This document shows positions 1 through 64,000 of a stretch of DNA of 64,000 nucleotides, in pieces. The notes under the pieces were generated by a model. It worked only from the letters and a program-made list of their open reading frames with translations. It ran no database searches and had not been told where the DNA came from. Origin of the DNA: a virus (lineage: Duplodnaviria > Heunggongvirae > Uroviricota > Caudoviricetes); IMG/VR virus record IMGVR_UViG_3300003310_000099, positions 309,405 to 373,404 of that record; one strand, written 5' to 3'. The position numbers and the translations under genes were made by a program. Position 1 is the stretch's first letter. Each line of letters begins with the position of its first letter.

Positions 1-181
1 CGGCTGCATCACTTCCTCAAGTTGAAGCGGCCATCGGTGTCAAGTCTGGTGGCTTTGATGGGGGATGGCAGTGAAATGTTCCATAGCGTGGAACAGATCA
101 AGAACGCGATTGCGGAATTCAACGAACTGCGAAAGGTTGCTTAACCTTACAGGGTTCGCCCCCTGCTTTGGAGAATTTAAG

Positions 182-1090
182 ATGTGCAGTGTTAAGGGAT
201 GCGATAAGCCATGTGCTACAAATCGCAAGATGTGCGAACAGCATTTGGAAATATATCGTAATCGCTCAAAAAAAGTAATACAACAATATATTGCAGATGG
301 AAAATGCAGATATTGTCCTCAATTAAGGTTGCCTAATTTCCAAGTATGTGAAATGCACCTTTTGAAAAATAGGGCAAAATGTAAACTTCGTGGTGAAAAG
401 CTAAGGCAAGAAGTTTTTGACCACTATGGAAAGCAATGTGTCTGTTGCGGCGAGTCAGAAATTAAGTTCTTGACCATCGACCATATCGGGAACGATGGCA
501 GCACTCATCGTAAGAAGGAAAAGGTTGGGTCGGGAGGCAGTTTCTATGCTTGGTTAAAAAGAAATAATTTTCCTTCTGGCTTTCAAGTTCTTTGCTGGAA
601 TTGCAACGCGGCCAAGGGGCTATACGGTTCTTGCCCACATAACTTAGCTGTACCGAGTAAACATATGAACAATAAAATTCTCGTCATCATGCAGGGGCAC
701 AGTGGTTCAGGTAAGTCTACCTTGGCGAAACAAATCGCCAAGGTAATTGACGCAGAAATCTTCTCCACGGATGAACTTTTCATTGTAAACGGAGTTTATA
801 AATTTGACCCTTCAAAATTAGGATTCTTCCACAAGAAGAACCTTGATAATTGCATTGCAGCAATGAAGAGGGGCGTGAATGTTGTGTGCGACAACACAAA
901 CATTCGTCAATGGGAAGCTAAAGGGTATGTGGAAGCTGCCCTTGATTTGGGTTTTGAGGTTAAATTCATTCGAGCAACTGGAAACTTTCAGAACGTGCAT
1001 GGCGTGCCGAATGACAAGGTTGAGCAGATGCGTGCGCGGCTGGAAGACTTGACGGTGGAAAGTGTCATGGCGAGCAAGAAGCCTTTTTAG
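182..1090 (+). CDS. HNH endonuclease reading frame running in-frame through the motif into the downstream kinase
   Basis: CVCCG..LTIDHIGNDG..LCWNCNAAK HNH/Zn signature; SD GGAG before ATG 182; more AT-rich than neighbouring cassettes. Confidence 0.75.
   Translation: MCSVKGCDKPCATNRKMCEQHLEIYRNRSKKVIQQYIADGKCRYCPQLRLPNFQVCEMHLLKNRAKCKLRGEKLRQEVFDHYGKQCVCCGESEIKFLTIDHIGNDGSTHRKKEKVGSGGSFYAWLKRNNFPSGFQVLCWNCNAAKGLYGSCPHNLAVPSKHMNNKILVIMQGHSGSGKSTLAKQIAKVIDAEIFSTDELFIVNGVYKFDPSKLGFFHKKNLDNCIAAMKRGVNVVCDNTNIRQWEAKGYVEAALDLGFEVKFIRATGNFQNVHGVPNDKVEQMRARLEDLTVESVMASKKPF
665..1090 (+). CDS. P-loop polynucleotide kinase-like protein (AAA_33/N4BP2-like)
   Basis: Walker A GHSGSGKST; STD, VCDNTN and NVHGVP..VEQMR motifs; own ATG 6 nt after the motif at 643. 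Confidence 0.8.
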   Translation: MNNKILVIMQGHSGSGKSTLAKQIAKVIDAEIFSTDELFIVNGVYKFDPSKLGFFHKKNLDNCIAAMKRGVNVVCDNTNIRQWEAKGYVEAALDLGFEVKFIRATGNFQNVHGVPNDKVEQMRARLEDLTVESVMASKKPF

Positions 1091-1138
1091 CTTAGCTGTA
1101 CCAAGTCAGTTGTGAGATTACTCTAACTGGAGCGACCG

Positions 1139-1477
1139 ATGAACGACCTGGAAAATGACGGGAACGAAAAAGACCTGTTGGATGAACTCATGGAAGAGAC
1201 GCCGACCAAGGGCGCGCTACTGCAATTCGATGACCTGGAAGCTGGTCAGTTGATTTGCGTCCACAGTATCAAGGGCAGCAATGATGCTGCTCCGATCATG
1301 GGGCAGGCGATGACGGTCAACGCCGTTTGCTTCCCGTTCTTCGTGGCGTCACTTTACGCGAATGGGGAAGTGCTGACGCTGGACGTGCGTTTCCTCAATC
1401 TCATGAAGTGCAACAAGGAATTCGCGGAAGCTCAGAAGAAGGCTGCAATGGCCCATAAGCGTGGGCCACAAGCCTAA
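1139..1477 (+). CDS. hypothetical protein
   Basis: Motif 1091 + SD CTGGAG + 112-aa ORF. Confidence 0.8.
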   Translation: MNDLENDGNEKDLLDELMEETPTKGALLQFDDLEAGQLICVHSIKGSNDAAPIMGQAMTVNAVCFPFFVASLYANGEVLTLDVRFLNLMKCNKEFAEAQKKAAMAHKRGPQA

Positions 1478-1591
1478 ACCACATAGGCATTTGTGTCCTG
1501 TGACCTTCATGGTCTATGGCACAATGTAAGACCTATTCTTGCTTATACCTTAGCTGTACTGAGTTGAGTGTAACTAAACTTGGGGGAGCTA

Positions 1592-1734
1592 TGGAAACGA
1601 ACTTCTGCGATTACTGTCATCAGCCGTGTGGCCAACGTCGCTTCTGCGATGAAGTGTGCTATGAGGAGTATGAGAACGAGTACGCTGCATTCATGGAATG
1701 CGTGCGGGAAGAGAATCACGACACTGACGATTGA
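1592..1734 (+). CDS. small Cys-rich (Zn-finger-like) protein
   Basis: METNFCDYCHQPCGQRRFCDEVC; SD GGAG after motif 1549. Confidence 0.7.
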
Positions 1735-1740
1735 ATCATG

Positions 1741-1872
1741 GTCCCTGTAGTGTAATGGTAGCACGGGTTTAACCGTTTTCTAATGGTGGCTATAGACGCC
1801 ATGTAGAACGGCATAGTGCGCACTATGTTGCGAGGTGAAAACCAAGTGTGGCGTCGAAACCCACCAGGGGCA
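1741..1872 (+). ncRNA. tRNA-like RNA with a 68-nt structured insertion in the anticodon loop
   Basis: Acceptor GTCCCTG/CAGGGGC+A; D arm GTGT-AATGGTA-GCAC; anticodon stem GGTTT(1766-70)/AAACC(1839-43); degenerate T arm GTGGC-GTCGAAA-CCCAC; no encoded CCA. Confidence 0.65.
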
Positions 1873-1954
1873 GCCTATACCTTAGCTGTACCAAGTCCAT
1901 TGTAATCGCCCGCGTGTTGCTCCGAGCGAATCGGAGCCTATTTGGAGAATGGCC

Positions 1955-2209
1955 ATGCGGTACGCTGATCGTTTTTGTCAGTACACGGAATCGTTCGAGA
2001 ACGGTCACGTCTACATTTTCACTGGTCCGTGTGTGGTCACGGGCAAGCCTGTTACGGTCAAAGTGCCCGCCGAGGGGCTGTTTGCCTATCGGTCTGGTGC
2101 CCACATTCAGGACGCCTTCCCCACCCTATCCTCTGATGACCGTGAATTCCTCATGAGTGGGATAAGCAAGGAAGCGTGGGATGAGACTTTCAGTGGGGAA
2201 GAGGAGTAA
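1955..2209 (+). CDS. hypothetical phage protein
   Basis: SD GGAG, motif 1881 upstream; IQDAFPTLSSDDREFLMSG. Confidence 0.75.
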   Translation: MRYADRFCQYTESFENGHVYIFTGPCVVTGKPVTVKVPAEGLFAYRSGAHIQDAFPTLSSDDREFLMSGISKEAWDETFSGEEE

Positions 2210-2254
2210 TCCTTAGCTGTACCAAGTTCGTTAACTAAACTCTGGAGAACAGCT

Positions 2255-2482
2255 ATGTCAGTGATCGAAAAGATTCAGGCTGATTTCGCGGCTGCGGGCT
2301 ATCAGTGGCAGGAACACATCTACAACGATGGTTTGCCTGGATGTAGCATCATGTTCACCAAGGACAAGAATCCTCACTATTTCGCTGAACACCCATGCGG
2401 TGATTTTGGGTGGGGCCGCTTTGAACGCTGGTGGGCATGGGCACAGGCTCATGAATGGTTGCTGAAAAGGCAAGCAGCATAG
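2255..2482 (+). CDS. hypothetical protein
   Basis: Motif 2212 + SD; stop codon abuts the next motif. Confidence 0.75.
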   Translation: MSVIEKIQADFAAAGYQWQEHIYNDGLPGCSIMFTKDKNPHYFAEHPCGDFGWGRFERWWAWAQAHEWLLKRQAA

Positions 2483-2527
2483 CTTAGCTGTACCAAGTCT
2501 TTTGTAATCACCTTTACTGGAGCAATC

Positions 2528-2971
2528 ATGTATCAGCAGTATCCGAGGGACTTGGTTGTTAGCACGCCGTTGGGTTCGGTCAAGGTGGCTATCACTGATG
2601 ATAAGCACGCCTACGTTGAAAGCAATGACGTGCTTATCATCAGTGGCAAGCCGATTCGGGTTACGCTGCACATTTTCCTACGGGATGGGCAGTGGACCGA
2701 CAAGAACGAGAACGGGCGCAGCACGATCTACGCCAAAAAGCCCGACGTGTGGACCAATGATGAGGCAACGCCACTCCAAAAGGAAAAGGCAATCAAGGCA
2801 GTGGTGCCGACTGTGGGCAACTTCATCAATGCCAATGCCCATTTGCTGAAACAGGCACAAGCGGCACACGTTGCTAACGCTGTGGAAACGCTGGAAGGCC
2901 GCATTGCCGACAAGCGTAAGGAAATCGAAGAAATGGAAAAGGAAATCGCTGACCTGAAGGCGACTCTGTAA
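2528..2971 (+). CDS. hypothetical protein with C-terminal coiled coil
   Basis: Motif 2483 + SD CTGGAG. Confidence 0.8.
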   Translation: MYQQYPRDLVVSTPLGSVKVAITDDKHAYVESNDVLIISGKPIRVTLHIFLRDGQWTDKNENGRSTIYAKKPDVWTNDEATPLQKEKAIKAVVPTVGNFINANAHLLKQAQAAHVANAVETLEGRIADKRKEIEEMEKEIADLKATL

Positions 2972-3019
2972 TAGCTTAGCTGTACTGAGTACAGTGTAAC
3001 CTTACTACGGAGAACGAAA

Positions 3020-3223
3020 ATGCAGGTCATCGACACTCCCGAAGGAATTCGTGCCTATCGTCTGTTGGCTTTGCGGGCCGCTTTGGGACTGGAAGTCAAG
3101 GGGCTGAAAGGGCGAGTGAACGCCTACGCCACAATCAAAAAGGAATTCGGCCTCAAGGGAACCAAGGCAAAGGTCTATGCCTTGTATGAGGCCAAGTTGC
3201 AGGAAATGGGGATTCTTAGCTGA
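3020..3223 (+). CDS. hypothetical protein
   Basis: Motif 2975 + SD GGAG. Confidence 0.75.
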   Translation: MQVIDTPEGIRAYRLLALRAALGLEVKGLKGRVNAYATIKKEFGLKGTKAKVYALYEAKLQEMGILS

Positions 3224-3247
3224 GCGGAGGGCAGAAATCCTCCCAAG

Positions 3248-3308
3248 ACGGGGAACCATAGGGTAAGAGCGGTGCTGGCTTAGGCCAAGAACCTCTATGG
3301 TTCCCCGT
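3248..3308. other. Long intergenic stem-loop with nested hairpin
   Basis: acggggaaccatag pairs with ctatggttccccgt (14 bp perfect); the loop contains tggc-ttag-gcca. Confidence 0.7.
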
Positions 3309-3352
3309 AATTAGCTTAGCTGTACCAAGTAAAGCATAACCCTGGAGAAACC

Positions 3353-3538
3353 ATGTTGGAAAGCTGGATTCTGGCTCGTTACGATCTGAATTACGAGATT
3401 GCTGTTGATGAGGGTCATCAGGAAGAGGCAAGCCGCATTGCTTGGGAGTGGACTGAGAAAGAGTACACTCGGATGTTTCATCGGGTCAAGGGCCAGAAAC
3501 AGGCGCAGCAGCAGGAAGAAATCGCCCTCCGCGATTAG
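3353..3538 (+). CDS. hypothetical protein
   Basis: Motif 3315 + SD. Confidence 0.7.
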   Translation: MLESWILARYDLNYEIAVDEGHQEEASRIAWEWTEKEYTRMFHRVKGQKQAQQQEEIALRD

Positions 3539-3584
3539 CTTAGCTGTACCAAGTTCATTGTAACCTACCTTTTGGAGAATGGTC

Positions 3585-3893
3585 ATGGATACGCTGGAAC
3601 TTGCTTCGGCCCCCGTTGGTGAAGAGTGCGCTCAACTCGGTAGTCCCGACTATTACGAGCGGGCAAAGAAGGAATGCAACGCTTTCATTGGCCAACTTCG
3701 CCGTAAGTTCGGCAAAGAGCCAGTCGGCGCAAGGCTTTACGTCAAGGCCAACGCACATGACTTCGGGAGCTATTACGAAGTGGCGTGCAAATTTGACGGA
3801 AGCAATCAAGAGGCAATCGAGTACGCTTTCGATCTTGAGGCCAATCTGCCCGAAAATTGGGACAAACAGGCCAAGAGCGAACTTGGGTTGTAG
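3585..3893 (+). CDS. hypothetical phage protein
   Basis: Motif 3539 + SD; NAHDFGSYYEV. Confidence 0.8.
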   Translation: MDTLELASAPVGEECAQLGSPDYYERAKKECNAFIGQLRRKFGKEPVGARLYVKANAHDFGSYYEVACKFDGSNQEAIEYAFDLEANLPENWDKQAKSELGL

Positions 3894-3969
3894 GGTTCAG
3901 GGTTCGCCCACCCTGCTTAACCTTAGCTGTACTGAGTTGGTTAAATCCCAAGGCTCGGAGTGTCTGGCG

Positions 3970-4437
3970 ATGATTAACACGGCGGAAGAAATGATTCGGG
4001 TAGTTCTCGATGAAATCGGCCTTCAAAGCAGCTTAGCTGAGATTCGGAACCGAGTGGTCCAATCTCTGAACGAAATTAGAAAGAAATCGGCAACGGAAAG
4101 GATATTGCGTGAAATGGCTAAAGTTTGGGAGAGTTTTGCAAGAGGAGAACAGACATATGAGGCATGTCTGAAAAAAATCGAGCTATGGGCTGCGTTTATT
4201 TGGCAGGCCAATGACGACTCTGGGTATCTGTATGAGGGTTGCACATTAAACCCCGACCACATTTGGCATGAGTGGTGTGCCTGGATTTATGTCGCAAATC
4301 CAGAAGGGTATAGTGTTGGTTATCCGAGTCTGGCATATTGTTGCCAGATCAGGAAGAAGGTGCAGAGGGAACGTGGCGAGGAATACGACTGCCGTACCTA
4401 TGAAGGTCAACCCGACCGCAATATGATTCTGGTCTGA
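3970..4437 (+). CDS. hypothetical protein
   Basis: Start MINTAEE after motif 3922 and SD GGAG; the upstream extension in the ORF track is spurious. Confidence 0.7.
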   Translation: MINTAEEMIRVVLDEIGLQSSLAEIRNRVVQSLNEIRKKSATERILREMAKVWESFARGEQTYEACLKKIELWAAFIWQANDDSGYLYEGCTLNPDHIWHEWCAWIYVANPEGYSVGYPSLAYCCQIRKKVQRERGEEYDCRTYEGQPDRNMILV

Positions 4438-4490
4438 CCAACAGGGTTCGCCCACCCTGCTTTACAAACCTTAGCTGTACCGAGTACATC

Positions 4491-5585
4491 ATGAACACTC
4501 AAGAATATCTGCGTAACGGCAAGACGTTGGAAGACTTGACCTCTGAGTTTCACATCAACGTCACGAAGCACGATACGTTGCCGTTGGTCATCCTGAACTA
4601 CGATCAGATTGAGTCGCCTAAGACTCATCCGATTGTGCGGGAATGCCGTGGTTTGGTTCTCAACTCTGAGGACTATTCGCTGGTGGCGCGGGCTTTCGGA
4701 CGGTTTTTCAATTGGGGTGAAGTGGCGGATGAGATGCCGTTGTTCGATTGGGATTCGTGCGTAGCTCACGAAAAGGTTGACGGTTCGCTGGTTCTCATCT
4801 ACTACTTCGATGGACGTTGGCACGCGAATACGCGAGGCTCGTTCGCTGGTTGGCCGCTGTTCAACGATGAATATGTGGCGAAGTATTACGGTTTGCCGAC
4901 GACGTTCAAGTGGTCCGATGGTTTCCTCAAGGCTTTAGGTGTCAATTCCCTTGAAGAGTTGAACCTTGACAAGTCGTTGACGTATGTATGCGAGTTTTGT
5001 TCGCTCTGGAACAAGGTAGTTCGGACGTACAATGAACCGTGTATGTATATGTTGACGCGGTTTGCGGGCATGGAGGAAATCGGGCCGACGTATCATCCGA
5101 ACTTCAAGACGCTGGGGGCTTATCCGTTGAAGTCTGTACAGGATGTGCAGTCGTTTGTGATGGATCATCCCGAAGCGACTTTCGAGGGTGTAGTCGTCAA
5201 GGATGATGCGCACCGACGTTGGAAGTTGAAGAATCCGCGATACGTTGCGTTGCACCACATGAAGGGGAACGGTACGGAAATCTTCAAGCCTAAGAACTTG
5301 ATGCCGTACATCCTCAAGAATGAGGGCGACGAATTGCTGACGTACTTCCCCGAAGTCAAGGATGTGTTTGCGGAGTACAAGGGCAAGGTTGACGATGCCT
5401 ACAACGTCCTAGAAACGCTCTGGAAGGCGAATAAGGATATTCCCGTCCAAAAGGATTTTGCGTTGTCTATCGTGGGCAAGACGCCGTTTACTTCAGTTCT
5501 GTTCAATCTCCGCAAGCAAGGGGGAACGTTGCGGGATGAATGGATGAAGCACGGGGATGGCATTCTGAAAGTGTTGTTCAAGTAG
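4491..5585 (+). CDS. T4 Rnl1-like RNA ligase
   Basis: ECRGLVL, RFFNWGE, motif I HEKVDGSL, motif IV FEGVVV, motif V KLKNPRYVALHH. Confidence 0.85.
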   Translation: MNTQEYLRNGKTLEDLTSEFHINVTKHDTLPLVILNYDQIESPKTHPIVRECRGLVLNSEDYSLVARAFGRFFNWGEVADEMPLFDWDSCVAHEKVDGSLVLIYYFDGRWHANTRGSFAGWPLFNDEYVAKYYGLPTTFKWSDGFLKALGVNSLEELNLDKSLTYVCEFCSLWNKVVRTYNEPCMYMLTRFAGMEEIGPTYHPNFKTLGAYPLKSVQDVQSFVMDHPEATFEGVVVKDDAHRRWKLKNPRYVALHHMKGNGTEIFKPKNLMPYILKNEGDELLTYFPEVKDVFAEYKGKVDDAYNVLETLWKANKDIPVQKDFALSIVGKTPFTSVLFNLRKQGGTLRDEWMKHGDGILKVLFK

Positions 5586-5642
5586 TATCGAGGGCAGGGG
5601 AAAGCCAACCCTGCCCATTACCTTAGCTGTACCAAGGTGAAT

Positions 5643-5834
5643 ATGAAAACCAAAACAGTTTACGTCTGCGTCAAAGTCAAGGTGGAAATACCCGACGTGC
5701 TTCCCGAAGACGTGGAGGATGCAGTCAACCTTGTAGTCAATGAACTTGACTACACCATGTCTTACGATCAGGATGGCATCAAGATCGTGGGCACGGAAAT
5801 CATGGGCACGGTTGAGGCGGATTCAATTATCTAA
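5643..5834 (+). CDS. hypothetical protein
   Basis: ATG 5 nt after motif 5622. Confidence 0.7.
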   Translation: MKTKTVYVCVKVKVEIPDVLPEDVEDAVNLVVNELDYTMSYDQDGIKIVGTEIMGTVEADSII

Positions 5835-5907
5835 GTCAGGGTATCGCCCACCCTGCTTAACCTTAGCTGTACCAAGTCCAATGCAACCAAACTCATTGGA
5901 GTCAAGT

Positions 5908-6120
5908 ATGTTTAACTTGATCGCAATCGCTGCCAGGTCACTTGGCCACCCGACCACTGGTGACTTCGCTTTCGCTCTATGGGAAATGTGCAGCGGCAAC
6001 CGCCTGGACGTTCGGGACGCCAAGGCGTTGTATGAGGCGTGCGGTTATCTTCCTTTCAACGGGTATCCACTAACAAGGGCAACAAATGGGTTGGCAACGG
6101 AAACAGAACGACAAGCGTAA
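5908..6120 (+). CDS. hypothetical protein
   Basis: Motif 5862 + SD GGAG; start MFNLIA. Confidence 0.6.
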   Translation: MFNLIAIAARSLGHPTTGDFAFALWEMCSGNRLDVRDAKALYEACGYLPFNGYPLTRATNGLATETERQA

Positions 6121-6232
6121 GCTGAACGGGCAAAAGGATTGGACGCGAGAACAAAAGGAACAGGTCAAGCGGTTTCTCAAACAGTATCCGCAAGGAGCGC
6201 AAGATGAACGACAGCAACGAAAAGCTGGATGA
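6086..6232 (+). CDS. small basic hypothetical protein (48 aa)
   Basis: Manual translation MGWQRKQNDKRK...; below the ORF-track cutoff. Confidence 0.45.
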   Translation: MGWQRKQNDKRKLNGQKDWTREQKEQVKRFLKQYPQGAQDERQQRKAG

Positions 6233-6263
6233 TCTTTGGATTGACATTGGCGGCGAAGGCTAA
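6204..6263 (+). CDS. 19-aa peptide MNDSNEKLDDLWIDIGGEG
   Basis: Strong SD AAGGAG; stop codon 2 nt before motif 6266. Confidence 0.55.
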   Translation: MNDSNEKLDDLWIDIGGEG

Positions 6264-6419
6264 ATCTTAGCTGTACCAAGTAGAATGTAACTCAAGTGAA
6301 CCTTAATGAAAGGAAGCTATATTGCGTATAGTTTAGCCCAGAAGTAGCTCATTAGTTGGAAGTGGGACTAATGAGTGTGGGGCCTTACCACTACTAGCTT
6401 TCTCTTACCTGGAGCAACC

Positions 6420-6596
6420 ATGTTGAAGATTTACACTCAGGACCACGGTTACAGTGGCATGATTGTTGCAGTCGCCAAGAATGAGGCGGATGCAAGGAAG
6501 ATCATGAAAGCTGCCGCCAACTACTATGAACATACGCCAGTTGAGGAACATGAAATCAAGGAAGGTTTCATGGAATACAATATGGGTGACGGCTAA
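6420..6596 (+). CDS. hypothetical protein
   Basis: SD CTGGAG; long structured leader after motif 6266. Confidence 0.7.
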   Translation: MLKIYTQDHGYSGMIVAVAKNEADARKIMKAAANYYEHTPVEEHEIKEGFMEYNMGDG

Positions 6597-6641
6597 ACCT
6601 TAGCTGTACCTAGTTAATTGTAACCTAACTGGAGCCAACAC

Positions 6642-6845
6642 ATGGCGAAGCTGACGAATGCGGAACGGGAACAGTGGATCAACAACGATGAGGGTCTGTA
6701 TGACTGGAAACGGTCGTCAAGGCTCTCAATGCGGGAGTTCATCAAGCAGAACAAGGAAGAGATTGACCAGTGCATCAACAACGTGCTGGGCAACAAACAG
6801 CCTGCCCATTACCTCAAGTATGGGCGCTACCCTACATGGCGGTAG
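6642..6845 (+). CDS. hypothetical phage protein
   Basis: Motif 6599 + SD; WINNDEGLYDW. Confidence 0.75.
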   Translation: MAKLTNAEREQWINNDEGLYDWKRSSRLSMREFIKQNKEEIDQCINNVLGNKQPAHYLKYGRYPTWR

Positions 6846-6874
6846 CATCAATCCCAACGCTTGGAGTTCATCCC

Positions 6875-7066
6875 GTGGAAAACGAATTCGATCTTTACAT
6901 CATCATGGCACACGCTGAACATTTGCGGCGTCAGTTGCTGAACAACGAAAAGCCCGATGCGTGGCGTATCAAGCGGCTGAGTGAATTGGCTCAAAACATC
7001 GAACGCGAGTACGATGAGCAATACCAAAAGTGGTGCGATGAGCAAGAGCTTAGCTGTACCGAGTGA
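6875..7066 (+). CDS. hypothetical protein; C-terminus reads through the motif (LSCTE)
   Basis: SD GGAG + GTG. Confidence 0.6.
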   Translation: MENEFDLYIIMAHAEHLRRQLLNNEKPDAWRIKRLSELAQNIEREYDEQYQKWCDEQELSCTE

Positions 7067-7093
7067 GTTGTGATAACTCAAGCGGAGAGTACC

Positions 7094-7318
7094 ATGAAGC
7101 TGGACCCGACTGGTTGCATCGACACGAACAACGGCAAGGGTTACTTTCAGGTCCGCGACAATTGGGAAGGCAACGGCTATCGCCTCTACTTCGGGGGCGA
7201 TAGGTATGTCTCTCAGGTGGACGGTGAAATCAATGGCAAGGTTTACCGTACCATTAAGGCGGCAAAAGCTGATTGCTTCCGTCGCTTCAAGCTAGAAGCG
7301 AAGCGTGTCTATGACTGA
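7094..7318 (+). CDS. hypothetical protein
   Basis: Motif 7049 + SD. Confidence 0.7.
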   Translation: MKLDPTGCIDTNNGKGYFQVRDNWEGNGYRLYFGGDRYVSQVDGEINGKVYRTIKAAKADCFRRFKLEAKRVYD

Positions 7319-7514
7319 TGCCTTCAAGTCTATAGATAAACTCTGTAGACTTTATGGCACTAACTTCTACATTCAAGTTTCCGAGTGTTCCATTGGCATC
7401 TACAACGTGCCAGATGATGACTTCCATATCTTCACTTGGAGCGAAAATCGCTATGTTCTGACCAACATACAAGACTATATCCCCAATTGGCTATCCAACA
7501 AAGTGGGGATATAG
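7311..7514 (+). CDS. hypothetical protein
   Basis: Overlaps the previous stop; ends at motif 7515. Confidence 0.55.
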   Translation: MTDAFKSIDKLCRLYGTNFYIQVSECSIGIYNVPDDDFHIFTWSENRYVLTNIQDYIPNWLSNKVGI

Positions 7515-7563
7515 CCTAGCTGTACCAAGTCCATTGTAATTCAAATCACTTTGGAGAATGGTC

Positions 7564-7815
7564 ATGACTGACAGCGTTGCCAAGATTGCCCGTGTCAACC
7601 CGACCTTGGCCAACAAGATCAACGCACAATTCACCTTCCTCACCAATGAGGACATTGCCGAAGTCGAGAAAATCGACCGCATGATGATGGTGCTGGTGCG
7701 TTGCGGCAATGGCCGATTCGTCTGCCCCGTTCAGAACGCACTACACTTCTGCAACATCATCGACAAGGAAGGCACCGACTACGTTCGGGATATGAGCTTC
7801 CCAAGTAATGGGTAG
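7564..7815 (+). CDS. hypothetical protein
   Basis: Motif 7515 + SD. Confidence 0.75.
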   Translation: MTDSVAKIARVNPTLANKINAQFTFLTNEDIAEVEKIDRMMMVLVRCGNGRFVCPVQNALHFCNIIDKEGTDYVRDMSFPSNG

Positions 7816-7886
7816 AACAGGGTTCGCCCACCCTGCTTAAACCTTAGCTGTACTGAGTGTAATGTAACTCATTCAGGAGGACTTCA

Positions 7887-8102
7887 ATGGCTCAGTGCTG
7901 CGGCGAAGAAATGTACAAGGACTGCAACGGCCAACCGCGTTGTGAACAGTGCCAACCGCCGTGTCCGTGTTGCTATGATGGCGGCATGGATGACCAAGAG
8001 GAAGAAGAAGAATTTTGGCTGACGTGTCTGGATGAGATGGATGCACGATACCGTAAAGGAACGAAAAATGGAAACTCCGCTCCAGAAGCTGCCATTCGAT
8101 GA
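7887..8102 (+). CDS. Cys-rich acidic small protein
   Basis: SD AGGAGG; CCG..C..CEQC..CPCC. Confidence 0.65.
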   Translation: MAQCCGEEMYKDCNGQPRCEQCQPPCPCCYDGGMDDQEEEEEFWLTCLDEMDARYRKGTKNGNSAPEAAIR

Positions 8103-8265
8103 AGCCCTGTACCAGACATTCAATTTCGTTAGCAAAATGTCTGAGTCAATGGATGCTACGTTTACTGATGATGAACGGGCAGCTGTCAAGATCACTTCAC
8201 GCATACTCGCCCAAATGGTTGTGGAAATGCACGACGATACCTTAGCTGTACCTAGTAAGTTGTAA
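8068..8265 (+). CDS. hypothetical protein; C-terminus reads through the motif (LAVPSKL)
   Basis: SD AAGGA. Confidence 0.55.
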   Translation: METPLQKLPFDEALYQTFNFVSKMSESMDATFTDDERAAVKITSRILAQMVVEMHDDTLAVPSKL

Positions 8266-8288
8266 CCCAACCCCAAACGGAGAGTGCC

Positions 8289-8420
8289 ATGTACGAAGTC
8301 ATCCACAAGGGTCGCAGCTTGTTCCGCAACGTCAGCATCGAGCGTTGCCGTCAGTTCATCGCACGGCACAATCTCAGTGGGGCTATCATTCAGCCCCTCA
8401 GTCAAATGTTGGCTGCTTAA
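8289..8420 (+). CDS. small hypothetical protein (43 aa)
   Basis: Motif 8241 + SD GGAG; MYEVIHKGRSLF. Confidence 0.6.
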   Translation: MYEVIHKGRSLFRNVSIERCRQFIARHNLSGAIIQPLSQMLAA

Positions 8421-8466
8421 CTCCAGGGTTCGCCCCCCCTGCGCCACATCTATTAAGGAGCCAAAC

Positions 8467-8649
8467 ATGTATGAGGGTGAAGCCGATTACGTTCCCTACT
8501 TCTGGGAACGCAAGACACCAGTGCAGACCGTTGGCAAGGTGCGTATCTACCTTGTCCAAGACGAAGCTGCACAATTCGATGATCTGATGGGACGAAGCCA
8601 ACTCAACTTGGCCGAATGTTCCAACGGCAAGGTCATGGAAATAGCTTAG
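8467..8649 (+). CDS. hypothetical protein
   Basis: SD AAGGAG; MYEGEADYVPYFW. Confidence 0.65.
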   Translation: MYEGEADYVPYFWERKTPVQTVGKVRIYLVQDEAAQFDDLMGRSQLNLAECSNGKVMEIA

Positions 8650-8689
8650 CTGTACCTAGTTAATTGTAACCTTACTCTGGAGCAAACAC

Positions 8690-8881
8690 ATGCAGGTACA
8701 TCTTTACGGCAAGCCTCTGGTTGAGGGGAAGACTGTGACGCTGGACCATACGGTTCAGAAGTTCGAGATTCTGATTCGCTCCATGAGTGGGGTTCATGCA
8801 CAACGCTTGAAAGACCTCATTCAGAAGCAGTTTGAGGTCGTCAAGATCAAGGAAGTGGACAGCATTTCTTACGTCATCTAA
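8690..8881 (+). CDS. hypothetical protein
   Basis: Motif 8645 + SD. Confidence 0.7.
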   Translation: MQVHLYGKPLVEGKTVTLDHTVQKFEILIRSMSGVHAQRLKDLIQKQFEVVKIKEVDSISYVI

Positions 8882-8925
8882 GGGGCAGGGTCGCCCACCC
8901 TGCTTAAACCTTACGGAGTCCTACC

Positions 8926-9516
8926 ATGAAGATCATTGCTGCCTACAACAAGTACACCAAGGAAGCCTTGACCAACGAACAGCGGGAAGCTGACATGGAG
9001 GCACTACTTGAGGCACATGAAGAAGAAGTGAAAACCAACCCCACATGGAAGTATTTCGGGGGGCATCATCGAGCTAGGCGACCACGAATACCAAGTGTGC
9101 TAAACCTTAGCTGTACTGAGTACAGTGTAACCCCAACACTTGGAGCAAACATGGACAAGCATTTGCAAGAGCGTATCGACCGTTTCGTGCAGGCCGCTGA
9201 TCGGTGCGTGGAAACCTACTGGACGAACAGTGGCTACACCCACATGTCACCGCCCAAACATCGCGCCAACGAGATTAGCGACAAATGGGTGCGAGTTGTG
9301 ACGGTCGAAGAACGCAATGGCGTTTGGCAGGATTCGAGCGTCTACGCCTTCATCTGCCTCAAGGACTATTCGACCAAGGCTTTAGGTCAACTCAAGAAGG
9401 GCGACATTCACAAACCAGCGACCTACAAGGCCGCTGCGAAGCACGCAAGGGGCAACGTGTTCGACAACGATTTTGAGAAGTGCCTGACGCCGTGGGGTAT
9501 CGTCTACTTGAAGTAA
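8926..9516 (+). CDS. Two cassette ORFs joined in frame through motif 9106 (second start ATG 9151)
   Basis: Internal motif + SD GGAG + ATG 9151; GDIHKPATYKAAAKHARGNV. Confidence 0.7.
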   Translation: MKIIAAYNKYTKEALTNEQREADMEALLEAHEEEVKTNPTWKYFGGHHRARRPRIPSVLNLSCTEYSVTPTLGANMDKHLQERIDRFVQAADRCVETYWTNSGYTHMSPPKHRANEISDKWVRVVTVEERNGVWQDSSVYAFICLKDYSTKALGQLKKGDIHKPATYKAAAKHARGNVFDNDFEKCLTPWGIVYLK

Positions 9517-9565
9517 GGGGCAGGGTCGCCCACCCTGCTTAAACCTTAGCTGTACCGAGTAGAGT

Positions 9566-9844
9566 ATGAACAAACAAGAATACGCTGAGTATGAGGCACG
9601 GGTAGCCGAGTTCTTCAGCCACGGTTTGGCTAACTTGTCAACCAAGTCGGATTGCCATGAACCGTTCTTTTCGTGGCGTCCGTGTCAGTGCTGCGGGACA
9701 CACTTAGGCGGCAATCGCTATGAGTGTGACGGGTACAATGAGAAGACAAAGGAAGTCGAAGAGTACGACAACATTTGCGAAGACTGCGTATATTACGCAG
9801 AATACGGGCAGCTTGACGATACCACTATGGCCAATCTGGAGTAA
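9566..9844 (+). CDS. Cys-rich hypothetical phage protein
   Basis: FSWRPCQCCG..GGNR, CEDC; ATG 5 nt after motif 9545. Confidence 0.75.
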   Translation: MNKQEYAEYEARVAEFFSHGLANLSTKSDCHEPFFSWRPCQCCGTHLGGNRYECDGYNEKTKEVEEYDNICEDCVYYAEYGQLDDTTMANLE

Positions 9845-9846
9845 CC

Positions 9847-10020
9847 ATGAAACTCAGCGAAGCTATCCACAAGCTGCAATATACGCTCAATCTCCACGGC
9901 GATAAGGAAATGAAACAGTGGAAGTATAGCGACGGCAAGGTACAGTCTGTGCCCGTCAAGCTGGAAGTAGCCGAAAACCCCGAAGATGATACCATCGGCG
10001 TCATCCTCAGTGCCGAATAA
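9847..10020 (+). CDS. small hypothetical protein (57 aa)
   Basis: Manual translation MKLSEAIHKLQ; stop abuts motif 10022. Confidence 0.6.
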   Translation: MKLSEAIHKLQYTLNLHGDKEMKQWKYSDGKVQSVPVKLEVAENPEDDTIGVILSAE

Positions 10021-10042
10021 CCTTAGCTGTACCGAGTAAAGC

Positions 10043-10222
10043 ATGAACACATCACTTGAAAAGAAGATCAATCATAAGCGGCGTTTGCGTGTGCTGCGTG
10101 AGAGACTTCGCAAGCTGCTGCTCCAATACTACGTTCATTCGGACGCGGGCAAGCTGGAGAAGCATGTTCGTGTGATGAACAAGCTCCGCAAGGCAATCAG
10201 AAAGCTTAGCTGTACCAAGTAG
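10043..10222 (+). CDS. small basic protein (59 aa); reads through the motif (LSCTK)
   Basis: ATG 5 nt after motif 10022. Confidence 0.6.
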   Translation: MNTSLEKKINHKRRLRVLRERLRKLLLQYYVHSDAGKLEKHVRVMNKLRKAIRKLSCTK

Positions 10223-10250
10223 GTTGTAATCACCCTTACTGGAGTCAGCC

Positions 10251-10508
10251 ATGCAAGACCACGTTCTCGACAACTGCCTCATTCATCAGAAAGATGCCAT
10301 TATCGACCTCATCGACAGTGGCAAGCACGATGAGGCGATAACGCTGCTCAAGTTCGTCAAGGAACTGTGGGAAGCCGCGAGCTACGACTACAAGTACAGA
10401 GAACTCAAGGAGCGCGGCGTCAGAGCGGCGGATAACCGAGAGAACTGCCGCCACTGGAAGCACGTCCAGTCACTCACGGCCATTCAGAACAAGTATCGTT
10501 CACTGTAA
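10251..10508 (+). CDS. hypothetical protein
   Basis: Motif 10205 + CCTTACTGGAG. Confidence 0.75.
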   Translation: MQDHVLDNCLIHQKDAIIDLIDSGKHDEAITLLKFVKELWEAASYDYKYRELKERGVRAADNRENCRHWKHVQSLTAIQNKYRSL

Positions 10509-10596
10509 GGGGTGGATAGGGGAGAAAGCCAATCCCCTTATCCTGCTGATACCTTAGCTGTACCTAGTGCAGTATAACCCTTACTGGAGAAGACAC

Positions 10597-10773
10597 ATGA
10601 AGGTTTGCCAGAAGTGCGGGGATGAGATTGGCACCAAGGACGGGGACAACTATTGTGGCAAGTGCCACAAGAAGAAGGATGCGGCCAAGAGACGGAAGGA
10701 ACGGGAAGACGTGTTGCGTAGTTGTGGGTTGGTGAAGGTGCGTGGGGCAATGGGTGGAACCTATTGGGAATAA
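10597..10773 (+). CDS. small Zn-finger protein
   Basis: CQKC..CGKC; GLVKVRGAMGGTYWE. Confidence 0.75.
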   Translation: MKVCQKCGDEIGTKDGDNYCGKCHKKKDAAKRRKEREDVLRSCGLVKVRGAMGGTYWE

Positions 10774-10850
10774 CCCAATAGGTCGCCCAACCCAGCATAG
10801 CTTAGCTGTACCAAGTGCATTGTGACAGTCAAACCCCTGGAGTCAGTGCA

Positions 10851-11207
10851 ATGCGGTATTTCATCAAGTTGGCCAAGAAGAACGACCGTGGCGAACCCGT
10901 CAACACGGGTTGGTATGAAGAGGTGGATGAGTACACGTTCAAGAACGCCAAGTATGCGCTCAACGATTGCGGCGATGGTCCGCGTTACACGAACGACGCT
11001 GTGATGGTGGACGGCGATGAGGTCACTGCACGGTTGGTCGCAGCCCCAATACGGGACTTGGCCATTCTGACGCGATACTTTCAGGCGTCGGAACCGAACA
11101 AGGTGGAAGGCGGTTTCGTCCGCGAGCAACCGAGTATCAAGTTCAACATTCGCGGCAAGATCAAGCTGCGTGAGAAGGACGGTAGCATCTGGAGCAAAGC
11201 AGCGTAA
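10851..11207 (+). CDS. hypothetical protein
   Basis: Motif 10801 + SD. Confidence 0.75.
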   Translation: MRYFIKLAKKNDRGEPVNTGWYEEVDEYTFKNAKYALNDCGDGPRYTNDAVMVDGDEVTARLVAAPIRDLAILTRYFQASEPNKVEGGFVREQPSIKFNIRGKIKLREKDGSIWSKAA

Positions 11208-11256
11208 ACCAACAGGGTCGCCCACCCTGCTTTACCTTAGCTGTACGGAGTGGAGT

Positions 11257-11433
11257 ATGAGCTACCTTCGTCACATGCGGACTACTGCTGAATGCCGCGC
11301 TGAAAGCGGGGCCGAAGAACAAGGCGTCAAGGTGCGTGCGAAGCGTAATCGCCGCAATATCCCCAACGCTTGGGACGACGTGCCTCATGCCCGTCGCCAC
11401 AAGTGCGACCGCCACAAGGATCATCGTCGCTAA
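11257..11433 (+). CDS. small Arg-rich protein
   Basis: ATG 5 nt after motif 11236; RAKRNRRNIPNAWDD. Confidence 0.7.
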   Translation: MSYLRHMRTTAECRAESGAEEQGVKVRAKRNRRNIPNAWDDVPHARRHKCDRHKDHRR

Positions 11434-11562
11434 CGGGCGGGTGTACGGTCTGGCGGCGGGGGCCGTCAGCGTAAGGTAGGCAAACCTACACCGTACACCT
11501 GCCCAAAAGTACAAAGCTTAGCTGTACCTAGTATAGTGTAATCACCCTTACTGGAGACAGCC

Positions 11563-11739
11563 ATGCACGCTACCACCGAACGCAAGAAGTCCAACAAGAA
11601 CGATTTCACCGTCACCACGACGGTCAAGGATCGCGCCATTCACATCCAGACCATCATTATGATGGCAGCAAGGTCCAACCGCGAACCCGATAAGCGCCGC
11701 AAGCTGCGGGAACGCGACGACCGCCGCATGAGGGACTGA
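11563..11739 (+). CDS. small basic protein (58 aa)
   Basis: Motif 11517 + CCTTACTGGAG. Confidence 0.6.
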   Translation: MHATTERKKSNKNDFTVTTTVKDRAIHIQTIIMMAARSNREPDKRRKLRERDDRRMRD

Positions 11740-11860
11740 TGAGCGAACAAGAAATTGCCGACTGGCTCGCAGAACTACGCGAGTCAGTCGGCACCAGACC
11801 CCAAGGATAGCTTAGCTGTACCAAGTAGGTTGTAACCAACACCCTTACTGGAGAGTACAC

Positions 11861-12244
11861 ATGACCGCTACCGTGTCCCTCAGCTGCGAACGCTACTTCC
11901 CCGAAACCAACAAGCGGGGCAAGAATGGCAAGCTGCAACGCATTTGCATCGACGTGCGCAAGATGCAGATTCGCGGCGACTTCATCACCACGACGGGCTT
12001 TGAGGTCAACTACCTCAAGCGGGGCGGCGAATTCCGCTTCTACGTCAAGAGCATCGTCAAGCCTGTCAAGTCGATATGGCAGGAATTGAACACCCGTCCG
12101 CAACCCATTATCCCGAAGTGGGAGCGGGAAGGCAACTACAGTCGGGATGAATTCGTGGCGTGGCTCAAGGCACGCCGTATCCAAAACGCCGAAAGCCTTG
12201 TCATCGCTCTGATGACGATGCCCCCCGAAAACTTGGCAGCGTAG
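11861..12244 (+). CDS. hypothetical protein
   Basis: Motif 11811 + CCTTACTGGAG. Confidence 0.75.
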   Translation: MTATVSLSCERYFPETNKRGKNGKLQRICIDVRKMQIRGDFITTTGFEVNYLKRGGEFRFYVKSIVKPVKSIWQELNTRPQPIIPKWEREGNYSRDEFVAWLKARRIQNAESLVIALMTMPPENLAA

Positions 12245-12323
12245 CCAACAGGGTCGCCCACCCTGCATAGCCCATAGCTTAGCTGTACCAAGTAGAGTGT
12301 AACCAACACTCAGGAGTCAGCAC

Positions 12324-12464
12324 ATGCGGGCCAAACATCGTAACGACCACAATCATGGCAAGAGCGGTTGGGTCGGTGGCAATCCACGTTATGGCCGTAA
12401 ACGTGGCTTCCGCAAGTCCGATCAACCCAAAGACAAAGCCGCCTGGAAACGCGAAGTCAAGTAA
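12324..12464 (+). CDS. small basic protein (46 aa)
   Basis: Motif 12278 + SD AGGAG. Confidence 0.6.
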   Translation: MRAKHRNDHNHGKSGWVGGNPRYGRKRGFRKSDQPKDKAAWKREVK

Positions 12465-12470
12465 GGGGTG

Positions 12471-12500
12471 AGACAGGGGACTGCCAACCCTGTCTTTTTT
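12471..12500 (+). terminator. intrinsic terminator
   Basis: agacaggg..ccctgtct stem followed by a T tract. Confidence 0.7.
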
Positions 12501-12505
12501 CGTTT

Positions 12506-12746
12506 CAACCTAAACTCAGTACAGCTAAGCTTTTACACCTCCATACTGTACAAAGTGCTTCACCTCTCAAATGCGATTAAATGCGTTTTAAGCCACTCTG
12601 AGGTCAAGGTGACTCTCGACCCACTTAACCCATTTGAATCGCTTCTAGGGCCATCCTAGCGTCAGCAAATGGCATCCGCGAATCCAATCCCGAATGTTCA
12701 AAGACCGCACCGAATCCTACCCTAATTAAGCTTAGCTGTACCGAGT
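12506..12746. repeat. Non-coding direct repeat copy A, bounded by outward-facing motif copies
   Basis: Colinear with 14835-15076; shared blocks include aatgcgattaaatgcgttttaagccactct, aggtcaaggtgactctcgaccca, cttctagggccatcctag, gtcagcaaatggcat and aatcctaccctaattaag. Confidence 0.9.
12514..12529 (-). promoter_or_regulatory. Inverted copy of the 16-bp cassette motif
   Basis: actcagtacagctaag is the reverse complement of CTTAGCTGTACTGAGT. Confidence 0.9.
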
Positions 12747-12784
12747 ATATTGTTCTAAACCACCCCATACTGGAGAACACGAAC

Positions 12785-12985
12785 ATGCGTTGCGAAGATG
12801 CCCCGTGCTGCGGTTGCTGCCCGTCCTACTACGATCACGACGCCTACGATGACATGGAGCAGTACGACGACCGCGACGACGCACGGTACGACGACGTTGA
12901 GGAAGACCACATCCTTGAGCAGCAGGAGCTTGAGGACTTCGAGCAGGCCGACGAATACTTCGGCCACTACAACGATTGGGAGTAG
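12785..12985 (+). CDS. small acidic protein with CEDAPCCGCC
   Basis: Motif 12731 + SD. Confidence 0.75.
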   Translation: MRCEDAPCCGCCPSYYDHDAYDDMEQYDDRDDARYDDVEEDHILEQQELEDFEQADEYFGHYNDWE

Positions 12986-13069
12986 GGGGAAGGGGTCGCC
13001 CACCCCTTTATAATAAGTTTACCTTAGCTGTACCTAGTCCAGTGTAACGCTTCTTACTGGAGTGCAGCA

Positions 13070-13555
13070 ATGCTGACCGTCACCGAACTCCGCGACAATC
13101 TGATGGCCCTGAAGGGCGCAGCGATCATCACGATTGAGGCCGAGACGGAGCCTCAGATGCGCAAGACGGATAACCCCTACGTTGGCACCGTCAAGGTGTC
13201 AAGCGTCAACGGCGTCATCAACTGGATTTACGAGATTGCCGTCAACAACCAACGGCTGCGGGAAGACAAGGAAGCAGACTTCGTTGCCTTCCCCCGTAAG
13301 TGGGGCAAACGCATCAAGGGCACCCCACTGGTGGAACACAAAGGCAAGTTCTACCTTGAAATGAAGGTGCAGAGCGCCAAAGCCAAGTACGTTCACGGCG
13401 ATGCCGAGATTGCCGTAAGTGAGCTAATCCCCTACTTCTACGAACGGGGCAAGTCTCGTCAAGGCGTCGATAAGGAAGTCATCCTACGGGACTACGCTCT
13501 TGAGAACATCAAGGGCATTCGCTGGGGTGGCGAACTCATCAAGGTAGGGGCATGA
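13070..13555 (+). CDS. hypothetical phage protein
   Basis: Motif 13023 + SD; 161-aa ORF. Confidence 0.8.
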   Translation: MLTVTELRDNLMALKGAAIITIEAETEPQMRKTDNPYVGTVKVSSVNGVINWIYEIAVNNQRLREDKEADFVAFPRKWGKRIKGTPLVEHKGKFYLEMKVQSAKAKYVHGDAEIAVSELIPYFYERGKSRQGVDKEVILRDYALENIKGIRWGGELIKVGA

Positions 13556-13617
13556 TGCCCTAATTAGGATAGCTTAGCTGTACCTAGTACAGTGTTCCTC
13601 AACCCCTGGAGACGCAC

Positions 13618-13791
13618 ATGACTCTACACTGCATCCTCTGCGGCGAAGAAGCGGCCTTGACGCTGAATCTGCAAGATGGGGAAACCGTGTCTTGTCCCGA
13701 ATGCGGGAACGACTTCACGACCGCCGACGTGAAGGAACGCATCGAAGAGTGGACGCAGGCGTTAGCCTGGATCAACAACATGCCCAAGTAA
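13618..13791 (+). CDS. Zn-ribbon protein (57 aa)
   Basis: CILCG..CPECG; motif 13573 + SD. Confidence 0.7.
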   Translation: MTLHCILCGEEAALTLNLQDGETVSCPECGNDFTTADVKERIEEWTQALAWINNMPK

Positions 13792-13870
13792 TGGGCATGG
13801 TCGCCCTAATTAGGATAGCTTAGCTGTACCTAGTAGAGTGTAATCACCACCACCTTACTGGAGAGTACAC

Positions 13871-14236
13871 ATGGGCGTCCGTCTCTACCCGAACACGACC
13901 AACGCGGCGAAGCTGGAGAAGTTGGCTGGTGTCCCCGAAGGGACGCACAAGCGGATGGAAGACATGGCAAAGCGGCACGCGGAGGAACGCGCTGCGGCCA
14001 CCAACTGGAACGAGTACGAAGACGGCTACCGCCAATGGAAGGAACGGGACAACGACGGTCCTATTGGCGACTTGGACGCCTTCCTTACCTTCGGGTGGGG
14101 CAAGTTCCGCCCAATCGACGGCATCGGGGAGGATTACGCGGGCAACGAGAGCGACCCACAACGGGCCGCGAAGCTGCTCCGATACAACGGTATCGGGGTG
14201 GACGTGAGCCTAACGGAAGGCGTCCACTGGTGCTAG
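13871..14236 (+). CDS. hypothetical protein
   Basis: Motif 13819 + CCTTACTGGAG. Confidence 0.75.
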   Translation: MGVRLYPNTTNAAKLEKLAGVPEGTHKRMEDMAKRHAEERAAATNWNEYEDGYRQWKERDNDGPIGDLDAFLTFGWGKFRPIDGIGEDYAGNESDPQRAAKLLRYNGIGVDVSLTEGVHWC

Positions 14237-14241
14237 TGGAC

Positions 14242-14267
14242 AGGGGGCGAAAGCCCCCTTTTCTTTT
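14242..14267 (+). terminator. intrinsic terminator
   Basis: agggggc-gaaa-gccccct followed by a T-rich tail. Confidence 0.75.
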
Positions 14268-14329
14268 ATACAACCATTACCTTAGCTGTACCTAGTGGAG
14301 TGTCCCCCCTTCACTACTGGAGCCGCACG

Positions 14330-14473
14330 ATGACGCTGAAACAGCAGCTGGAAAAGTTCGATGCGCAGGCCGACACCTACGCCAAGGCCACGAAGGAGCC
14401 TTGGGAGTGCGAGAGCTACGCTGAATGGGTGGCTTCGCTGCCCGAAGAAGAACAACCTTATGAAAATGAGTAA
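14330..14473 (+). CDS. small acidic protein (47 aa)
   Basis: Motif 14281 + SD. Confidence 0.6.
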   Translation: MTLKQQLEKFDAQADTYAKATKEPWECESYAEWVASLPEEEQPYENE

Positions 14474-14555
14474 CACGGGCATCGCCCGCCCTAATTAGGA
14501 TAGCTTAGCTGTACCTAGTAAGTTGTTCCAACCAACCCCATACGGAGACACGCAC

Positions 14556-14801
14556 ATGGCCACCGTCATCGCTTCCAACCTCACCGCCGTTGTCGTCTAC
14601 CGCGTCGAGAAGACGCTGGGGCCGAATGGCCGCGTCAAGCAGCTGACCGACGTGACGATCAAGGCGGGGCCGCTCACGGTCGCCACCAAGACGCTCTGGG
14701 GCCGCTACAGTCAGAGCAAGGCTCTGGTGGAGTTCAAGCGGAACCCCAAGGGCTGGACGGTGCTGGATGCCGCCGCGTCCAAGTTGCCGATTGCGGCCTA
14801 A
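14556..14801 (+). CDS. hypothetical protein
   Basis: Motif 14504 + SD. Confidence 0.75.
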   Translation: MATVIASNLTAVVVYRVEKTLGPNGRVKQLTDVTIKAGPLTVATKTLWGRYSQSKALVEFKRNPKGWTVLDAAASKLPIAA

Positions 14802-14805
14802 CGAG

Positions 14806-14830
14806 AAGGGGGCTTCGGCCCCCTTTTTTT
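14806..14830 (+). terminator. intrinsic terminator
   Basis: aagggggc-ttcg-gcccccttttttt. Confidence 0.85.
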
Positions 14831-14834
14831 ATTC

Positions 14835-15076
14835 CAACCTAAACTCGGTACAGCTAAGTTTTATGTAAAGATTACTGTACATAAGTGCTTCATGGCTAGA
14901 ATGCGATTAAATGCGTTTTAAGCCACTCTAAGGTCAAGGTGACTCTCGACCCATTTGAGCAATCTAAACGCCTTCTAGGGCCATCCTAGTGTCAGCAAAT
15001 GGCATTCGCAAAGGCAAACCCAAGAGGCAAACCGACTGGCCCAATCCTACCCTAATTAAGCTTAGCTGTACCTAGT
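14835..15076. repeat. Non-coding direct repeat copy B, bounded by outward-facing motif copies
   Basis: Same blocks and nearly identical length to copy A (motif-to-motif span 234 vs 233 bp). Confidence 0.9.
14843..14858 (-). promoter_or_regulatory. Inverted copy of the 16-bp cassette motif
   Basis: actcggtacagctaag is the reverse complement of CTTAGCTGTACCGAGT. Confidence 0.9.
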
Positions 15077-15114
15077 AAGTTGTAAGATTCACCCCCCTTA
15101 CTGGAGAGACGGCC

Positions 15115-15438
15115 ATGCACACCAAGGAAAGCATTGCGGCGCTGTTGGCCACGAACGACAAGGCCGTGTATCGCGCTCTGGTGGTGCTGTTCGAGCGGCA
15201 GACCGCCGACGAACGCGACTCGGAGCAGACGAATCACCTCAACGGGATGGGCTTCAACGGGCGGGACGCCAAGTTCGGCACCTCGTTGGCCAAACAGGTC
15301 ATCCGTTGGCAGGACGGGTTGACCAACTACCGAACGCCGTTGACGATGGCGCAGACGAGCGCCGCACGCAAGATGCTCCGCAAGTACGCGGGACAGTTGG
15401 CCAAAGTCGCCAACGAGAAGGCCGCAGTCGGGGTCTAA
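15115..15438 (+). CDS. hypothetical phage protein
   Basis: Motif 15061 + SD; RQTADE..NGMGFNGRDA..KYAGQL. Confidence 0.8.
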   Translation: MHTKESIAALLATNDKAVYRALVVLFERQTADERDSEQTNHLNGMGFNGRDAKFGTSLAKQVIRWQDGLTNYRTPLTMAQTSAARKMLRKYAGQLAKVANEKAAVGV

Positions 15439-15442
15439 GGGG

Positions 15443-15470
15443 AAGGGGGCTTCGGCCCCTTTTTCCTTTT
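15443..15470 (+). terminator. intrinsic terminator
   Basis: ggggc-ttcg-gcccc followed by a T tract. Confidence 0.8.
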
Positions 15471-15563
15471 ATAAGGATTAGCTTAGCTGTACCTAGTACA
15501 GTGTAACGACGACTGGTCTTCATCATATAGTGGCCCTTCCCTCACCCTGTTCTGGAGTCGGCA

Positions 15564-15722
15564 ATGAAGTACGTCTATGGTGACTTGGTGCTGAGTGCGG
15601 TGCATGGCTGCTACGTCCGTGTCAAGGAACAACAGGGCTGCTACTTGGTTGTCATGGATCGCAATACGCTGGTCGAGTTGCCCGACCACATCCACATATC
15701 GCAAGCCACGTTCGCCAAGTAG
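15564..15722 (+). CDS. small hypothetical protein (52 aa)
   Basis: SD CTGGAG after motif 15482. Confidence 0.55.
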   Translation: MKYVYGDLVLSAVHGCYVRVKEQQGCYLVVMDRNTLVELPDHIHISQATFAK

Positions 15723-15727
15723 CATGA

Positions 15728-15766
15728 GATTAGCACTAAGCTATTAGGTATAGCTTAGTGCTAATC
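15728..15766. repeat. Perfect 17-bp inverted repeat at the right end of the cassette array
   Basis: gattagcactaagctat-taggt-atagcttagtgctaatc. Confidence 0.85.
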
Positions 15767-16059
15767 ATATTGAATAGCTTAGCTGTACCAAGTAAGGTGT
15801 AACATAATTAAGAATGGAGAAATTAATTTCAAAAAAGTTTGAAAAAAAGAAAATAAAAAGGAGGGGGCTACCCGCCATACGAGCCTTCTTATACATGAAG
15901 ACAAGAAAAAATTCCACAGGTAGGTTTTCAAATTTCAAATTATAGAAAAAAATTCCCAATTTCGTGTTTCAAAAATTGGGAATTTCAAAATTTTCATTTT
16001 CCGTTATTAGCTCAAAACTTTACCAAAATCCGATTTCCAAAAATAGCATTGCTGGATTT

Positions 16060-16875
16060 TTAGCACTGGCCTTCAACCCATTTAAAAATCTCTATACCCT
16101 TATCAATTTCCAGTTTATACCATTCATTCTTTTTGTCTTGGAAGACCGCCGCAGGTTGTAATATGCTTTTCAAGAGATTTTCTGCCTTTGTGCGGTTATC
16201 AAATACTTTTGATTTATAATGTCTTTTATAATCTCTAAAAGGCGCGCCAGTTTGATAACTATCTACTCTTTCCTCATAATCAAGTGACTTACCAACTTTA
16301 AAATATCCTGGCCATGCAGGATTAGTTAATAAATATAAATATCCTTTTTTAATACCACACTGTTTATTTTTCAATGTTGCCAGTATTGCATCTCGTTCTT
16401 TTCTTATCTCATCTAATTCTTGGTCAAATTCTGTTATTTGTTTAGGAACTATTTTACTAGCAATAAAATTTCGGTCTTCGGCAGATAGAGGTAATACTAC
16501 AGGCCGATCATAACAATTACTTACGTTTAATTTTGCACCCTTTCCAGTATCGTAAACCACTAACTTACCTTGGAATAATTTTATAGATGGAGATGCATCT
16601 GGATAGAGTTTTCGGAATTCCTCGACAGCAGGCACCATTGTATTCAAAAATGTCTGGTAGTCTATGCCGATAGATAACAAAGTATGCTTCATTCTTCTCC
16701 AGCATTCCTTAACTCTACCTAGCACAGTTGAATAAAGTTGGCGGTAATTTTTCCTGTGGCATTCAAGACAAATACTGTCTCGGTCATAACGGTGTCCATA
16801 TCCAGTTGATTTTTTGAATTCATTGAGTAATTTTTCGTCCCCGCAATTTCTACATTTTATTTTTTCAGTAATCAT
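16060..16875 (-). CDS. GIY-YIG-superfamily (T5orf172-like) nuclease with N-terminal Zn finger
   Basis: CRNC..CLEC; GYLYLLTNPAWPGYFKVGKS..YQTGAPFRDY..EWY. Confidence 0.75.
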   Translation of the reverse strand: MITEKIKCRNCGDEKLLNEFKKSTGYGHRYDRDSICLECHRKNYRQLYSTVLGRVKECWRRMKHTLLSIGIDYQTFLNTMVPAVEEFRKLYPDASPSIKLFQGKLVVYDTGKGAKLNVSNCYDRPVVLPLSAEDRNFIASKIVPKQITEFDQELDEIRKERDAILATLKNKQCGIKKGYLYLLTNPAWPGYFKVGKSLDYEERVDSYQTGAPFRDYKRHYKSKVFDNRTKAENLLKSILQPAAVFQDKKNEWYKLEIDKGIEIFKWVEGQC

Positions 16876-16960
16876 AAATTTAACCCTTTGTTATTAATGT
16901 CATTTGTCATTATAGTATCTTGGTAACAAAAATCAATAAAATATTTTCATATATAACTTC

Positions 16961-18571
16961 ATGTTATTTAGTCAATGGTTAGAGACGGAGCTTAGTCAAG
17001 CTGAGCGAGAAATGCTTGGCAAGCCCAAAGTAGGTAAATCTGGCAAGCCGAGTGCATATAATTATCCGAGTGAGGAGGAATGGGGCAAGCTTCGTCCTTA
17101 CTTGGTTAATAGAAGTAAGGCATCTAATCCAAATTTAGATCAAGATTTAACGGCATATACTCCTGGTGAAACTTTAACCATATTAAACAATCCTAAGATT
17201 AGGGCATATCATGACAGGGTATCGCATTTCAGGGTGCCCGACAATTTTGATACGATAGTATTGGTGCCATGTGCGAAGAGTAAGCCGTGGGGTGCTGGGT
17301 GTAAGAGTAATTTTTACAAAGCGTATCATCAATTGATGGGTGATCCTGAGATGGGTAAAGTCTACATGGCGACTATATCGGAGCCATTGGGGGTAGTCCC
17401 TAGTTCGGATTGGGAGAATTTTCCTCAGTATGACAATCCTGGGTTATTTGATGATACGGCGATGCAGAGTAGTTTAATGACGAAGGATTGGGGTAAGACG
17501 CCTGTGGGGTCAAAGAGGATAATGCCATTTGATGTTAATTCGTACAATCAATCTATAGATGTATTGTCTAAGGTGATAGCATCATTTATGAAGGTGAATA
17601 GTGACAAGAGGTTTGTGGCATTTGTGGACGATCCGAGTGGGAAGTTGACGACGCATGGGGACATGTTGAATCGGGCATCAAGTTTAAGTGGGATACCGAT
17701 TACTCGTTTTTCGAAGAAGCCAAAGACAGGTAGGGAGAAGGGGACGGTATATCCATACATGAAGAGTAATATTAGGTTTAAAGAGTGGTTGATTGAGCAG
17801 ACGTTTAACGAATTTGAAAGATGGTTGCAGGTGAACAATATTGATATGGGGGATTTAATAAAGCAATTACAGAGTAAGGAACCAGACGGGCATGGGGGTA
17901 ATGCGGTATTTTACAAGATACCAGGGACTCAATTTGGGGTAAAGATTATTAAGGGCACGAAGGGTATTGGTCAGTTGAGGGCGGCGGATGATGAATTGGG
18001 GGATGAGAACTACGGGCAGGCGATTGCGCATTATGGTTCAAATATACAAATATTAAAATTGCAATCTGGGATTCCTGCGGGTCATCCTTACAAATATGAT
18101 AAGGATGATATGGAAGGTGCGAAGGCAAGGTATTTGGCAAATTTGGAGTCGGCTGCGGGGATGCCAGTGTCTGAATATGAGCGTTTATTTAGGAGTATAA
18201 AGAAGTTAAATGATAGGGGTTGGGTAATTGATCCGAGCAAGAGTGGGAATTTATTGATAGACAGGGGGCGGTTTAATTTGGTGGACATTAATAAGCATGA
18301 GGGGGATTACAGGAACAATGCGGGTGAGGTGGTGAGTATGTTGATAGACAATTTTCATTTTGGCAAGTATTTTACGAATGACATGAGGGTAAAGGGGTTG
18401 GCGAAGCAGATAATAGAGAAGGCGGATGAGGCGGCGGCGAGGGTAGGATTTCCTTACAACAAGGAATCATCGACTTCGCAATATTCGCATCAACATGCAT
18501 ATGGTCCAGTGGAGGAGCCTTGGAAAGCAGTGGTGAATAATGATAAGGAATTTGGTTGGGATCATGTATAA
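16961..18571 (+). CDS. Fusion of an ArcS/DUF5591-like domain and a protein-kinase-like domain
   Basis: LVPCAKSKPW, SEPLGVVP, FPQYDNPG; GHGGNAVFY, GVK, DPSKSGNLL, LVDIN. Confidence 0.55.
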   Translation: MLFSQWLETELSQAEREMLGKPKVGKSGKPSAYNYPSEEEWGKLRPYLVNRSKASNPNLDQDLTAYTPGETLTILNNPKIRAYHDRVSHFRVPDNFDTIVLVPCAKSKPWGAGCKSNFYKAYHQLMGDPEMGKVYMATISEPLGVVPSSDWENFPQYDNPGLFDDTAMQSSLMTKDWGKTPVGSKRIMPFDVNSYNQSIDVLSKVIASFMKVNSDKRFVAFVDDPSGKLTTHGDMLNRASSLSGIPITRFSKKPKTGREKGTVYPYMKSNIRFKEWLIEQTFNEFERWLQVNNIDMGDLIKQLQSKEPDGHGGNAVFYKIPGTQFGVKIIKGTKGIGQLRAADDELGDENYGQAIAHYGSNIQILKLQSGIPAGHPYKYDKDDMEGAKARYLANLESAAGMPVSEYERLFRSIKKLNDRGWVIDPSKSGNLLIDRGRFNLVDINKHEGDYRNNAGEVVSMLIDNFHFGKYFTNDMRVKGLAKQIIEKADEAAARVGFPYNKESSTSQYSHQHAYGPVEEPWKAVVNNDKEFGWDHV

Positions 18572-18627
18572 AATTGGTAGAAGTTAATAAAAACGGGATT
18601 TAGGTTAGGTAGGAGATATATAGGGTT

Positions 18628-19260
18628 ATGTATAAATTCAGAGAGTATGTTTCTAAAAGGGATGAGGTCAATTACAATCCTAATTTAGGGAAGGTATTGC
18701 CACAATCTGTTCGTGGGAACGTAGATTTTTCGATACCTACGGCAGCGATGAAGACAGGGGCGGCGGCATTACAGGGAGTTGGGACATTGGCTGGTGGTAT
18801 GGTGGCGGCATTGAGTGGGGTGCCCGTAACGATTCAGGCGATGCAGGATGCGAAGACAAGGTTTGAGAGGGCACAGAGGTATATATTACCTTATTTGGCG
18901 AAGGATGAGGGAATGAGGGCTAGGGTATTACAAAAGGTAGATTCGGCATTGGCATTTTTGCAGAGTAATCAGGACAAGGGAGTTATTAGTGGTGGTGAGG
19001 GTTTGCCTGATGTAGGGATGGGTGGTGTACATGGTGGTGTTGGGTCGGCATTATGGAAGGGTTTGAGTGCTACTTTCAAGAATTTATATGATACTTTATT
19101 AAACAGGAGTAACAGGGCTGGTCCGTTCTTGGAACAGTTTAAGGTTATGTTTGAGTCATTGGGGGAAATGACTAAGGAGGTAGCTTACGGCAAGTTACGG
19201 GCATTCAAGCAGGCTGCTGAGGTAGGCAGCACATATATTGATCCAGATACGATGAGATAA
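18628..19260 (+). CDS. hypothetical (possible internal virion) protein
   Basis: MYKFREYV N-terminus; Gly-rich hydrophobic segments. Confidence 0.7.
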   Translation: MYKFREYVSKRDEVNYNPNLGKVLPQSVRGNVDFSIPTAAMKTGAAALQGVGTLAGGMVAALSGVPVTIQAMQDAKTRFERAQRYILPYLAKDEGMRARVLQKVDSALAFLQSNQDKGVISGGEGLPDVGMGGVHGGVGSALWKGLSATFKNLYDTLLNRSNRAGPFLEQFKVMFESLGEMTKEVAYGKLRAFKQAAEVGSTYIDPDTMR

Positions 19261-19273
19261 GGATATATAGGAT

Positions 19274-19468
19274 ATGATTACATTTACTAATTGGTTAAAG
19301 ATGAAGGAGGCATCTGCTTTTACGAGGAGTAGGACTGCTGCTGCTTTAGGTACAGGCCCAACGATTCCAGATGCACAGATTAATAGTCGTAGTACAGCAA
19401 GACCTTGGGAGGCCAAGGCTATCAAGAAGAGAAACAAGAAAAAGTGCAAACCAAAGAAGAAAATGTGA
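19274..19468 (+). CDS. small basic protein
   Basis: MITFTNWLKMKEA; Lys-rich tail. Confidence 0.65.
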   Translation: MITFTNWLKMKEASAFTRSRTAAALGTGPTIPDAQINSRSTARPWEAKAIKKRNKKKCKPKKKM

Positions 19469-19485
19469 GGCTGATGGTTTATTGG

Positions 19486-19734
19486 TTAGTTTAGCCAATC
19501 CTCTGATTTATAATTTCCTAATTGGTCACTTTGTTCTAGTATTTCGATAGTGGAGAAATACAGATCATCATCACTATTAGAATCAAAGCCAGCTTCACTT
19601 ACCATGACAATGGAACTTAAAGATGAAACTGGCTTATTTTCTAGCATTTTAAAAGCATCAATTGCTGCTTTTTTTGGAGTAGGTCGATCAATAATTTGTT
19701 TAAAGTCGCCTGAAATAACATAATATTTTGCCAT
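19486..19734 (-). CDS. hypothetical protein
   Basis: ORF in a tight minus-strand operon. Confidence 0.7.
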   Translation of the reverse strand: MAKYYVISGDFKQIIDRPTPKKAAIDAFKMLENKPVSSLSSIVMVSEAGFDSNSDDDLYFSTIEILEQSDQLGNYKSEDWLN

Positions 19735-20009
19735 TATTTATCATTCTCTGCTAATTGGTTGAAATGTGCTGCACCCATTTGGAGCAGTTCTGCGAGTTCG
19801 CTTTCTGGGATATTACGATAATTGATATCCCAACCTTTGTGTAAGGGGCTTTGTTCACCTTTTGCTTCTATATTAGAGTGGAAGATTACGCCTGCGAAGG
19901 TTGATCTTTCGATAATTTCTTCGATTAATTCTTTGGTTGAGTAAAATTCCAGCGCATTTGATCTTCGGACAATTTCATCGACTAATTCTTTGGTGGTATA
20001 TTCGTTCAT
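19734..20009 (-). CDS. hypothetical protein
   Basis: SD AGGAG; internal repeat Y(T/S)TKEL..EI. Confidence 0.7.
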   Translation of the reverse strand: MNEYTTKELVDEIVRRSNALEFYSTKELIEEIIERSTFAGVIFHSNIEAKGEQSPLHKGWDINYRNIPESELAELLQMGAAHFNQLAENDK

Positions 20010-20018
20010 TATAAACTC

Positions 20019-20630
20019 CTATGCAAAATTATGTTCAACAGTTATTTTCAAGCTAATTTCTGGCAAGTGTATATGGTTACACAGTTTATGTTTTTTGGCT
20101 TCTTTTGCATTAAGGAACCATTCAGCGTGGCTTTTTTGGTGGATTAGGTCTAAGAAGTAGTTGGGTGGTTGGCCACAGTTTTTGGCTAGTAGTGAGAAAA
20201 TATGTTTGTTAAGGCGTTCGGTTTGTCCTACATCGGCTTTAAGTTCTTCGATTTTGCCGTAGGTGAAGTTTGAAACGTCATGAAGCATGATGGTAGCATG
20301 TTCAGACATAAATCGCAAGCCATGATTTCCGAACCCAAAGAGAATTGCGCCTGCGGACATTGCCTTGGATTCGCAGATAGTGGCAACTGGCAATTTGCAA
20401 TTTTGGATTTCTGAAATCATGGACAGTAGTGCATAAACTTGTCCACCGTAGGAATCTACGACGATGGGTACGACGGTTTGTCCTGAATTGCAGGCTTTAT
20501 TGATATCTTCTGAGAAATGTTTTGAGCCATCTTCGTCAAATTTGGTGATTCTAATTACGATAGGGAGGTCAATAAGGTCTTCAGCTGCTTTTATTTTAAT
20601 TCTGGGATCGACTTCGATTCGTCTATGCAT
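20019..20630 (-). CDS. clpP: ClpP-like serine protease
   Basis: VDSYGGQVY, AMSAGA (catalytic Ser), IMLHD, WFLNAKEA. Confidence 0.8.
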   Translation of the reverse strand: MHRRIEVDPRIKIKAAEDLIDLPIVIRITKFDEDGSKHFSEDINKACNSGQTVVPIVVDSYGGQVYALLSMISEIQNCKLPVATICESKAMSAGAILFGFGNHGLRFMSEHATIMLHDVSNFTYGKIEELKADVGQTERLNKHIFSLLAKNCGQPPNYFLDLIHQKSHAEWFLNAKEAKKHKLCNHIHLPEISLKITVEHNFA

Positions 20631-21226
20631 TGTATTTCCTTTGCCAGCCAAATAATTCTATTTTTACGGATATAGGTAATACTACAATTGGTTATTTTAC
20701 CTATACTTGATATACAATGAGTAATCTGAATAACATTTTGAATAAAATCCGTATGTGTAATCAGTATAGACTTTTCTGGGATGGAGTCAAGGGTTTTTAC
20801 AAGTCTGTCGCAGAAATCTATTTCATTTTCTTGACGTTTGCTGAGGTTGTCATATGGAGCAAAATGTACTTTACAATTTTGTTCAATGATTGCAGAAGTT
20901 TCTGCACATCTTTTATAGGGGGAATGGAGTCCCTGGAAGTTTTGGAGGTGCATGGTGGATAAAAAGTTTGCGACCTGGAGTGCTTGTTGGCGTCCACGCT
21001 CAGTGAGTGGGCCATTTTCTTGTTCTGTAGCTTCGCCATGACGTAGGATGATAATTTCTTTGAGGTAGATTACTTTATCTTCATCGGTGATGAATTTATG
21101 GTTTTTGCAATCGAGGAAGCCAGAGATTAGTTTTCCATCTTTTTCGGTTTCATTTAGCTTACCGAAGGCTTCGCCGTGATGAGTGCCAGTAACAATTTTA
21201 TCATCCGTTAAAATAGCTGGGACCAT
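20591..21226 (-). CDS. Histidine phosphatase family protein
   Basis: IILRHGE, LTERGRQQA, SPYKRCAET, LITH. Confidence 0.75.
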   Translation of the reverse strand: MVPAILTDDKIVTGTHHGEAFGKLNETEKDGKLISGFLDCKNHKFITDEDKVIYLKEIIILRHGEATEQENGPLTERGRQQALQVANFLSTMHLQNFQGLHSPYKRCAETSAIIEQNCKVHFAPYDNLSKRQENEIDFCDRLVKTLDSIPEKSILITHTDFIQNVIQITHCISSIGKITNCSITYIRKNRIIWLAKEIQCIDESKSIPELK

Positions 21227-21247
21227 AGTAAAGCCTCCATTCTCTAT

Positions 21248-22075
21248 TTATTTCTCGGAAGATTTTTTATATGAAGTAATTACCTTGCCGACATAATCCA
21301 TTGCTTTGTTTGCGTTATACTTTAGGAGTATATCATATGGGTCGCCCATGCTGAAGATGATTGGCGGCTCAAAGCGGAACATGTTTTTATTGAAATAAGG
21401 TGGTAGACCACGCTTGTAATGAATAAGGTGTTTCAGTTCATTATCCATCAAGGTATTTTCTATACCAACTGTCCCATAATACGTTAAATGTCCGTAATAT
21501 TCAAGCATTGTTAATGCCCAGGCAGTTTTTTCCGCATCTTGCCAGCCTGGATGGGTTTTGGCTAGATAATCAGCTAGTTCAAGGACTCTTTTTACAAATT
21601 CATCTGGTAATTTTTCGAAACAGATTGTGGCTCCTAACGGGAGCCACAATTCATCTTCAATTTTTTTTGCATCCTTCACTGTTTTTACAAAATCTTCTGA
21701 ACGACTTTTCTGTAATGTGAATTCTGGGTCCATCTGGAAGGTAATGTCGATAGACCTATTTTCTATAGGTTTCACCAGAATAGTATCAGGATGAATGAGT
21801 GTGAAAGGTGGTTTGATTAAGCCTTTAGTGATGGCAACATAGAGTCCATAGACACGATTAAAATAAGGACAGCCTTTTTCCTTACCGATATTGTCATGCA
21901 CAAAGACATGTTTATGGGAACGAAGATTAACTGGTTCCGAATAGATTGGTTCGGTACTATCTGCAAGTCCTACGACAAGGGAATCTTGCAGGTTGTGCAT
22001 TTTGAAACTTTCTATAAGGAGTTCCAATTGCCAGTGATGATAGGCTATGTTTTCTGCGCTTACGAAATACTGCAT
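21248..22075 (-). CDS. Glycosyltransferase resembling plant serine-galactosyl/Hyp-arabinosyltransferases (GT96/GT95-like)
   Basis: SAE..YHHWQ..L..SF, YFNR..G, LIHPDTIL.KPI, W..AE..AW. Confidence 0.45.
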   Translation of the reverse strand: MQYFVSAENIAYHHWQLELLIESFKMHNLQDSLVVGLADSTEPIYSEPVNLRSHKHVFVHDNIGKEKGCPYFNRVYGLYVAITKGLIKPPFTLIHPDTILVKPIENRSIDITFQMDPEFTLQKSRSEDFVKTVKDAKKIEDELWLPLGATICFEKLPDEFVKRVLELADYLAKTHPGWQDAEKTAWALTMLEYYGHLTYYGTVGIENTLMDNELKHLIHYKRGLPPYFNKNMFRFEPPIIFSMGDPYDILLKYNANKAMDYVGKVITSYKKSSEK

Positions 22076-22076
22076 T

Positions 22077-22382
22077 TTAATTCTCTATAAAGTTTTCTAA
22101 GAACAACCGATATACTTTACTATATGCTCGGCCCCAATTTGGTCCATGAACGTCAACATCCTTATCCCATGCAACGGCGTGGGCGACTTCATGAATCATA
22201 ACATCAATTGAGTAATTTTCTGACAAAATTCTGTTTATTTTAACGAGGAACACGTCATTCTTAATTTCACATTGGCCATCCAATGAAGCTTTCAACCTAA
22301 CTCTTCTGATAACGATAGGTTTTTCAGCTAGATTGCTATTTTGGTAAAACTTTGCTACACGCCGATAGAGTTCGTAGTTCAA
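22077..22382 (-). CDS. SprT-like Zn metallopeptidase
   Basis: HEVAH...HGPNW. Confidence 0.7.
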   Translation of the reverse strand: MNYELYRRVAKFYQNSNLAEKPIVIRRVRLKASLDGQCEIKNDVFLVKINRILSENYSIDVMIHEVAHAVAWDKDVDVHGPNWGRAYSKVYRLFLENFIEN

Positions 22383-22417
22383 TGAACCCCCTGAAGTTGG
22401 ATGTATGATTATTTAGC

Positions 22418-23068
22418 TTAAACTGAATAGTTTTTGTTACTACGAACGTCGTGGACTAATACAGCCTTTAAATTTGGCCAACTTTCCTTTAAATTTCTAC
22501 CAAGTTCCAAAAATTTATTAACGTGGTCTGCTCTATCGTCAAATATCTCTACTGTTTCTATTTCTGGGGACATTAAACGCTTAATAATCACGAAAGCCTT
22601 GTAATCAAACGTATCATTAGATTTGGGGTATTCTGGGTGTTTTGTTAAATCTTTTTGTCCTTTGAAGTAATATTCATCTGCATGGACGCCATAATGGGCA
22701 AGAATATCTTTGACACTATCGCCCAAAGCGGCATGTCTGCCTGTCATGATAACTGTATGGGTTTGTGGATCATCGTGGAATGATTTTAAAGCGTTTGCCA
22801 CATTTTGGTTAAGTTTTTCTGGAGTGCGGTCGAATTTTAGGGTTTCAGGTCTTCCCCACCATCCTGTTCTTCTGAATTTAGGATCGAATCCATGTTGAAC
22901 GGCGGTTTCCTTATCTTTAATCATCCAGGGTTTGCCTGTAGTTTTTTCATATTCTGGGATACCCTGTTCAGGCGTTGGTGTATACACAAGCGTATCATCA
23001 AAGTCTATAATGGCGATACGTTTAATGCCTGTTGGGGCACTTTCCATAAATTGTTTAAAACTCAGCAT
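22418..23068 (-). CDS. HAD phosphatase (Swiss-army-knife RNA-repair-like)
   Basis: DFDDTLVYTP, WW..PETL, MTGR, K, IFDDRADH. Confidence 0.75.
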   Translation of the reverse strand: MLSFKQFMESAPTGIKRIAIIDFDDTLVYTPTPEQGIPEYEKTTGKPWMIKDKETAVQHGFDPKFRRTGWWGRPETLKFDRTPEKLNQNVANALKSFHDDPQTHTVIMTGRHAALGDSVKDILAHYGVHADEYYFKGQKDLTKHPEYPKSNDTFDYKAFVIIKRLMSPEIETVEIFDDRADHVNKFLELGRNLKESWPNLKAVLVHDVRSNKNYSV

Positions 23069-23235
23069 TTTAATTTATACCAAATATAAAACCCTACAGC
23101 ACTGGCTAGGCAACTCCAGTAATCGACATAACCTCCGTACCAAAACATACCTACGCCGATAGCGATGCTATTGACTAAGGCTAAAGTAAAAGCAATCCAT
23201 GCTACAAAATTTCTAACTTCATGTTTGGGGCACAT
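23062..23235 (-). CDS. small membrane protein (57 aa)
   Basis: Manual translation with two hydrophobic segments (FVAWIAFTLALVNSIAIGVGMFW; CLASAVGFYIW). Confidence 0.5.
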   Translation of the reverse strand: MCPKHEVRNFVAWIAFTLALVNSIAIGVGMFWYGGYVDYWSCLASAVGFYIWYKLKC

Positions 23236-23237
23236 AT

Positions 23238-24755
23238 TTACTCTTGTTTGTTATTAAAAGACTTACGGAACTTATCAGTTTCAATATTCTTAATAGCACT
23301 ACCGAACTCTTCACCTTGAGGGATTCTGCCGCCAAGGTGTTGTACGATTTCTGGGTTTACTACTCTTCTATCGCCATCCTGAACATAACCTCTTGTCTGC
23401 ATATCGTGAGATATGAACTTGTTCATAACGTCGTCTGGAAGTTTATTCATCCTACCCCATTGCTTTGCCAAGCTTGGGACGATGCCTGTTTTGTGGAAAT
23501 TTTTCTTCATATCATAGAACTTATCGAAGAACGCTTGTGGATTTTGTTCATGCGAAGAAACCCACTTAGCAAGTTCGATCAAGTGTGTGATATCACGAAT
23601 TTCGTCATTGGTCCAAGTGCCTTGACGAAGTGCTTTTTCAATTTTAAATGTTGGGTTGTTTCTCAACAGCCAAGCGATGGCTAATCTCTTTTCTTTTTTA
23701 TCACTGAAGTCTTCAGGTGCATCTAGTTTGAATTCCAAGTCTGGGAATACAGTATTCAGCATACCCAATTCTTTGAATAGTTTTACATAGTGTGCTGGAT
23801 CAACGTCTGGATGTTGTAGACCCTTCAAGAATTCATCCCTAATACGTTCACGGCTTACAGATGGCAAGTCCTTAATATCTGTAATTGCTTCCTTTACGTC
23901 ATCTGGAATTTTGGTGTTCTTACCATGAGAAGCTACGAAGCGAAGGTAACGCATAGCTCTTAGCTGATCTTCTTCCAATCTTTCTCTTGCATTGCCGACG
24001 AATTTTACTTCTCCGCTTCTGATGTGGTGAGCGCCACCGTGAGGATCAATAAGTTTAGCGTTTGCACCATCTGCGGTTGTAAGTGGGATATACATAGAGT
24101 TCATGGTGAAGTCACGGCGTTGTGCATCATCATCGAGTCCAGCGAATTCCATGCGATCTGGTGTTCTCCCGTCACCGCTCTTGGAGTCTTTTCTGAAAGT
24201 TGCGATTTCAAATTCTTCGCCGTTGACTCTAGCGCCGATTACGAATTCTTTACCACTACGGTCCCAGCCCTTGGCATAGAAAATCTTGCTTTTATTACCA
24301 GCTTCTGGGTGTTTTTCATATTTCTTATCAATAGGCGCATTCTTTCCAGTCTGTGGTTTAGTTTCAGCGAAACCTGCACTTCTTAGAATTAATCTGATTT
24401 CATCTGGGGTTGCGTCTGTAGCCAGGTCATAGTCTTTAGGAGTTTTGCCTTTAAGATGATCCCTTACTGCACCGCCGACTAAGTATAGACCTTTCTTTTT
24501 CAATTTAGGTGTGGTTTCACCTTTAGATGGGTCCATAGTTGTTAATTTTTGTGGATAGCCATCTGGACCAGGCAGACTAACTTGGCCACTATCAAGGAAT
24601 GCCTTGATGATGGTTCTTAGATTAGGATGACGTTCAGCGTCAACTGTAAATGGCTTGAAGTCACTGTCATCACCGAGTTTAACTTCGGATGGTGCCTTCT
24701 TTCCACCTTCTACATTTTCTTTCAAGCTCAAGTATTCTAAAAAAGTTTTTCTCAT
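23238..24755 (-). CDS. cca: Class II tRNA nucleotidyltransferase (CCA-adding enzyme/poly(A) polymerase family)
   Basis: VGGAVRD..KDYDLAT, EIATFR, DAQRRDFTMN, EDQLR.MR..RF, SRERIRDEF. Confidence 0.85.
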   Translation of the reverse strand: MRKTFLEYLSLKENVEGGKKAPSEVKLGDDSDFKPFTVDAERHPNLRTIIKAFLDSGQVSLPGPDGYPQKLTTMDPSKGETTPKLKKKGLYLVGGAVRDHLKGKTPKDYDLATDATPDEIRLILRSAGFAETKPQTGKNAPIDKKYEKHPEAGNKSKIFYAKGWDRSGKEFVIGARVNGEEFEIATFRKDSKSGDGRTPDRMEFAGLDDDAQRRDFTMNSMYIPLTTADGANAKLIDPHGGAHHIRSGEVKFVGNARERLEEDQLRAMRYLRFVASHGKNTKIPDDVKEAITDIKDLPSVSRERIRDEFLKGLQHPDVDPAHYVKLFKELGMLNTVFPDLEFKLDAPEDFSDKKEKRLAIAWLLRNNPTFKIEKALRQGTWTNDEIRDITHLIELAKWVSSHEQNPQAFFDKFYDMKKNFHKTGIVPSLAKQWGRMNKLPDDVMNKFISHDMQTRGYVQDGDRRVVNPEIVQHLGGRIPQGEEFGSAIKNIETDKFRKSFNNKQE

Positions 24756-24796
24756 ATCTTTACCTTATTAACTATTTATGGTTGACACTCGGTTTT

Positions 24797-25198
24797 TCAA
24801 GGTTTGATTCCGAGCTTCCATAAAATAATAGCTCCAATTACAACAGTGGCAACTTTGTACAAGAAGTCTATGACATTTGCCCACTTATTATCTTGTTGTC
24901 CAATACTCTTTTCCATCATATTTATATCTTGTTCTATCTTAATAGATTTACCAGATAAATATTCTACTTTTTCCTGTAAAGCAATGATATCGCTCTTAAT
25001 GCTATCCACATCACTATTGCCTTCAAGTATACTTAATCTAGCTACCAACGTGATTTGATTCTCGGATACTTTTTCAAATCGCGCTTTGAATATGTTATTG
25101 TCTTCGACAAGAACTTTAACTCTTTCATCAATTCTTGCGGTAACGTCTGAAACGCTTTTAAGCGAGTTACTTAATTCTTTGTAGGCAATCTCATCCAT
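24797..25198 (-). CDS. coiled-coil protein with C-terminal membrane anchor
   Basis: ARIDERV, heptad pattern, hydrophobic C-terminus. Confidence 0.65.
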   Translation of the reverse strand: MDEIAYKELSNSLKSVSDVTARIDERVKVLVEDNNIFKARFEKVSENQITLVARLSILEGNSDVDSIKSDIIALQEKVEYLSGKSIKIEQDINMMEKSIGQQDNKWANVIDFLYKVATVVIGAIILWKLGIKP

Positions 25199-25274
25199 GA
25201 CTCTCCTTTAGAAATTATATAGACTTAATACAGATTGGTTCTATGAAAAACTCAAATTTACTCTAAATATAGAT

Positions 25275-25745
25275 ATGGAAAATGAAGAATTAGAAAAGCT
25301 GTTACCACAAATTAACGTAACTGTTCCACAGCAACTACAGCAACTACAGCAGCAACAAGAAGAAAAAGCAAGTATTGTTCCTCCTGAAATGCTTTTAGGC
25401 TTAATTTCTGAGGCTTTAGACGATATCAGAAAAGAAAAAGAACAAGTCGATGGCCTGATCGAAACCTTTAGTGATATGGTTTTTAACGAAGGAGATTCTA
25501 CCACATCTAGCAAAGAAGCTCTAGTAAATTTGGTCAAAATCAAAACAGACACGACCAACAATAAGACAAAAATCATAGATTTAGCAACAAGAATCCACCT
25601 GAAGGAGAAGGACACCTTCCCAAGATATTTGAATTTACATGCTCAACAAACAAATAACATCGCTGGGCCTTCTGATAAGCGAGAGCTAATCAAAGCGATA
25701 AACAAAATTAAAAAGAAGAAGGAATTGGAAAGTGGCAATTTATAA
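25275..25745 (+). CDS. hypothetical protein
   Basis: CTAAATA box 5 nt before the ATG. Confidence 0.75.
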   Translation: MENEELEKLLPQINVTVPQQLQQLQQQQEEKASIVPPEMLLGLISEALDDIRKEKEQVDGLIETFSDMVFNEGDSTTSSKEALVNLVKIKTDTTNNKTKIIDLATRIHLKEKDTFPRYLNLHAQQTNNIAGPSDKRELIKAINKIKKKKELESGNL

Positions 25746-25760
25746 CATATATATTTCACA

Positions 25761-27053
25761 ATGACAGATATCATAAATTTAGAAGATTGGCTAGAGGCAT
25801 ATGGGACTGGTACTGACACTATTGATACTCCAGCGGGCACTCCCCCTGGCAATCCAGGCGGAATGAATCCTGCTGCTGCGCCCCAAGGTGATCCAAATAT
25901 TGCTAATATGCCGCCAGAAGAAATGGACAGTCATCCAGACGAGAATGATCCGTCTTCTGATCCTCAGACTCCAGACATGCCAGAAGAAAAAGAGCATCTG
26001 GACTATGAACAATGGAAAAAACAATTCCTACTTGCGTCCGTTAAGGGCGATGTTCAAGAGATGAAAGAACTGTTAAACGACGTTAAAGACCGTGATCTTG
26101 ACTCTTATCAAAGGAAATTTGTAGACGACAACATGCAGATTGTTGGACTTCGTGAATTTACGAATATTGAAAAAGCTTCGAAGGAAATCAAGAAGTTAAT
26201 CAAGGACAACTTGGACCATAACAATCCAGGCACTTCTTTGGCAGAGTATATCACGCAGGTTTTGGATACGATTCCTTTATTGAATCCTATTTTCATTAAA
26301 TTGGCTGGTATGCATGGCATCAAAGCAGACTTACATCGTAAGTACATTGCTTCTTTAACAGGGTCTGTTCAGGTTGGTAGTGGCAGCAATACAGAAGACT
26401 TGATTTACAATGACAAAGATTATTCTATTCGCATTTCGACTAGAATGAATGCTAGATTTGGTGATGTTTATATTGGCAGTTGGAATTTAAGGGCTGATGA
26501 CCCAGAGAGATATTTAAAGCCACCAGAGCTTCAGCGTCTTCATGAAGGCAGTCCAGAAGAAAAGGATGCTTTGAAGAAAAGAGTTATTATCGAATCAATA
26601 TCTGAAACATGGAAGACCAGGGCATTTATCATTAATGTGGTTGATACAGATGGTACTATTTACACGATTGGTTGGGACATTGCCACGGCTTTGAAATCTG
26701 CATTTACTGAAGGGAAGCTTTTAGTAAAGACTAAGAGTAACGATGGTTCTGAAGCTATGATTGATAAGGATGGTGCTATTGTATCGTTTGATGATATGAA
26801 GATTGTGTATGTGAAGGACACTGGTGAGATAGACGAGGAAGGCAATACTTTCAAGAGAGAGTCTGAGTTTATCAACAAGAAGAATGGTCAGTTATATTTG
26901 ACTGCTAATTTAGGGACGATTAAAGGTGCAGCATCTAGTTTCCCTGGCATGAAGGTAAAGGAAACACCTTGGCAGGGAAATCCAAGTGACTTGAAAACCC
27001 TGCAAAGGTGTGTTCCATCTGCATCTGAAATTCTTATGAGAACTTGCGGTTAA
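25761..27053 (+). CDS. hypothetical (putative virion) protein
   Basis: 430-aa ORF with Pro/acidic N-terminus. Confidence 0.75.
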   Translation: MTDIINLEDWLEAYGTGTDTIDTPAGTPPGNPGGMNPAAAPQGDPNIANMPPEEMDSHPDENDPSSDPQTPDMPEEKEHLDYEQWKKQFLLASVKGDVQEMKELLNDVKDRDLDSYQRKFVDDNMQIVGLREFTNIEKASKEIKKLIKDNLDHNNPGTSLAEYITQVLDTIPLLNPIFIKLAGMHGIKADLHRKYIASLTGSVQVGSGSNTEDLIYNDKDYSIRISTRMNARFGDVYIGSWNLRADDPERYLKPPELQRLHEGSPEEKDALKKRVIIESISETWKTRAFIINVVDTDGTIYTIGWDIATALKSAFTEGKLLVKTKSNDGSEAMIDKDGAIVSFDDMKIVYVKDTGEIDEEGNTFKRESEFINKKNGQLYLTANLGTIKGAASSFPGMKVKETPWQGNPSDLKTLQRCVPSASEILMRTCG

Positions 27054-27619
27054 CGAATGCCTAGATATCCATATTCAATTTTAATTGAATTGACCATATC
27101 TTTTGGTATTGTCATTGGTGCAAAAGACCCTAATTTTTCTAGGTCTTCATATGCAGCTACTGTCATAATGCCTCTATGGGCTTCCGTCTTTGTTTCAGGT
27201 GGTCGAGTATAAATCTTGTACAACTCACCTTTTTTTGAAACCTGATTAAGGTCAAGAACTTTGACAATTAACTCTCTAAGGTCTTTTGTGTGATATATTC
27301 CAAATTGGGCTTTTGTGATGAATTTGTTTTCTTCATACACCATAAGTTGTGCAATTAATTTGTCCTTAAACGCCCATCCAGACCCAATTGCGCCATTAGC
27401 CTTTGCCAATTCAAGCCAACTCGTATTTGGTGGAATACGGTTCTTTCTTGCTTTTACGTCGATTGGTCTGCCATCTAAGTAACCATCAGCCCCAGCGCAA
27501 TCTTCTTTGAGACTGCTATTCAAGAAGTTTTGCTTACGCAAACGACACACTTCCTTGAATAAGTTTTCTGCAAATTCACCTTCCCGCCCAGCACCACGAT
27601 TGTCGTACCTATGTCTCAT
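27050..27619 (-). CDS. PD-(D/E)xK nuclease-like protein
   Basis: G..AE, ADG..IDVKARK, WLE. Confidence 0.6.
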   Translation of the reverse strand: MRHRYDNRGAGREGEFAENLFKEVCRLRKQNFLNSSLKEDCAGADGYLDGRPIDVKARKNRIPPNTSWLELAKANGAIGSGWAFKDKLIAQLMVYEENKFITKAQFGIYHTKDLRELIVKVLDLNQVSKKGELYKIYTRPPETKTEAHRGIMTVAAYEDLEKLGSFAPMTIPKDMVNSIKIEYGYLGIR

Positions 27620-27763
27620 AATACGATCCTCAACATATATTAACAACCTATTCCTCCAATGGCATTGAAATGACGCATTTCAGTTTCATTTGATTTGTAG
27701 GTTACTAACGAAAGATATAGTATCTGATGCTAAAAAATAAGTCAATGTTACTAAATACTCTCA

Positions 27764-28252
27764 ATGTCAAAGTTTTTCGAATTTATTGATAAGAAGGAAA
27801 GAGAAGCCAAGCATCAATTGAAGATAATTGAAAAAATCCTTGGTGGTCATGGTTTTGTGGTTAAGGACCACATTGGCAATGACGATCCGTATGTTTTTGT
27901 TTACAACCCAAAGAAAAACACGTTTTTCGATGGGATTAGAATCTACAAAGTGGGGGATCAACTTTCTTTCCGTGTTCAAAAAGAAGAAAAGACTCATCCA
28001 TTTGGAAAGGCATATCCATTGGCGATTGAGGATATGTTTACGGATTTGGTATCCGACTTTAAACCAGAAGAAGCTGGCAAGAAAATAATAGAAGCAGTTT
28101 TAACTGAGGTGAAGAAGTTTTTTGAAAAGAGTTCAGAAGCTGAAAAGGATATTAGAGACAAACAGTTTGATAAAGACCCATTCGGTAAGGTTCAGGTAAG
28201 GTCAAGTGATTATGGAATGGATTACAGTAATCTTACTTACATGAAGGCGTAA
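27764..28252 (+). CDS. hypothetical protein
   Basis: CTAAATA box 6 nt before the ATG. Confidence 0.75.
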   Translation: MSKFFEFIDKKEREAKHQLKIIEKILGGHGFVVKDHIGNDDPYVFVYNPKKNTFFDGIRIYKVGDQLSFRVQKEEKTHPFGKAYPLAIEDMFTDLVSDFKPEEAGKKIIEAVLTEVKKFFEKSSEAEKDIRDKQFDKDPFGKVQVRSSDYGMDYSNLTYMKA

Positions 28253-28442
28253 TATTTCTGCCGAATGTCATATTTCTTTGTAATCTAATTTCGGGGTTTC
28301 TGAAGGACCAGCATTCGCCTGTTTCGTCAATGAACACAATCCAGATCATTTCATGTTCCTGCGAGTAGTCTAGTATGAAATGTGCAAAGCCTTTTCCTTT
28401 GGGTGTTTCAAGAGGGATTGTTGGGTTTAATTGAAGGATCAT
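28233..28442 (-). CDS. small phage protein
   Basis: QLNPTIPLETPKGKGFAHFILDYSQEH..GECWSF. Confidence 0.65.
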   Translation of the reverse strand: MILQLNPTIPLETPKGKGFAHFILDYSQEHEMIWIVFIDETGECWSFRNPEIRLQRNMTFGRNITPSCK

Positions 28443-28456
28443 ATATATAATTTAGT

Positions 28457-28957
28457 ATGGCTGACATTCAATTACCGCCGAATATAAGTAAACTTTGGCA
28501 AGCTACAGAGTTCCCACAGAAGAACAGGACAAAAGTAGTTCATAAAGGAAGTGTGATTAACTTCTTTTATATGGGGCAAAGAAGAACACCAATTCATGAT
28601 CCTTATCCTCTGGTATTGGTTTCGGATATTTTCACAGATGCAGTAAGAGGGGTTAATTTGAATTTACTAGATGCGCCATACGTTACATCACTAATAAAAA
28701 CTTATTTAGACACACCTTTTTCTTATGTTAATATAAAAACAGACAATTATATTACTAATGCATTTAGAACTTATAAAAGAAGTGGTATTAGTAGTTTGCG
28801 AATGATGGATGGTGATTTCTTGAAGGGGTTGGCGGCGGTAGCAAGGTCGCTTGATGTTAATGAGATTGAGCAGATTAGGAGTCAGATTGAAACTTTAATC
28901 AGGCAGGCATCGCAGCAACCTGTAGCAGAACCAGGAGAAATGGATTTTAATTCATAA
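28457..28957 (+). CDS. T4 gp2-like DNA end protector
   Basis: G..I.F.Y..HDPYPLVL..GVNLN.L..FRTY; located before the tape measure gene. Confidence 0.5.
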   Translation: MADIQLPPNISKLWQATEFPQKNRTKVVHKGSVINFFYMGQRRTPIHDPYPLVLVSDIFTDAVRGVNLNLLDAPYVTSLIKTYLDTPFSYVNIKTDNYITNAFRTYKRSGISSLRMMDGDFLKGLAAVARSLDVNEIEQIRSQIETLIRQASQQPVAEPGEMDFNS

Positions 28958-28979
28958 ATTTAATAATAGATAAGGTAAC

Positions 28980-31900
28980 ATGGCGCAAGATATCTTCGGC
29001 AGAATAGTCAGCATTGATGATAATGTTTCAGCTATTAAGGCACAGTTATTACAGAGTGTTGGCGCAAAAACTGCCAATACAGGGAGTACAGACGATAAGC
29101 CTGTAGAGAAACTTATCAAGCAAATTGATACTATTACTGGCTATAATCTAGACCAAGAATTAAAGAAGTTCAAAGATTCGCTTGAAGATATTAGAAAAAT
29201 ATATGACGACATGGCTGCAAAGAAGGCTCAAAGGAGAAGTTCGGGAAGTGCTGGCGTTACTTCCGCATCGGAGAGCTTGCAAAAAAGTTTGACCAAAGTG
29301 ATTAAGCAGACAGAAGCTAGTCTTGTTGATTTTGGCACTAGAATAACTGAAGCATTAGATAAAGTGACAAAGCAAATTTCTAAGGCTGCTGAGACTGGCA
29401 AGATACCAGGCGCACCAGCGGCGGCTAAGAAAAGCACAAAAGATTTAGCTGATCGCATTTGTGAATGTCTCAAAGAACTAACAGGAGGTCGTGGTGGAAG
29501 AGGCAAAGGACGGGGACGTGGACTTGATGGTGATGATGATGGTTATGGTGGTCGAAGAGGCAGAAGGGGTTGGCGTCCACCACCAAATCGTGAATATGCA
29601 AGAAGACTAGACTTAGCCAAAGCTAAAGGTGATGAATATGACAGGGGTAGAGGCAAGGGGGGGTATCTCCCAGGCAGGGCTATGGCAGGATATGATAGAT
29701 TGCAAGCGTATTCAACTGATTCGGCAGAAGGTAAAAAAGCAATTGTCAACGACATAGTAACAGGTGTTAGTAAGGGCGTTGGTGGAGTAGTAGGCGGCTT
29801 AACAGCTTTACTTGCTGGACCTTTGGCGGGAGGTTTCGTTGGAGGATTTGCCGAAGGTCTAATCAGTCTTATTTTCAAACCATTGGCAGAGCAATTTGAG
29901 GCACTGAGTCAAAGAGCAACTTTGATTTATAGTCAAATCGGGTCAGACGCCGCAGATGCAGCATTAAAGCAAAAAGCATTACTGTTTGCTAATGAAGATG
30001 TTTTAGAGGTTGGTGTGTCTCTTAGTAAATTAGAGAAAACAAGGAACAAAAATGCTAAGAAGGGCATCACAGATGCAAAGGTACTAAGGGCTGTAACTAA
30101 AACTGGTTTACAGTTATCTTCACAAATAGGTTCAAACGCTGAAGAAACGGCTGATATGTTTGGTGTTTGGAATACGCAACTAGATTTAAGTGCTAATAAG
30201 CTTAATGTTATATCTCGTAATATGTTGACCGTTTCCAGGCAAACAGGTTTAACTGGAGATAATCTATTGAAAGTAGCACAGCAGTCTCAGAGCTTTATGA
30301 CCAATATGAGAAATGCTGGTACATTTACCGCTAATGCTGCAAATAACATTATAGGTTTCTTGGCGCGTGCAGAGAAAACTGGCACAAGTGCGGGTGCGAG
30401 GAACATATTAGAGGTGTTGAAAGGTAGCGTTCTAAATGCTGGCGATCAAGATACTGCAAATTTATTACTACAAGCTGCTGGACGTGATATGGACGTTCAA
30501 GACAAGCTTACAAAAGGAACAGCGCTTAATGATAAAAGGAGTCTGAAAGTATTGGGTAGTGGTATGCGCAACCTGTTGCAACAGGTTCTAGGAAGATTTG
30601 GCGCTACTAGCATGAAACAATTAACGCCTGAACAAGCAGGCGAAGCAGACCTTGTTATGAAGGGACTTACTAGAGGTAAATATGGTGCTAAGGAAATAGA
30701 ACTTATTAGTGAACATTTAGAAGATTTAGGTAAGAACTTTGGTGAACAGATAAAGGATATTGAGAAGAGTAAAAAATTAACCGTAGGCGAGAAACAAACA
30801 CAGATACAAGATTTAACATACAATGCAGCAGCGGCGGCTTTGAGTGATTTCACTGATATATTAGAAAGAAGGGGAGGTAATGTAAATGCTTCATTCGAAG
30901 AACTAAATCGAAGGTCTGCGGATTTAGCACCTTTGCTTAAAACCCTTGGTGTGGATGCTAACAAGAGTGGTGATGCTATCGGTGCGCTGATTGATTTGCA
31001 ACACAAACAGTTAATGGAGGATGCTAAGAAGTTTAAGTTAGAGAGTAAGTTTGGGGAGTTAGGCATAACAGATGAAGCGATTAAAAAGGCAAAAGGCGGG
31101 GACAGAGAAGCATTGTCAGCACTTCAAGAGGGTTTTAATGAAATCCAAAGAAGAATAGCTGAGGAAAAAAGAGCAACTACTGATCCCGCATTCGCAGTAC
31201 AAAGAAACTTAGAACTATTAAGGGCAACAATAGACAATGAAATTGCTAAAGTTCTTGCAGCAGAACTGCCAAAAATAAGTAAATGGCTTACCGAGAAAAT
31301 GCCTGAATTCCAAGAATGGATTAAGGCCAATGTTCCTAAAATTATTGATGGTATCGCTGAGTTAATCACTTGGGCAACCAAGAATTTTGATGTTTTGGTC
31401 AATATAGCAAAAGCATTGGGCATTGCTTATGTCGCAACAAAGGTTGGAGGATTGGTTGGTGGCATGGGAGGTGGAGGTGTAGGTGGCGGAAAAGGTGCAG
31501 GAGGAAATCTGCGTGGTGCGGCTGGAGCAACGGCATTGACAGGATTAGCTTTAGTTATAGCAGATCAAACAATGAGCCTTATAGAGTTCAATAAAGGCGT
31601 GGATGAGTGGCGTGGCAAAATTGATGAACAAACGAAAGCAACAATACAAAACACAGAGAATTTAATTAAAAATTCTGGCGCATTATTAAAGAAAAGTCCA
31701 GAAGAACTTCAGGCGGATATAGCCGCAGCAAAGAAACAACAAGAAGGTTTAAAACAAGCCCAAAAACAACTTAACGAAGCAGCAGATAGTGCAGTGGTAC
31801 GCATTGCCGAAGTTTTACCGTGGACTGGCGATCCAGCAGCAACTCGAAAAGCGCTGCAAGCTCAAATAGACGCAGAACAAAACCTGGCACGAACGAAGGA

Positions 31901-33731
31901 AATAGAAAATAGAAGGAATTTGGCTATTAAACAAGCCCAGGCCAGACCAATTGAAACAGAGAGGAGAATTACAAGCATTCAGTCAGGAATAACAGATCAA
32001 CAGACTAGAATGAAAAAAGAACAAGAAGCTATAGACAAACTAAAAGAACAATTCGAAGCAGAGAAAGAAAGATTGGGATGGCGAGTAGCAGACCCTGGTA
32101 TTGTTTATTTTCCTAGCAAACTTTTCGAAAATTTGAAAAGAGAAATCTATCAAAGAGAATATGGTATGTCTACAGGGAAAAATGAAGCTGGAATTAAGAG
32201 CTATGGTGAACGTGAAGAAGATTTCCGACAATTAGCGATGGAAAAAGCTGCTTTAAAAAAGGCTAAAGCAGATGCGATATTTGAAATGAACAAAGATAAA
32301 GTTCCTGAAAGATTTCATGAGACATTAAGAGTAGCAGCAGAAAAACTTGCAGATGTTGCGCCTAATTTCGATACCCTTGATGTAGTGAGTGGTAAAATTG
32401 CGGATGAGTTGTTGGAGTTCAATTCCAAGTTGTCCCAGATGGCTGGAAAAGCCATAAATTTAATGGATGCTAATAAAGACTTAGTATTTCAGGTTGCTGC
32501 TGCACAAAAGAAAATGGATATGAATACAGCATTAAAAAAAATGGCGAGTTCGGCAGCTAGCGATTTCATTGCCCATGCATCCCAGGCAAAAAGAAAAGAA
32601 TTTGAAACATATATGAAAAGTGTATTGGGATTAAAGGCCGCGCCAGGAACAACTGATTTTGGTAAAGAGCTTAGTGAAGCAGACCCAGAAAAGTTCAGAG
32701 ATGCTTTGAAAGGGTATATATCAGAATACAAAGATGATAGTTCGTTAAAACATGCATTAGCCGAATTAACAGAAGCAATTAAAAAAAGAAATCAGCAGGA
32801 GACTGACCCAGCTATTATGTTCAAACAAGCTTCATTACAAAGGATAAATGATTGGTTTAAGAACAATGCAATGAATCCAAATGCTCCTGCTCAACAAAAA
32901 GCTTACAACAAAATTGCTAGAGGCGATGTTGCTGGCGAGACACTAGACCAAACACTACTAAGAAAAAGACTTGCTCTTACAAAGGAACAACAAAGTCAAC
33001 TAGGCATTACAGACAGTAGCAAATTAGATATGGGTTTATATAACGAGTTGGCTAACGTTTTATATTCTTGGGAACCAGGCGGTGAAGGCACTAAAAAGTT
33101 CCTTGAAGAAAATGCAAAAAGGCTTGATGAAAACATAGTAAGAGAAATGTTTAAATCCTTTGGGCAAGTTTTACCAAAGACTTTAGAAGATAAAATAAAA
33201 ATTGAGCGTACAGCAGAGGAAAAAAGATTAGGTGCTGAATTACAAAAATTGGCACAAAATGGCAATAAAGGTGGGTCTATATTCACTCATGACATGAATG
33301 TTGAAGAATCATTAGAGTGGATTTGGGAATCTATAGAAAGTATCAGCAGCAACTCAGCAGCTATCATTGAAAGATTAGATACAATGATAGAGTTGCAAAG
33401 TGAAATTGCAGCGGTGTCTGCTATGTTGCCTGGCATTGATGTAGAAGAGGAAATTAAAAAAAGGCAAATGAATGCAGGTACTGGAACAAGTGAAATTGTT
33501 GCTAACACTGGAGAGACGGCTGAAAACACTCGTAGGACTGCAATCTTGATGGGTGCCCTTCTAAACTGTTTTAGAAGGGCAGGCAGAGGTCGTGCTACAA
33601 ATAATATTGCAGGTGAAAACCTAGATGAATCGCCATTTTTCGATCAATTTATAGATTGTGAATGGGTTGACACCACTGCAAGATCAACAGCATATGTATG
33701 GAAACAAGGTAATATAGGCAAGAAAAATTAA
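28980..33731 (+). CDS. Tape measure protein
   Basis: 1583 aa, Ala/Lys-rich helical composition, Gly-rich hydrophobic segments, directly upstream of baseplate genes. Confidence 0.7.
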   Translation: MAQDIFGRIVSIDDNVSAIKAQLLQSVGAKTANTGSTDDKPVEKLIKQIDTITGYNLDQELKKFKDSLEDIRKIYDDMAAKKAQRRSSGSAGVTSASESLQKSLTKVIKQTEASLVDFGTRITEALDKVTKQISKAAETGKIPGAPAAAKKSTKDLADRICECLKELTGGRGGRGKGRGRGLDGDDDGYGGRRGRRGWRPPPNREYARRLDLAKAKGDEYDRGRGKGGYLPGRAMAGYDRLQAYSTDSAEGKKAIVNDIVTGVSKGVGGVVGGLTALLAGPLAGGFVGGFAEGLISLIFKPLAEQFEALSQRATLIYSQIGSDAADAALKQKALLFANEDVLEVGVSLSKLEKTRNKNAKKGITDAKVLRAVTKTGLQLSSQIGSNAEETADMFGVWNTQLDLSANKLNVISRNMLTVSRQTGLTGDNLLKVAQQSQSFMTNMRNAGTFTANAANNIIGFLARAEKTGTSAGARNILEVLKGSVLNAGDQDTANLLLQAAGRDMDVQDKLTKGTALNDKRSLKVLGSGMRNLLQQVLGRFGATSMKQLTPEQAGEADLVMKGLTRGKYGAKEIELISEHLEDLGKNFGEQIKDIEKSKKLTVGEKQTQIQDLTYNAAAAALSDFTDILERRGGNVNASFEELNRRSADLAPLLKTLGVDANKSGDAIGALIDLQHKQLMEDAKKFKLESKFGELGITDEAIKKAKGGDREALSALQEGFNEIQRRIAEEKRATTDPAFAVQRNLELLRATIDNEIAKVLAAELPKISKWLTEKMPEFQEWIKANVPKIIDGIAELITWATKNFDVLVNIAKALGIAYVATKVGGLVGGMGGGGVGGGKGAGGNLRGAAGATALTGLALVIADQTMSLIEFNKGVDEWRGKIDEQTKATIQNTENLIKNSGALLKKSPEELQADIAAAKKQQEGLKQAQKQLNEAADSAVVRIAEVLPWTGDPAATRKALQAQIDAEQNLARTKEIENRRNLAIKQAQARPIETERRITSIQSGITDQQTRMKKEQEAIDKLKEQFEAEKERLGWRVADPGIVYFPSKLFENLKREIYQREYGMSTGKNEAGIKSYGEREEDFRQLAMEKAALKKAKADAIFEMNKDKVPERFHETLRVAAEKLADVAPNFDTLDVVSGKIADELLEFNSKLSQMAGKAINLMDANKDLVFQVAAAQKKMDMNTALKKMASSAASDFIAHASQAKRKEFETYMKSVLGLKAAPGTTDFGKELSEADPEKFRDALKGYISEYKDDSSLKHALAELTEAIKKRNQQETDPAIMFKQASLQRINDWFKNNAMNPNAPAQQKAYNKIARGDVAGETLDQTLLRKRLALTKEQQSQLGITDSSKLDMGLYNELANVLYSWEPGGEGTKKFLEENAKRLDENIVREMFKSFGQVLPKTLEDKIKIERTAEEKRLGAELQKLAQNGNKGGSIFTHDMNVEESLEWIWESIESISSNSAAIIERLDTMIELQSEIAAVSAMLPGIDVEEEIKKRQMNAGTGTSEIVANTGETAENTRRTAILMGALLNCFRRAGRGRATNNIAGENLDESPFFDQFIDCEWVDTTARSTAYVWKQGNIGKKN

Positions 33732-33739
33732 GGAGATTG

Positions 33740-34369
33740 ATGCCAAGAGGTACAGAGAATGATGGGCGTTTAGCAGTATTAAGTAAGTGTAAGATCATTA
33801 CGCCTTGTGGTACAATTTGTTTAAGAATATTACCAGATATTTCTGACAGTAAAGCCGCACATTATGCTCCAGAAAACGCAATAGGAAGAAGTAATCCGTT
33901 GATTACATATGCCTATTCTGAGCCAAGAATGATTAACACTGAACTACACTTCATGACAACAAAAACAGACGACATTAATGATAATTGGAGGGCATTAAGA
34001 ATAATACAAAGTTTAGTATATCCTGGCACTGCTCTTTTAGATGGTGCTGTGCCGTTTACGCCACCGCCTGTGGTAAAATTTATATGTGGTGATTTATTAG
34101 ATGGCCCTAATGGATTGTGTTTGATATTAAAAAGTTACAACACAAGGTATCCAACTAATGTTGCATGGGACGAGCAGACCTATTTGCCTTATCAATTTTC
34201 AATAAGTTGTAATTGGGAAGTGGTCTACGCTTGTAAGAATTTGCCATCAAATAATTGTGTGCCTAGTAATCCATGTGGACAAAGTGGCCCGCAATCTTGT
34301 CAACCAGTCACGGGCGTCGGTATTCCTTATGTTTCACAAGGCAGCAATCTTAAACCTGTAACTGGATAA
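33740..34369 (+). CDS. Baseplate/tail-tube initiator-like protein
   Basis: GRSNP..Y, YP..PPP.V.F..G motif; synteny. Confidence 0.55.
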   Translation: MPRGTENDGRLAVLSKCKIITPCGTICLRILPDISDSKAAHYAPENAIGRSNPLITYAYSEPRMINTELHFMTTKTDDINDNWRALRIIQSLVYPGTALLDGAVPFTPPPVVKFICGDLLDGPNGLCLILKSYNTRYPTNVAWDEQTYLPYQFSISCNWEVVYACKNLPSNNCVPSNPCGQSGPQSCQPVTGVGIPYVSQGSNLKPVTG

Positions 34370-34374
34370 ATATT

Positions 34375-34701
34375 ATGGCAAATGAAATAAGTTATACTAA
34401 TTATGGTACTCAAAACCTAGTGGCTTCCACTAGTCGTTATGCATCCAGAAATGTTATTCACTACGGTAGTGATAAAAAAGCTGCTTTTACGGTTAATAGC
34501 AAGAAAGTTATTGGTATTGTGCCAGGGGACAAATTCTATGAAATCCAAAAAGACATGGAGTTTAGACCAGATTTAGTGTCAAACCATTTTTTTGGAATGC
34601 CAGATTTATGGTGGCGAATTATGGAAATTAACGGAATGAAAGATATCATGGAATTTAGATCGGGAAGAAATATAAGAATACCTAATAGCTTTTTAATGTA
34701 A
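34375..34701 (+). CDS. LysM-like baseplate wedge protein (T4 gp53-like)
   Basis: RPDLVS..FFG..LWWRIME.NG..G..IRIP. Confidence 0.7.
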   Translation: MANEISYTNYGTQNLVASTSRYASRNVIHYGSDKKAAFTVNSKKVIGIVPGDKFYEIQKDMEFRPDLVSNHFFGMPDLWWRIMEINGMKDIMEFRSGRNIRIPNSFLM

Positions 34702-34709
34702 GGAGTAAA

Positions 34710-37700
34710 ATGGGAGCATGTCCTGGTATAAGTGGTGGGATAGATGTATTTACACAATGCTCAAGTGTTCCAGTAAATGCCGATAACATGTATTGTTGTT
34801 CTGGCATAGAAAATAAATTCATCAATTATGATGATCCTTATCTATTTGTTGCTGCGCCTAGTTGTGTAAATTTCAGTTTTTATTATAAAAATGATGACAA
34901 TCAGCCGATGTTGAAATCCCCTTTAAACGGCACTTCACAATCCCCTTGGGTAAGGGTAGCTTTTCAGGAATATTGTGTTGAGGGCAATCGTTCTATTGGT
35001 GCTACGAATCAAACTATTATCACTACTGGAAATGTATCACAGTATGGTGGCGACAATGCCGAAAAATGTACCGCCGCAATTAAAGCATTCCAATATGGTT
35101 GGGGAACCGTTGACTCTGGGAACCGTTGTAGAATAACAATTATTGACGAAGAAGGTGGCGGTTTTGAGACGTGGGCCAGAAGAATGGCAACCAACGCAGA
35201 AGGCGCATCAGCACCAGTAAAAGGACAGTATAAGATGAAGGTGCAATGGGGCTGGTACATTGCAGGAGGAGGTCCAAACGATCAGTGTGGGCAAGGTGCG
35301 GCCCCACCTCCAACTGGAAACAACACATCTGACCCACCTCCTGGGCAAAATACTTCATATAGTATATGCAGCCCAACCTCATGGTTTTTGCCAGATGCAA
35401 TCACAGTAAATTGGGAAAATGGCAAGTTTATATACACTTTAGAGGGCGTTGATTTACTAGTTAGAGGGCAAGAGCAAAGATTGAATAGAGTATTTGGGCA
35501 AGATGGCGGTAGCAATAACCCTTTTAATGTGCCGATGTTTTTTACGGATGCGGTCAAACTTTTAGGCACTTACTCAATGCCTCCTTTCAGACCAAGGTTT
35601 TTATCCTTAAATGCTAGCGGCAAATTAGTCAGCATGAAATTCGCAAGAAGAAAAGGTCCATTGTTAGATGACGAGTGTAAAGGTCCATTTGCACAATGGC
35701 CAACAAGTGAGCTACCGCCCCTGGATATAATAAGAAGGTGGCTTAATGATTTTCCAGTATTGGCGATAGATCAAACAGGTAATATAGAATCGCCAGACAA
35801 AAAAATAGGCATCACATTAAATTATGACTCTATATTGGACCTTACAAGCTCAACTGGTAAATTTCCAGTAGATAGTTGTGAAAAAGATATACAAGGATGC
35901 GGCAGCGACGACCCTACGTCATGTTGCGATCCTAAACTGCCAGAAGTGGGTTCTTTAATTTTGTGGGCTTCTAATGGCGTACCTCATTGTCAATCGAATG
36001 TAACTGGCTTAGATGACAGAATGAAAGCAGTTTATATTGTTAATGGGGGAAATTGCGTAAATGGAAGTAGTGAAATATTGACAGAAGATGGATGGCAAAG
36101 AATAAACAATATTGTTAAAAATAAATATGATGGAAAAGTAGCATGTTTAAATCAAAGTAATGAACTTACTTGGTCAAAAATAAACAATTGGTACAGAAAT
36201 AAAATCAACGATAGAAAATTAATAAAAGTTCATTTACATAATAGTCGTCAAAGAAAAGGTAGCATTAGTGGAGCTATTTTCACTGATGACCATCCAATAC
36301 TAACTGACAGAGGTTATGTAGAAGTAAGACATTTGAACTTAGTAGAACATAAAATCAATTCTGGTACTTATCAGCCTTCAAAGGAAGTACACCAAGCAAT
36401 ATTAGGCATGATGTTAGGTGATGGATATATTCGTAATAAAAGTTACAGTTTTCATTGTGCCCATAGTGAAAAACAAAGAGCATACATTGAGCATAAAGCG
36501 ACTATGCTTGACTTAAAAGTAATAAACAAGCCTACAAAATATCCTACTGTTAAAATTACATCCAAGTCATCTCCTTATTGGAGGTCATTAAGAAAGTTAT
36601 TTTATCCTAATGGCACCAAGATAATTAATGGATATGTGTTAAAAGATTTTAGCATTATATCTTTAGCTTATCTTTTCATGGATGATGGGCATTTGAAACT
36701 AAACAAAAAACTAGCAGAAATAGCGACTTGTGGATTTACGAACGAAGAAGTTGATTTATTAATGGATAAAATCCATGAATTGGGTATTAAATGTTATAGA
36801 AGAAAGGGCAGCAAGTATCCAAGAATTCATTTTAGTGTAGATCAAACTAAAGTGTTGTCAGAAAAGATTGCTCCATATGTGATTGAGTCAATGAATTATA
36901 AAATACTAGACCAACATAGATTTGTCAAGAAATTTAAACTAGATACAAAGCAAGAAATATTTTATGATACTTTTGATTTAGTAAGATGTGAAAAACTAGA
37001 AAAGGCAACAAAATTAGTTTATTGTATAGATGTAGACGATCATCATAATTTTATAACTCATTCTGGGGTTGTGCATAATTGTTCGCCAGTTCTTTCATTC
37101 AATCCAGTAGTCAGATGGCATTTCTTGTTAGGTCTGAAAGCTGGTGGTGTATCATTGCCAATATCTGGTAAACAAAGAAAGCAAACAGAAGGGTTGGCGG
37201 GAACTGGTTGTAATGTTCAAGGTGGACGAAGCGCACTGAGTCAACCTAATCCAAGTCAAGCTGTTGTTGGAACAATGGATCAGCCTGAACAGCAAGTTGC
37301 TGTAGCAAGAGTTTTGCATACGGCAGGCAATTTGATGGTACACGCTATTGAGGCAGAATTAAGGGTACAGGGTGATCCTAGTGCTTGGCTATGCTCACCT
37401 ATTTCTGGGTTTGGCAAATGTGTGGGCATTATATTTATTAATCCATTTTTCTTAAAAGAAGATGCAATAGAGGGAAATTGTCCTGCTTTTAAACAAACTA
37501 CTGCTAATGTATGCAATAATTTTTTAACAAATAAGGGGTGGTTCATAAAAGGTGTAGAGCATCAAGTTAAAGAAGGTAGTTATATTACTACTATAAAATT
37601 AGCTTTGCCTGCGCCTGGGGCGGAATTAAAATTCAGTAGTGATGGTGGTGTAATTACTGGTGTTGGTGGATGGCCAGGTGGCGCTAAAATGAATTTTGGT

Positions 37701-37868
37701 GGAACAAACGCAACTATTAAGCAATACCCACAAGGAGATGTGGCGGCTAATTGGCAAACAGTGCCATACGATAATCCTGGTCCTGATTGCCCAACCGTAT
37801 GTTATCAGGGCGGCGGTTCAGGCATACAGCCTCCAAATGTTGATTGTCCAGAACCTGTCGGAGGATAA
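34710..37868 (+). CDS. Baseplate hub-like protein containing an intein
   Basis: V.WGW, AELRVQGDP, GWFIKGVEH....YITTIKL; lies between the LysM and spike genes. Confidence 0.6.
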   Translation: MGACPGISGGIDVFTQCSSVPVNADNMYCCSGIENKFINYDDPYLFVAAPSCVNFSFYYKNDDNQPMLKSPLNGTSQSPWVRVAFQEYCVEGNRSIGATNQTIITTGNVSQYGGDNAEKCTAAIKAFQYGWGTVDSGNRCRITIIDEEGGGFETWARRMATNAEGASAPVKGQYKMKVQWGWYIAGGGPNDQCGQGAAPPPTGNNTSDPPPGQNTSYSICSPTSWFLPDAITVNWENGKFIYTLEGVDLLVRGQEQRLNRVFGQDGGSNNPFNVPMFFTDAVKLLGTYSMPPFRPRFLSLNASGKLVSMKFARRKGPLLDDECKGPFAQWPTSELPPLDIIRRWLNDFPVLAIDQTGNIESPDKKIGITLNYDSILDLTSSTGKFPVDSCEKDIQGCGSDDPTSCCDPKLPEVGSLILWASNGVPHCQSNVTGLDDRMKAVYIVNGGNCVNGSSEILTEDGWQRINNIVKNKYDGKVACLNQSNELTWSKINNWYRNKINDRKLIKVHLHNSRQRKGSISGAIFTDDHPILTDRGYVEVRHLNLVEHKINSGTYQPSKEVHQAILGMMLGDGYIRNKSYSFHCAHSEKQRAYIEHKATMLDLKVINKPTKYPTVKITSKSSPYWRSLRKLFYPNGTKIINGYVLKDFSIISLAYLFMDDGHLKLNKKLAEIATCGFTNEEVDLLMDKIHELGIKCYRRKGSKYPRIHFSVDQTKVLSEKIAPYVIESMNYKILDQHRFVKKFKLDTKQEIFYDTFDLVRCEKLEKATKLVYCIDVDDHHNFITHSGVVHNCSPVLSFNPVVRWHFLLGLKAGGVSLPISGKQRKQTEGLAGTGCNVQGGRSALSQPNPSQAVVGTMDQPEQQVAVARVLHTAGNLMVHAIEAELRVQGDPSAWLCSPISGFGKCVGIIFINPFFLKEDAIEGNCPAFKQTTANVCNNFLTNKGWFIKGVEHQVKEGSYITTIKLALPAPGAELKFSSDGGVITGVGGWPGGAKMNFGGTNATIKQYPQGDVAANWQTVPYDNPGPDCPTVCYQGGGSGIQPPNVDCPEPVGG
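36054..37079 (+). mobile_element. Intein (342 aa) with LAGLIDADG homing endonuclease
   Basis: Starts CVNGSSEILTEDG; block B FTDDHPILT; GMMLGDG and LFMDDG; ends VYCIDV..HNF..VVHN followed by extein Cys. Confidence 0.9.
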
Positions 37869-40069
37869 TGATAAAAGAATCTTTAGAAAAAATATGGAAG
37901 ATGATTAATCGTCATGAGCAACGATTAAAAGAAATGAACTTCAATGAACAGTTTAATGCTCTGTTCAATAAAAAATTCAACATTTTACAGCAAATGAACA
38001 GCTATTATGGCGTTCATTTAGCTCTTTGTATTGATACGCGCGATCCTTTCAAACAAAATCGAGTAAAATATTTTAGTCCTGTGTTACATACCCCGCTTGA
38101 ATTTAGCGGACTTGGTTTGCCAGGAGGTGGTACTGGACCTAGCCAAGTTACTAAGATATCAGAATTAGAATGGGCTTGGCCGATTTCTTCTATGGGTGGC
38201 TTTGATGACTGTGGTTTGAATTGGGTGCCACCTCCAGGCTCTATGCTAGCTATTATGTTCCTTAATGGCGATGCCAATCAAGCATACTATATCGGTACTA
38301 CATGGTATAGAGATAAAGGCCCAATACAACACGATAATTGGAACTATCAAATACCCGAATATTACAAAGTATATGAAGGTCATCGTCAAGGTTACATGGT
38401 TGGTAAGAATGATGAGTCACAAGTTTTCCCACCACAGAACACTGACAATTACCAAGGTTTTGATGTAGAAGGCAATATAGATATAGATGTAAACCCTGAC
38501 CCAAGTATATTAACAACTTATCCACACATCTACAGCATCAATACACCAGAAAAACATCGTGTAATAATGGACGATGGCGATCCAAAATGTAATCGTAGGT
38601 GGAAAAGACTTGAAATAATTTCCAGTATGGGCAATCTATTTTTGATGAAAGATGACCCATATCATCATTGTGGGGAATGGTTAAATCCGCAGTGCTTCAT
38701 ACCAGCAGTAGATATTATCCCAGAAGTGTGCCAAATATCCATTACAACATACGTTCCCGATGGTGGTGCAATATCTAATATTATTACTTTTGAACCTCAA
38801 GGCAGTCAATATCCTTGCCCGCAAGGACCAGATAACTGCCCAAGACTTGGCGGTGATGATGGTAGTGGTTTACCAGATTATACTTTAGATCAAGAATACC
38901 TTGGCACTGAGTTCCTGTGTCCTTCTAAAACGCCATTCCCAGAAGTAGTGCTGCCTCAAATACCAGAAGATTGTTTAAACGGCATTATCAATGGTTTAAC
39001 GGATATTTGTTTCACTTTTAACAACCTTGGTAAGAACAAATATCAAAAACATAGACAACAATGTTTCCCATATTATTGTCAAGATTGTGGTCTATTACAG
39101 TCTGGTATTCAAATACGCTCACGTTCTGGGGCAACATTGGTCATGGATGATTCGGTAGAAGAACCAAGAGAAAGAACTGAATGGGAAAGAACACTTAAAG
39201 AATTTGATATGGATGGCTGCACAGGCAACTTCAAGGGCAGAACTTACTGGAAGTCTGCAACTGGACATTATATAGAGATGGCAGATATAGAAGTTCAACC
39301 ATCACTGAGAAGTGAAAGAAACGGCATTAATATAGTGACTGCTTGTGGCAACAAAATTTGTTTAAATGACCACACTAAGCCTGGTTGTATCGCTGGAGAA
39401 TTGCGTGGGATTCACATAGAAAGTACATCTAAACATCAGATTGACCTCTGCGACAATACGAACAAGCAGTGTAGTGATATTAGAAGAGGGTGCGAGAAGG
39501 GCGGGCCTTATGCTAAGAAGGCATTTGTTAGGATTAGAAGTGGTTATGGTTTGACAATGACTTTTGCTGATGCTGACGATCAGACCAAGACAGATCAGCA
39601 ATACATTCAAATTATGTCTCCTCAAAAGGATAATTTGATTAGGGGTCCACACGTTTTCCACATGCAAGAGAAGGCAGATGGACCTGGGCAGGTGTTTTTA
39701 AGAGCGGGTGGTGATTACATTGTTTACTCGTATGACCAATTTGTTGAGGTTGTAGGTGAGGAAAAAGACAATCCATCTGATAAGATGGAATTCATTTCTC
39801 GTAACAAGTTGGTTAGTGTAAGAAATGTTTATTACAACAAATCGGGCACGCATGTATTCTGGGCGGATGACTATATATTCTTATTAGCGGGCAGGGATAT
39901 TCCAAATGGCCCTGTGGGTAAAGGCGATCCTGTAATATATCCTGTTTGCGTTGCTTACGAACAAATTCCTGAATATGTTTCACATGTGACTGGTATTAAG
40001 GCTAGTGAACATGTATTCGCTTCGGCTTTGAAGGAACCTGAAGAATGTGAAGGAATTGCAAGTGATTAA
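37868..40069 (+). CDS. gp5/VgrG-like baseplate spike
   Basis: DP..QNRVK, WAWP, VPPPGS....F.NGD...YYIG OB-fold signature; repeated (S/T).SGH..DD strands. Confidence 0.75.
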   Translation: MIKESLEKIWKMINRHEQRLKEMNFNEQFNALFNKKFNILQQMNSYYGVHLALCIDTRDPFKQNRVKYFSPVLHTPLEFSGLGLPGGGTGPSQVTKISELEWAWPISSMGGFDDCGLNWVPPPGSMLAIMFLNGDANQAYYIGTTWYRDKGPIQHDNWNYQIPEYYKVYEGHRQGYMVGKNDESQVFPPQNTDNYQGFDVEGNIDIDVNPDPSILTTYPHIYSINTPEKHRVIMDDGDPKCNRRWKRLEIISSMGNLFLMKDDPYHHCGEWLNPQCFIPAVDIIPEVCQISITTYVPDGGAISNIITFEPQGSQYPCPQGPDNCPRLGGDDGSGLPDYTLDQEYLGTEFLCPSKTPFPEVVLPQIPEDCLNGIINGLTDICFTFNNLGKNKYQKHRQQCFPYYCQDCGLLQSGIQIRSRSGATLVMDDSVEEPRERTEWERTLKEFDMDGCTGNFKGRTYWKSATGHYIEMADIEVQPSLRSERNGINIVTACGNKICLNDHTKPGCIAGELRGIHIESTSKHQIDLCDNTNKQCSDIRRGCEKGGPYAKKAFVRIRSGYGLTMTFADADDQTKTDQQYIQIMSPQKDNLIRGPHVFHMQEKADGPGQVFLRAGGDYIVYSYDQFVEVVGEEKDNPSDKMEFISRNKLVSVRNVYYNKSGTHVFWADDYIFLLAGRDIPNGPVGKGDPVIYPVCVAYEQIPEYVSHVTGIKASEHVFASALKEPEECEGIASD

Positions 40070-40080
40070 TAAGGAAATCC

Positions 40081-40494
40081 ATGCTTAAATATAAAGGAAT
40101 AGTATATCCATTAAGCAAACACCACCAAGGTTTCTTGCATAACGCAAGCTCTGACTTGGAGCAACTGAAATGCAATATGGCTACTATTATTTTAACAGAG
40201 CCTGGGGAAAGGGTTTGTGAACCTTATTTTGGTACTGTCCTGCTTAGGGTTAATTTAAACCGTCCTGAAGAAGTTGTTAAAGATTCATTTAGACAAAATG
40301 TTGCATATGCTTTGAAACAGTGGGAAAAGCGAGTGCAGGTTCAAGATGTTAAGATTAATCTAAATGTATATGAAAATAATTTGATAGTTATGGTAAGTGT
40401 ATATTTCATCAATCCTTTCAATTTGAAAGATATAGAGGAATTACACATTCAGAAATCTCTTGGAGGAATTGATGGCCGACCTATGCCCTTTTGA
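40081..40494 (+). CDS. gp25-like baseplate wedge protein
   Basis: IILTEPGERV..PYFG, WEKRV. Confidence 0.8.
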   Translation: MLKYKGIVYPLSKHHQGFLHNASSDLEQLKCNMATIILTEPGERVCEPYFGTVLLRVNLNRPEEVVKDSFRQNVAYALKQWEKRVQVQDVKINLNVYENNLIVMVSVYFINPFNLKDIEELHIQKSLGGIDGRPMPF

Positions 40495-42040
40495 TGTAAC
40501 ACCATTGGCAGTGTCAAAAATGATAACACAAACTCCAGTTTATAACTTAAACTATACGAGTCAGGATTATCATTCAATGAAAGCAAGAATGCTAGAACTT
40601 ATGCATAGTAATTTTGGCAATGAGTTTAACGATTTTGCTGAGTCAAGTATGGCAGTGATGCTCATTGAATGCTGGGCTTGGTTGGCTGATCTACTGTCAT
40701 TCAAAATAGACCAGATTGCTAGAGAATTGTTCATTGACACAGTTACAGAACCTGAAAATGCTTTTAGACTAGCAAAACTGCTAGGTTTTAGACCACAGCC
40801 ACCATTACCAGCTAGAGCTATGTTCATGGCATCCAAAAATAGCCCACACTCTTTGGACATTTCAATACCGACACCCGCAGTAGTGATATTGGAGACAGAT
40901 GCTAATGAAATACGTTATGAATTATTTGCAGCAGACGTAAACAACAACCCTATTTTTGGGCAAAACATAATTATACCCGCTGGGCGTACATTCAACAATT
41001 CGATAGTCGGATTAGAAGGTTCGAGTCATAACATCAGGCATGTAAGTACAGGCAAAGCAAATCAAGTTGTGAGTCTGCCATATGCATCTGTTTTTTATAA
41101 CTCCATAAGTATAACTTCAAAAGATATTATTTGGGAACAAGTTGAAAACTTCACGGAATCAAGAGCTAAGCCAGAGTATATTGTCGAGTATGATGCAGAC
41201 TATAAACCAACCATAATATTTGGCAATGGCAGAACGGGTATGATACCACCGCAAAACATGGAGCTAAAAATAAGTTTCAGAATTGCGAATAGAACTACGA
41301 CTGAAATTATTACTGGTGCTTTTGAGAACAAGTCTTTTATCACTGTGCCTGGGATTCCTTATGGGATAACAATAGATTTTAAAAACTATACTAAAAGTGA
41401 TTACGGATATCCAGGTGACTCTATCAATGAAATCAGAAGGAAGTTGCCAGAGTTTTTGCGGACACAAAACAGAGGTGTAACAGGTGCCGATTATAAAAAT
41501 TTAGCTAATGGTTTTATGTCTCCATATAATGGTTCAATAGGCAAGGCTACAGCCGTACTAAGAAATCATGGATGTGCAGGCAATATCGTTGACATTATAG
41601 TATTATCGCAAACTGGTAATTACAAACTAGTGAAGGCCAATGATAATTTAAAAACGGAACTTATTGAACACTTAAATAATAAGAAGATGTTTACAGATTA
41701 TTTATGTGTGAAAGATGGAGAAATAATCTTAGTAGATATTCATCTGGACGTTGTGTTAAATAAGATTAACAAGAAAGCAGAGGATGCCATCAGGAGAAAA
41801 ATAATAGATATACTGGATTGGTTTTTTGATTTACCTAATTGGGAGTTTGGCCAGTCGCTTAAAGACACAGACGTAATAAAGGCTTTATCCGAAGTACAAG
41901 AAGCAACAAGTTTCGGCGTTACTTTTATTACACCACAAAATATCGACATGTTGGATAATGCAGTAAACCCTAAATATAACGAGATAGTAAGGCCAGATAA
42001 CATCAATATAAATTTCAATTATAAATCTTCTGGAGAATAA
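40472..42040 (+). CDS. Baseplate wedge subunit (gp6/J-like)
   Basis: YTSQDY, FNDF.ESS, E.FIDT, IFGNG..G.IP, RGVT..DY. Confidence 0.8.
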   Translation: MADLCPFDVTPLAVSKMITQTPVYNLNYTSQDYHSMKARMLELMHSNFGNEFNDFAESSMAVMLIECWAWLADLLSFKIDQIARELFIDTVTEPENAFRLAKLLGFRPQPPLPARAMFMASKNSPHSLDISIPTPAVVILETDANEIRYELFAADVNNNPIFGQNIIIPAGRTFNNSIVGLEGSSHNIRHVSTGKANQVVSLPYASVFYNSISITSKDIIWEQVENFTESRAKPEYIVEYDADYKPTIIFGNGRTGMIPPQNMELKISFRIANRTTTEIITGAFENKSFITVPGIPYGITIDFKNYTKSDYGYPGDSINEIRRKLPEFLRTQNRGVTGADYKNLANGFMSPYNGSIGKATAVLRNHGCAGNIVDIIVLSQTGNYKLVKANDNLKTELIEHLNNKKMFTDYLCVKDGEIILVDIHLDVVLNKINKKAEDAIRRKIIDILDWFFDLPNWEFGQSLKDTDVIKALSEVQEATSFGVTFITPQNIDMLDNAVNPKYNEIVRPDNININFNYKSSGE

Positions 42041-43870
42041 ATGGGAATTAAAAAGTATACGGATAATCCCACTATAAATGATACCATTATTTTCGATCTG
42101 ACCACAGAGAGTGATGATGGTATGTATGCAGACCCATTCTCCGTTGAAAAAATAACAATATTTTACTTAGAAAAGAGAGCAAATAACAATAAGAGAAAAA
42201 TAGAAAAGAAATTCTACAATCCAGACCTGCAAAAAAACTACGAGGAATTTAAAGAAATAGCTTTAAATGATCCTTCACATGGTAATATAAAATTACTGAA
42301 AGATATTAAAACAAAGCTTGATACGACTGCTACAAGTACAGACATTTATTATAGAGAAGCACAGTTTGTCATGTCAACGCTTGCTCCGATCTGGACGGCA
42401 GATGGCAAAGTAAGAAATATTGTTAATATTACAGATAAGAATAAAAATCCTATTCCTGGCAGGTTCTTTTTTGCATGGATGCCTAAAGGCATGAGAGAAG
42501 GCGATTATATTATTAGATGGGAATGGTTTAATGAAAACAATGGCAATATAAAATCGGCAGAAAAAGTGTTTAGTATAAGTCCAAGTCAAGAAATATCAAC
42601 AAACAATGTGAACTTGGTGCCTAGAGACAAATACGATTTTTTGTTAAGGAAATATATTCCAGCGATGTATTTCGTCAAAACCAAAGTAAACGATTTAACC
42701 CCAAATGTTTTGGAAAAACTGAACAAAACAATTGGGCAATGTTTTATTGAAATCGAGGACATGGTAAGTAATCTTTTTACGCTGTCCGATGCAAACTCCA
42801 TCAAGGCAGATTTTTTGCCGTTGTTAGCTAACAATTTCGGCCTCACCTTAAGGTCAGATAGCACAGATGCTTGGAGAAATCAAATAAGATTTGCCTCTAG
42901 ATTATACAAAAAGAAAGGCACTTATGAAGGTCTAAAACAGGCTTTAGACAAAGCTGGGATTACTCTTCTGAAGCTTACTAATCTTTGGCAAGTCGTTTCT
43001 AAGTGCAATTGGATGGACGGATTTTTAATAGATAAAGACATAAACTTAGACACACAGATTATAGGATATTTGTCTAAAAAGCCTATTAATGACGATATAA
43101 GTATTGATATTAGGTCTTCTGATAGTGATGAGTATCTTGTGCTTCCTAAAGACATTATTAGTTTTCAAGAGGTGCAGGCACCTGAAACAAAGACAGCAAT
43201 TGTTTGGCAGGGCGGCTACACAGACCCACAGATACCCTTGATTAAGGGTGATATTATCAGGATCAAATACCAATATAACAGGGTTTCAGACAATGACTTA
43301 GCTATTGAAAAATATATAGAAGGGCTATCCTTAGCCGACCAAAGAAATGAACTGGAAGTAAAATACCCACTCAAAAACTGGAATATAAAGCTCATAGAGG
43401 AAGACGATCCTTTGTTCGATTTATTGGTAAAAGAAAGAAATCCTTTCTATCCACAAACTGTGTTTGGCAAGATCAGAACCACGTTTCTTTATAGTGAAAA
43501 AGTATTCAATATGGACACCTATAATGGTAGTTTATACAACTCCAATAATCCGTGTGATATTGACAAAGATTTCGTAGATACTTGCAGTGGTGGACGAAGT
43601 AGTAAATTTAATGTATATCTAGAATTCGATAAAGTGACTGACGATAAAATTAAAGAAGCAAAAGAAATCATTATAGATTATTCGCCATTCCATGCTATTT
43701 TACATAATATAATCATAAGCAGCAAAACAACCGATTATGTTTTGCCACCTGTTGAGTCAATCAAAAACGATATCAAAGAAGATAAGAAGAAAGAAAAAAT
43801 AAGTTTTGGTGAGGCTATTAACTGCAAAATAAAATACAAAGATGGAAGGGAATTGGAGGGAATAATATGA
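42041..43870 (+). CDS. Baseplate wedge/tail protein (P2 I/gp7-like domain)
   Basis: FLPLLANNFG..WRNQI...LYKKKGT; PFHA. Confidence 0.65.
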   Translation: MGIKKYTDNPTINDTIIFDLTTESDDGMYADPFSVEKITIFYLEKRANNNKRKIEKKFYNPDLQKNYEEFKEIALNDPSHGNIKLLKDIKTKLDTTATSTDIYYREAQFVMSTLAPIWTADGKVRNIVNITDKNKNPIPGRFFFAWMPKGMREGDYIIRWEWFNENNGNIKSAEKVFSISPSQEISTNNVNLVPRDKYDFLLRKYIPAMYFVKTKVNDLTPNVLEKLNKTIGQCFIEIEDMVSNLFTLSDANSIKADFLPLLANNFGLTLRSDSTDAWRNQIRFASRLYKKKGTYEGLKQALDKAGITLLKLTNLWQVVSKCNWMDGFLIDKDINLDTQIIGYLSKKPINDDISIDIRSSDSDEYLVLPKDIISFQEVQAPETKTAIVWQGGYTDPQIPLIKGDIIRIKYQYNRVSDNDLAIEKYIEGLSLADQRNELEVKYPLKNWNIKLIEEDDPLFDLLVKERNPFYPQTVFGKIRTTFLYSEKVFNMDTYNGSLYNSNNPCDIDKDFVDTCSGGRSSKFNVYLEFDKVTDDKIKEAKEIIIDYSPFHAILHNIIISSKTTDYVLPPVESIKNDIKEDKKKEKISFGEAINCKIKYKDGRELEGII

Positions 43871-44331
43871 ATGAATTATTAGTACCTAAAGGATACATTC
43901 AGGCTAGAATAAAATACAAAAATGACAAAATTGAAATATTGAGGTTTAAAAACCAAGTATTAAATAACGGGAAGAGTTTTCTGGCGAGATGTTTGCTAGA
44001 AGAAAATAAAAGCACTGTTCATGTCGCAAACATGCTTTTTGGAGATGGCGGCACTGTAAACGGTAATCCAAAAGAAGTTTCTCCAAGTGCGCAACATTTA
44101 AATGGTGTGACCAGGATTAAGAAGTCAGTGGTTTCACAAATTGATCCTGAGTCACCAATGCAGGCTATTTTTACAGTCATTATTGGCGAAGAAGAAGGTA
44201 ATGATTTCACCATGAATGAAATGGGCCTTGAGCTTAGTGATGAAAGTCTTTTTAGCTTATCAACTTTTGCAGATTTCAACAAAACAGACCAAATGGAAAT
44301 TACTTGGAGTTGGTCCATCGCATTCATGTAA
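43867..44331 (+). CDS. baseplate/tail-fibre-proximal protein
   Basis: NQVLNNG, FGDGG, NEMGL, KT....I.W. Confidence 0.55.
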   Translation: MNELLVPKGYIQARIKYKNDKIEILRFKNQVLNNGKSFLARCLLEENKSTVHVANMLFGDGGTVNGNPKEVSPSAQHLNGVTRIKKSVVSQIDPESPMQAIFTVIIGEEEGNDFTMNEMGLELSDESLFSLSTFADFNKTDQMEITWSWSIAFM

Positions 44332-44339
44332 GAGGTAGA

Positions 44340-44858
44340 ATGTATAAATTATATAAATACAAGCCCATAAAAATAGGGTTTGTAATCCTGTGTCAAAATT
44401 GCAATTTTGCACACCTTAAAAACACATTAAATTCAATAAATGTCTATTATCCTACTGCCAAAACAACCTTGGTTGTCCAAGATAAATGTGAAGGCTACCC
44501 AAAAGCCATAAAGGGTGGGGACACACTGATATCTATGATGAACAAAGGTTTGAAAGAACTGTCTGCCGAATGGAATTTAATTGTATATGCAGATGGATGG
44601 ATTAAGGATCGGTTGGATATTAAGTATTCTTATTTCATAGAATCAAATAAAGACATTCTCTACCCAATATCAAAAAGCAGAAGCACTAATTACAATTTTA
44701 TATCCCATGATAAAGGAATGATGATACATAAAAAAGCATTTGCAGATATAGGAGAATTCCCAGATGAATCTACGGAAATAAGTAGATTGGCGTGGGCGGC
44801 ATCAGCTTTGGATAAAGGGTACAAATTTAAAGGGGTGGTTGGCGGCAGGTTTTTTTAA
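44340..44858 (+). CDS. degenerate glycosyltransferase (GT-A-like) protein
   Basis: TLNSI, N.GL...W, MMIHKKAF.DIG.F. Confidence 0.4.
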   Translation: MYKLYKYKPIKIGFVILCQNCNFAHLKNTLNSINVYYPTAKTTLVVQDKCEGYPKAIKGGDTLISMMNKGLKELSAEWNLIVYADGWIKDRLDIKYSYFIESNKDILYPISKSRSTNYNFISHDKGMMIHKKAFADIGEFPDESTEISRLAWAASALDKGYKFKGVVGGRFF

Positions 44859-44894
44859 GTTTAAAATTGATAGCATAACAACTATTATATCTTT

Positions 44895-45326
44895 ATGCCA
44901 AATATAATTCAAGATTTTACTAATAGTATTGGAATTGCCATTACTTTAGACAGTTTAGCGAACGGTAGTTCAGCTGTTTCATCCGCCATTAATAATAGCA
45001 CAACTAGATATCTTTCAGGAAATATTCAGGTCAAAATCAGAACAGGTATTGGCACATCTGCAACTGGTACTGTAACCATCTACATTTTGAGAAGCGTAGA
45101 TGGCGGTGTAACTTATGATGATACTAATGCTAATGCTGAAATCATGGGTGTATTTAATGCTAATGTAGACGCTACGGATTATAGGTTCAGTGTTGATACT
45201 AACGTTGTAGGCAGTTTACCTGATTATTGGAAGCTCGCTGTAACTAATAATAGTGGTGCCGCATTTGATGCTACACCTGCTAATTTCAGTGTAACCATGT
45301 TGGCTAAATCACTATTAATTGTATAA
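44895..45326 (+). CDS. putative virion beta-sandwich protein
   Basis: ITLDSLANG, SVDGG.TYD. Confidence 0.55.
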   Translation: MPNIIQDFTNSIGIAITLDSLANGSSAVSSAINNSTTRYLSGNIQVKIRTGIGTSATGTVTIYILRSVDGGVTYDDTNANAEIMGVFNANVDATDYRFSVDTNVVGSLPDYWKLAVTNNSGAAFDATPANFSVTMLAKSLLIV

Positions 45327-45336
45327 AAAAGGAAGC

Positions 45337-47049
45337 ATGATTGGGATAGAGCCAAATTCTATTTATCTGGGAAAAAATACGTCAGATGGTACACCTGTCA
45401 GACTTCTTCCTTTTAAACCATCTCCTGGGCGCACTAATCAAGGACGCAAGTTATTTAAGGCTTTAAATAACAATGCTTTAGTTGTAGCAGATCAAGCTGG
45501 GACTCCATACCAATTTAGTTTTATAATTTCTTTAGCTAATGCTATAGGTGCTGTAAGCCTATACAACAATACTAATGCTAATATAACTTTTGATGCTACG
45601 CTTGATGCAGGCGGCACAATAACCTTTGATGTGACAGATGTAAACGGTACTACCAGCATAACTACTACCCAGGTTTTAGAAGTAGGATGGAGTTATGAAC
45701 TCACGTTTCAATATACTTATAATGGCGAAATAGGTTTTAATCGTTCCGATTTCATGAGAATCTTCATAAATGGGACATTGACAACTTGGGTTATAAATTT
45801 TGATGGTTTAGCTTCAGTTGCTCCCACCTTAGCCGCATCTACTTTGACTATTACCAGCAGTGCAAACACTTATGTTGCGGCAATCGCTCAGTGGTGGTAT
45901 GCATGGTGGGTTTCAGCGGGCGTTGCTTTTGCATGGTGGTGGTGGTACTACTGGTGGTATGCATGGTGGAGAAGTTGGTGGTGGTCTTATTGGTACTACT
46001 GGTGGTGGTGGTATGTCTGGTGGGATTGTGTTATAACTGGTTGTGATCCAAATGATTGCGGGCCAAACGCTTGCCATCCAGCCGCGCCATTTGACACAAT
46101 ATATCATTATGAAACCCGTAGGGGTGATATAGATTTTGTATTGGCTGGAGCGGGTATAAGAGATTTTGACACTAATACAACTCCAGCGGAGATAAACATA
46201 ACAGTGCCTGGGCCTGTTGTTAAAGCTTATCTTTATTGGAATACTATAGGTGGACCTACGCCGCCGTGCCCCGATACTGCAATTTTTAATGGCGATTCTG
46301 GTGCTGGTGAAATTATTGGGTGTTGTGGGAACACTTGCTGGTCTGTTTATTGTGTTAACAGTGGCCAAGACACGGATAACACTGTGCCAGATCAAAACCT
46401 GTTAAACAAGGTTTGGTTCAGAGATGTGACCAGTCTTGTAACTGGTAGTGGTATGTACACTGTTTCAATTCCAAATGTTGTTCCAGGTGATTTTATAGCA
46501 TACGCTGCGTCTGATTCACCGTACTATCCTGGGTGTCAAGGCGGGCAAGGCGTAGCTCTATTGGTTATTTATGAAACAGAACCACAGATAGTTACCAGGC
46601 AACGTTATCATTGCTGTAAACCAATTGGCGAAGAAACGGTGCTTGAAAGAAAATCAAGAGAAATTATCATATATCATGGTGCTAAGCTTCTTTCTTTCCA
46701 GCCACCTGAGCCACCTACAACTGGTGGTAGTAGCAGTCATAGTATTACATTTCAAACAAAATATTCATTTGAAGGCAAATTAGCCAATGGTGTTGGTGAT
46801 GCACAAAGTTCATATGCGGATAGTTTTTCGTTTAATGGTGTAGCACTTCCACCATTCCCAAGTTATTTTAACCCAGATGCAGGTAATTTATTACATGTGA
46901 GAACAGAATACTTGCCTAAGCACTCAATAAAATGTGGATGTGGCCCAAATGGTTACAACAATACAGTCACAGCATCAACTCCAGACGATTGTTTGTGTTG
47001 GTTCTTGTTTGTATTCTCTGGCGCACAAATATGCGTTACTAAATTATAA
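45337..47049 (+). CDS. putative virion protein with a Trp/Tyr-rich tract
   Basis: Continuous ORF; VVKAYLYW domain; W-tract at 45892-46023. Confidence 0.7.
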   Translation: MIGIEPNSIYLGKNTSDGTPVRLLPFKPSPGRTNQGRKLFKALNNNALVVADQAGTPYQFSFIISLANAIGAVSLYNNTNANITFDATLDAGGTITFDVTDVNGTTSITTTQVLEVGWSYELTFQYTYNGEIGFNRSDFMRIFINGTLTTWVINFDGLASVAPTLAASTLTITSSANTYVAAIAQWWYAWWVSAGVAFAWWWWYYWWYAWWRSWWWSYWYYWWWWYVWWDCVITGCDPNDCGPNACHPAAPFDTIYHYETRRGDIDFVLAGAGIRDFDTNTTPAEINITVPGPVVKAYLYWNTIGGPTPPCPDTAIFNGDSGAGEIIGCCGNTCWSVYCVNSGQDTDNTVPDQNLLNKVWFRDVTSLVTGSGMYTVSIPNVVPGDFIAYAASDSPYYPGCQGGQGVALLVIYETEPQIVTRQRYHCCKPIGEETVLERKSREIIIYHGAKLLSFQPPEPPTTGGSSSHSITFQTKYSFEGKLANGVGDAQSSYADSFSFNGVALPPFPSYFNPDAGNLLHVRTEYLPKHSIKCGCGPNGYNNTVTASTPDDCLCWFLFVFSGAQICVTKL

Positions 47050-47562
47050 TTAAATTAGACCATAAACATACGACCAACGATTGTTATGCATGTGTTTACC
47101 AGCATTTACTTCTCTTAGATACTCATATAAATAATCCCAACTGTCAAACATGAATTCATGTGGAATAAATCCGTAGTACCACAATGGGACAAATTGTTTC
47201 CCTTGTGGGCAAACCAATAAGGTGGGTTTCTTTGCATTATTGCTATTAATTATTTCATGGTGTGAACCACAAGTTGGGACTTTATAAGGCAAATTGGCAA
47301 AAACAATATCCGCACGATCCACCATAGACAAGTCTTTTCTGACAAATCCTTTGGCTATCCTGGTAATCGTTTCAAAATTCCTTGAATCTCTTGCTTCTAG
47401 CAGTTCGCTGGTAAGAGTTTGTTTTGGGTCTGCAAAAGGATCAAACACATTGATGCCAAATTCTTCTGTCAGAATTCTTTTAGGTTCAGTACGCCAATTA
47501 TGTCCAGAATCATCATGTTCGATAGGGCCAGACATGTAGCCACGCTTATCTTTAGTATACAT
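47050..47562 (-). CDS. Nucleoside 2-deoxyribosyltransferase-like protein
   Basis: YMSGPI, WR, DL..VDRAD, GSHHE. Confidence 0.7.
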   Translation of the reverse strand: MYTKDKRGYMSGPIEHDDSGHNWRTEPKRILTEEFGINVFDPFADPKQTLTSELLEARDSRNFETITRIAKGFVRKDLSMVDRADIVFANLPYKVPTCGSHHEIINSNNAKKPTLLVCPQGKQFVPLWYYGFIPHEFMFDSWDYLYEYLREVNAGKHMHNNRWSYVYGLI

Positions 47563-47579
47563 TATTAAGACCTCACTAT

Positions 47580-47587
47580 TATAAATA
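47580..47587 (+). promoter_or_regulatory. T4-like late promoter TATAAATA
   Basis: Exact T4 late -10 consensus upstream of SD AAGGAG and ORF 47604. Confidence 0.55.
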
Positions 47588-47603
47588 ACAAAGGAGAAAG
47601 TAA

Positions 47604-48332
47604 ATGTCAAATACAGAGTTTCAAGAAAAAATGGACAGATTGGTAGAAAAGGCCCCAGAAAATAGGCATAGTTATTACCAGTTGAAATATTTTGTCATAG
47701 GTAAGCAGCCTACCACACAATCACAATTATGGCAATGCTTAACTGAATTACAATCAAGAAAAGAAACAATAGATAACATTCAGATGCAGGTTGAAGATTT
47801 GGAAGATGAGTTGCAAATTCTTGACCTGCAAGAGTTAAAAGATACTGCGACTGAAAAGAACATCAGGCACGCTTCCGAAGAACTTGAAGAAATATTTCAA
47901 AAAGAGAAGGATATTAAAATAAAGAGGTTAAAAAGGAAAAAGGAATCAATAAATAAGAATATAATTAAATTAGAAAAACAATTAAATTTCGTAATCCAAG
48001 AAGCAAGATTTTTCGTGCAGGCTTTTGAAGCTTTAGAGAAAGTAGAGCCATTAAAGGATTTTGATGACTATGAAGCTCAGAAGGAACTATGGGAAGCTAA
48101 AGTTTCAGAGGAAATTAATTTGAGGCTTCTTTTCCACCAGCCATTAAGTCCAGACACTTTAAAAACAGCACTTTCTCTGCATGATAATTCTATGGTTAAA
48201 CAAGAAGTCATAAAGATGATGGGCAACTTAGAAAAGGCTAATGTGAAGATGATAGAAGAAAACAAACTTAAAATGCTAGAGAATCAGGTGCCAAGACTTT
48301 CAAAGAACAGGATGCAAGAAGGAGTAAAATGA
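47604..48332 (+). CDS. coiled-coil hypothetical protein
   Basis: RHSYYQLKYFVIGKQPT; coiled-coil pattern. Confidence 0.75.
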   Translation: MSNTEFQEKMDRLVEKAPENRHSYYQLKYFVIGKQPTTQSQLWQCLTELQSRKETIDNIQMQVEDLEDELQILDLQELKDTATEKNIRHASEELEEIFQKEKDIKIKRLKRKKESINKNIIKLEKQLNFVIQEARFFVQAFEALEKVEPLKDFDDYEAQKELWEAKVSEEINLRLLFHQPLSPDTLKTALSLHDNSMVKQEVIKMMGNLEKANVKMIEENKLKMLENQVPRLSKNRMQEGVK

Positions 48333-49321
48333 AAAATAAATTTTCCTTGGACAAATTGCACAAGGACGGCACGCTGTCCGTATTCCCAAAAGGAAAAGAT
48401 TCTAAATTAAGTCTGCACGAAGCTAAAAACAATGCTGAAGATAAATTAAGACAGACACTGGCCATTAATGGAAAGTATATCATACTTCATGATGCAAGTA
48501 AATTTCCTGATAGCGGTATTATAAAAATAACTCCAAGCAATTCAACTAATCTTCTCGATTCTTTTGAGGTTATTTTCTATGCAAAAAAGAGTGGCAACCA
48601 CCTGATTATGTTGCAAAGAGGCTATGGTGGTTCGCCAATCAACACTTGGCCATCTGGCAGTAAAGTTTCTTGTCCATTAATGGCCGAACACCACAATGCA
48701 CTAAAAGACGCAATTATACAAATCGAAAAAAAGATTGGTTTGGAAAAAAATCCTTCTGCTGATTCGATTAACGGAATATTAAATTACTTGGAAAACAAAT
48801 GGCTATCGCCTAAACCAGTTTTTAGAGCTTACCCAAGGATGGGGCCGTCACCTTTAACTGTAACTTTTCATAACTTTTCTACTGGTTATGGTGGTAGATA
48901 CCTGTGGGATTTTGGGGATGGCACAACGAGTACAGAAAAGAACCCAATTCACACTTATCAAGATGAAGGCAAATACGCAATAAGACTTACAGTCATTTCC
49001 ACAAATGGTTCACAAGGATTGACTGAAAAAGCCGATTACATAGAGGTGAATAACGAACAACTTCCTTCGTTTTTTTATGTCACGCCATTACAAGGCTCAA
49101 CAGAAACTGATTTTGAATTTGTGGATCAAAGTGACGGTGATATAGCAGAAAGACATTGGTTTTTTGGAGACGGCACAGATGCAACTGTGAGTAACCCAAA
49201 TATTCATACAATAACACATCGTTATGGGCAAGCTGGCAATTATATCCCATCATTGATGATAAGACTCACTAACAACAAGACAAGAAGAGTACATTTGCCA
49301 GAAGGAATTACAGTAATATGA
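48329..49321 (+). CDS. PKD-domain virion protein
   Basis: PLTVTF, WDFGDG..STEKNP.HTY, WFFGDG. Confidence 0.8.
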   Translation: MKNKFSLDKLHKDGTLSVFPKGKDSKLSLHEAKNNAEDKLRQTLAINGKYIILHDASKFPDSGIIKITPSNSTNLLDSFEVIFYAKKSGNHLIMLQRGYGGSPINTWPSGSKVSCPLMAEHHNALKDAIIQIEKKIGLEKNPSADSINGILNYLENKWLSPKPVFRAYPRMGPSPLTVTFHNFSTGYGGRYLWDFGDGTTSTEKNPIHTYQDEGKYAIRLTVISTNGSQGLTEKADYIEVNNEQLPSFFYVTPLQGSTETDFEFVDQSDGDIAERHWFFGDGTDATVSNPNIHTITHRYGQAGNYIPSLMIRLTNNKTRRVHLPEGITVI

Positions 49322-51420
49322 GCAATTATCCTGCGACGTTTGACACAAACAATAACCTATACTTGGTAAGAGATGCTTTAAAAATTCCATTAGGAATGGA
49401 TCATCATCCAGGGCAAAACGTTATTATTGCAGATGGAGATATTAGTAATTTCCCATCAAATGGCATTATTACTCTTGTGGATCAAGATAGTCCAGCACAC
49501 GAACGAGCAGTATCATTCCATTATAACCGTAGAACCAATAGAGAATTTTTGGACTTAGAACTACTGAATAGCTCTATAGATTGCTTTAAGCCTAAAAGAC
49601 TTACATTTATTACAATGCAGGTAATGTCTGACCATCGTGAAGCTTTAAAAGAAGCAATCATGTCTATAGAAAAATTCTTGGGGCCTAAGCATATAGTAGA
49701 CAATCATCCTCACGGTGAAACTATCTTTGGAAGGATAAATTTTTTAAGAAAGATTTTGTTTGAACCAAAAGCTTGGTTTGAAGCAGATAGAACTACTGGA
49801 GCTTCGCCATTTACAGTCAATTTCACATTCACTGGTACTGGCAATACTGGTCCAGTTGGTGAAGTCGAATATACATGGAAATTTGGTGATGAAGATGAAT
49901 TAAAAACAACAGAACCGACTATACAAAAATTGTTCTTAGACCCTGGCAATAAAACAGTTTCCCTAACAGTGAAAAATCAATATGGGGAAGATTCTGTATC
50001 ATTCCCAAATATGATTAAAGTAAAAGGACAAGCGCCAGAACAAGCACTCATTAGATTCTCCCCACAACAACAGCAACTTGGGTTCATGCAAAATGATGTA
50101 ATGCCTAAAATCAGGGCACAAGTAAGACAGCCAATAGCAATAGAAATACCACAGAAAATGGTCAGTGAGAAAAGAACATTTGCTGGAGAGCGGATTGACC
50201 CAAATACTTCACGAACCAATGATGTTATTACCAACTATACATGGAATCTAGGAGACGATTTGCCACATGCCAATTCCCCAAAAACAAAAGCTATTTATAG
50301 CGTGGGCGGATTATATGATTTGGTTGTAAGAACCGATACGGCGTCAGGCACACATAGGACTACCGTTTACCCTAATGCAATTGATGTTATTGAACCAGTA
50401 AACGTTTGGTTGTGGACAATAAACGACAAGCAGATCAGATCATATGAATTTGGTTTATTGAGTGAAGTTTTCAAGACTTCCAGCAACACGACTGAACTTG
50501 ATATCAATGATTCCTTTATTGATGACAATCATAAAAGAGAAAAATTTGAATTCTGGCGTAACAACAACTCTGCCAAAAAAGGAGACATTAAATCTGGGCA
50601 AGGTGGCGATTTGTTAATGTTTTGGGCAAGCGGCAAAAGTGAAAATTCAGTAGGTGAAAGAATTAATTTCAACGAATACAATGGATTCTCTGATACATAT
50701 ACATCTAAAGACTCAATAGCTGGCAGACCTTGGAATTGGGCTTCATTAGCAAATAACAGTAAAATATATTTCGCTTTTGGCAATAACAACGATGGGCCAT
50801 TACCAACATTGTCAATGACGAATCAGACCAAGATTACTTACGACATAGGTAGTTCTGCAATCTCCTATGATGAAATAGAATACAGGAATTATAAGAATGG
50901 AGCGCATAATCTTATCCAGAACCCTGATGTTTTCGATAAAGATTATAATGCAGAAGATGGTCATTTTTCAGCTTATAGAACAGTTTGGAAAAACAACACT
51001 GGATACATACTTAGAAATGCATTTTTAGGAGACGATTTTTCTTTCCAACATTTCTATAGGACGGAAGGTACGGTGGGGCAGCCATTTTTAAACCTTGTGA
51101 GGTTGCCAGACTTGCCTGGCGAGAATCACAAGGATGGAGATTTAGCTGCACTAAGTAATGGGGTATATTTCTTCAACAACTCAGGCATGACATACTGTTA
51201 TGGTAGTTCTACTGGAACTTGGGAATTAATAACGCCACACAATAAGGTCGCCATCAATGATTTGGATGGTCTAATGGCAACCTCTGATTCGGATACAAAA
51301 GCCTACCTAACCTTGGATGGCATGAACAATGGTTTTATTAGATTCAACGAACTAGATATGTCTTACACGACATTGAATCAGAAACCAGCAGGCAAACAAT
51401 GGCATATAACACTTTTTTAA
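49318..51420 (+). CDS. PKD-domain virion protein
   Basis: PFTVNF, WKFGD, WNLGDD. Confidence 0.75.
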   Translation: MSNYPATFDTNNNLYLVRDALKIPLGMDHHPGQNVIIADGDISNFPSNGIITLVDQDSPAHERAVSFHYNRRTNREFLDLELLNSSIDCFKPKRLTFITMQVMSDHREALKEAIMSIEKFLGPKHIVDNHPHGETIFGRINFLRKILFEPKAWFEADRTTGASPFTVNFTFTGTGNTGPVGEVEYTWKFGDEDELKTTEPTIQKLFLDPGNKTVSLTVKNQYGEDSVSFPNMIKVKGQAPEQALIRFSPQQQQLGFMQNDVMPKIRAQVRQPIAIEIPQKMVSEKRTFAGERIDPNTSRTNDVITNYTWNLGDDLPHANSPKTKAIYSVGGLYDLVVRTDTASGTHRTTVYPNAIDVIEPVNVWLWTINDKQIRSYEFGLLSEVFKTSSNTTELDINDSFIDDNHKREKFEFWRNNNSAKKGDIKSGQGGDLLMFWASGKSENSVGERINFNEYNGFSDTYTSKDSIAGRPWNWASLANNSKIYFAFGNNNDGPLPTLSMTNQTKITYDIGSSAISYDEIEYRNYKNGAHNLIQNPDVFDKDYNAEDGHFSAYRTVWKNNTGYILRNAFLGDDFSFQHFYRTEGTVGQPFLNLVRLPDLPGENHKDGDLAALSNGVYFFNNSGMTYCYGSSTGTWELITPHNKVAINDLDGLMATSDSDTKAYLTLDGMNNGFIRFNELDMSYTTLNQKPAGKQWHITLF

Positions 51421-51448
51421 GTTGGCTATATAATAGATAAAGGAGAAA

Positions 51449-54400
51449 ATGCCAAAGGCGATCCCAAAACCAGTATATCCAATAGCTTTAGATTCTAATT
51501 ACACTCTATTTAGCACAAATAACAGTGCGCAAACCGCATTATCTGCGGACTTAGACAAAACAAGCGATGTAATTGAAGTCTATCCTAAATTTGCAAATAA
51601 TTCTGATATCTGGGCGGATAACGGGTTTGTTACCATCGAAAAAGAAATAATCTATTACGATAGCGTAACCAAAAATAAAGATAACAAAGTAACCCAATTA
51701 AAAGACTGTATCAGGGGCGTCGAAGGGGAAGCACAATCCTATCCTGCTGGAACACCTGTATGTGCCAATGTTGTAGCACAACTGCACAATCAGCTAGTTG
51801 ATGCAATTGTTGCTATCGAAAATACCATTGGTGATATCTCTGATATGCTAAAGGTTGGTACAAATCTCAAGGCACAGCAAAATGTAAGAAAAAACCTTGT
51901 GCCTAAAAACAACGCAATGACTGCTGTGGATACAGCCTTCACAGCGTCTCTGCACCAAAACTTAACGACAATGTTAGGATGTGCGCCAGCCCCTGATGAC
52001 GCTTGCCCTGATGTTGAATTTGAGTTTAATATTCTAGGAGCTACGGCAGAATATTGTGTAAGAATCTTCGGAAGTTATACTGCATTCCAAGTAGATTTTG
52101 GCGACGGTAATTTCACCAATACACAACTGTCTGGCACAATACAATATAATGGAGGCAATCCAACAGTCACAGTAACAACCCCGACTTGTACTTTAGTGCA
52201 AATGCCAACAACTCCTAACGAAGGTTGTGAGGCACCGACATTACCAAATCCTTCTATCCCGTTTGTAATTGCTGTGCCTGAAGTACCAGAATGGCCAGGT
52301 TTTATACCACAAAAGAACATATGCCCTGGACCATTATTGAATCTGCCACCTATAATATTTCCTGAATCCAGGTTATGCCCAGCAACTTCAACGGTGCCAT
52401 CTTGTTGTATGCCGAGCATTATAATCTCAGTTATTGAGGCATGTAAAACTCCGCAGATCATAAGGGTCATAAGCCCATGTAGAATAAGCATCATATCATT
52501 GGTAGGATGCGAACTACCGAGCCAAATATCCCTTATTGGGTGCTGCCCACCAAGCATAATTAGTATAGTAGCCCCAAGCTTAGAATGCATAAGATTCTGT
52601 GACCCGCCAAGCTTCCAGTGCATAAGCTTCTGTCCTGTGCCAAGCTTTGATGTTATTAGTTTCAGCAAACCACCAAGCTTCGACTTAATTAGTTTTGCCC
52701 CATTCCCAAGTATAGGCAAAGTATCATTTGATGTTGGTGTAGCTTTAAGCCTAAGTCCTGTGTGTTTCTGTGAACCACCTAGTTTTGCACCAATTAGTTT
52801 TGCAGCAGTACCAAGTATTGGCAGAGTATCTTTTGATGTTTTAGTAAACCTAAGCCTAAGTCCTGTAAGCTTTACTTCACCACCGAGTTTCCAGTGCATA
52901 AGTTTCTGTGCATTGCCGAGCTTCTCAGCAATTAGTTTTGAACCATTCCCAAGCATCGGGAAAATATCTTTTGATAGTGTGCCAAACTTCAGCTGTATAA
53001 GCTTTTGCCAACCACCGAGCTTTGACGTAATTAGTTTTAGTAAACCACCGAGCTTCGACTTAATTAGTTTTGCACCATTCCCAAGTATAGGTAAAGTATC
53101 ATTTGACGTTGGTGTGGCTTTAAGCTTAAGCCCTGTGTGCTTCTGTGAGCCGCCAAGCTTTGATGCAATTAGTTTTGCACCATTCCCAAGTATAGGCAAA
53201 GTATCATTTGACATTGGCGTGGCTTTGAGTCTAAGTCCTGTGCATTTTTGCGAACCACCGAGCTTTGACCCTGTGTGTTTCTGCGAACCACCGAGCTTTA
53301 CAGCAATCAGTTTTGTAGCACCTATTTTTGACCCTGTGTGTTTCTGTGAACCACCGAGCTTTGACCCTGTGTGTTTCTGTGAACCGCCTAGTTTCCAGTG
53401 CATAAGCTTTTGTCCTGTGCCTAGTTTTGATGCAATTAGTTTTGCACCATTCCCAAGCATAGGCAGAGTGTCATTTGACGTTGGCATAAGTCTCAGTTGC
53501 ATAAGCTTCTGTGCTGTGCCTAGTTTTGATGCAATTAGTTTTGCACCATTCCCAAGTATAGGTAAAGTATCATTTGACGTTGGTGTAGCTTTGAGCCTAA
53601 GCCCTGTGTGCTTCTGTGAGCCGCCAAGCTTCCAGTGTATAAGCTTCTGCCCTATAAGCTTTACGGCAGTCAGTTTTATACCACCTAGTTTTGACAAGGT
53701 GTCATTTGACCGTGTGCCGAGTTTCCAGTGTATAAGCTTCTGCACGCCACCGAGTTTCCAGTGTATAAGCTTCTGCACGCCACCAAGTTTTGATGCAATC
53801 AGCTTTGCACCATTTCCAAGCATAGGCAGAGTGTCCTTTGACGTTGGTGTAAGTCTAAGTTGTATAAGTTTCTGTACACCACCAAGTTTTGATGCAATTA
53901 GTTTTGCACCATTTCCAAGCATAGGCAGAGTATCCTTTGATGTTGGTGTAAGTCTCAATTGTATAAGTTTCTGCACACCACCTAGTTTTGGATGCGTCAG
54001 TTTCTGTACACCTAGCTTTGATAAAATATCTTTTGATACACCACCTAGCTTCCAGTGCATAAGTTTTTGTGATACGCCAGTTTTCCAGTGCATAAGTTTT
54101 TGTGATACACCAAGCTTCCAGTGTATAAATTTCTGTGAACCACCAAGTTTTGGGTGTGTCAGTTTCTGCCCAGCACCAAGCTTCGATAAAGTATCTTTTG
54201 ATAGTGCCCCAAACTTTAACTGTGTTAGTTTCTGTGAGCCACCAAGCTTTGACCCTGTGTGTTTCTGTGAACCACCAAGCTTTGCAGCAATTAGCTTTGC
54301 GGCAGTGCCGAGTTTTGACAAAGTATTGTTTGACACACCAAGTTTTGATCCTGTGTGTTTCTGTGAACCACCAAGTTTTGATCCTGTGTGTTTCTGTGAA

Positions 54401-57082
54401 CCACCAAGTTTTACAGCAATCAGCTTTGCAGCAGTGCCAAGTTTTGATCCTGTGTGTTTCTGTGAACCACCAAGTTTTGATCCTGTGTGTTTTTGTGAAC
54501 CACCAAGTTTCCAGTGTATAAGCTTCTGTGCTGTACCTAGTTTTGATGCAATTAGCTTTGTTGCGCCTAGTTTCAGCAAAGTTTCATTTGGTGAAGTGCC
54601 TAGTTTCCAATGCATTAGCTTCTGTCAGCCACCTAGCTTTAGCTGCATCAGTTTCTGTGCGCCACCTAGCTTTAGTTTGGTTAGTTTTGCTGCACCTAGT
54701 TTTGGTAAAGTTTCTTTTGACACTGTGCCTAGCTTTAGCTGTATAAGTTTCTGCCAACCGCCAAACTTTAACCTTGTTAGCTTTGCACCATTCCCAAGCA
54801 TTGGGAAGGTGTCATTTGATGTTGGTGTAAATTTGAGCCTAAGCCCTGTGTGTTTCTGTGAACCACCAAGCTTCCAGTGTATAGATTTTTGTTCTGTGCC
54901 GAGTTTTGCACCTATTAGTTTTGCTGTACCTAGTTTCAGCAGAGTATCGTTTGGCGATGTACCAAGCTTCCAGTGCATAAGCTTCTGTCAGCCACCAAGT
55001 TTCAGTTTAGTAAGTTTTGCACAAACACCGAGTTTTGCACCTATTAATTTTGCACCATTCCCAAGCATTGGGAAGGTATCATTTGACGTTGGTGTGGCTT
55101 TGAGTTTAAGCCCTGTTTGTTTCTGTGAGCCACCTAGCTTTGCTGCAATTAGCTTTGCTGCATTTCCAAGTATAGGCAGAGTGTCCTTTGACGTTGGTGT
55201 AAGCTTAAGTCCTGTAAGCTTTACTTCCCCACCTAGCTTTAGCTGTATAAGTTTTTGTGTGCCGCCAAGCTTTAGTATGGTAAGTTTCGCACCACCGCCT
55301 AATTTCGCACCAATTAGTTTTGCACCATTCCCAAGCATAAGCACGGTTAAGTTTGATGTTGGTGTAAATCTAAGCTTAAGTCCTATTTGTTTCTGTGAAC
55401 CGCCAAGCTTTAGCTGTATAAGTTTCTGTCCACCGCCTAATTTCAATGCCATTAGTTTCACGGCAGCGCCGAGTTTTGATAAAATATCATTTGACCGCGC
55501 ACCGAGTTTCAGTTGTGTGAGCTTTTGCACACCACCTAGTTTCAGTGCTATTAGTTTCACGGCACCACCAAGCTTTGGCAAAATAGAATTTGCACCATTC
55601 CCAAGCATAAGCACGGTCAAGTTTGATGTTGGTGTAAATCTAAGCTTAAGTCCTATTTGTTTTTGTGAGCCACCTAGCTTTAGCTGTATAAGTTTCTGTC
55701 CAGTACCAGACTTTGGTAAAGTATCGTTTAGTGAACCGCCAAGTTTCGGGTGCATAAGTTTCTGTCCACCGCCAAGTTTCGACAAAGTGTCATTTAGCAC
55801 ACCAAGTTTCGGGTGCGTAAGTTTCTGCCCACCACCTAGCTTTAACATGGTGAGCTTTGCTACACCACCTGTTTTTGCACCAATTAGTTTTGCACCATTC
55901 CCAAGCATAGGAACAGTCAAGTTTGACGTTGGTGTGGCTTTGAGCCTAAGTCCTGTGTGTTTCTGTGAGCCGCCAAGCTTTGGCTGCATAAGTTTCTGTC
56001 CAGCACCGAGCTTTGACAAGGTGCTGTTTGATACACCGAGCTTTGGCTGCATAAGTTTCTGTGCGCCACCAAGCTTCAATGCTATTAGTTTCGTGGGTGC
56101 GCCTAGTTTTGCAAAAATATCTTTTGATAATGTACCAAGTTTCGGGTGCGTAAGTTTCTGCCCACCACCTAGCTTTAGTGTGGTGAACTTTGCTTCACCT
56201 CCTGTTTTTGCGCCAATTAGTTTTGCACCATTCCCAAGCATAGGAACGGTCAAGTTCGATGTTGGTGTGGCTTTGAGCCTAAGTCCTGTGTGTTTCTGTG
56301 AGCCGCCGAGCTTTGGCTGCATAAGTTTCTGCAATACACCAAATTTGGTGAGTTGTATTAGTTTTTGCAATGTGCCAAGCTTTGGTTCTATAAGTTTTTC
56401 GACACCGCCGAGCTTTGGTTGCATTAGTTTTTGTCAGCCGCCAAGTTTTGCACCTATAAGTTTTGCAACACCGCCGAGCTTTGCGAAGATATCATTCGAT
56501 AATCCACCAGTTATTAGTGTAAATTGGGGAACACCGCCAGTTGTATCTTGTAATGTCACGGTAACTTGTCCATCATCTTCATCTTGTACGCCAACACCAG
56601 CACCATTTGCACCGTTTGGAATGAATGCTCAGGATTATGATAATGATGAGATGAATATTCCAGTGACTATTAAAGATTTGGGTATTCCAGAAGAAATCAG
56701 ATTAATTGGGCCTGATCTTCCTAGAGAAATATTCATTAGGGGCACAGTACCAGAAGAAATAACTATTAAGGGTGATATTCCAAGAAGTATTGAAATTAAG
56801 TCAGACATACCACATACAATTATGTTTGACGCAACCAATGTTCCTAGAAAGATCATGGTGGAACTAGCACCTGACTTCCCATCTATACTTAGGATGGACA
56901 TTACCTTACAGGTTACTGGAATTCCTAAATCTATAGAGGTCGTGGAAAATATACCTAGAACTATTCAATTATTGATGCCAGAAAATCCAGTAATAGAACT
57001 CAAGTATAGTGGTGCAGCCATTGAATTAAAACCTAGCGCTGATCTTGAAAAGATGTTTGCTAATTTAATGATACAGAAATGA
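51449..57082 (+). CDS. Giant Cys/Pro/Ser/Phe repeat protein (putative fibre or appendage)
   Basis: 1877 aa; N-terminal domain shared with the PKD proteins; long array of ~11-aa repeats. Confidence 0.8.
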   Translation: MPKAIPKPVYPIALDSNYTLFSTNNSAQTALSADLDKTSDVIEVYPKFANNSDIWADNGFVTIEKEIIYYDSVTKNKDNKVTQLKDCIRGVEGEAQSYPAGTPVCANVVAQLHNQLVDAIVAIENTIGDISDMLKVGTNLKAQQNVRKNLVPKNNAMTAVDTAFTASLHQNLTTMLGCAPAPDDACPDVEFEFNILGATAEYCVRIFGSYTAFQVDFGDGNFTNTQLSGTIQYNGGNPTVTVTTPTCTLVQMPTTPNEGCEAPTLPNPSIPFVIAVPEVPEWPGFIPQKNICPGPLLNLPPIIFPESRLCPATSTVPSCCMPSIIISVIEACKTPQIIRVISPCRISIISLVGCELPSQISLIGCCPPSIISIVAPSLECIRFCDPPSFQCISFCPVPSFDVISFSKPPSFDLISFAPFPSIGKVSFDVGVALSLSPVCFCEPPSFAPISFAAVPSIGRVSFDVLVNLSLSPVSFTSPPSFQCISFCALPSFSAISFEPFPSIGKISFDSVPNFSCISFCQPPSFDVISFSKPPSFDLISFAPFPSIGKVSFDVGVALSLSPVCFCEPPSFDAISFAPFPSIGKVSFDIGVALSLSPVHFCEPPSFDPVCFCEPPSFTAISFVAPIFDPVCFCEPPSFDPVCFCEPPSFQCISFCPVPSFDAISFAPFPSIGRVSFDVGISLSCISFCAVPSFDAISFAPFPSIGKVSFDVGVALSLSPVCFCEPPSFQCISFCPISFTAVSFIPPSFDKVSFDRVPSFQCISFCTPPSFQCISFCTPPSFDAISFAPFPSIGRVSFDVGVSLSCISFCTPPSFDAISFAPFPSIGRVSFDVGVSLNCISFCTPPSFGCVSFCTPSFDKISFDTPPSFQCISFCDTPVFQCISFCDTPSFQCINFCEPPSFGCVSFCPAPSFDKVSFDSAPNFNCVSFCEPPSFDPVCFCEPPSFAAISFAAVPSFDKVLFDTPSFDPVCFCEPPSFDPVCFCEPPSFTAISFAAVPSFDPVCFCEPPSFDPVCFCEPPSFQCISFCAVPSFDAISFVAPSFSKVSFGEVPSFQCISFCQPPSFSCISFCAPPSFSLVSFAAPSFGKVSFDTVPSFSCISFCQPPNFNLVSFAPFPSIGKVSFDVGVNLSLSPVCFCEPPSFQCIDFCSVPSFAPISFAVPSFSRVSFGDVPSFQCISFCQPPSFSLVSFAQTPSFAPINFAPFPSIGKVSFDVGVALSLSPVCFCEPPSFAAISFAAFPSIGRVSFDVGVSLSPVSFTSPPSFSCISFCVPPSFSMVSFAPPPNFAPISFAPFPSISTVKFDVGVNLSLSPICFCEPPSFSCISFCPPPNFNAISFTAAPSFDKISFDRAPSFSCVSFCTPPSFSAISFTAPPSFGKIEFAPFPSISTVKFDVGVNLSLSPICFCEPPSFSCISFCPVPDFGKVSFSEPPSFGCISFCPPPSFDKVSFSTPSFGCVSFCPPPSFNMVSFATPPVFAPISFAPFPSIGTVKFDVGVALSLSPVCFCEPPSFGCISFCPAPSFDKVLFDTPSFGCISFCAPPSFNAISFVGAPSFAKISFDNVPSFGCVSFCPPPSFSVVNFASPPVFAPISFAPFPSIGTVKFDVGVALSLSPVCFCEPPSFGCISFCNTPNLVSCISFCNVPSFGSISFSTPPSFGCISFCQPPSFAPISFATPPSFAKISFDNPPVISVNWGTPPVVSCNVTVTCPSSSSCTPTPAPFAPFGMNAQDYDNDEMNIPVTIKDLGIPEEIRLIGPDLPREIFIRGTVPEEITIKGDIPRSIEIKSDIPHTIMFDATNVPRKIMVELAPDFPSILRMDITLQVTGIPKSIEVVENIPRTIQLLMPENPVIELKYSGAAIELKPSADLEKMFANLMIQK
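52580..56510 (+). repeat. Coding tandem repeat with ~33-bp/11-aa units (xCISFCxPPSF, DPVCFCEPPSF, xISFAPFPSIG, KVSFDVGV)
   Basis: Visible in both DNA and translation. Confidence 0.9.
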
Positions 57083-57909
57083 TAATAAAAAAACACAGAA
57101 ATAGAAATGATTATGCCCTTGCTAAAAATGGTACATGGGTAAGAGATTTCACAAAACCATTGATAAAAGGCGTGGACATAAACAATATGATTTCCATTCC
57201 AGACATGCAGATCATGTTGGAGAATGAATTAAAAAACCATGATAAGTTGTATCAAAAAATAGAAACTGAAGATTTTAATTATGAAAAGATAATAATTATA
57301 GGTGATGGATACAAACATGAGGAAAAACAAAAGCTTGTAGAAAATTTGCCGAACGATGTATTGATTATAGGTGTAAACAAAGCTTTTGCTACATGGAACA
57401 TTGCACGCAGATTAAACTACTATGTTGTCAATAACCCTTATGATGAATGTTTATTTTACTATCCATCTACAGTGAAGTCTTGGCCCAGATGTGTAGCATC
57501 AACTAGGACTTATCCAGATTTCTTGAAGCATTATCGTGGTACGGTTTATCTATATCATCCAGTAACAGATGAAATGTATAGTGGTACAAAAACCGAGAGT
57601 AATTACTTTATAGATGATTATCGCAATCCTGTTTGTGCGGCAATTTGTTTAGCTTATAAATTTAAAGTAAAAAAACTTATGTTAATGTCTTTATTGGATT
57701 TATATGAAAATGAGCGACCTGGAACTGAGAAAACTAAAGATTTGTGGATTTATCCGCAGCAAAAAGCAGCACATTCGATAATTGACGCTAGTTTATATTG
57801 GTTGCAAAAAGCAAAAATCAATGTAGTTTATAATGATAGTGGTCCAGATTATGAGTTTGCAACATACATAAATGATAGTGACGTTAAAGGATATTTCAAT
57901 GCCAAGTAA
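57079..57909 (+). CDS. Rossmann-like (MAF/sialyltransferase-like) protein
   Basis: IIIIGDG, IIGVN, AICLAY. Confidence 0.4.
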   Translation: MIIKKHRNRNDYALAKNGTWVRDFTKPLIKGVDINNMISIPDMQIMLENELKNHDKLYQKIETEDFNYEKIIIIGDGYKHEEKQKLVENLPNDVLIIGVNKAFATWNIARRLNYYVVNNPYDECLFYYPSTVKSWPRCVASTRTYPDFLKHYRGTVYLYHPVTDEMYSGTKTESNYFIDDYRNPVCAAICLAYKFKVKKLMLMSLLDLYENERPGTEKTKDLWIYPQQKAAHSIIDASLYWLQKAKINVVYNDSGPDYEFATYINDSDVKGYFNAK

Positions 57910-58222
57910 AGATGAGGGAAAAGAACCTAGTTTTTCATTAAATGATTTTAGAAAGTGGGTTGGCAAGCAAAAACGCGAAGCCAAATCAGTAAAATCAAAA
58001 TACAAAGGTTCTATTGTTGAATCTAAACTAAGTATCAAGAGACTTGTGACCAAAATGGATGTGGATCAAGGTGAACTCTTTGAGATGGCAAAAGACTTTA
58101 AGCGTAGAGGCGGCACTATATTGGAATGTGATGGAGACAACATACTGTTGATCGAAGTAAACTCAGGGACTTTCAGAATCCCTAAAATGTTCGTTACAAT
58201 TTTGTCTAATTTTGGTGGATGA
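57899..58222 (+). CDS. hypothetical protein
   Basis: SD AAGGA; ORF. Confidence 0.65.
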   Translation: MPSKDEGKEPSFSLNDFRKWVGKQKREAKSVKSKYKGSIVESKLSIKRLVTKMDVDQGELFEMAKDFKRRGGTILECDGDNILLIEVNSGTFRIPKMFVTILSNFGG

Positions 58223-58349
58223 GCGATCCATCAACACCTTGAAAAGAATCTCTATCACCAATTTACTATGATAGTCTAATGGTTTAAGTTCGTCCACAAA
58301 GCTACAAAAACTTTCGTGGATGCTTTTATGGTTATTATCAGGGATTTTC

Positions 58350-58658
58350 ATGGCAACACCTTTATCAAATTATGTAGCTATCAAAGACAAGTATTGCATT
58401 GGGTATTTTGGCAGTGACAGGTCGCTTTTATCAGACCTTTTGAACGCCAGGAAGTTCATAGAGAAAACTTTTCCAGGTTTACAGATTTACATTGCATGTA
58501 AAAATGAAATGCAGGACTTAGTAACTGGAAATAAGAACGTCATACTTGAGTCAAATATGCCGAGTTTTACTGGTAAAATGGCATATTTTCGTATTTTGGA
58601 AGAAAAAAGTGATCTAATTAAGCTTTTAGAGGAATCAAATATTAACATTGATGTATAA
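58350..58658 (+). CDS. hypothetical protein
   Basis: ORF. Confidence 0.55.
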   Translation: MATPLSNYVAIKDKYCIGYFGSDRSLLSDLLNARKFIEKTFPGLQIYIACKNEMQDLVTGNKNVILESNMPSFTGKMAYFRILEEKSDLIKLLEESNINIDV

Positions 58659-58661
58659 ATA
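58654..58661 (+). promoter_or_regulatory. T4-like late promoter TATAAATA
   Basis: Exact consensus upstream of SD AAGGAG and ORF 58705. Confidence 0.55.
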
Positions 58662-58704
58662 CATTCAGACAGACTACCAGCACTTAACAAGGAGTTAGTT
58701 TAAA

Positions 58705-59310
58705 ATGAGTGTATTTAAAGTTAAATTACAGAACCCACCATGCCAGGGTTATTTGGACCTTGATCCAACAAACGCAAATTCACAGACAAATTACTTAGGC
58801 GCACCATTCACTGTAAGCAAGCAGCGTACAATGTTTTGCACAGGCCCAAATTTAATTTACCGTGAACTATTTGACGGTATGGTTTTCACAGATTGCAACT
58901 ATTGGCTAAGATATGACGTTGCAAACAACCCATGCTACGGATTCATTGAAGTATTGTATAATGACGGAAGCATTTACTCAGATGTAGCTTCTGAAAATAC
59001 TTTCCCAACGATTTACTCTCCATACAACGTTCTCATTGCCGACACATTCGCAACGAATTACATCGACATTGTGGGCACTCTTGGTGGTGCAGCTATTTTC
59101 GTAGAAATGACCAACAATGGTACTCTAGCAACGCAGGATATACAGGTTCAGTTGAACGGTTCTGCAACCGCAGTTATGACCCTAAAGGCAGGCGATACTC
59201 AGATTTTCAACTCTGGTGATCTAAAGGTCACTAAGCTAGCCTTCGATGGTGGCACTGCAAATACTACTCTACAGATTATCTTGTCTGTAAACGTCGTTTG
59301 CAACAGCTAA
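58705..59310 (+). CDS. putative abundant structural protein
   Basis: Own late promoter, strong SD and terminator. Confidence 0.65.
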   Translation: MSVFKVKLQNPPCQGYLDLDPTNANSQTNYLGAPFTVSKQRTMFCTGPNLIYRELFDGMVFTDCNYWLRYDVANNPCYGFIEVLYNDGSIYSDVASENTFPTIYSPYNVLIADTFATNYIDIVGTLGGAAIFVEMTNNGTLATQDIQVQLNGSATAVMTLKAGDTQIFNSGDLKVTKLAFDGGTANTTLQIILSVNVVCNS

Positions 59311-59332
59311 ACAAACTTGGCATCGCACAAGC

Positions 59333-59364
59333 AGCAAGCTCCCAATTGGGAGCTTGCTTTTTTT
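59333..59364 (+). terminator. intrinsic terminator
   Basis: agcaagctccc-aatt-gggagcttgct followed by a T tract. Confidence 0.85.
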
Positions 59365-59385
59365 ATTGCCATACTCTTTTATTCT

Positions 59386-60387
59386 ATGTTCAAAATCAAG
59401 AAACCAAAAAAGCCCTTAGATTATAATATGCCCATAAAAGAATTCTATGATAAAAGAAATAAAGTCTTGTTAATCAGGAATGCCAGAGGAATCGGGGACA
59501 TACTAAATTGTAGGATGTTATTCAAAGAATTCAAAAAAATAATGCCAGATATGCATTTGGTTTTTGCTTGTTTTGAAGAATATGCACCATTGGTAAAAAA
59601 TCATCCTTACCTGGATGAAGTTGTAGATGTAAGAAAAGTAAACAAGGAAAACTACCTAATATCTTATGATATAAGCACCTGCTGCATATATTATGAGTCT
59701 TTAACAACCACCAAAAATGACACGCATAGAGCAGATATATGGGCTGAACATTGTGGTTTAAATCTCGCTAGTCATGATATGTTTCTACCTTGCATTAGTC
59801 CAGATATCATTACTGATGGACGGTTTAGATTACAACAACTCAAGCAAACAAGCTTATCAAGCAATCGGCATGGACCAACTGTCCTTCTGTGCCCTAAATC
59901 TTATGATGTACAAAGATCACTTACTCACCAGCAGACCATAGCGTTAGTGGAGATATTAAGAAGAAGAGGATTGTTTGTATTTTCGAACTATCCAGCCAAA
60001 ATATCTACGCTCGAACAAGTTGATGTGCCTACTATCACAGACAGTTCGTTGGAAGAATGGATGAGCTATATTCATGCAGCTGATTATGTAGTCACTGTTG
60101 ACACAGGCACTTTCCACTATGCGGGAGGTATTAAAAAGCCATTAACTGGAATATTCACACATGTTGATGGAAAATTAAGGGGTAAATATTACGATTTTGT
60201 TTTAGTGCAAAAGCACAGAGATAATGGTAATTGGCCTTGTGGCCCATGTTATAATTATCTCGGTTGTACGAACTCAAAATGTAGTAATCCTAGTTCAACA
60301 AGCAGTTTAAGACCTTGCTTGACAGAGCTTACTATTGAAGAAATGGAAGAAGGAGTTAATAAAATGTTATTGCGTTGGCCTATATAA
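59386..60387 (+). CDS. GT9 (heptosyltransferase-like) glycosyltransferase
   Basis: RGIGDIL, HPYLDEV, VTVDTGTFHYA, C.PC. Confidence 0.75.
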   Translation: MFKIKKPKKPLDYNMPIKEFYDKRNKVLLIRNARGIGDILNCRMLFKEFKKIMPDMHLVFACFEEYAPLVKNHPYLDEVVDVRKVNKENYLISYDISTCCIYYESLTTTKNDTHRADIWAEHCGLNLASHDMFLPCISPDIITDGRFRLQQLKQTSLSSNRHGPTVLLCPKSYDVQRSLTHQQTIALVEILRRRGLFVFSNYPAKISTLEQVDVPTITDSSLEEWMSYIHAADYVVTVDTGTFHYAGGIKKPLTGIFTHVDGKLRGKYYDFVLVQKHRDNGNWPCGPCYNYLGCTNSKCSNPSSTSSLRPCLTELTIEEMEEGVNKMLLRWPI

Positions 60388-60392
60388 TAAGT

Positions 60393-60617
60393 ATGGGAGA
60401 TTTAATTAGACCCACAAGAGTAAATGTAATTACTCAAGACGGGGAATGTAAATTACATATTGTGATAGATTTGAACATAAATCTAAATACAAATAGCGTA
60501 GAAGTCAAGTCAAGGCAGGCTGATAATACTCCAGAGATTCAGGAAGAAGAAAAAACTGAGTGGGCAATCCCTTCATTTAAGCCTGGAGATAAAGTAAAGT
60601 TCGGAAAGAAAGAATAG
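60393..60617 (+). CDS. hypothetical protein
   Basis: CTATATA box 6 nt before the ATG. Confidence 0.65.
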   Translation: MGDLIRPTRVNVITQDGECKLHIVIDLNINLNTNSVEVKSRQADNTPEIQEEEKTEWAIPSFKPGDKVKFGKKE

Positions 60618-60626
60618 GAGTCAATT

Positions 60627-61643
60627 ATGCCAATAGGTGCAGACATTGGTACTTACAATCTCGTAATGTGTACCAGAAATAAAGATGGTGGGTATTTTTA
60701 TGACCGAGAAGTGAATGCATTTCTTGAGATTGCCCTGGAGGATCGCATGGTTTTAGAAATGATGAAAACCTGCGAAGACCCTGTGCCAGTTATCGAAAGA
60801 CCTAAAAAAGCATACGCACTTGGCGAAAAGGCAGTTCGTATGGCGTACACGCTATCTCAATTGGAACTTAAAAGACCAATGAAAGATGGCTGTGTAAACC
60901 CAAAAGAAAAAGATGCCTTTGAAGTCATGTGTTTAATGTTGCATAGTTTGCTTGAAGGTAATGTTAAACAAGACAATGAAGTTGTCTATTACAGTGTACC
61001 AGCTAATGCTCTTAATGAAGAAACAGATGCTGATTATCACTCAAAAGTGTTGGAATCCATGCTTGCTTCCTATAAATCTGATGAAGGATTTAAAGTAAAA
61101 CCATTCCCTATTAATGAAGGACTAGCATTAGTGTATGCTGAACTAAAAACCAATAACTACACAGGTATTGGCATTAGTTTTGGCGCTGGCATGGTCAACT
61201 TGTGCTATGCAATGTTCGGTGTACCTGTATTTCAATTTGCGCTAGTAAATTCAGGTGACTGGATAGATAAGATGGCTGCAAAGGCTACTGGAGAAAGTGT
61301 AACTTTCATTAACCAAGAAAAAACTAAAGTAAACTTATCGCAAGAACCTAAAGACTTAGTTGAAAGAGCGATACAAACACAGTACAGAATTATGATAGAA
61401 AAAACTGTAAACGGTATTAAAAAGGGTTTAGGTGAGAGTGGTAAAAAGGCTCGTTCAGACAAGCCTATTGACATAGTAATTGCTGGTGGAACATCCATGC
61501 CTATTGGTTTCGACGTTCTGTTCAGAGATGTAGTCACACAATCAGATTTACCTATTAGCGTCGGGTCTATAGTAAGACCTAGCGACCCACTGTTTAGTGT
61601 GAGCCGTGGTTGCTTAATTGCAGCCGAGAACTCACTAAAGTAA
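60627..61643 (+). CDS. Actin-like ATPase (MreB/ParM superfamily)
   Basis: IGADIGT, RPMKDG, SVPA, INEG.A, ISFGAG, IAGGTS. Confidence 0.8.
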   Translation: MPIGADIGTYNLVMCTRNKDGGYFYDREVNAFLEIALEDRMVLEMMKTCEDPVPVIERPKKAYALGEKAVRMAYTLSQLELKRPMKDGCVNPKEKDAFEVMCLMLHSLLEGNVKQDNEVVYYSVPANALNEETDADYHSKVLESMLASYKSDEGFKVKPFPINEGLALVYAELKTNNYTGIGISFGAGMVNLCYAMFGVPVFQFALVNSGDWIDKMAAKATGESVTFINQEKTKVNLSQEPKDLVERAIQTQYRIMIEKTVNGIKKGLGESGKKARSDKPIDIVIAGGTSMPIGFDVLFRDVVTQSDLPISVGSIVRPSDPLFSVSRGCLIAAENSLK

Positions 61644-61677
61644 GATTGAAGCATTTTGTTAATTAGAAAGGACAAAA

Positions 61678-62304
61678 ATGGAAGATTTTGAAGATGGACT
61701 AGGACGGGTGGAACCCGAAGTAGTCATTCTGGGAAACCAGACTGCTGAAGAGGTGAAAGAACTTCTTGACAAAGAAAAGACTTGTGAAAAAGAAAGAGTA
61801 GAAAGTTGTAAACCGACATACTTTAAAAGTCCCATTACTGGCGAAGTAATTAAGGAAATTAAGGAAAATATACAACAAGCCGCAAAAGCCAAATTAGCTT
61901 TTGAAGACGCGCCAAATGTAGATGAGTGTTTCCCAGACCTTGGGAAAATGAATCACGGAGTCAAGATTAAGAAGGATTTAAATCTTTTCCACACCTGGAG
62001 AAGGTTGGCAGATGTAGGAGATGTTTGCGAGGATGGTGGACCTTGTTTACCTGACGATCTAGGTCCAACTCAAGAACTCATGGAACATATTATAGTTAGA
62101 CTCAGAAGCAAGTTCCCTAAACTTGACTTGGAGTGGAGTCAGGGATGGAATCCTTGTTTATTAATCAATTCCTGTCCAACACAGGTGTCTATGGATAAGT
62201 TGTCTTTTGCACACAATGGCTTGAAGCATATTGTGGATGCTGCAAATGCACAACAAATAATATCCAATATTGTTTTGAAAAAACTTGAAGGGTTATTCAT
62301 TTAA
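61678..62304 (+). CDS. hypothetical protein
   Basis: SD AAGGA; ORF. Confidence 0.7.
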   Translation: MEDFEDGLGRVEPEVVILGNQTAEEVKELLDKEKTCEKERVESCKPTYFKSPITGEVIKEIKENIQQAAKAKLAFEDAPNVDECFPDLGKMNHGVKIKKDLNLFHTWRRLADVGDVCEDGGPCLPDDLGPTQELMEHIIVRLRSKFPKLDLEWSQGWNPCLLINSCPTQVSMDKLSFAHNGLKHIVDAANAQQIISNIVLKKLEGLFI

Positions 62305-62366
62305 TGTAAGTGGTTTATGCATTTGGGGTTAGAAATAACCCCAAATGCATTTATGAAAGGAATAGA

Positions 62367-62819
62367 ATGAGCGTAAAGATTGAATATGTGAACGACCTTG
62401 GTGCAGCAGCTTATATAATGATGCACAAATATAAGGTAATAGGCAAGAAAAGCAGAGCAATCTGTTTTGAAATAAGCAACAATCCAGAAGAAGTCGAGGA
62501 GTTTGAAAAACTCTATCGAGACTATCTCAATAGTGAATTCCATAGATTCGATTCATGTTTAATGTCTTTGAAGAAAATAAATGAAATCAATACAGATCGC
62601 ATGAGCGTGTCTGTTGAGCAGGTGAACGACCTTGGTGCAGCAGCTTATATAATGATGCACAAATATAAGGTAATAGGCAAGAAAGGCAAAGCTATTTGCT
62701 TTGAGAGTGATAGCCCAGAGGAATTTGAGAAACTTTATCGTGACTATCTCAACAGTGAGTTCCATAGGTTTGATTCTTGCTTAATGTCTTTGAAGAAAAT
62801 AAATGAAATCAATGACTAA
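62367..62819 (+). CDS. Protein made of two near-identical ~72-aa domains
   Basis: VNDLGAAAYIMMHKYKVIGKK..EFHRFDSCLMSLKKINEIN occurs twice. Confidence 0.8.
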   Translation: MSVKIEYVNDLGAAAYIMMHKYKVIGKKSRAICFEISNNPEEVEEFEKLYRDYLNSEFHRFDSCLMSLKKINEINTDRMSVSVEQVNDLGAAAYIMMHKYKVIGKKGKAICFESDSPEEFEKLYRDYLNSEFHRFDSCLMSLKKINEIND

Positions 62820-62827
62820 ATAGCTTC

Positions 62828-64000
62828 ATGAATACTTGGTTAAAGATAAAGAATAAGATATACGCAGAAAAATTGAGCGAGATTGATGGTCTGTTTAGTT
62901 TAACAGAGTCCAATTCATCATGGGGTGCTAATCTACAGTCGTGGGCATCAAACCAGAAATTCAATAAATACAAATCTTTAGCTTTGAGCCTTGGCGAATA
63001 CCATGAGGTTAATAAGAATTTAACCAGGATAAATGAAGAATTATTCCATGAATTTAGAAACAAAGAAGCTGTTAGCTCCTTCAAAGAAGAGTTCAAAAAA
63101 TACTACAAGATATTGCTAAACCAAAAAGAAAATGGTTTAAAGTTAGAAGTAGCAGCCGAATTAATAGAAGAAAATGAACTGTCATTAGAGGCTTTGTCAG
63201 CTTGGTATTTGGAGAACAAAAATCTTCCAGAAATTGAATTTAAAGAGGCTGTAGGTGAATTTTTAGGAGACGTATGGAAGGGTACTAAGCGAGGTGCTGG
63301 ATATGGTGCATTAGGCGGTGCTACTGTTGGCGGTCTGTCCACTGGTGGAATGGGAGCTTTAGCTGGTGCTGGTTTAGGTGGTGCTGCGGGTGCGCTAGGT
63401 GGTGCTGCGCTAGGTGGTGGAAAACATCTTCTAAACAGATTCTTGAATTGGCAGAAAACAAGAAACACACCAGCCTCACCAGCTAGTGGGGATGAAGGGT
63501 CAAGTAGTTCTCCTAATTATAGCACTTTACGAAGCGGTCGTGGTGGGTTAAGAGGTAGTTCGGGCAGCGACAGTTCTTCCAATACTGAAACACTACCAGA
63601 TTATAAAAACCAAACAGAATTTGAGAAGGTTAAGAAAGAAGCATTGGCGATATTGCAAAAACTGAAGCAGTATTCAACCAACCTAGAAACTGACACTAAC
63701 TTTCATCATTTATTAGACACAATAATAGAGAAATTGGGTGGAGATAAAGCCCCAACTGTACCAGTTCCAGATAAGAATTTCCAAGCACAGGTGGCACCTC
63801 CAGTAGGTGGGAGTTCCTTTGATACAGGAATGCAAAACACAGGTAGCGTAAGTTCTTTTGACACAGGTTCAATCCACGCATTGCCAGGTGCGCCACCAGC
63901 AGCTACAGTAAGTGCTGCTACACCAAAACCAAGTGCTGCTGCCCCAAAACCACCAGCAGTCTCAGCAAGTGCTGCTGCCCCAAAACCACCAGCAGTCTCA
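62828..64000 (+). CDS. Glycine-zipper protein with Pro/Ala repeats, truncated by the window end (absent from the ORF track)
   Basis: Frame open from ATG 62828 (5 nt after CTAAATA) to 64000; GAGYGALGGATVGG..GALAGAGLGGAAGALGG; SAAAPKPPAVS repeats. Confidence 0.8.
   Translation, partial: MNTWLKIKNKIYAEKLSEIDGLFSLTESNSSWGANLQSWASNQKFNKYKSLALSLGEYHEVNKNLTRINEELFHEFRNKEAVSSFKEEFKKYYKILLNQKENGLKLEVAAELIEENELSLEALSAWYLENKNLPEIEFKEAVGEFLGDVWKGTKRGAGYGALGGATVGGLSTGGMGALAGAGLGGAAGALGGAALGGGKHLLNRFLNWQKTRNTPASPASGDEGSSSSPNYSTLRSGRGGLRGSSGSDSSSNTETLPDYKNQTEFEKVKKEALAILQKLKQYSTNLETDTNFHHLLDTIIEKLGGDKAPTVPVPDKNFQAQVAPPVGGSSFDTGMQNTGSVSSFDTGSIHALPGAPPAATVSAATPKPSAAAPKPPAVSASAAAPKPPAVS

Follow-up and report, generated by a model that had tools for sequence, protein, structure and literature searches.

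The promoters of T7, T3 and SP6 are long and nearly invariant, with few positions differing between related phages, and the late promoter of T4, TATAAATA, is read with gp55. Single-element promoters read by a phage sigma factor are described for phiEco32 (gp36, tAATGTAtA) and phage 7-11, with 6-10 promoter copies listed (PMC4331800). Among the closest described systems are the promoter-early stem-loops (PeSLs) of T4-type phages, which carry early promoters of the host sigma-70 type (Arbiol et al. 2010, PMC2839356; Comeau et al. 2014, PMC4122927). The array described here resembles the PeSLs: in both, hairpin-plus-promoter modules recur in hyperplastic regions among small genes, most of them ORFans, and the modules mark the junctions of indels, replacements and permutations between relatives; this genome too has rIIA, an Rnl1-type ligase and a kinase. 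It differs in that the repeated element is about 20 nt long, is not of the sigma-70 type and has a spelling private to each phage lineage, in its far higher density (39 in 15 kb, more than 100 per genome), in its many units predicted to be leaderless, and in a codon composition of its own.

We analysed a 64-kb stretch (the window) of a 373,404-bp viral record. The motif CTTAGCTGTACYNAGT has 38 exact matches in the window, 36 on the + strand and two on the - strand, where 100 dinucleotide-preserving shuffles gave none (0 expected). Three further + copies were found with a one-mismatch scan, giving 39 forward copies at a spacing of 183-1152 bp (median 401), see Table 1. Number and span are those of the original prediction, and a full copy is missing from the remaining 48 kb, as had been claimed; only three partial matches with two mismatches lie there (51141, 54526 and 54919). 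The claimed co-orientation is true of the 39 forward copies and breaks down at the two reversed ones. The motif, described as 16 bp long, recurs far beyond chance, but the conserved block is really about 20 nt, aTAg-CTTAGCTGTACC-n-AGT, with the information confined to motif positions -4 to +15 and none upstream of -5. The proposed unit plan (motif, leader, ORF, optional hairpin) holds; upstream stop codons, said to abut or overlap the motif often, lie inside or against it in only about 7 of the 39 units. Nor does the motif stop at the window: in the full record the 11-mer core has 110 forward and two reverse copies, their density climbs from about 196 kb to 325 kb of the genome, and the window array is the distal, densest part of this set. 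The array also has a separate composition, with a GC content of 0.47-0.54 (about 0.38-0.40 outside) and a GC3 of 0.60-0.72, compared with 0.36 in core genes.

Table 1. Features of the array, in window coordinates.
Feature	Position	Strand	Basis or remark
Array of 39 forward motif-headed single-gene units	643..15793	+	exact and one-mismatch scan; none in 100 shuffles
Forward motif starts 1-20	643, 1091, 1549, 1881, 2212, 2483, 2975, 3315, 3539, 3922, 4470, 5622, 5862, 6266, 6599, 7049, 7515, 7843, 8241, 8645	+	
Forward motif starts 21-39	9106, 9545, 10022, 10205, 10553, 10801, 11236, 11517, 11811, 12278, 12731, 13023, 13573, 13819, 14281, 14504, 15061, 15482, 15778	+	
One-mismatch motif ending AAGG	5622..5637	+	motif 3' end turned SD-like; ATG at +21
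Other one-mismatch motif copies	7515-7530, 11236-11251	+	one-mismatch scan
Reversed motif, back to back with forward 12731	12514..12529	-	faces + strand terminator of previous unit
Second reversed motif, arranged like that at 12514	14843..14858	-	
Repeat copy A, ~215-nt non-coding element between divergent motifs	12530..12730	-	
Repeat copy B of the ~215-nt non-coding element	14859..15060	-	
Conserved hairpin GGGT(t)CGCCCACCC, nine copies	3900..13010	+	each 5-15 nt 5' of a motif
Starts of this hairpin	3900, 4444, 5839, 7820, 8888, 9523, 11215, 12251, 12992	+	
Intrinsic-terminator-like hairpin with T run	14242..14259	+	22 nt ahead of motif 14281
Similar terminator sites	15439-15465 (before 15482), ~12470-12500		three T-run terminators in all
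Cys-rich, HNH-like ORF, stop abutting first window motif	182..640	+	sequence reading only; weak Pfam match
AAA_33 P-loop kinase, polynucleotide-kinase-like	643..1090	+	PF13671, E 2e-13; short-leader unit, ATG at +22
tRNA-like RNA: 7-bp acceptor stem, D arm, T arm, ~70-nt insert	1738..1876	+	fold
T4 Rnl1-type RNA ligase	4470..5585	+	PF09511, E 1e-12; predicted leaderless: motif, 5 nt, ATG 4491
Terminal cassette closing array	15778..15960	+	composition; GC then falls to 0.38

Equivalent arrays were found in six relatives, i.e. in seven genomes or contigs in total. Among the seven there are six distinct motif spellings (G000 and L126 use the same one), each near-invariant inside its genome and all with TGTAC at the core. 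All seven have a pyrimidine-purine step exactly 15 nt past the core T, at +20/+21, in 88, 76, 65, 93, 92, 96 and 100% of the copies, while the neighbouring registers have such a step in 0-29% of copies. The commonest ATG offset coincides with the +21 purine (27 copies in G000, 25 in G002), and in the two closest whole genomes about one copy in four has the A of its start codon at this purine. Among the window copies, about 30 of 39 combine a GGAG-type Shine-Dalgarno sequence with a start codon between +38 and +61, six have an ATG at +21 or +22 and no Shine-Dalgarno sequence, and the leftover copies (for instance 15482 and 15778) have longer or irregular leaders.

From this geometry, the predicted transcription start is the purine that lies 21 nt past the first C of the motif and 15 nt past the T of TGTAC. 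The conserved block would then extend from -25 to -6, with a TG at -15/-14 and an A-C-Y-A-A-T-like hexamer at -12 to -7, which would make it an extended -10 promoter lacking a -35 element. If +21 is the start, this register fits all seven lineages; the hexamer is non-canonical, with an A and a C at -12/-11 that are unlike what sigma-70 reads, and no -35 element is conserved with the motif. For units whose ATG begins with this purine, six in the window and 27 genome-wide, the mRNA is predicted to be leaderless: the ATG sits on the invariant step, the preceding 5 nt hold no Shine-Dalgarno sequence and the N-termini are conserved. One of these units encodes the RNA ligase. The protein is conserved from residue 4 on in orthologues of 74% and 55% identity, so the ATG at +21 is the real start; the ATG of the G002 orthologue is likewise at +21. 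In the other units the transcript would begin with (G)UGUAAC and have a 17-40 nt leader with a GGAG Shine-Dalgarno sequence.

We read the motif as a phage-lineage-specific promoter that makes each unit its own transcription unit, in an array shuffled as PeSLs are, and give this reading a probability of about 0.7. The phage-specific promoter at extreme density of the original prediction gains support from the genome-wide set, where the motif is strand-locked to the genes, heads ORFs, tRNA genes (43692, 44112, 124467) and rIIA (219940), and has no copy in the virion module of the 373-kb genome. Further support comes from the fixed pyrimidine-purine step in seven genomes and from motifs placed directly after intrinsic terminators. 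A stable hairpin lies upstream of roughly half of the motif copies, and of the 46-nt segments before motifs 49% fold at -12 kcal/mol or below, compared with 28% of controls (p 0.002). The GGGT(t)CGCCCACCC hairpin has all its copies in this genome on the + strand and within the array, and five copies in G002. About half of the units end in a hairpin, a few of these being canonical intrinsic terminators; after the units that do end in one, the next unit needs its own start. Most of the hairpins before motifs have no U run. At two places the promoters are in tandem, the motif being followed by a canonical TTTACA-17-TG-n-TA..AT promoter. The non-coding element of about 215 nt is found in this genome only, in two copies with 81% identity by blastn, and it is the minus strand that folds (-65 kcal/mol, z -3.4; plus strand z -0.2).

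Several of these features could also be read at the RNA level, with the motif as a cleavage or recognition site in long read-through RNA that frees single-gene mRNAs, some of them beginning with AUG, or as the site of a translational regulator. Some upstream ORFs stop inside the motif, which is then transcribed, the fixed +20/+21 step could equally mark cleavage, the hairpins lacking a U run could serve processing or stability, and two anti-motif copies lie on the + strand inside the structured repeat. However, the motif is also present after canonical T-run terminators, where little read-through RNA would be left, and on the strand of the reversed copies there is no transcription unit upstream of them. 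The tRNA genes headed by the motif need no such site, the motif has no secondary structure and it occurs in tandem with sigma-70 promoters. Host-type promoters able to feed a long precursor are under-represented as well, with 7 sigma-70-like promoters in the array compared with 14.1 +/- 4.0 expected from shuffles. We therefore regard a purely RNA-level function as quite improbable. Since the motif is also transcribed in the roughly seven units with a stop inside or against it, an RNA-level role beside the promoter role is conceivable.

For the promoter, the search for a reader returned three sigma-like ORFs and no phage RNA polymerase. All three ORFs contain Sigma70_r2 (two also r4), match phrog_351 and are conserved in G002 and W01. 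Upstream of the 159-aa sigma-like gene is TTGACA-17-TATTAT, a near-consensus host-type promoter, so that this protein could be made first. Most likely, we infer, one of the three proteins redirects the host core RNA polymerase to the motif. Since host sigma-70 should not read the motif, a phage factor is needed, and middle or delayed-early expression of the motif-driven units is at least as likely as early expression. As in phiEco32 and 7-11, the sigma-like proteins are phage-encoded, the promoter would be one block in the -10 region with no -35 element, and a host-type promoter at the sigma gene suggests a cascade. The motifs of those systems are 8-12 nt long, whereas here about 20 nt recur in about 110 copies with a spelling that varies by lineage, and the sigma-motif pairing here is only a candidate. 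Against a sigma reader, a stretch of 11-16 nt kept unchanged in about 110 copies is what one would sooner expect of single-subunit phage polymerases, and sigma-like proteins with region 4 would normally use a -35 element too.

It is unlikely, though worth weighing, that the same promoter is instead read by a phage polymerase or specificity factor that sequence searches miss; such a reader might be packaged and injected, and the array would then be truly early. The block is invariant in each genome and shifts in concert between lineages, as the promoters of T7, T3 and SP6 do, and most large proteins of the phage have no Pfam or PHROG match. As in the T7 group, the promoters are long and near-invariant with few changes among relatives, and with differences at so few positions the set behaves like an orthogonal promoter family. 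Here, in contrast to that group, no single-subunit polymerase gene is detectable, and the block stops 6 nt short of the predicted start, where theirs runs through it. PF00940 gave no candidate, with a control set that is uninformative for this family, and the single-subunit polymerase motif expressions matched nothing. Searches of three genomes by phmmer and tblastn with T7 gp1 and N4 gp15, gp16 and gp50 gave nothing below E 0.1, and the Rpb1/Rpb2 domains PF00562 and PF00623 were absent by profile search. A cryptic two-barrel polymerase recognisable only by DxDxD has a precedent in phage P23-45 (bioRxiv 10.1101/2022.12.01.518664). Our sequence-level scan for this double-psi barrel signature gave no polymerase candidate; the sole DxDxD conserved across three genomes belongs to a protein of the baseplate module (609 aa) that has a P2 gpI tail domain. 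A pyrimidine-purine start with TG at -15/-14 also suits a bacterial holoenzyme.

The array differs between relatives. G002 has a homologue for 19 of the 39 window cassettes, about ten collinear and about eight displaced, and none for the other 20. The nucleotide coverage of this genome by G002 is 0.03-0.22 at 230-330 kb, compared with about 0.1-1.0 (mostly 0.3-0.8) elsewhere. Homology between G000 and G002 stays within cassettes, and in L126 the homology blocks start precisely at the motif and stand in a permuted order. The cassette proteins are patchily common to related phages, and the motif spelling differs between genomes that still have cassettes in common. The predicted "shufflable library" agrees well with this, as content and order vary among relatives and homology begins exactly at the motif. 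A fixed order would have spoken against shuffling; the order is permuted, with junctions at the motif, and with content and order both variable this objection falls. The variation matches PeSL-type modular shuffling as in T4 and not an integron. The array would be the hyperplastic region of the genome, in which the repeated promoter, leader and hairpin modules may provide the homology for gain, loss and permutation of cassettes, as T4 PeSLs do. A stem-loop or terminator lies just upstream of the repeated promoter between small genes, as in PeSLs, and the rearrangement junctions are at the modules in the G002 and L126 comparisons. A host sigma-70 early promoter, as PeSLs have, was considered and rejected, given the missing -35 element, the A and C at -12/-11 and the depletion of sigma-70-like sites. 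With little intergenic DNA besides the motif, breakpoints can hardly fall elsewhere; they do not prove recombination within the motif itself.

Integrons also consist of tandem, co-oriented, unrelated single-gene cassettes, bounded by a repeat and varying in content among relatives, and the variable order, the repeat at junctions and the patchy distribution of the cassette proteins would fit a motif that is primarily a site-specific recombination site for gene capture, its promoter-like placement being secondary. Against this, the tyrosine and serine recombinase families (PF00589, PF00239) had no match in the 373-kb genome, which is rated 98% complete, whereas control genomes matched, so that no integrase accompanies the array. 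The motif has no internal inverted repeat of the attC type and is placed 5' of every gene, the distance to the start codon being fixed. It is also found ahead of conserved core genes and tRNAs over 300 kb, its spelling varies between genomes with common cassettes, and each cassette has its own promoter instead of one common Pc. The integron-like site of the original prediction is thus very improbable. A bolder scheme, which we consider rather doubtful, is that a phage-encoded specificity system of an undescribed kind, either an unrecognised polymerase or a factor giving the host polymerase T7-like stringency, reads the TGTAC-core elements. These elements would double as exchange points of a gene-capture array that draws GC3-rich cassettes from the pool of a huge-phage clade and is renewed mainly distally. 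If true, such an array would be functionally analogous to an integron while having no integrase.

Nearly all that is known of huge phages comes from metagenomes, and to our knowledge the programming of transcription in their polymerase-less lineages has been little described. With more than 100 private-promoter copies per genome, six diverged spellings and a start predicted to the nucleotide, the clade is a testable system, expected to give a large set of leaderless mRNAs and with three sigma-like genes as candidate readers. Should a sigma be confirmed as the partner of the motif, the variants of the different lineages would make a ready set of orthogonal promoter/factor pairs for the bacterial polymerase. 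The shuffling also extends the PeSL idea, i.e. regulatory repeats as its substrate, beyond host-type promoters and T4-like phages. The GC3 gradient raises the separate question of where the cassettes come from, or why their codon use is unlike that of the rest of the phage.

Of the putative host-takeover genes of the original prediction, the kinase and the RNA ligase are the only array cassettes assignable by Pfam. Orthologous cassettes of the kinase are present in G002 and W01, and the W01 match of the read-through ORF at 182 is limited to the kinase part. The tRNA-like RNA is not called by ARAGORN or Rfam; a sequence resembling it comes after a motif in G002 (position 9318 of L095). The terminal cassette has 75-78% nucleotide identity to the array end of G002 and L126.

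In the window we found 38 exact matches to the motif CTTAGCTGTACYNAGT, 36 on the forward and two on the reverse strand, and none in 100 dinucleotide-preserving shuffles. Three more copies, all forward, have one mismatch. The dense array of the original prediction is thereby confirmed, with 39 forward copies between 643 and 15793, 183-1152 bp apart (median 401 bp). Full copies are indeed missing from the remaining 48 kb, where only three partial matches with two mismatches occur; those inside a long ORF (see the table of features) may act as internal promoters or be due to chance. The GC content of the array is 0.47-0.54 vs about 0.38 in the rest of the window.

The virus record (G000) is 373,404 bp long with a completeness rating of 98%, and the window is its final 64 kb. 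Across the whole record, the 11-mer core of the motif is found 110 times forward and twice in reverse. The copies are scattered before 196 kb, reach 13-24 per 10 kb at 290-325 kb and drop to zero in the last 48 kb, i.e. the virion module (baseplate hub, P2 gpI-like protein, PKD-domain proteins and a giant intein-bearing protein). Given this spread, the array is no self-contained island but the dense end of a regulon that extends over the whole genome. A k-mer search upstream of the virion genes for a second, late promoter motif gave nothing clear.

In other IMG/VR virus contigs the exact motif occurs only as singleton chance matches, no other contig uses it, and the first 16 kb of the window has no near match among deposited phages. 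As exact motif and nucleotide searches gave no relatives, these were sought through proteins. LR756511.1 (W01), a 595-kb uncultured phage of which we found no mention in the searchable literature, has an rIIA protein with 54% identity to that of G000. The RNA ligase led to a 390-kb record, G002 (median orthologue identity to G000 71%), and to several further contigs, and a cassette protein search reached two more arrays. The host search found no relatives among 185,579 representative prokaryote genomes. Every relative has an array of co-oriented tiny genes with its own spelling of the element. The TGTAC core is common to all seven, and the flanks hardly vary within a genome but differ between genomes.

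Spelling and abundance of the motif in the window's record and in related genomes and contigs.
Lineage	Spelling	Copies
G000 (window's record)	ATAg CTTAGC TGTAC CnAGT	110 forward, 2 reverse
L126	tAAT CTTAGC TGTAC CTAGT	26 in 10 kb
G002	ATAg CTTAGT TGTAC CAAtt	101 forward, 6 reverse; density gradient as in G000
L127	aATc GCAGC TGTAC CAATt	35-40 in 16 kb
W01	TaAAGC TGTAC taAa	55 in 19 kb, and about 60 on the other strand
L121	AATT GaGGT TGTAC TAATt	48 in 21 kb
L124	AATT GCAAT TGTAC CAaat	49 in 21 kb

Aligning all copies, we find information only from -4 to +15, counted from the first C of the motif (aTAg-CTTAGCTGTACC-n-AGT), and nothing further upstream. The units that follow are of two classes. 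In the first, an ATG without Shine-Dalgarno lies exactly at +21; this class has 26-27 copies genome-wide and six in the window, one of the latter with its ATG at +22. In the second, a leader starting with (T)GTGTAAC leads up to a GGAG Shine-Dalgarno, and the start codon lies at +38 to +61. Genes for tRNAs, with 5' ends at about +24 to +28, and rIIA (PHROG match, E 2e-112) are also headed by the motif. The small array ORFs are real coding sequence, judging from their codon-position GC of 0.56/0.38/0.72. Just before the next motif, a stable hairpin is present in 49% of the units vs 28% of control windows (p 0.002). One hairpin sequence, GGGT(t)CGCCCACCC, accounts for nine of these hairpins, and a few are canonical T-run terminators. 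Leaders of non-orthologous units are slightly more alike within a genome than across genomes (p 0.006) and orthologous leaders are not clearly distinct, a weak signal of concerted evolution.

A transcription start is characterised by a pyrimidine at -1 and a purine at +1, at a constant spacing from a conserved block. Such a step is present at +20/+21 in 88, 76, 65, 93, 92, 96 and 100% of the copies in the seven lineages, and in 0-29% in the adjoining registers. The purine at +21 is also the commonest ATG position (27 copies in G000, 25 in G002). The +21 ATG of the RNA ligase is in use, as conservation of the protein begins at residue 4 in three genomes. By its fit to this signature we predict the +21 purine to be the transcription start, and where it is the A of an ATG the mRNA would be leaderless. 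Together with the placement of the motif, its strand and its gene context, the fixed step supports the proposal of a phage-specific promoter used at extreme density.

With +21 as the start, TGTAC has its TG at -15/-14, followed by a hexamer (ACCAAT, ACTAAT, ACTAAA, ACCNAG) at -12 to -7. Positions -9 to -7 match the sigma-70 consensus in most lineages, but A and C occupy -12/-11. This suggests an extended -10 geometry with altered specificity. A sigma-54 reading was rejected, as no GG or GC at -24/-12 is conserved across lineages. Two further readings, one where the motif is the -35 element and T(G/A)TAAC at +20 to +25 the -10 element, the other a MotA-box-like activator site at -30, were rejected because they would place the start beyond the conserved +21 start codons.

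The array contains 7 sigma-70-like promoters, vs 14.1 +/- 4.0 in shuffles. Canonical host-type promoters occur in other parts of the genome, and two of them directly follow a motif as tandem promoters. The host thus has an ordinary sigma-70 consensus, and the motif is a separate class. G000 encodes three sigma-like proteins, of 159 aa (regions 2 and 4), 275 aa (regions 2 and 4) and 110 aa (region 2 only), all conserved in G002 and W01. Upstream of the 159-aa gene there is a TTGACA-17-TATTAT, so this protein could be made first by the host polymerase. The most economical reading is that a sigma cascade would read the motif, as in phiEco32 and 7-11 (PMC4331800), the three proteins being candidate sigmas. 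That 11-16 positions are almost perfectly invariant over 110 copies is more reminiscent of the promoters of single-subunit polymerases, and since cryptic polymerases have precedent (bioRxiv 10.1101/2022.12.01.518664) we keep such an enzyme as an alternative reader. It is, however, improbable: profiles PF00940, PF00562 and PF00623 gave no matches, regexes for polymerase motifs found nothing, phmmer and tblastn queries with the polymerases of T7 and N4 detected none in three genomes, and the DxDxD conserved in these occurs only in a baseplate-module protein. A 1070-aa ORF was discarded as a polymerase candidate, as it is a beta-propeller/beta-helix fibre-like protein.

The array was also proposed to be a shufflable library, and its content and order do differ between relatives. 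The G002 array contains homologues of 19 of the 39 window cassettes (about 10 collinear, about 8 displaced) and none of the other 20; for 8 cassettes there is a homologue in W01. Nucleotide homology between arrays never extends past one cassette, and G002 coverage of G000 is 0.03-0.22 at 230-330 kb vs about 0.1-1.0 (mostly 0.3-0.8) elsewhere. In L126, a contig with the G000 spelling, blocks of 70-77% identity start exactly at the motif in both genomes; their order is permuted and the terminal cassette is kept. Junctions at the motif are expected under any mechanism, as the intergenic DNA is almost wholly motif, leader and hairpin. One cassette protein without a counterpart in G002 and W01 has 71 homologues in metagenomes, among them one encoded on contig L121, so the sharing of cassettes is patchy. 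No cassette paralogues were found within the array. The picture matches the PeSL (promoter-early stem-loop) modules of T4-type phages (PMC2839356, PMC4122927). An integron-like site is not borne out, as the 373-kb genome encodes neither an integrase nor a resolvase and the motif lacks attC-like structure. The array, found in an uncultured clade of huge phages, unites phage-specific promoters with PeSL-like modular arrays, and the identity of the motif's reader is a tractable question.

Arrays are GC-rich in every relative (G002, W01, L121, L124 and L127, each compared with its own genome). In G000, GC3 is 0.36 in core genes, 0.45-0.48 in motif-headed genes elsewhere and 0.60-0.72 in the array, peaking distally, where cassette conservation is lowest. 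The cause may be foreign origin with amelioration or an adaptation of early genes to the tRNAs of the host.

Both reversed motif copies lie in a non-coding repeat of about 215 nt, present in two copies (81% identical) in G000 only. A reversed motif closes each copy and faces the plus-strand terminator of the cassette before it. Folding is unusually stable for the minus strand (-65 kcal/mol, z -3.4) and not for the plus strand (z -0.2). The repeat may encode a small structured RNA or serve as a control region for divergent promoters. In the array there were no ARAGORN tRNA calls and no Rfam-type known RNA families at E <=0.1; a tRNA-like RNA missed by both is listed with the other features.

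Location of the features; positions refer to the window unless G000 is stated.
Feature	Position	Position in relative	Observation
Partial motif copies	54526-54541, 54919-54934 (+)		Both with GCTGTACCTAGT, inside the 1877-aa ORF
1877-aa ORF	51449-57082		Long antisense ORFs, suggesting repetitive or biased composition
Homology block start	10553	L126 2407	
Homology block start	11517	L126 2899	
Homology block start	13023	L126 4028	
Homology block start	8645	L126 5482	
Homology block start	11811	L126 6098	
Homology block start	15778	L126 7839	Terminal cassette
Array region for GC3	1-16000 (G000 300-326 kb)		0.72 at distal end
Tandem promoter sites	G000 245403-245470, 252651-252720	W01 about 437771 and 203061 (- strand)	Phage-specific and host-type promoter together: motif, then within ~20 nt TTTACA/TTGACA-17-TG-n-TA..AT; spacer end TTTTCGTGGTA conserved
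~215-nt repeat	12530-12730, 14859-15060 (- strand)		
tRNA-like RNA	1738-1876 (+)	G002 array, similar sequence behind a motif	7-bp acceptor stem, D arm, T arm, ~70 extra nt mid-way
Motif-headed cassette without ORF	G000 305226-305417 (~4.2 kb before window)	L126 4582-4689	88% identical; best-conserved block between both arrays
T5orf172/GIY-YIG-type ORF	16060-16875 (-)		At distal array boundary
Cys-rich ORF	182-640 (+)	No counterpart beside kinase in W01	Just before kinase cassette; HNH-like by sequence reading, weak Pfam match
1052-aa virion-module ORF	34710-37868 (+)	W01 orthologue, 719 aa	Intein with LAGLIDADG endonuclease (PF03161, PF14890)
Four conserved genes	G000 159616-161205, 60605-61981, 155108-156412, 69242-70918	W01, all 60-73% identical	WGR and PARP-catalytic-domain protein, nicotinate phosphoribosyltransferase, ClpX-like AAA+ protein, protein-kinase-like protein

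Homing-endonuclease-like genes (the GIY-YIG-type and Cys-rich ORFs) flank or enter the array. The W01 orthologue of the intein-bearing virion-module ORF is presumably intein-free, given its length.

Follow-up and report, generated by a model that had tools for sequence, protein, structure and literature searches.

A conserved non-coding element between outward-facing promoters in a clade of huge phages, predicted to be a DNA platform of fixed geometry

Why should a phage that carries more than a hundred copies of its own promoter motif in one direction invert just two of them, and set each at the edge of a stretch without genes? The window that we analysed (the whole stretch of 64,000 nucleotides, whose coordinates are used throughout) is the last part of a 373-kb phage record. 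With at most one mismatch, the 12-mer motif occurs 113 times across the whole record, 111 times on the plus strand and twice on the minus strand, at 12518-12529 and 14847-14858; the window alone holds 47 matches at up to two mismatches against 3.9 expected. The claim of an earlier note on this DNA, that the only two inverted copies each open an element closed by a forward copy, holds over the entire record (2 of 113 on the minus strand). Both inverted cores match the phage's own promoter set, with 0-1 mismatches to the 12-nt core and GAGT next to it; the extended promoter matrix, which takes in the downstream TGT box, gives them 24.0 and 20.4 where the forward copies have a median of 38, and 4 and 1 of the 111 forward copies, respectively, score lower still. 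A scan of the element region for sigma-70 promoters returned none, and the search for a T7-like or multisubunit polymerase family to explain the motif found none; the phage has three sigma-70 region-2 ORFs, and two giant ORFs lack solved relatives. In IMG/VR the motif of this window gave single chance matches only.

Layout of the two elements

The two elements, E1 (12494-12755) and E2 (14823-15085), are non-coding and about 260 bp long each. Measured from the starts of the extended inverted match (12514 and 14843; the 12-mer cores begin at 12518 and 14847), their motif-to-motif spans are 233 bp (12514-12746) and 234 bp (14843-15076), just as first reported. Their parts and immediate context are as follows, with leftward start sites predicted by a +22 rule from leaderless genes of this phage.

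12468..12499, plus strand: intrinsic terminator of the upstream 46-aa gene (GC hairpin and T6), read directly; left border of E1
12509..12533, minus strand: inverted promoter copy of E1 (core 12518-12529), an arm that varies with the lineage's promoter type; predicted leftward start at about 12508-12509
12544..12562, no strand: block B1 of E1, with a TGTACA half-promoter-like core
12569..12600, no strand: block B2L of E1, with the palindrome TTAAA-N5-TTTAA at 12577-12591
12601..12640, no strand: variable spacer of fixed length in E1, 43-44 nt in 11 of 11 elements, anchor distance 57-59 nt
12641..12676, no strand: block B3 (34 nt) of E1, 34 nt in 11 of 11 elements, internal anchor distance 27 nt in all 11
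12677..12711, no strand: right-hand spacer of E1, varying in sequence and length (29-70 nt among 11 elements, 34% identity between promoter classes)
12712..12752, plus strand: CTAAT box and forward promoter of E1 (core 12731-12742), assigned to the gene at 12785-12985
12785..14801, plus strand: six-gene block between E1 and E2, with an own promoter for each gene
14806..14829, plus strand: intrinsic terminator, read directly; left border of E2
14838..14862, minus strand: inverted promoter copy of E2 (core 14847-14858); predicted leftward start at about 14837-14838
14873..15041, no strand: core of E2 (B1 14873-14892, B2L 14899-14930, fixed spacer 14931-14970, B3 14971-15006, variable spacer 15007-15041)
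15042..15082, plus strand: CTAAT box and forward promoter of E2 (core 15061-15072)
15115..15438, plus strand: 107-aa gene, phrog_21015 (unknown function), at most one gene from an element in every element-bearing lineage

The T-tailed terminator described before each element is present in both cases as a GC hairpin followed by T6-7 (12468-12499 and 14806-14829), and at the border of E1 the T-run and the next ~12 nt are kept in most homologues (alignment A9). Leftward of either inverted copy we likewise found no plausible gene downstream, and the direct copies do bracket six ORFs at 12785-14801. Aligned with each other, E1 and E2 are 79% identical over 262 columns with a single 1-nt indel, and their mismatches are clustered: in the blocks 13 of 188 positions differ, in the variable segments 38 of 65 (Fisher p = 6e-17; p < 1e-4 by run permutation), which bears out the description of alike blocks alternating with diverged spacers of fixed length. 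All six frames are interrupted by stops in both elements, and a coding element was rejected because the two copies share no open frame; a mini-ORF 6-9 codons long, kept in 10 of the 11 elements considered below, was set aside for want of a ribosome-binding site. A third copy was not found in this genome by nhmmer, its further non-coding repeats are short only, and none of the 7-9-mers of the core is enriched elsewhere in it. The variable segments have no long matches elsewhere and are therefore not guide- or spacer-like. A diversity-generating retroelement is unlikely, the differences between E1 and E2 not being adenine-specific.

A family with fixed spacing and matching promoter arms

B2L gave a first match in relatives, and we recovered nine further homologous elements in six related metagenomic phage contigs, for a total of 11 elements in seven lineages. 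Searched against 50,697 phage records, the sequence of 12000-15500 gave no match, and scans for exact blocks found none in IMG/VR beyond two relatives, none in metagenome contigs and none in prokaryote genomes. There are one or two copies per genome, always at the same position in the promoter array, and in the five lineages where the 3' end of this array is visible it is 1-3.5 kb away from them. Four lineages have two direct copies 1.5-2.3 kb apart, so that the bracketing of a gene block recurs in them, and three others have a single copy; homologues of two genes of the block at 12785-14801 flank the single element in G005 and G003. In these two relatives the inverted promoter is just as rare, with 1 true inverted copy versus 95 forward ones in G005 and 1 versus 18 in G003, each inside the homologous element. 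The flanking genes vary between lineages, and because of this the element is autonomous.

The promoters of these lineages fall into four types, and in 11 of 11 elements the inverted and forward arms carry the local type. Arm complementarity holds in 92.7% of cells, both partners have changed in 8 of 15 pairs, and none of 500 shuffles or slid controls comes near this. Rare as they are, the inverted promoter copies of these arrays are no accident. Between the arms, anchor distances over the 11 elements are 28-30 (22 in one), 24-25, 16, 57-59 and 27 nt; by comparison, orthologous non-coding DNA at the array end has many indels. The first of these distances is that of B1 from the inverted core, 28-30 nt in all but one of the 11 elements, which has 22 nt. 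Across promoter classes B1 keeps 86% identity, and the promoter matrix scores it below zero. B2L is 78% identical between classes, and the half-sites of its palindrome are near-invariant (10 or 11 of 11 elements per paired column) around a free 5-nt centre, which is the pattern predicted for a dimeric DNA-binding site. B3 keeps 92% identity within a class and 69% between classes, and identity in the fixed-length spacer drops to 46% between classes.

The closest full-length relative, G002, is without the core; its promoter palindromes enclose unrelated fillers (16, 60 and 75 bp). A weak 8-mer common to E1 and G002 sites was dismissed, being no more frequent across the genome than chance would give.

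The data show how the elements are built and that they are conserved, that the two arms co-vary, that the blocks keep their spacing and that RNA covariation is lacking; promoter activity of the arms, protein binding and a role as origin are inferred. The earlier note had suggested a multi-site platform of fixed spacing and proposed to weigh covariation against spacing in further copies; over 11 elements of seven lineages spacing is near-invariant across saturated spacers and covariation in the core is absent, which supports such a platform probably acting as DNA. We give a probability of roughly one half to the reading that E1 and E2 belong to a conserved family of non-coding DNA elements that act in cis in a group of huge phages, and in which a platform of fixed geometry would lie between outward promoters. 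Read from left to right, each element has a terminator or hairpin, then the phage's promoter in inverted form, then three to four conserved blocks at fixed distances as its core and, last, a forward promoter. Both arms would be working promoters firing outwards, by which the core would be spared read-through transcription and become negatively supercoiled, and the blocks would be binding sites for at least one protein that assembles a complex of fixed geometry.

Alternative readings of the conserved core

Another explanation, which we regard as rather unlikely though the best of the alternatives, is that the blocks are upstream control sites of the leftward promoter only, the remaining core being spacer, and that this promoter makes either a short RNA up to the common hairpin or a longer one, antisense to the cassette before the element, which would tune or insulate the end of the array. 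The position of B1 and B2L at fixed distances upstream of the inverted promoter fits this, as does the similarity of the first ~15 transcribed nt and the hairpin in E1, E2, G003, G005 and one G002 site. Inverted promoters in G002 are also followed by terminators, one by its own minus-strand terminator ~115 nt away and another by a bidirectional one. However, B3, with its exact 57-59-nt distance, lies more than 120 nt off, too far for ordinary promoter control; moreover, the targets vary between lineages, and the hairpin in E1 and G003 lacks a leftward U-tract.

The structured ncRNA that the earlier note had named as another option is disfavoured by the 11 sequences. In this reading the core would be the gene of a non-coding RNA, probably minus-strand, whose promoter would be of a type that our analysis does not recognise. 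It draws on the folding of the minus strand, which beats shuffles somewhat in all four elements tested (z = -3.4, -1.9, -1.8 and -1.2), as does the central 96 nt, and on the fact that 10 of the 13 block differences between E1 and E2 are transitions. Against it, the alignment of 11 sequences yielded, on both strands, only the promoter arms and one never-varying AT hairpin, without any covarying helix in the core; a signal of three compensatory pairs between two sequences is equalled by 32% of column shuffles and is chance. Furthermore, the long hairpins predicted for E1 and E2 pair differently, neither a promoter facing the core nor a sigma-70-like site is present, and Rfam gave no match at gathering scores and nothing meaningful even at E = 10; a tRNA search was negative as well. 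An RNA gene in the core is thus in our view improbable. The minus-strand folding excess may nevertheless leave room for a single-strand role.

Accessory-arm recombination sites such as res, cer and attP are 120-280 bp long, carry several protein-binding blocks at fixed distances and work as direct-repeat pairs. That E1 and E2, as direct copies, serve site-specific recombination of the res/cer type, by which the block between them could be excised as a circle or amplified, is similarly improbable. Their size and fixed internal geometry resemble those of res and cer, direct pairs 1.5-2.3 kb apart occur in four lineages with single copies in three, and promoter-terminator cassettes of T4-type phages are reported to give mini-circles (PMC2839356). 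Yet no recombinase family is found among the nine neighbouring genes, the gene order of single-copy lineages is unlike a simple deletion between copies, and identity between paralogues is just 64-79%, without a long crossover core of identical sequence; the promoter arms, too, have no counterpart in res, cer or attP. As for an invertible segment, which had also been proposed, it is contradicted by the cores, all 11 of which have the same orientation relative to the array, and there is no promoter inside the core.

Least probable is that the pair arose by neutral or selfish duplication, for instance as a small inverted-repeat element or as a promoter palindrome with filler, and was kept patchily similar by gene conversion: the arms do form 22-nt terminal inverted repeats, G002 has its palindromes with unrelated fillers and copies within a genome are about as alike as orthologues, but the blocks are kept across four promoter classes at fixed spacing, target-site duplications are lacking, each genome has one or two copies always in the same array place and, in place of the uniform divergence without conservation in relatives by which the earlier note would have recognised a neutral copy, divergence is clustered and the element is kept in related phages; cross-lineage conservation has already largely refuted this reading. 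A miniature inverted-repeat transposable element was rejected on similar grounds, since it has the inverted repeats but no end duplication, and one or two copies at a fixed place.

Possible roles and known systems

For the platform reading, the most likely role seems to be that of a genome-level cis site, with a transcription-activated replication origin as our first choice; a master control region for the leftward promoter is a candidate alternative. In bacterial oriC-type platforms, conserved base clusters are separated by spacers of free sequence and fixed length, and the orientation and spacing of sites are critical (PMC4285127). Conserved blocks parted by free-sequence spacers of fixed length are likewise found in the E1/E2 family, and this is where the likeness to oriC lies. 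At oriC, neighbouring transcription (gidA, mioC) aids opening. Unlike oriC, however, the elements are flanked by the phage's own special promoters and may be present in two copies, and they are without DnaA boxes, repeated iterons, a clear AT-rich unwinding element or a skew turn; what is seen is one palindrome and one non-conserved 7-nt repeat pair, with no run of at least three iterons. The GC content of the core is 45-47%, versus 55% in the local array and ~40% in the genome. The skew change that the earlier note had suggested looking for did not appear: cumulative GC skew rises through the site with no turn at the elements, a weak test where nearly all genes are co-oriented. The record ends lack a terminal repeat, and for this reason the genome ends are uninformative. 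Given that G002 is without the core, an essential sole origin would therefore need a replacement there.

Among viral origins, the T7 primary origin and T4 oriF/oriG have a phage-specific promoter as part of the replication start, with functional DNA downstream of it; in E1 and E2 the conserved core is upstream of both promoters. The herpesvirus origins oriS and oriL lie between back-to-back promoters, have a palindrome inside and occur in more than one copy, and the elements are alike in all three respects. The surrounding array and each border of the element are best compared with the PeSL cassettes of T4-type phages, in which arrays of small genes are parted by units of terminator and promoter that recombine, shuffle genes and can form mini-circles (PMC2839356, PMC4122927). 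PeSL promoters, though, are sigma-70-like and all co-oriented, and PeSLs have no 190-bp conserved core; the elements were rejected as PeSL cassettes, as they have a terminator and a promoter, but this promoter consists of one phage-specific block and is inverted on the left side. The terms 'inverted', 'opposite orientation' and 'antisense' are absent from the text of the 2014 PeSL paper (of the pair PMC2839356/PMC4122927).

The element is a concrete and sharply bounded candidate for a genome-level site in huge phages. For huge uncultured phages we know of no origin, packaging site or control region that has been mapped. The element has been kept across lineages in which promoter recognition has changed four times, and offers a natural experiment on the co-evolution of promoter and element. 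From its blocks and fixed spacers one can predict the insertions that should disrupt it, and its function is therefore testable on a plasmid without phage culture.

A more specific version, quite speculative and in our judgement unlikely, would make it a replication or genome-maintenance site of a new kind, in which the bounding promoters would be obligatory and co-evolve with transcription specificity, outward transcription would power the opening or extrusion of the core, and paired copies would act as a bipartite system around a small gene block, possibly with the 107-aa protein encoded at 15115-15438. The gene for this protein is missing from G002, the relative that is also without the core. 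The protein belongs to no Pfam family and has no meaningful structural match (Foldseek best E = 0.84; VIA best Z = 5.6), and its model is confidently all-helical (pLDDT 90.8).

Putative promoter motif and the end of the small-gene array

The window comprises bases 309405-373404, the final stretch of a virus record 373,404 bp long. The array of small genes extends over ~67 kb, its end forming the first 15.8 kb of the window. The motif heading every array gene has the 12-nt core CTTAGCTGTACC, which, allowing at most one mismatch, occurs in 113 copies genome-wide (111 plus-strand). Many copies show an ATG at position 22 from the first C without a ribosome-binding site, and others have a purine at this position, where a short GGAG-containing leader begins; because of these downstream features we infer that the motif is a promoter. 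The genome yielded no polymerase of the T7-like or multisubunit families, and sigma-70 region 2 was detected in three ORFs (genome 16927, 96377 and 157848).

Comparison of the window with related phages and metagenome contigs (G002, G003, G005, L093, L094 and L095) revealed at least six promoter variants with a common TGTAC core, each in ~20-100 copies and diverging in the 5-6 nt upstream of TGTAC, a pattern suggestive of a promoter co-evolving with its recognition factor. Some promoters (2975-3000, 9106-9130, 13573-13598 and 15482-15507) could fold, through their core and the bases after it, into a perfect 6-bp stem closed by a 3-nt loop, reminiscent of hairpin promoters; the inner 3-4 pairs are kept in the promoter consensus. 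Outside the window, three motif copies (genome 196410, 245403 and 252651) are directly followed by well-formed sigma-70-like promoters sharing an extended -10 region, and these pairs are possibly tandem host and phage promoters. Within the promoter array (window 1-16000; genome 260-325 kb) there is a steady rise in GC content from ~0.41 to 0.555, followed by a sharp fall to ~0.40 where the array ends near 15.8 kb; the remaining genome lies at ~0.38-0.42. Upstream of the last promoter of the array is a perfect palindrome whose 17-nt arms represent half a promoter in both orientations, and at the matching place G002 has a full inverted promoter. The non-coding stretch downstream of this last promoter is kept in G002 and a 93% relative; the region corresponds to window 15728-16060, L060 8500-8900 and L086 ~800-960.

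Two non-coding elements with outward-facing putative promoter arms

The earlier note had singled out two inverted motif copies, and these are indeed the only minus-strand copies genome-wide. They lie in a pair of elements with the following features:

12494-12755, non-coding: element E1
12518-12529, minus strand: inverted motif copy of E1
12571-12591: mini-ORF of E1
14823-15085, non-coding: element E2
14847-14858, minus strand: inverted motif copy of E2
14901-14921: mini-ORF of E2
15115-15438, plus strand: gene for a 107-aa protein beside E2

Each inverted copy sits 10-20 nt downstream of a T-tailed GC hairpin, and a forward copy lies ~200 nt beyond it. E1 and E2 align with 79% identity and one 1-nt indel, have stops in all six frames, and lack a third copy in the genome. 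Their differences are clustered: the five blocks differ at 13 of 188 positions and the four segments at 38 of 65 (Fisher p = 6e-17), with transition:transversion ratios of 10:3 and 11:27, respectively. The mini-ORF (6-9 codons; MRLN, one variable residue, F/V and a stop) has no ribosome-binding site at either position.

Homologous elements in related phages and metagenomes

No isolated phage matched this virus; among deposited records the nearest comes from an uncultured phage of 595 kb (protein identity 50-61%), in which both the motif and the element are missing. Among full-length relatives, G002 (390 kb) is closest, with 85% identity in one structural protein, and its promoter is a one-base variant of that in the window. 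The element core is not present in G002, but it has three inverted promoter copies, each following a hairpin and matched by a forward copy at a distance of 16, 60 or 75 bp, and the left border of one such site is homologous to that of E1 and E2. One inverted promoter of G002 (L059 3810-3948; 293.8 kb) heads a ~115-nt minus-strand unit ending in its own hairpin and T-run, a candidate small RNA.

A core search of more distant relatives recovered real matches in G005 and G003, two mutually close lineages. These have the same build as E1 and E2, namely a terminator, an inverted promoter, recognizable B1 and B2L core blocks and a forward promoter, with both promoters being of their own type, different from that of the window; the flanking genes are homologous to those after E2 and E1. 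Using the 107-aa neighbor as a handle, a profile search of metagenome contigs added seven elements on L088, L089, L094 and L095, with a duplicate of one on L090. The total is 11 elements from 7 lineages; because 7 of the 9 new ones were located via the neighboring gene, the search itself partly accounts for their association with that gene. Direct copies occur in pairs in four lineages, 1.5-2.3 kb apart, and three lineages have a single copy; where the array end is visible (five lineages), it is 1-3.5 kb away from the element. The mini-ORF is kept in 10 of the 11 elements, and a swap of three bases in G003 and G005 falls exactly on one of its codons.

Spacing of conserved blocks in the aligned elements
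Interval: length
Inverted core to B1: 28-30 nt in 10 of 11 elements, 22 nt in the other
B1 to start of B2L: 24-25 nt in 11 elements
Within B2L: 16 nt in 11 elements
B2L to B3: 57-59 nt in 11 elements
Within B3: 27 nt in 11 elements

The B2L-B3 spacer measures 43-44 nt in all elements despite only 46% identity between promoter classes, in contrast to orthologous non-coding DNA from the end of the array in the window's phage and G002, which is rich in indels; the right-hand spacer varies in length, from 29 to 70 nt. B2L contains the palindrome TTAAA-N5-TTTAA, with half-sites that hardly vary (each paired column is kept in 10 or 11 of 11 elements) and a free center, a pattern that would suit a dimeric DNA-binding protein.

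Four promoter types occur among the element-bearing lineages, all with the TGTAC core, and in each of the 11 elements both arms carry the local type. Scored as a helix, the arms are complementary in 92.7% of cells, with 8 of 15 pairs changed on both sides, and no shuffled or slid control came near this. Moreover, the lone true inverted copies of G005 (against 95 forward copies) and G003 (against 18) both lie inside elements. Thus, the inverted arm appears to be retained as part of the promoter set. To our knowledge, no element has been described in which the phage's own promoter makes up the terminal inverted repeats and these change along with it.

A proposed DNA platform and its alternatives

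The combination of outward promoters at the flanks, conserved blocks and spacers free in sequence but fixed in length is the pattern of a protein-DNA assembly, which favors reading the element as a DNA platform flanked by two working promoters. Such assemblies have bacterial oriC as their textbook example (PMC4285127), and an origin-like role is our first choice for the platform, although the absence of iterons and of a clear unwinding element, a GC skew without a turn at the elements and the missing element in G002 count against it. In second place is a region controlling the leftward promoter, from which antisense or short RNA would be made, and in third a pair of recombination sites. We would group the element with platforms of the origin-like or operator-like kind that lie between divergent promoters. 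The array around it is similar to the PeSL cassettes known from T4-type phages (PMC2839356), which, unlike the element, are sigma-70-like, co-oriented and devoid of a conserved core.

The structured non-coding RNA that the earlier note had also considered is disfavored: in each of the four elements examined, minus-strand folding is somewhat stronger than that of shuffles, but across the 11 sequences neither strand has a conserved core helix beyond a never-varying AT hairpin. Three compensatory pairs from E1 and E2 alone are equaled by 32% of column shuffles, and the long hairpins predicted for the two rest on different pairings. An invertible segment, likewise proposed there, is ruled out by the identical core orientation relative to the array in all elements, and neutral duplication by conservation across lineages.

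Elsewhere in the window, a 1877-aa ORF (51449-57082) without Pfam or solved relatives contains many diverged internal DNA repeats (52600-56300; 100-850 bp, 70-95% identity). A 505-aa ORF (23238-24755, minus strand) encodes an enzyme of the CCA-adding or poly(A) polymerase family, and a 1052-aa ORF (34710-37868) contains an intein with a LAGLIDADG endonuclease.
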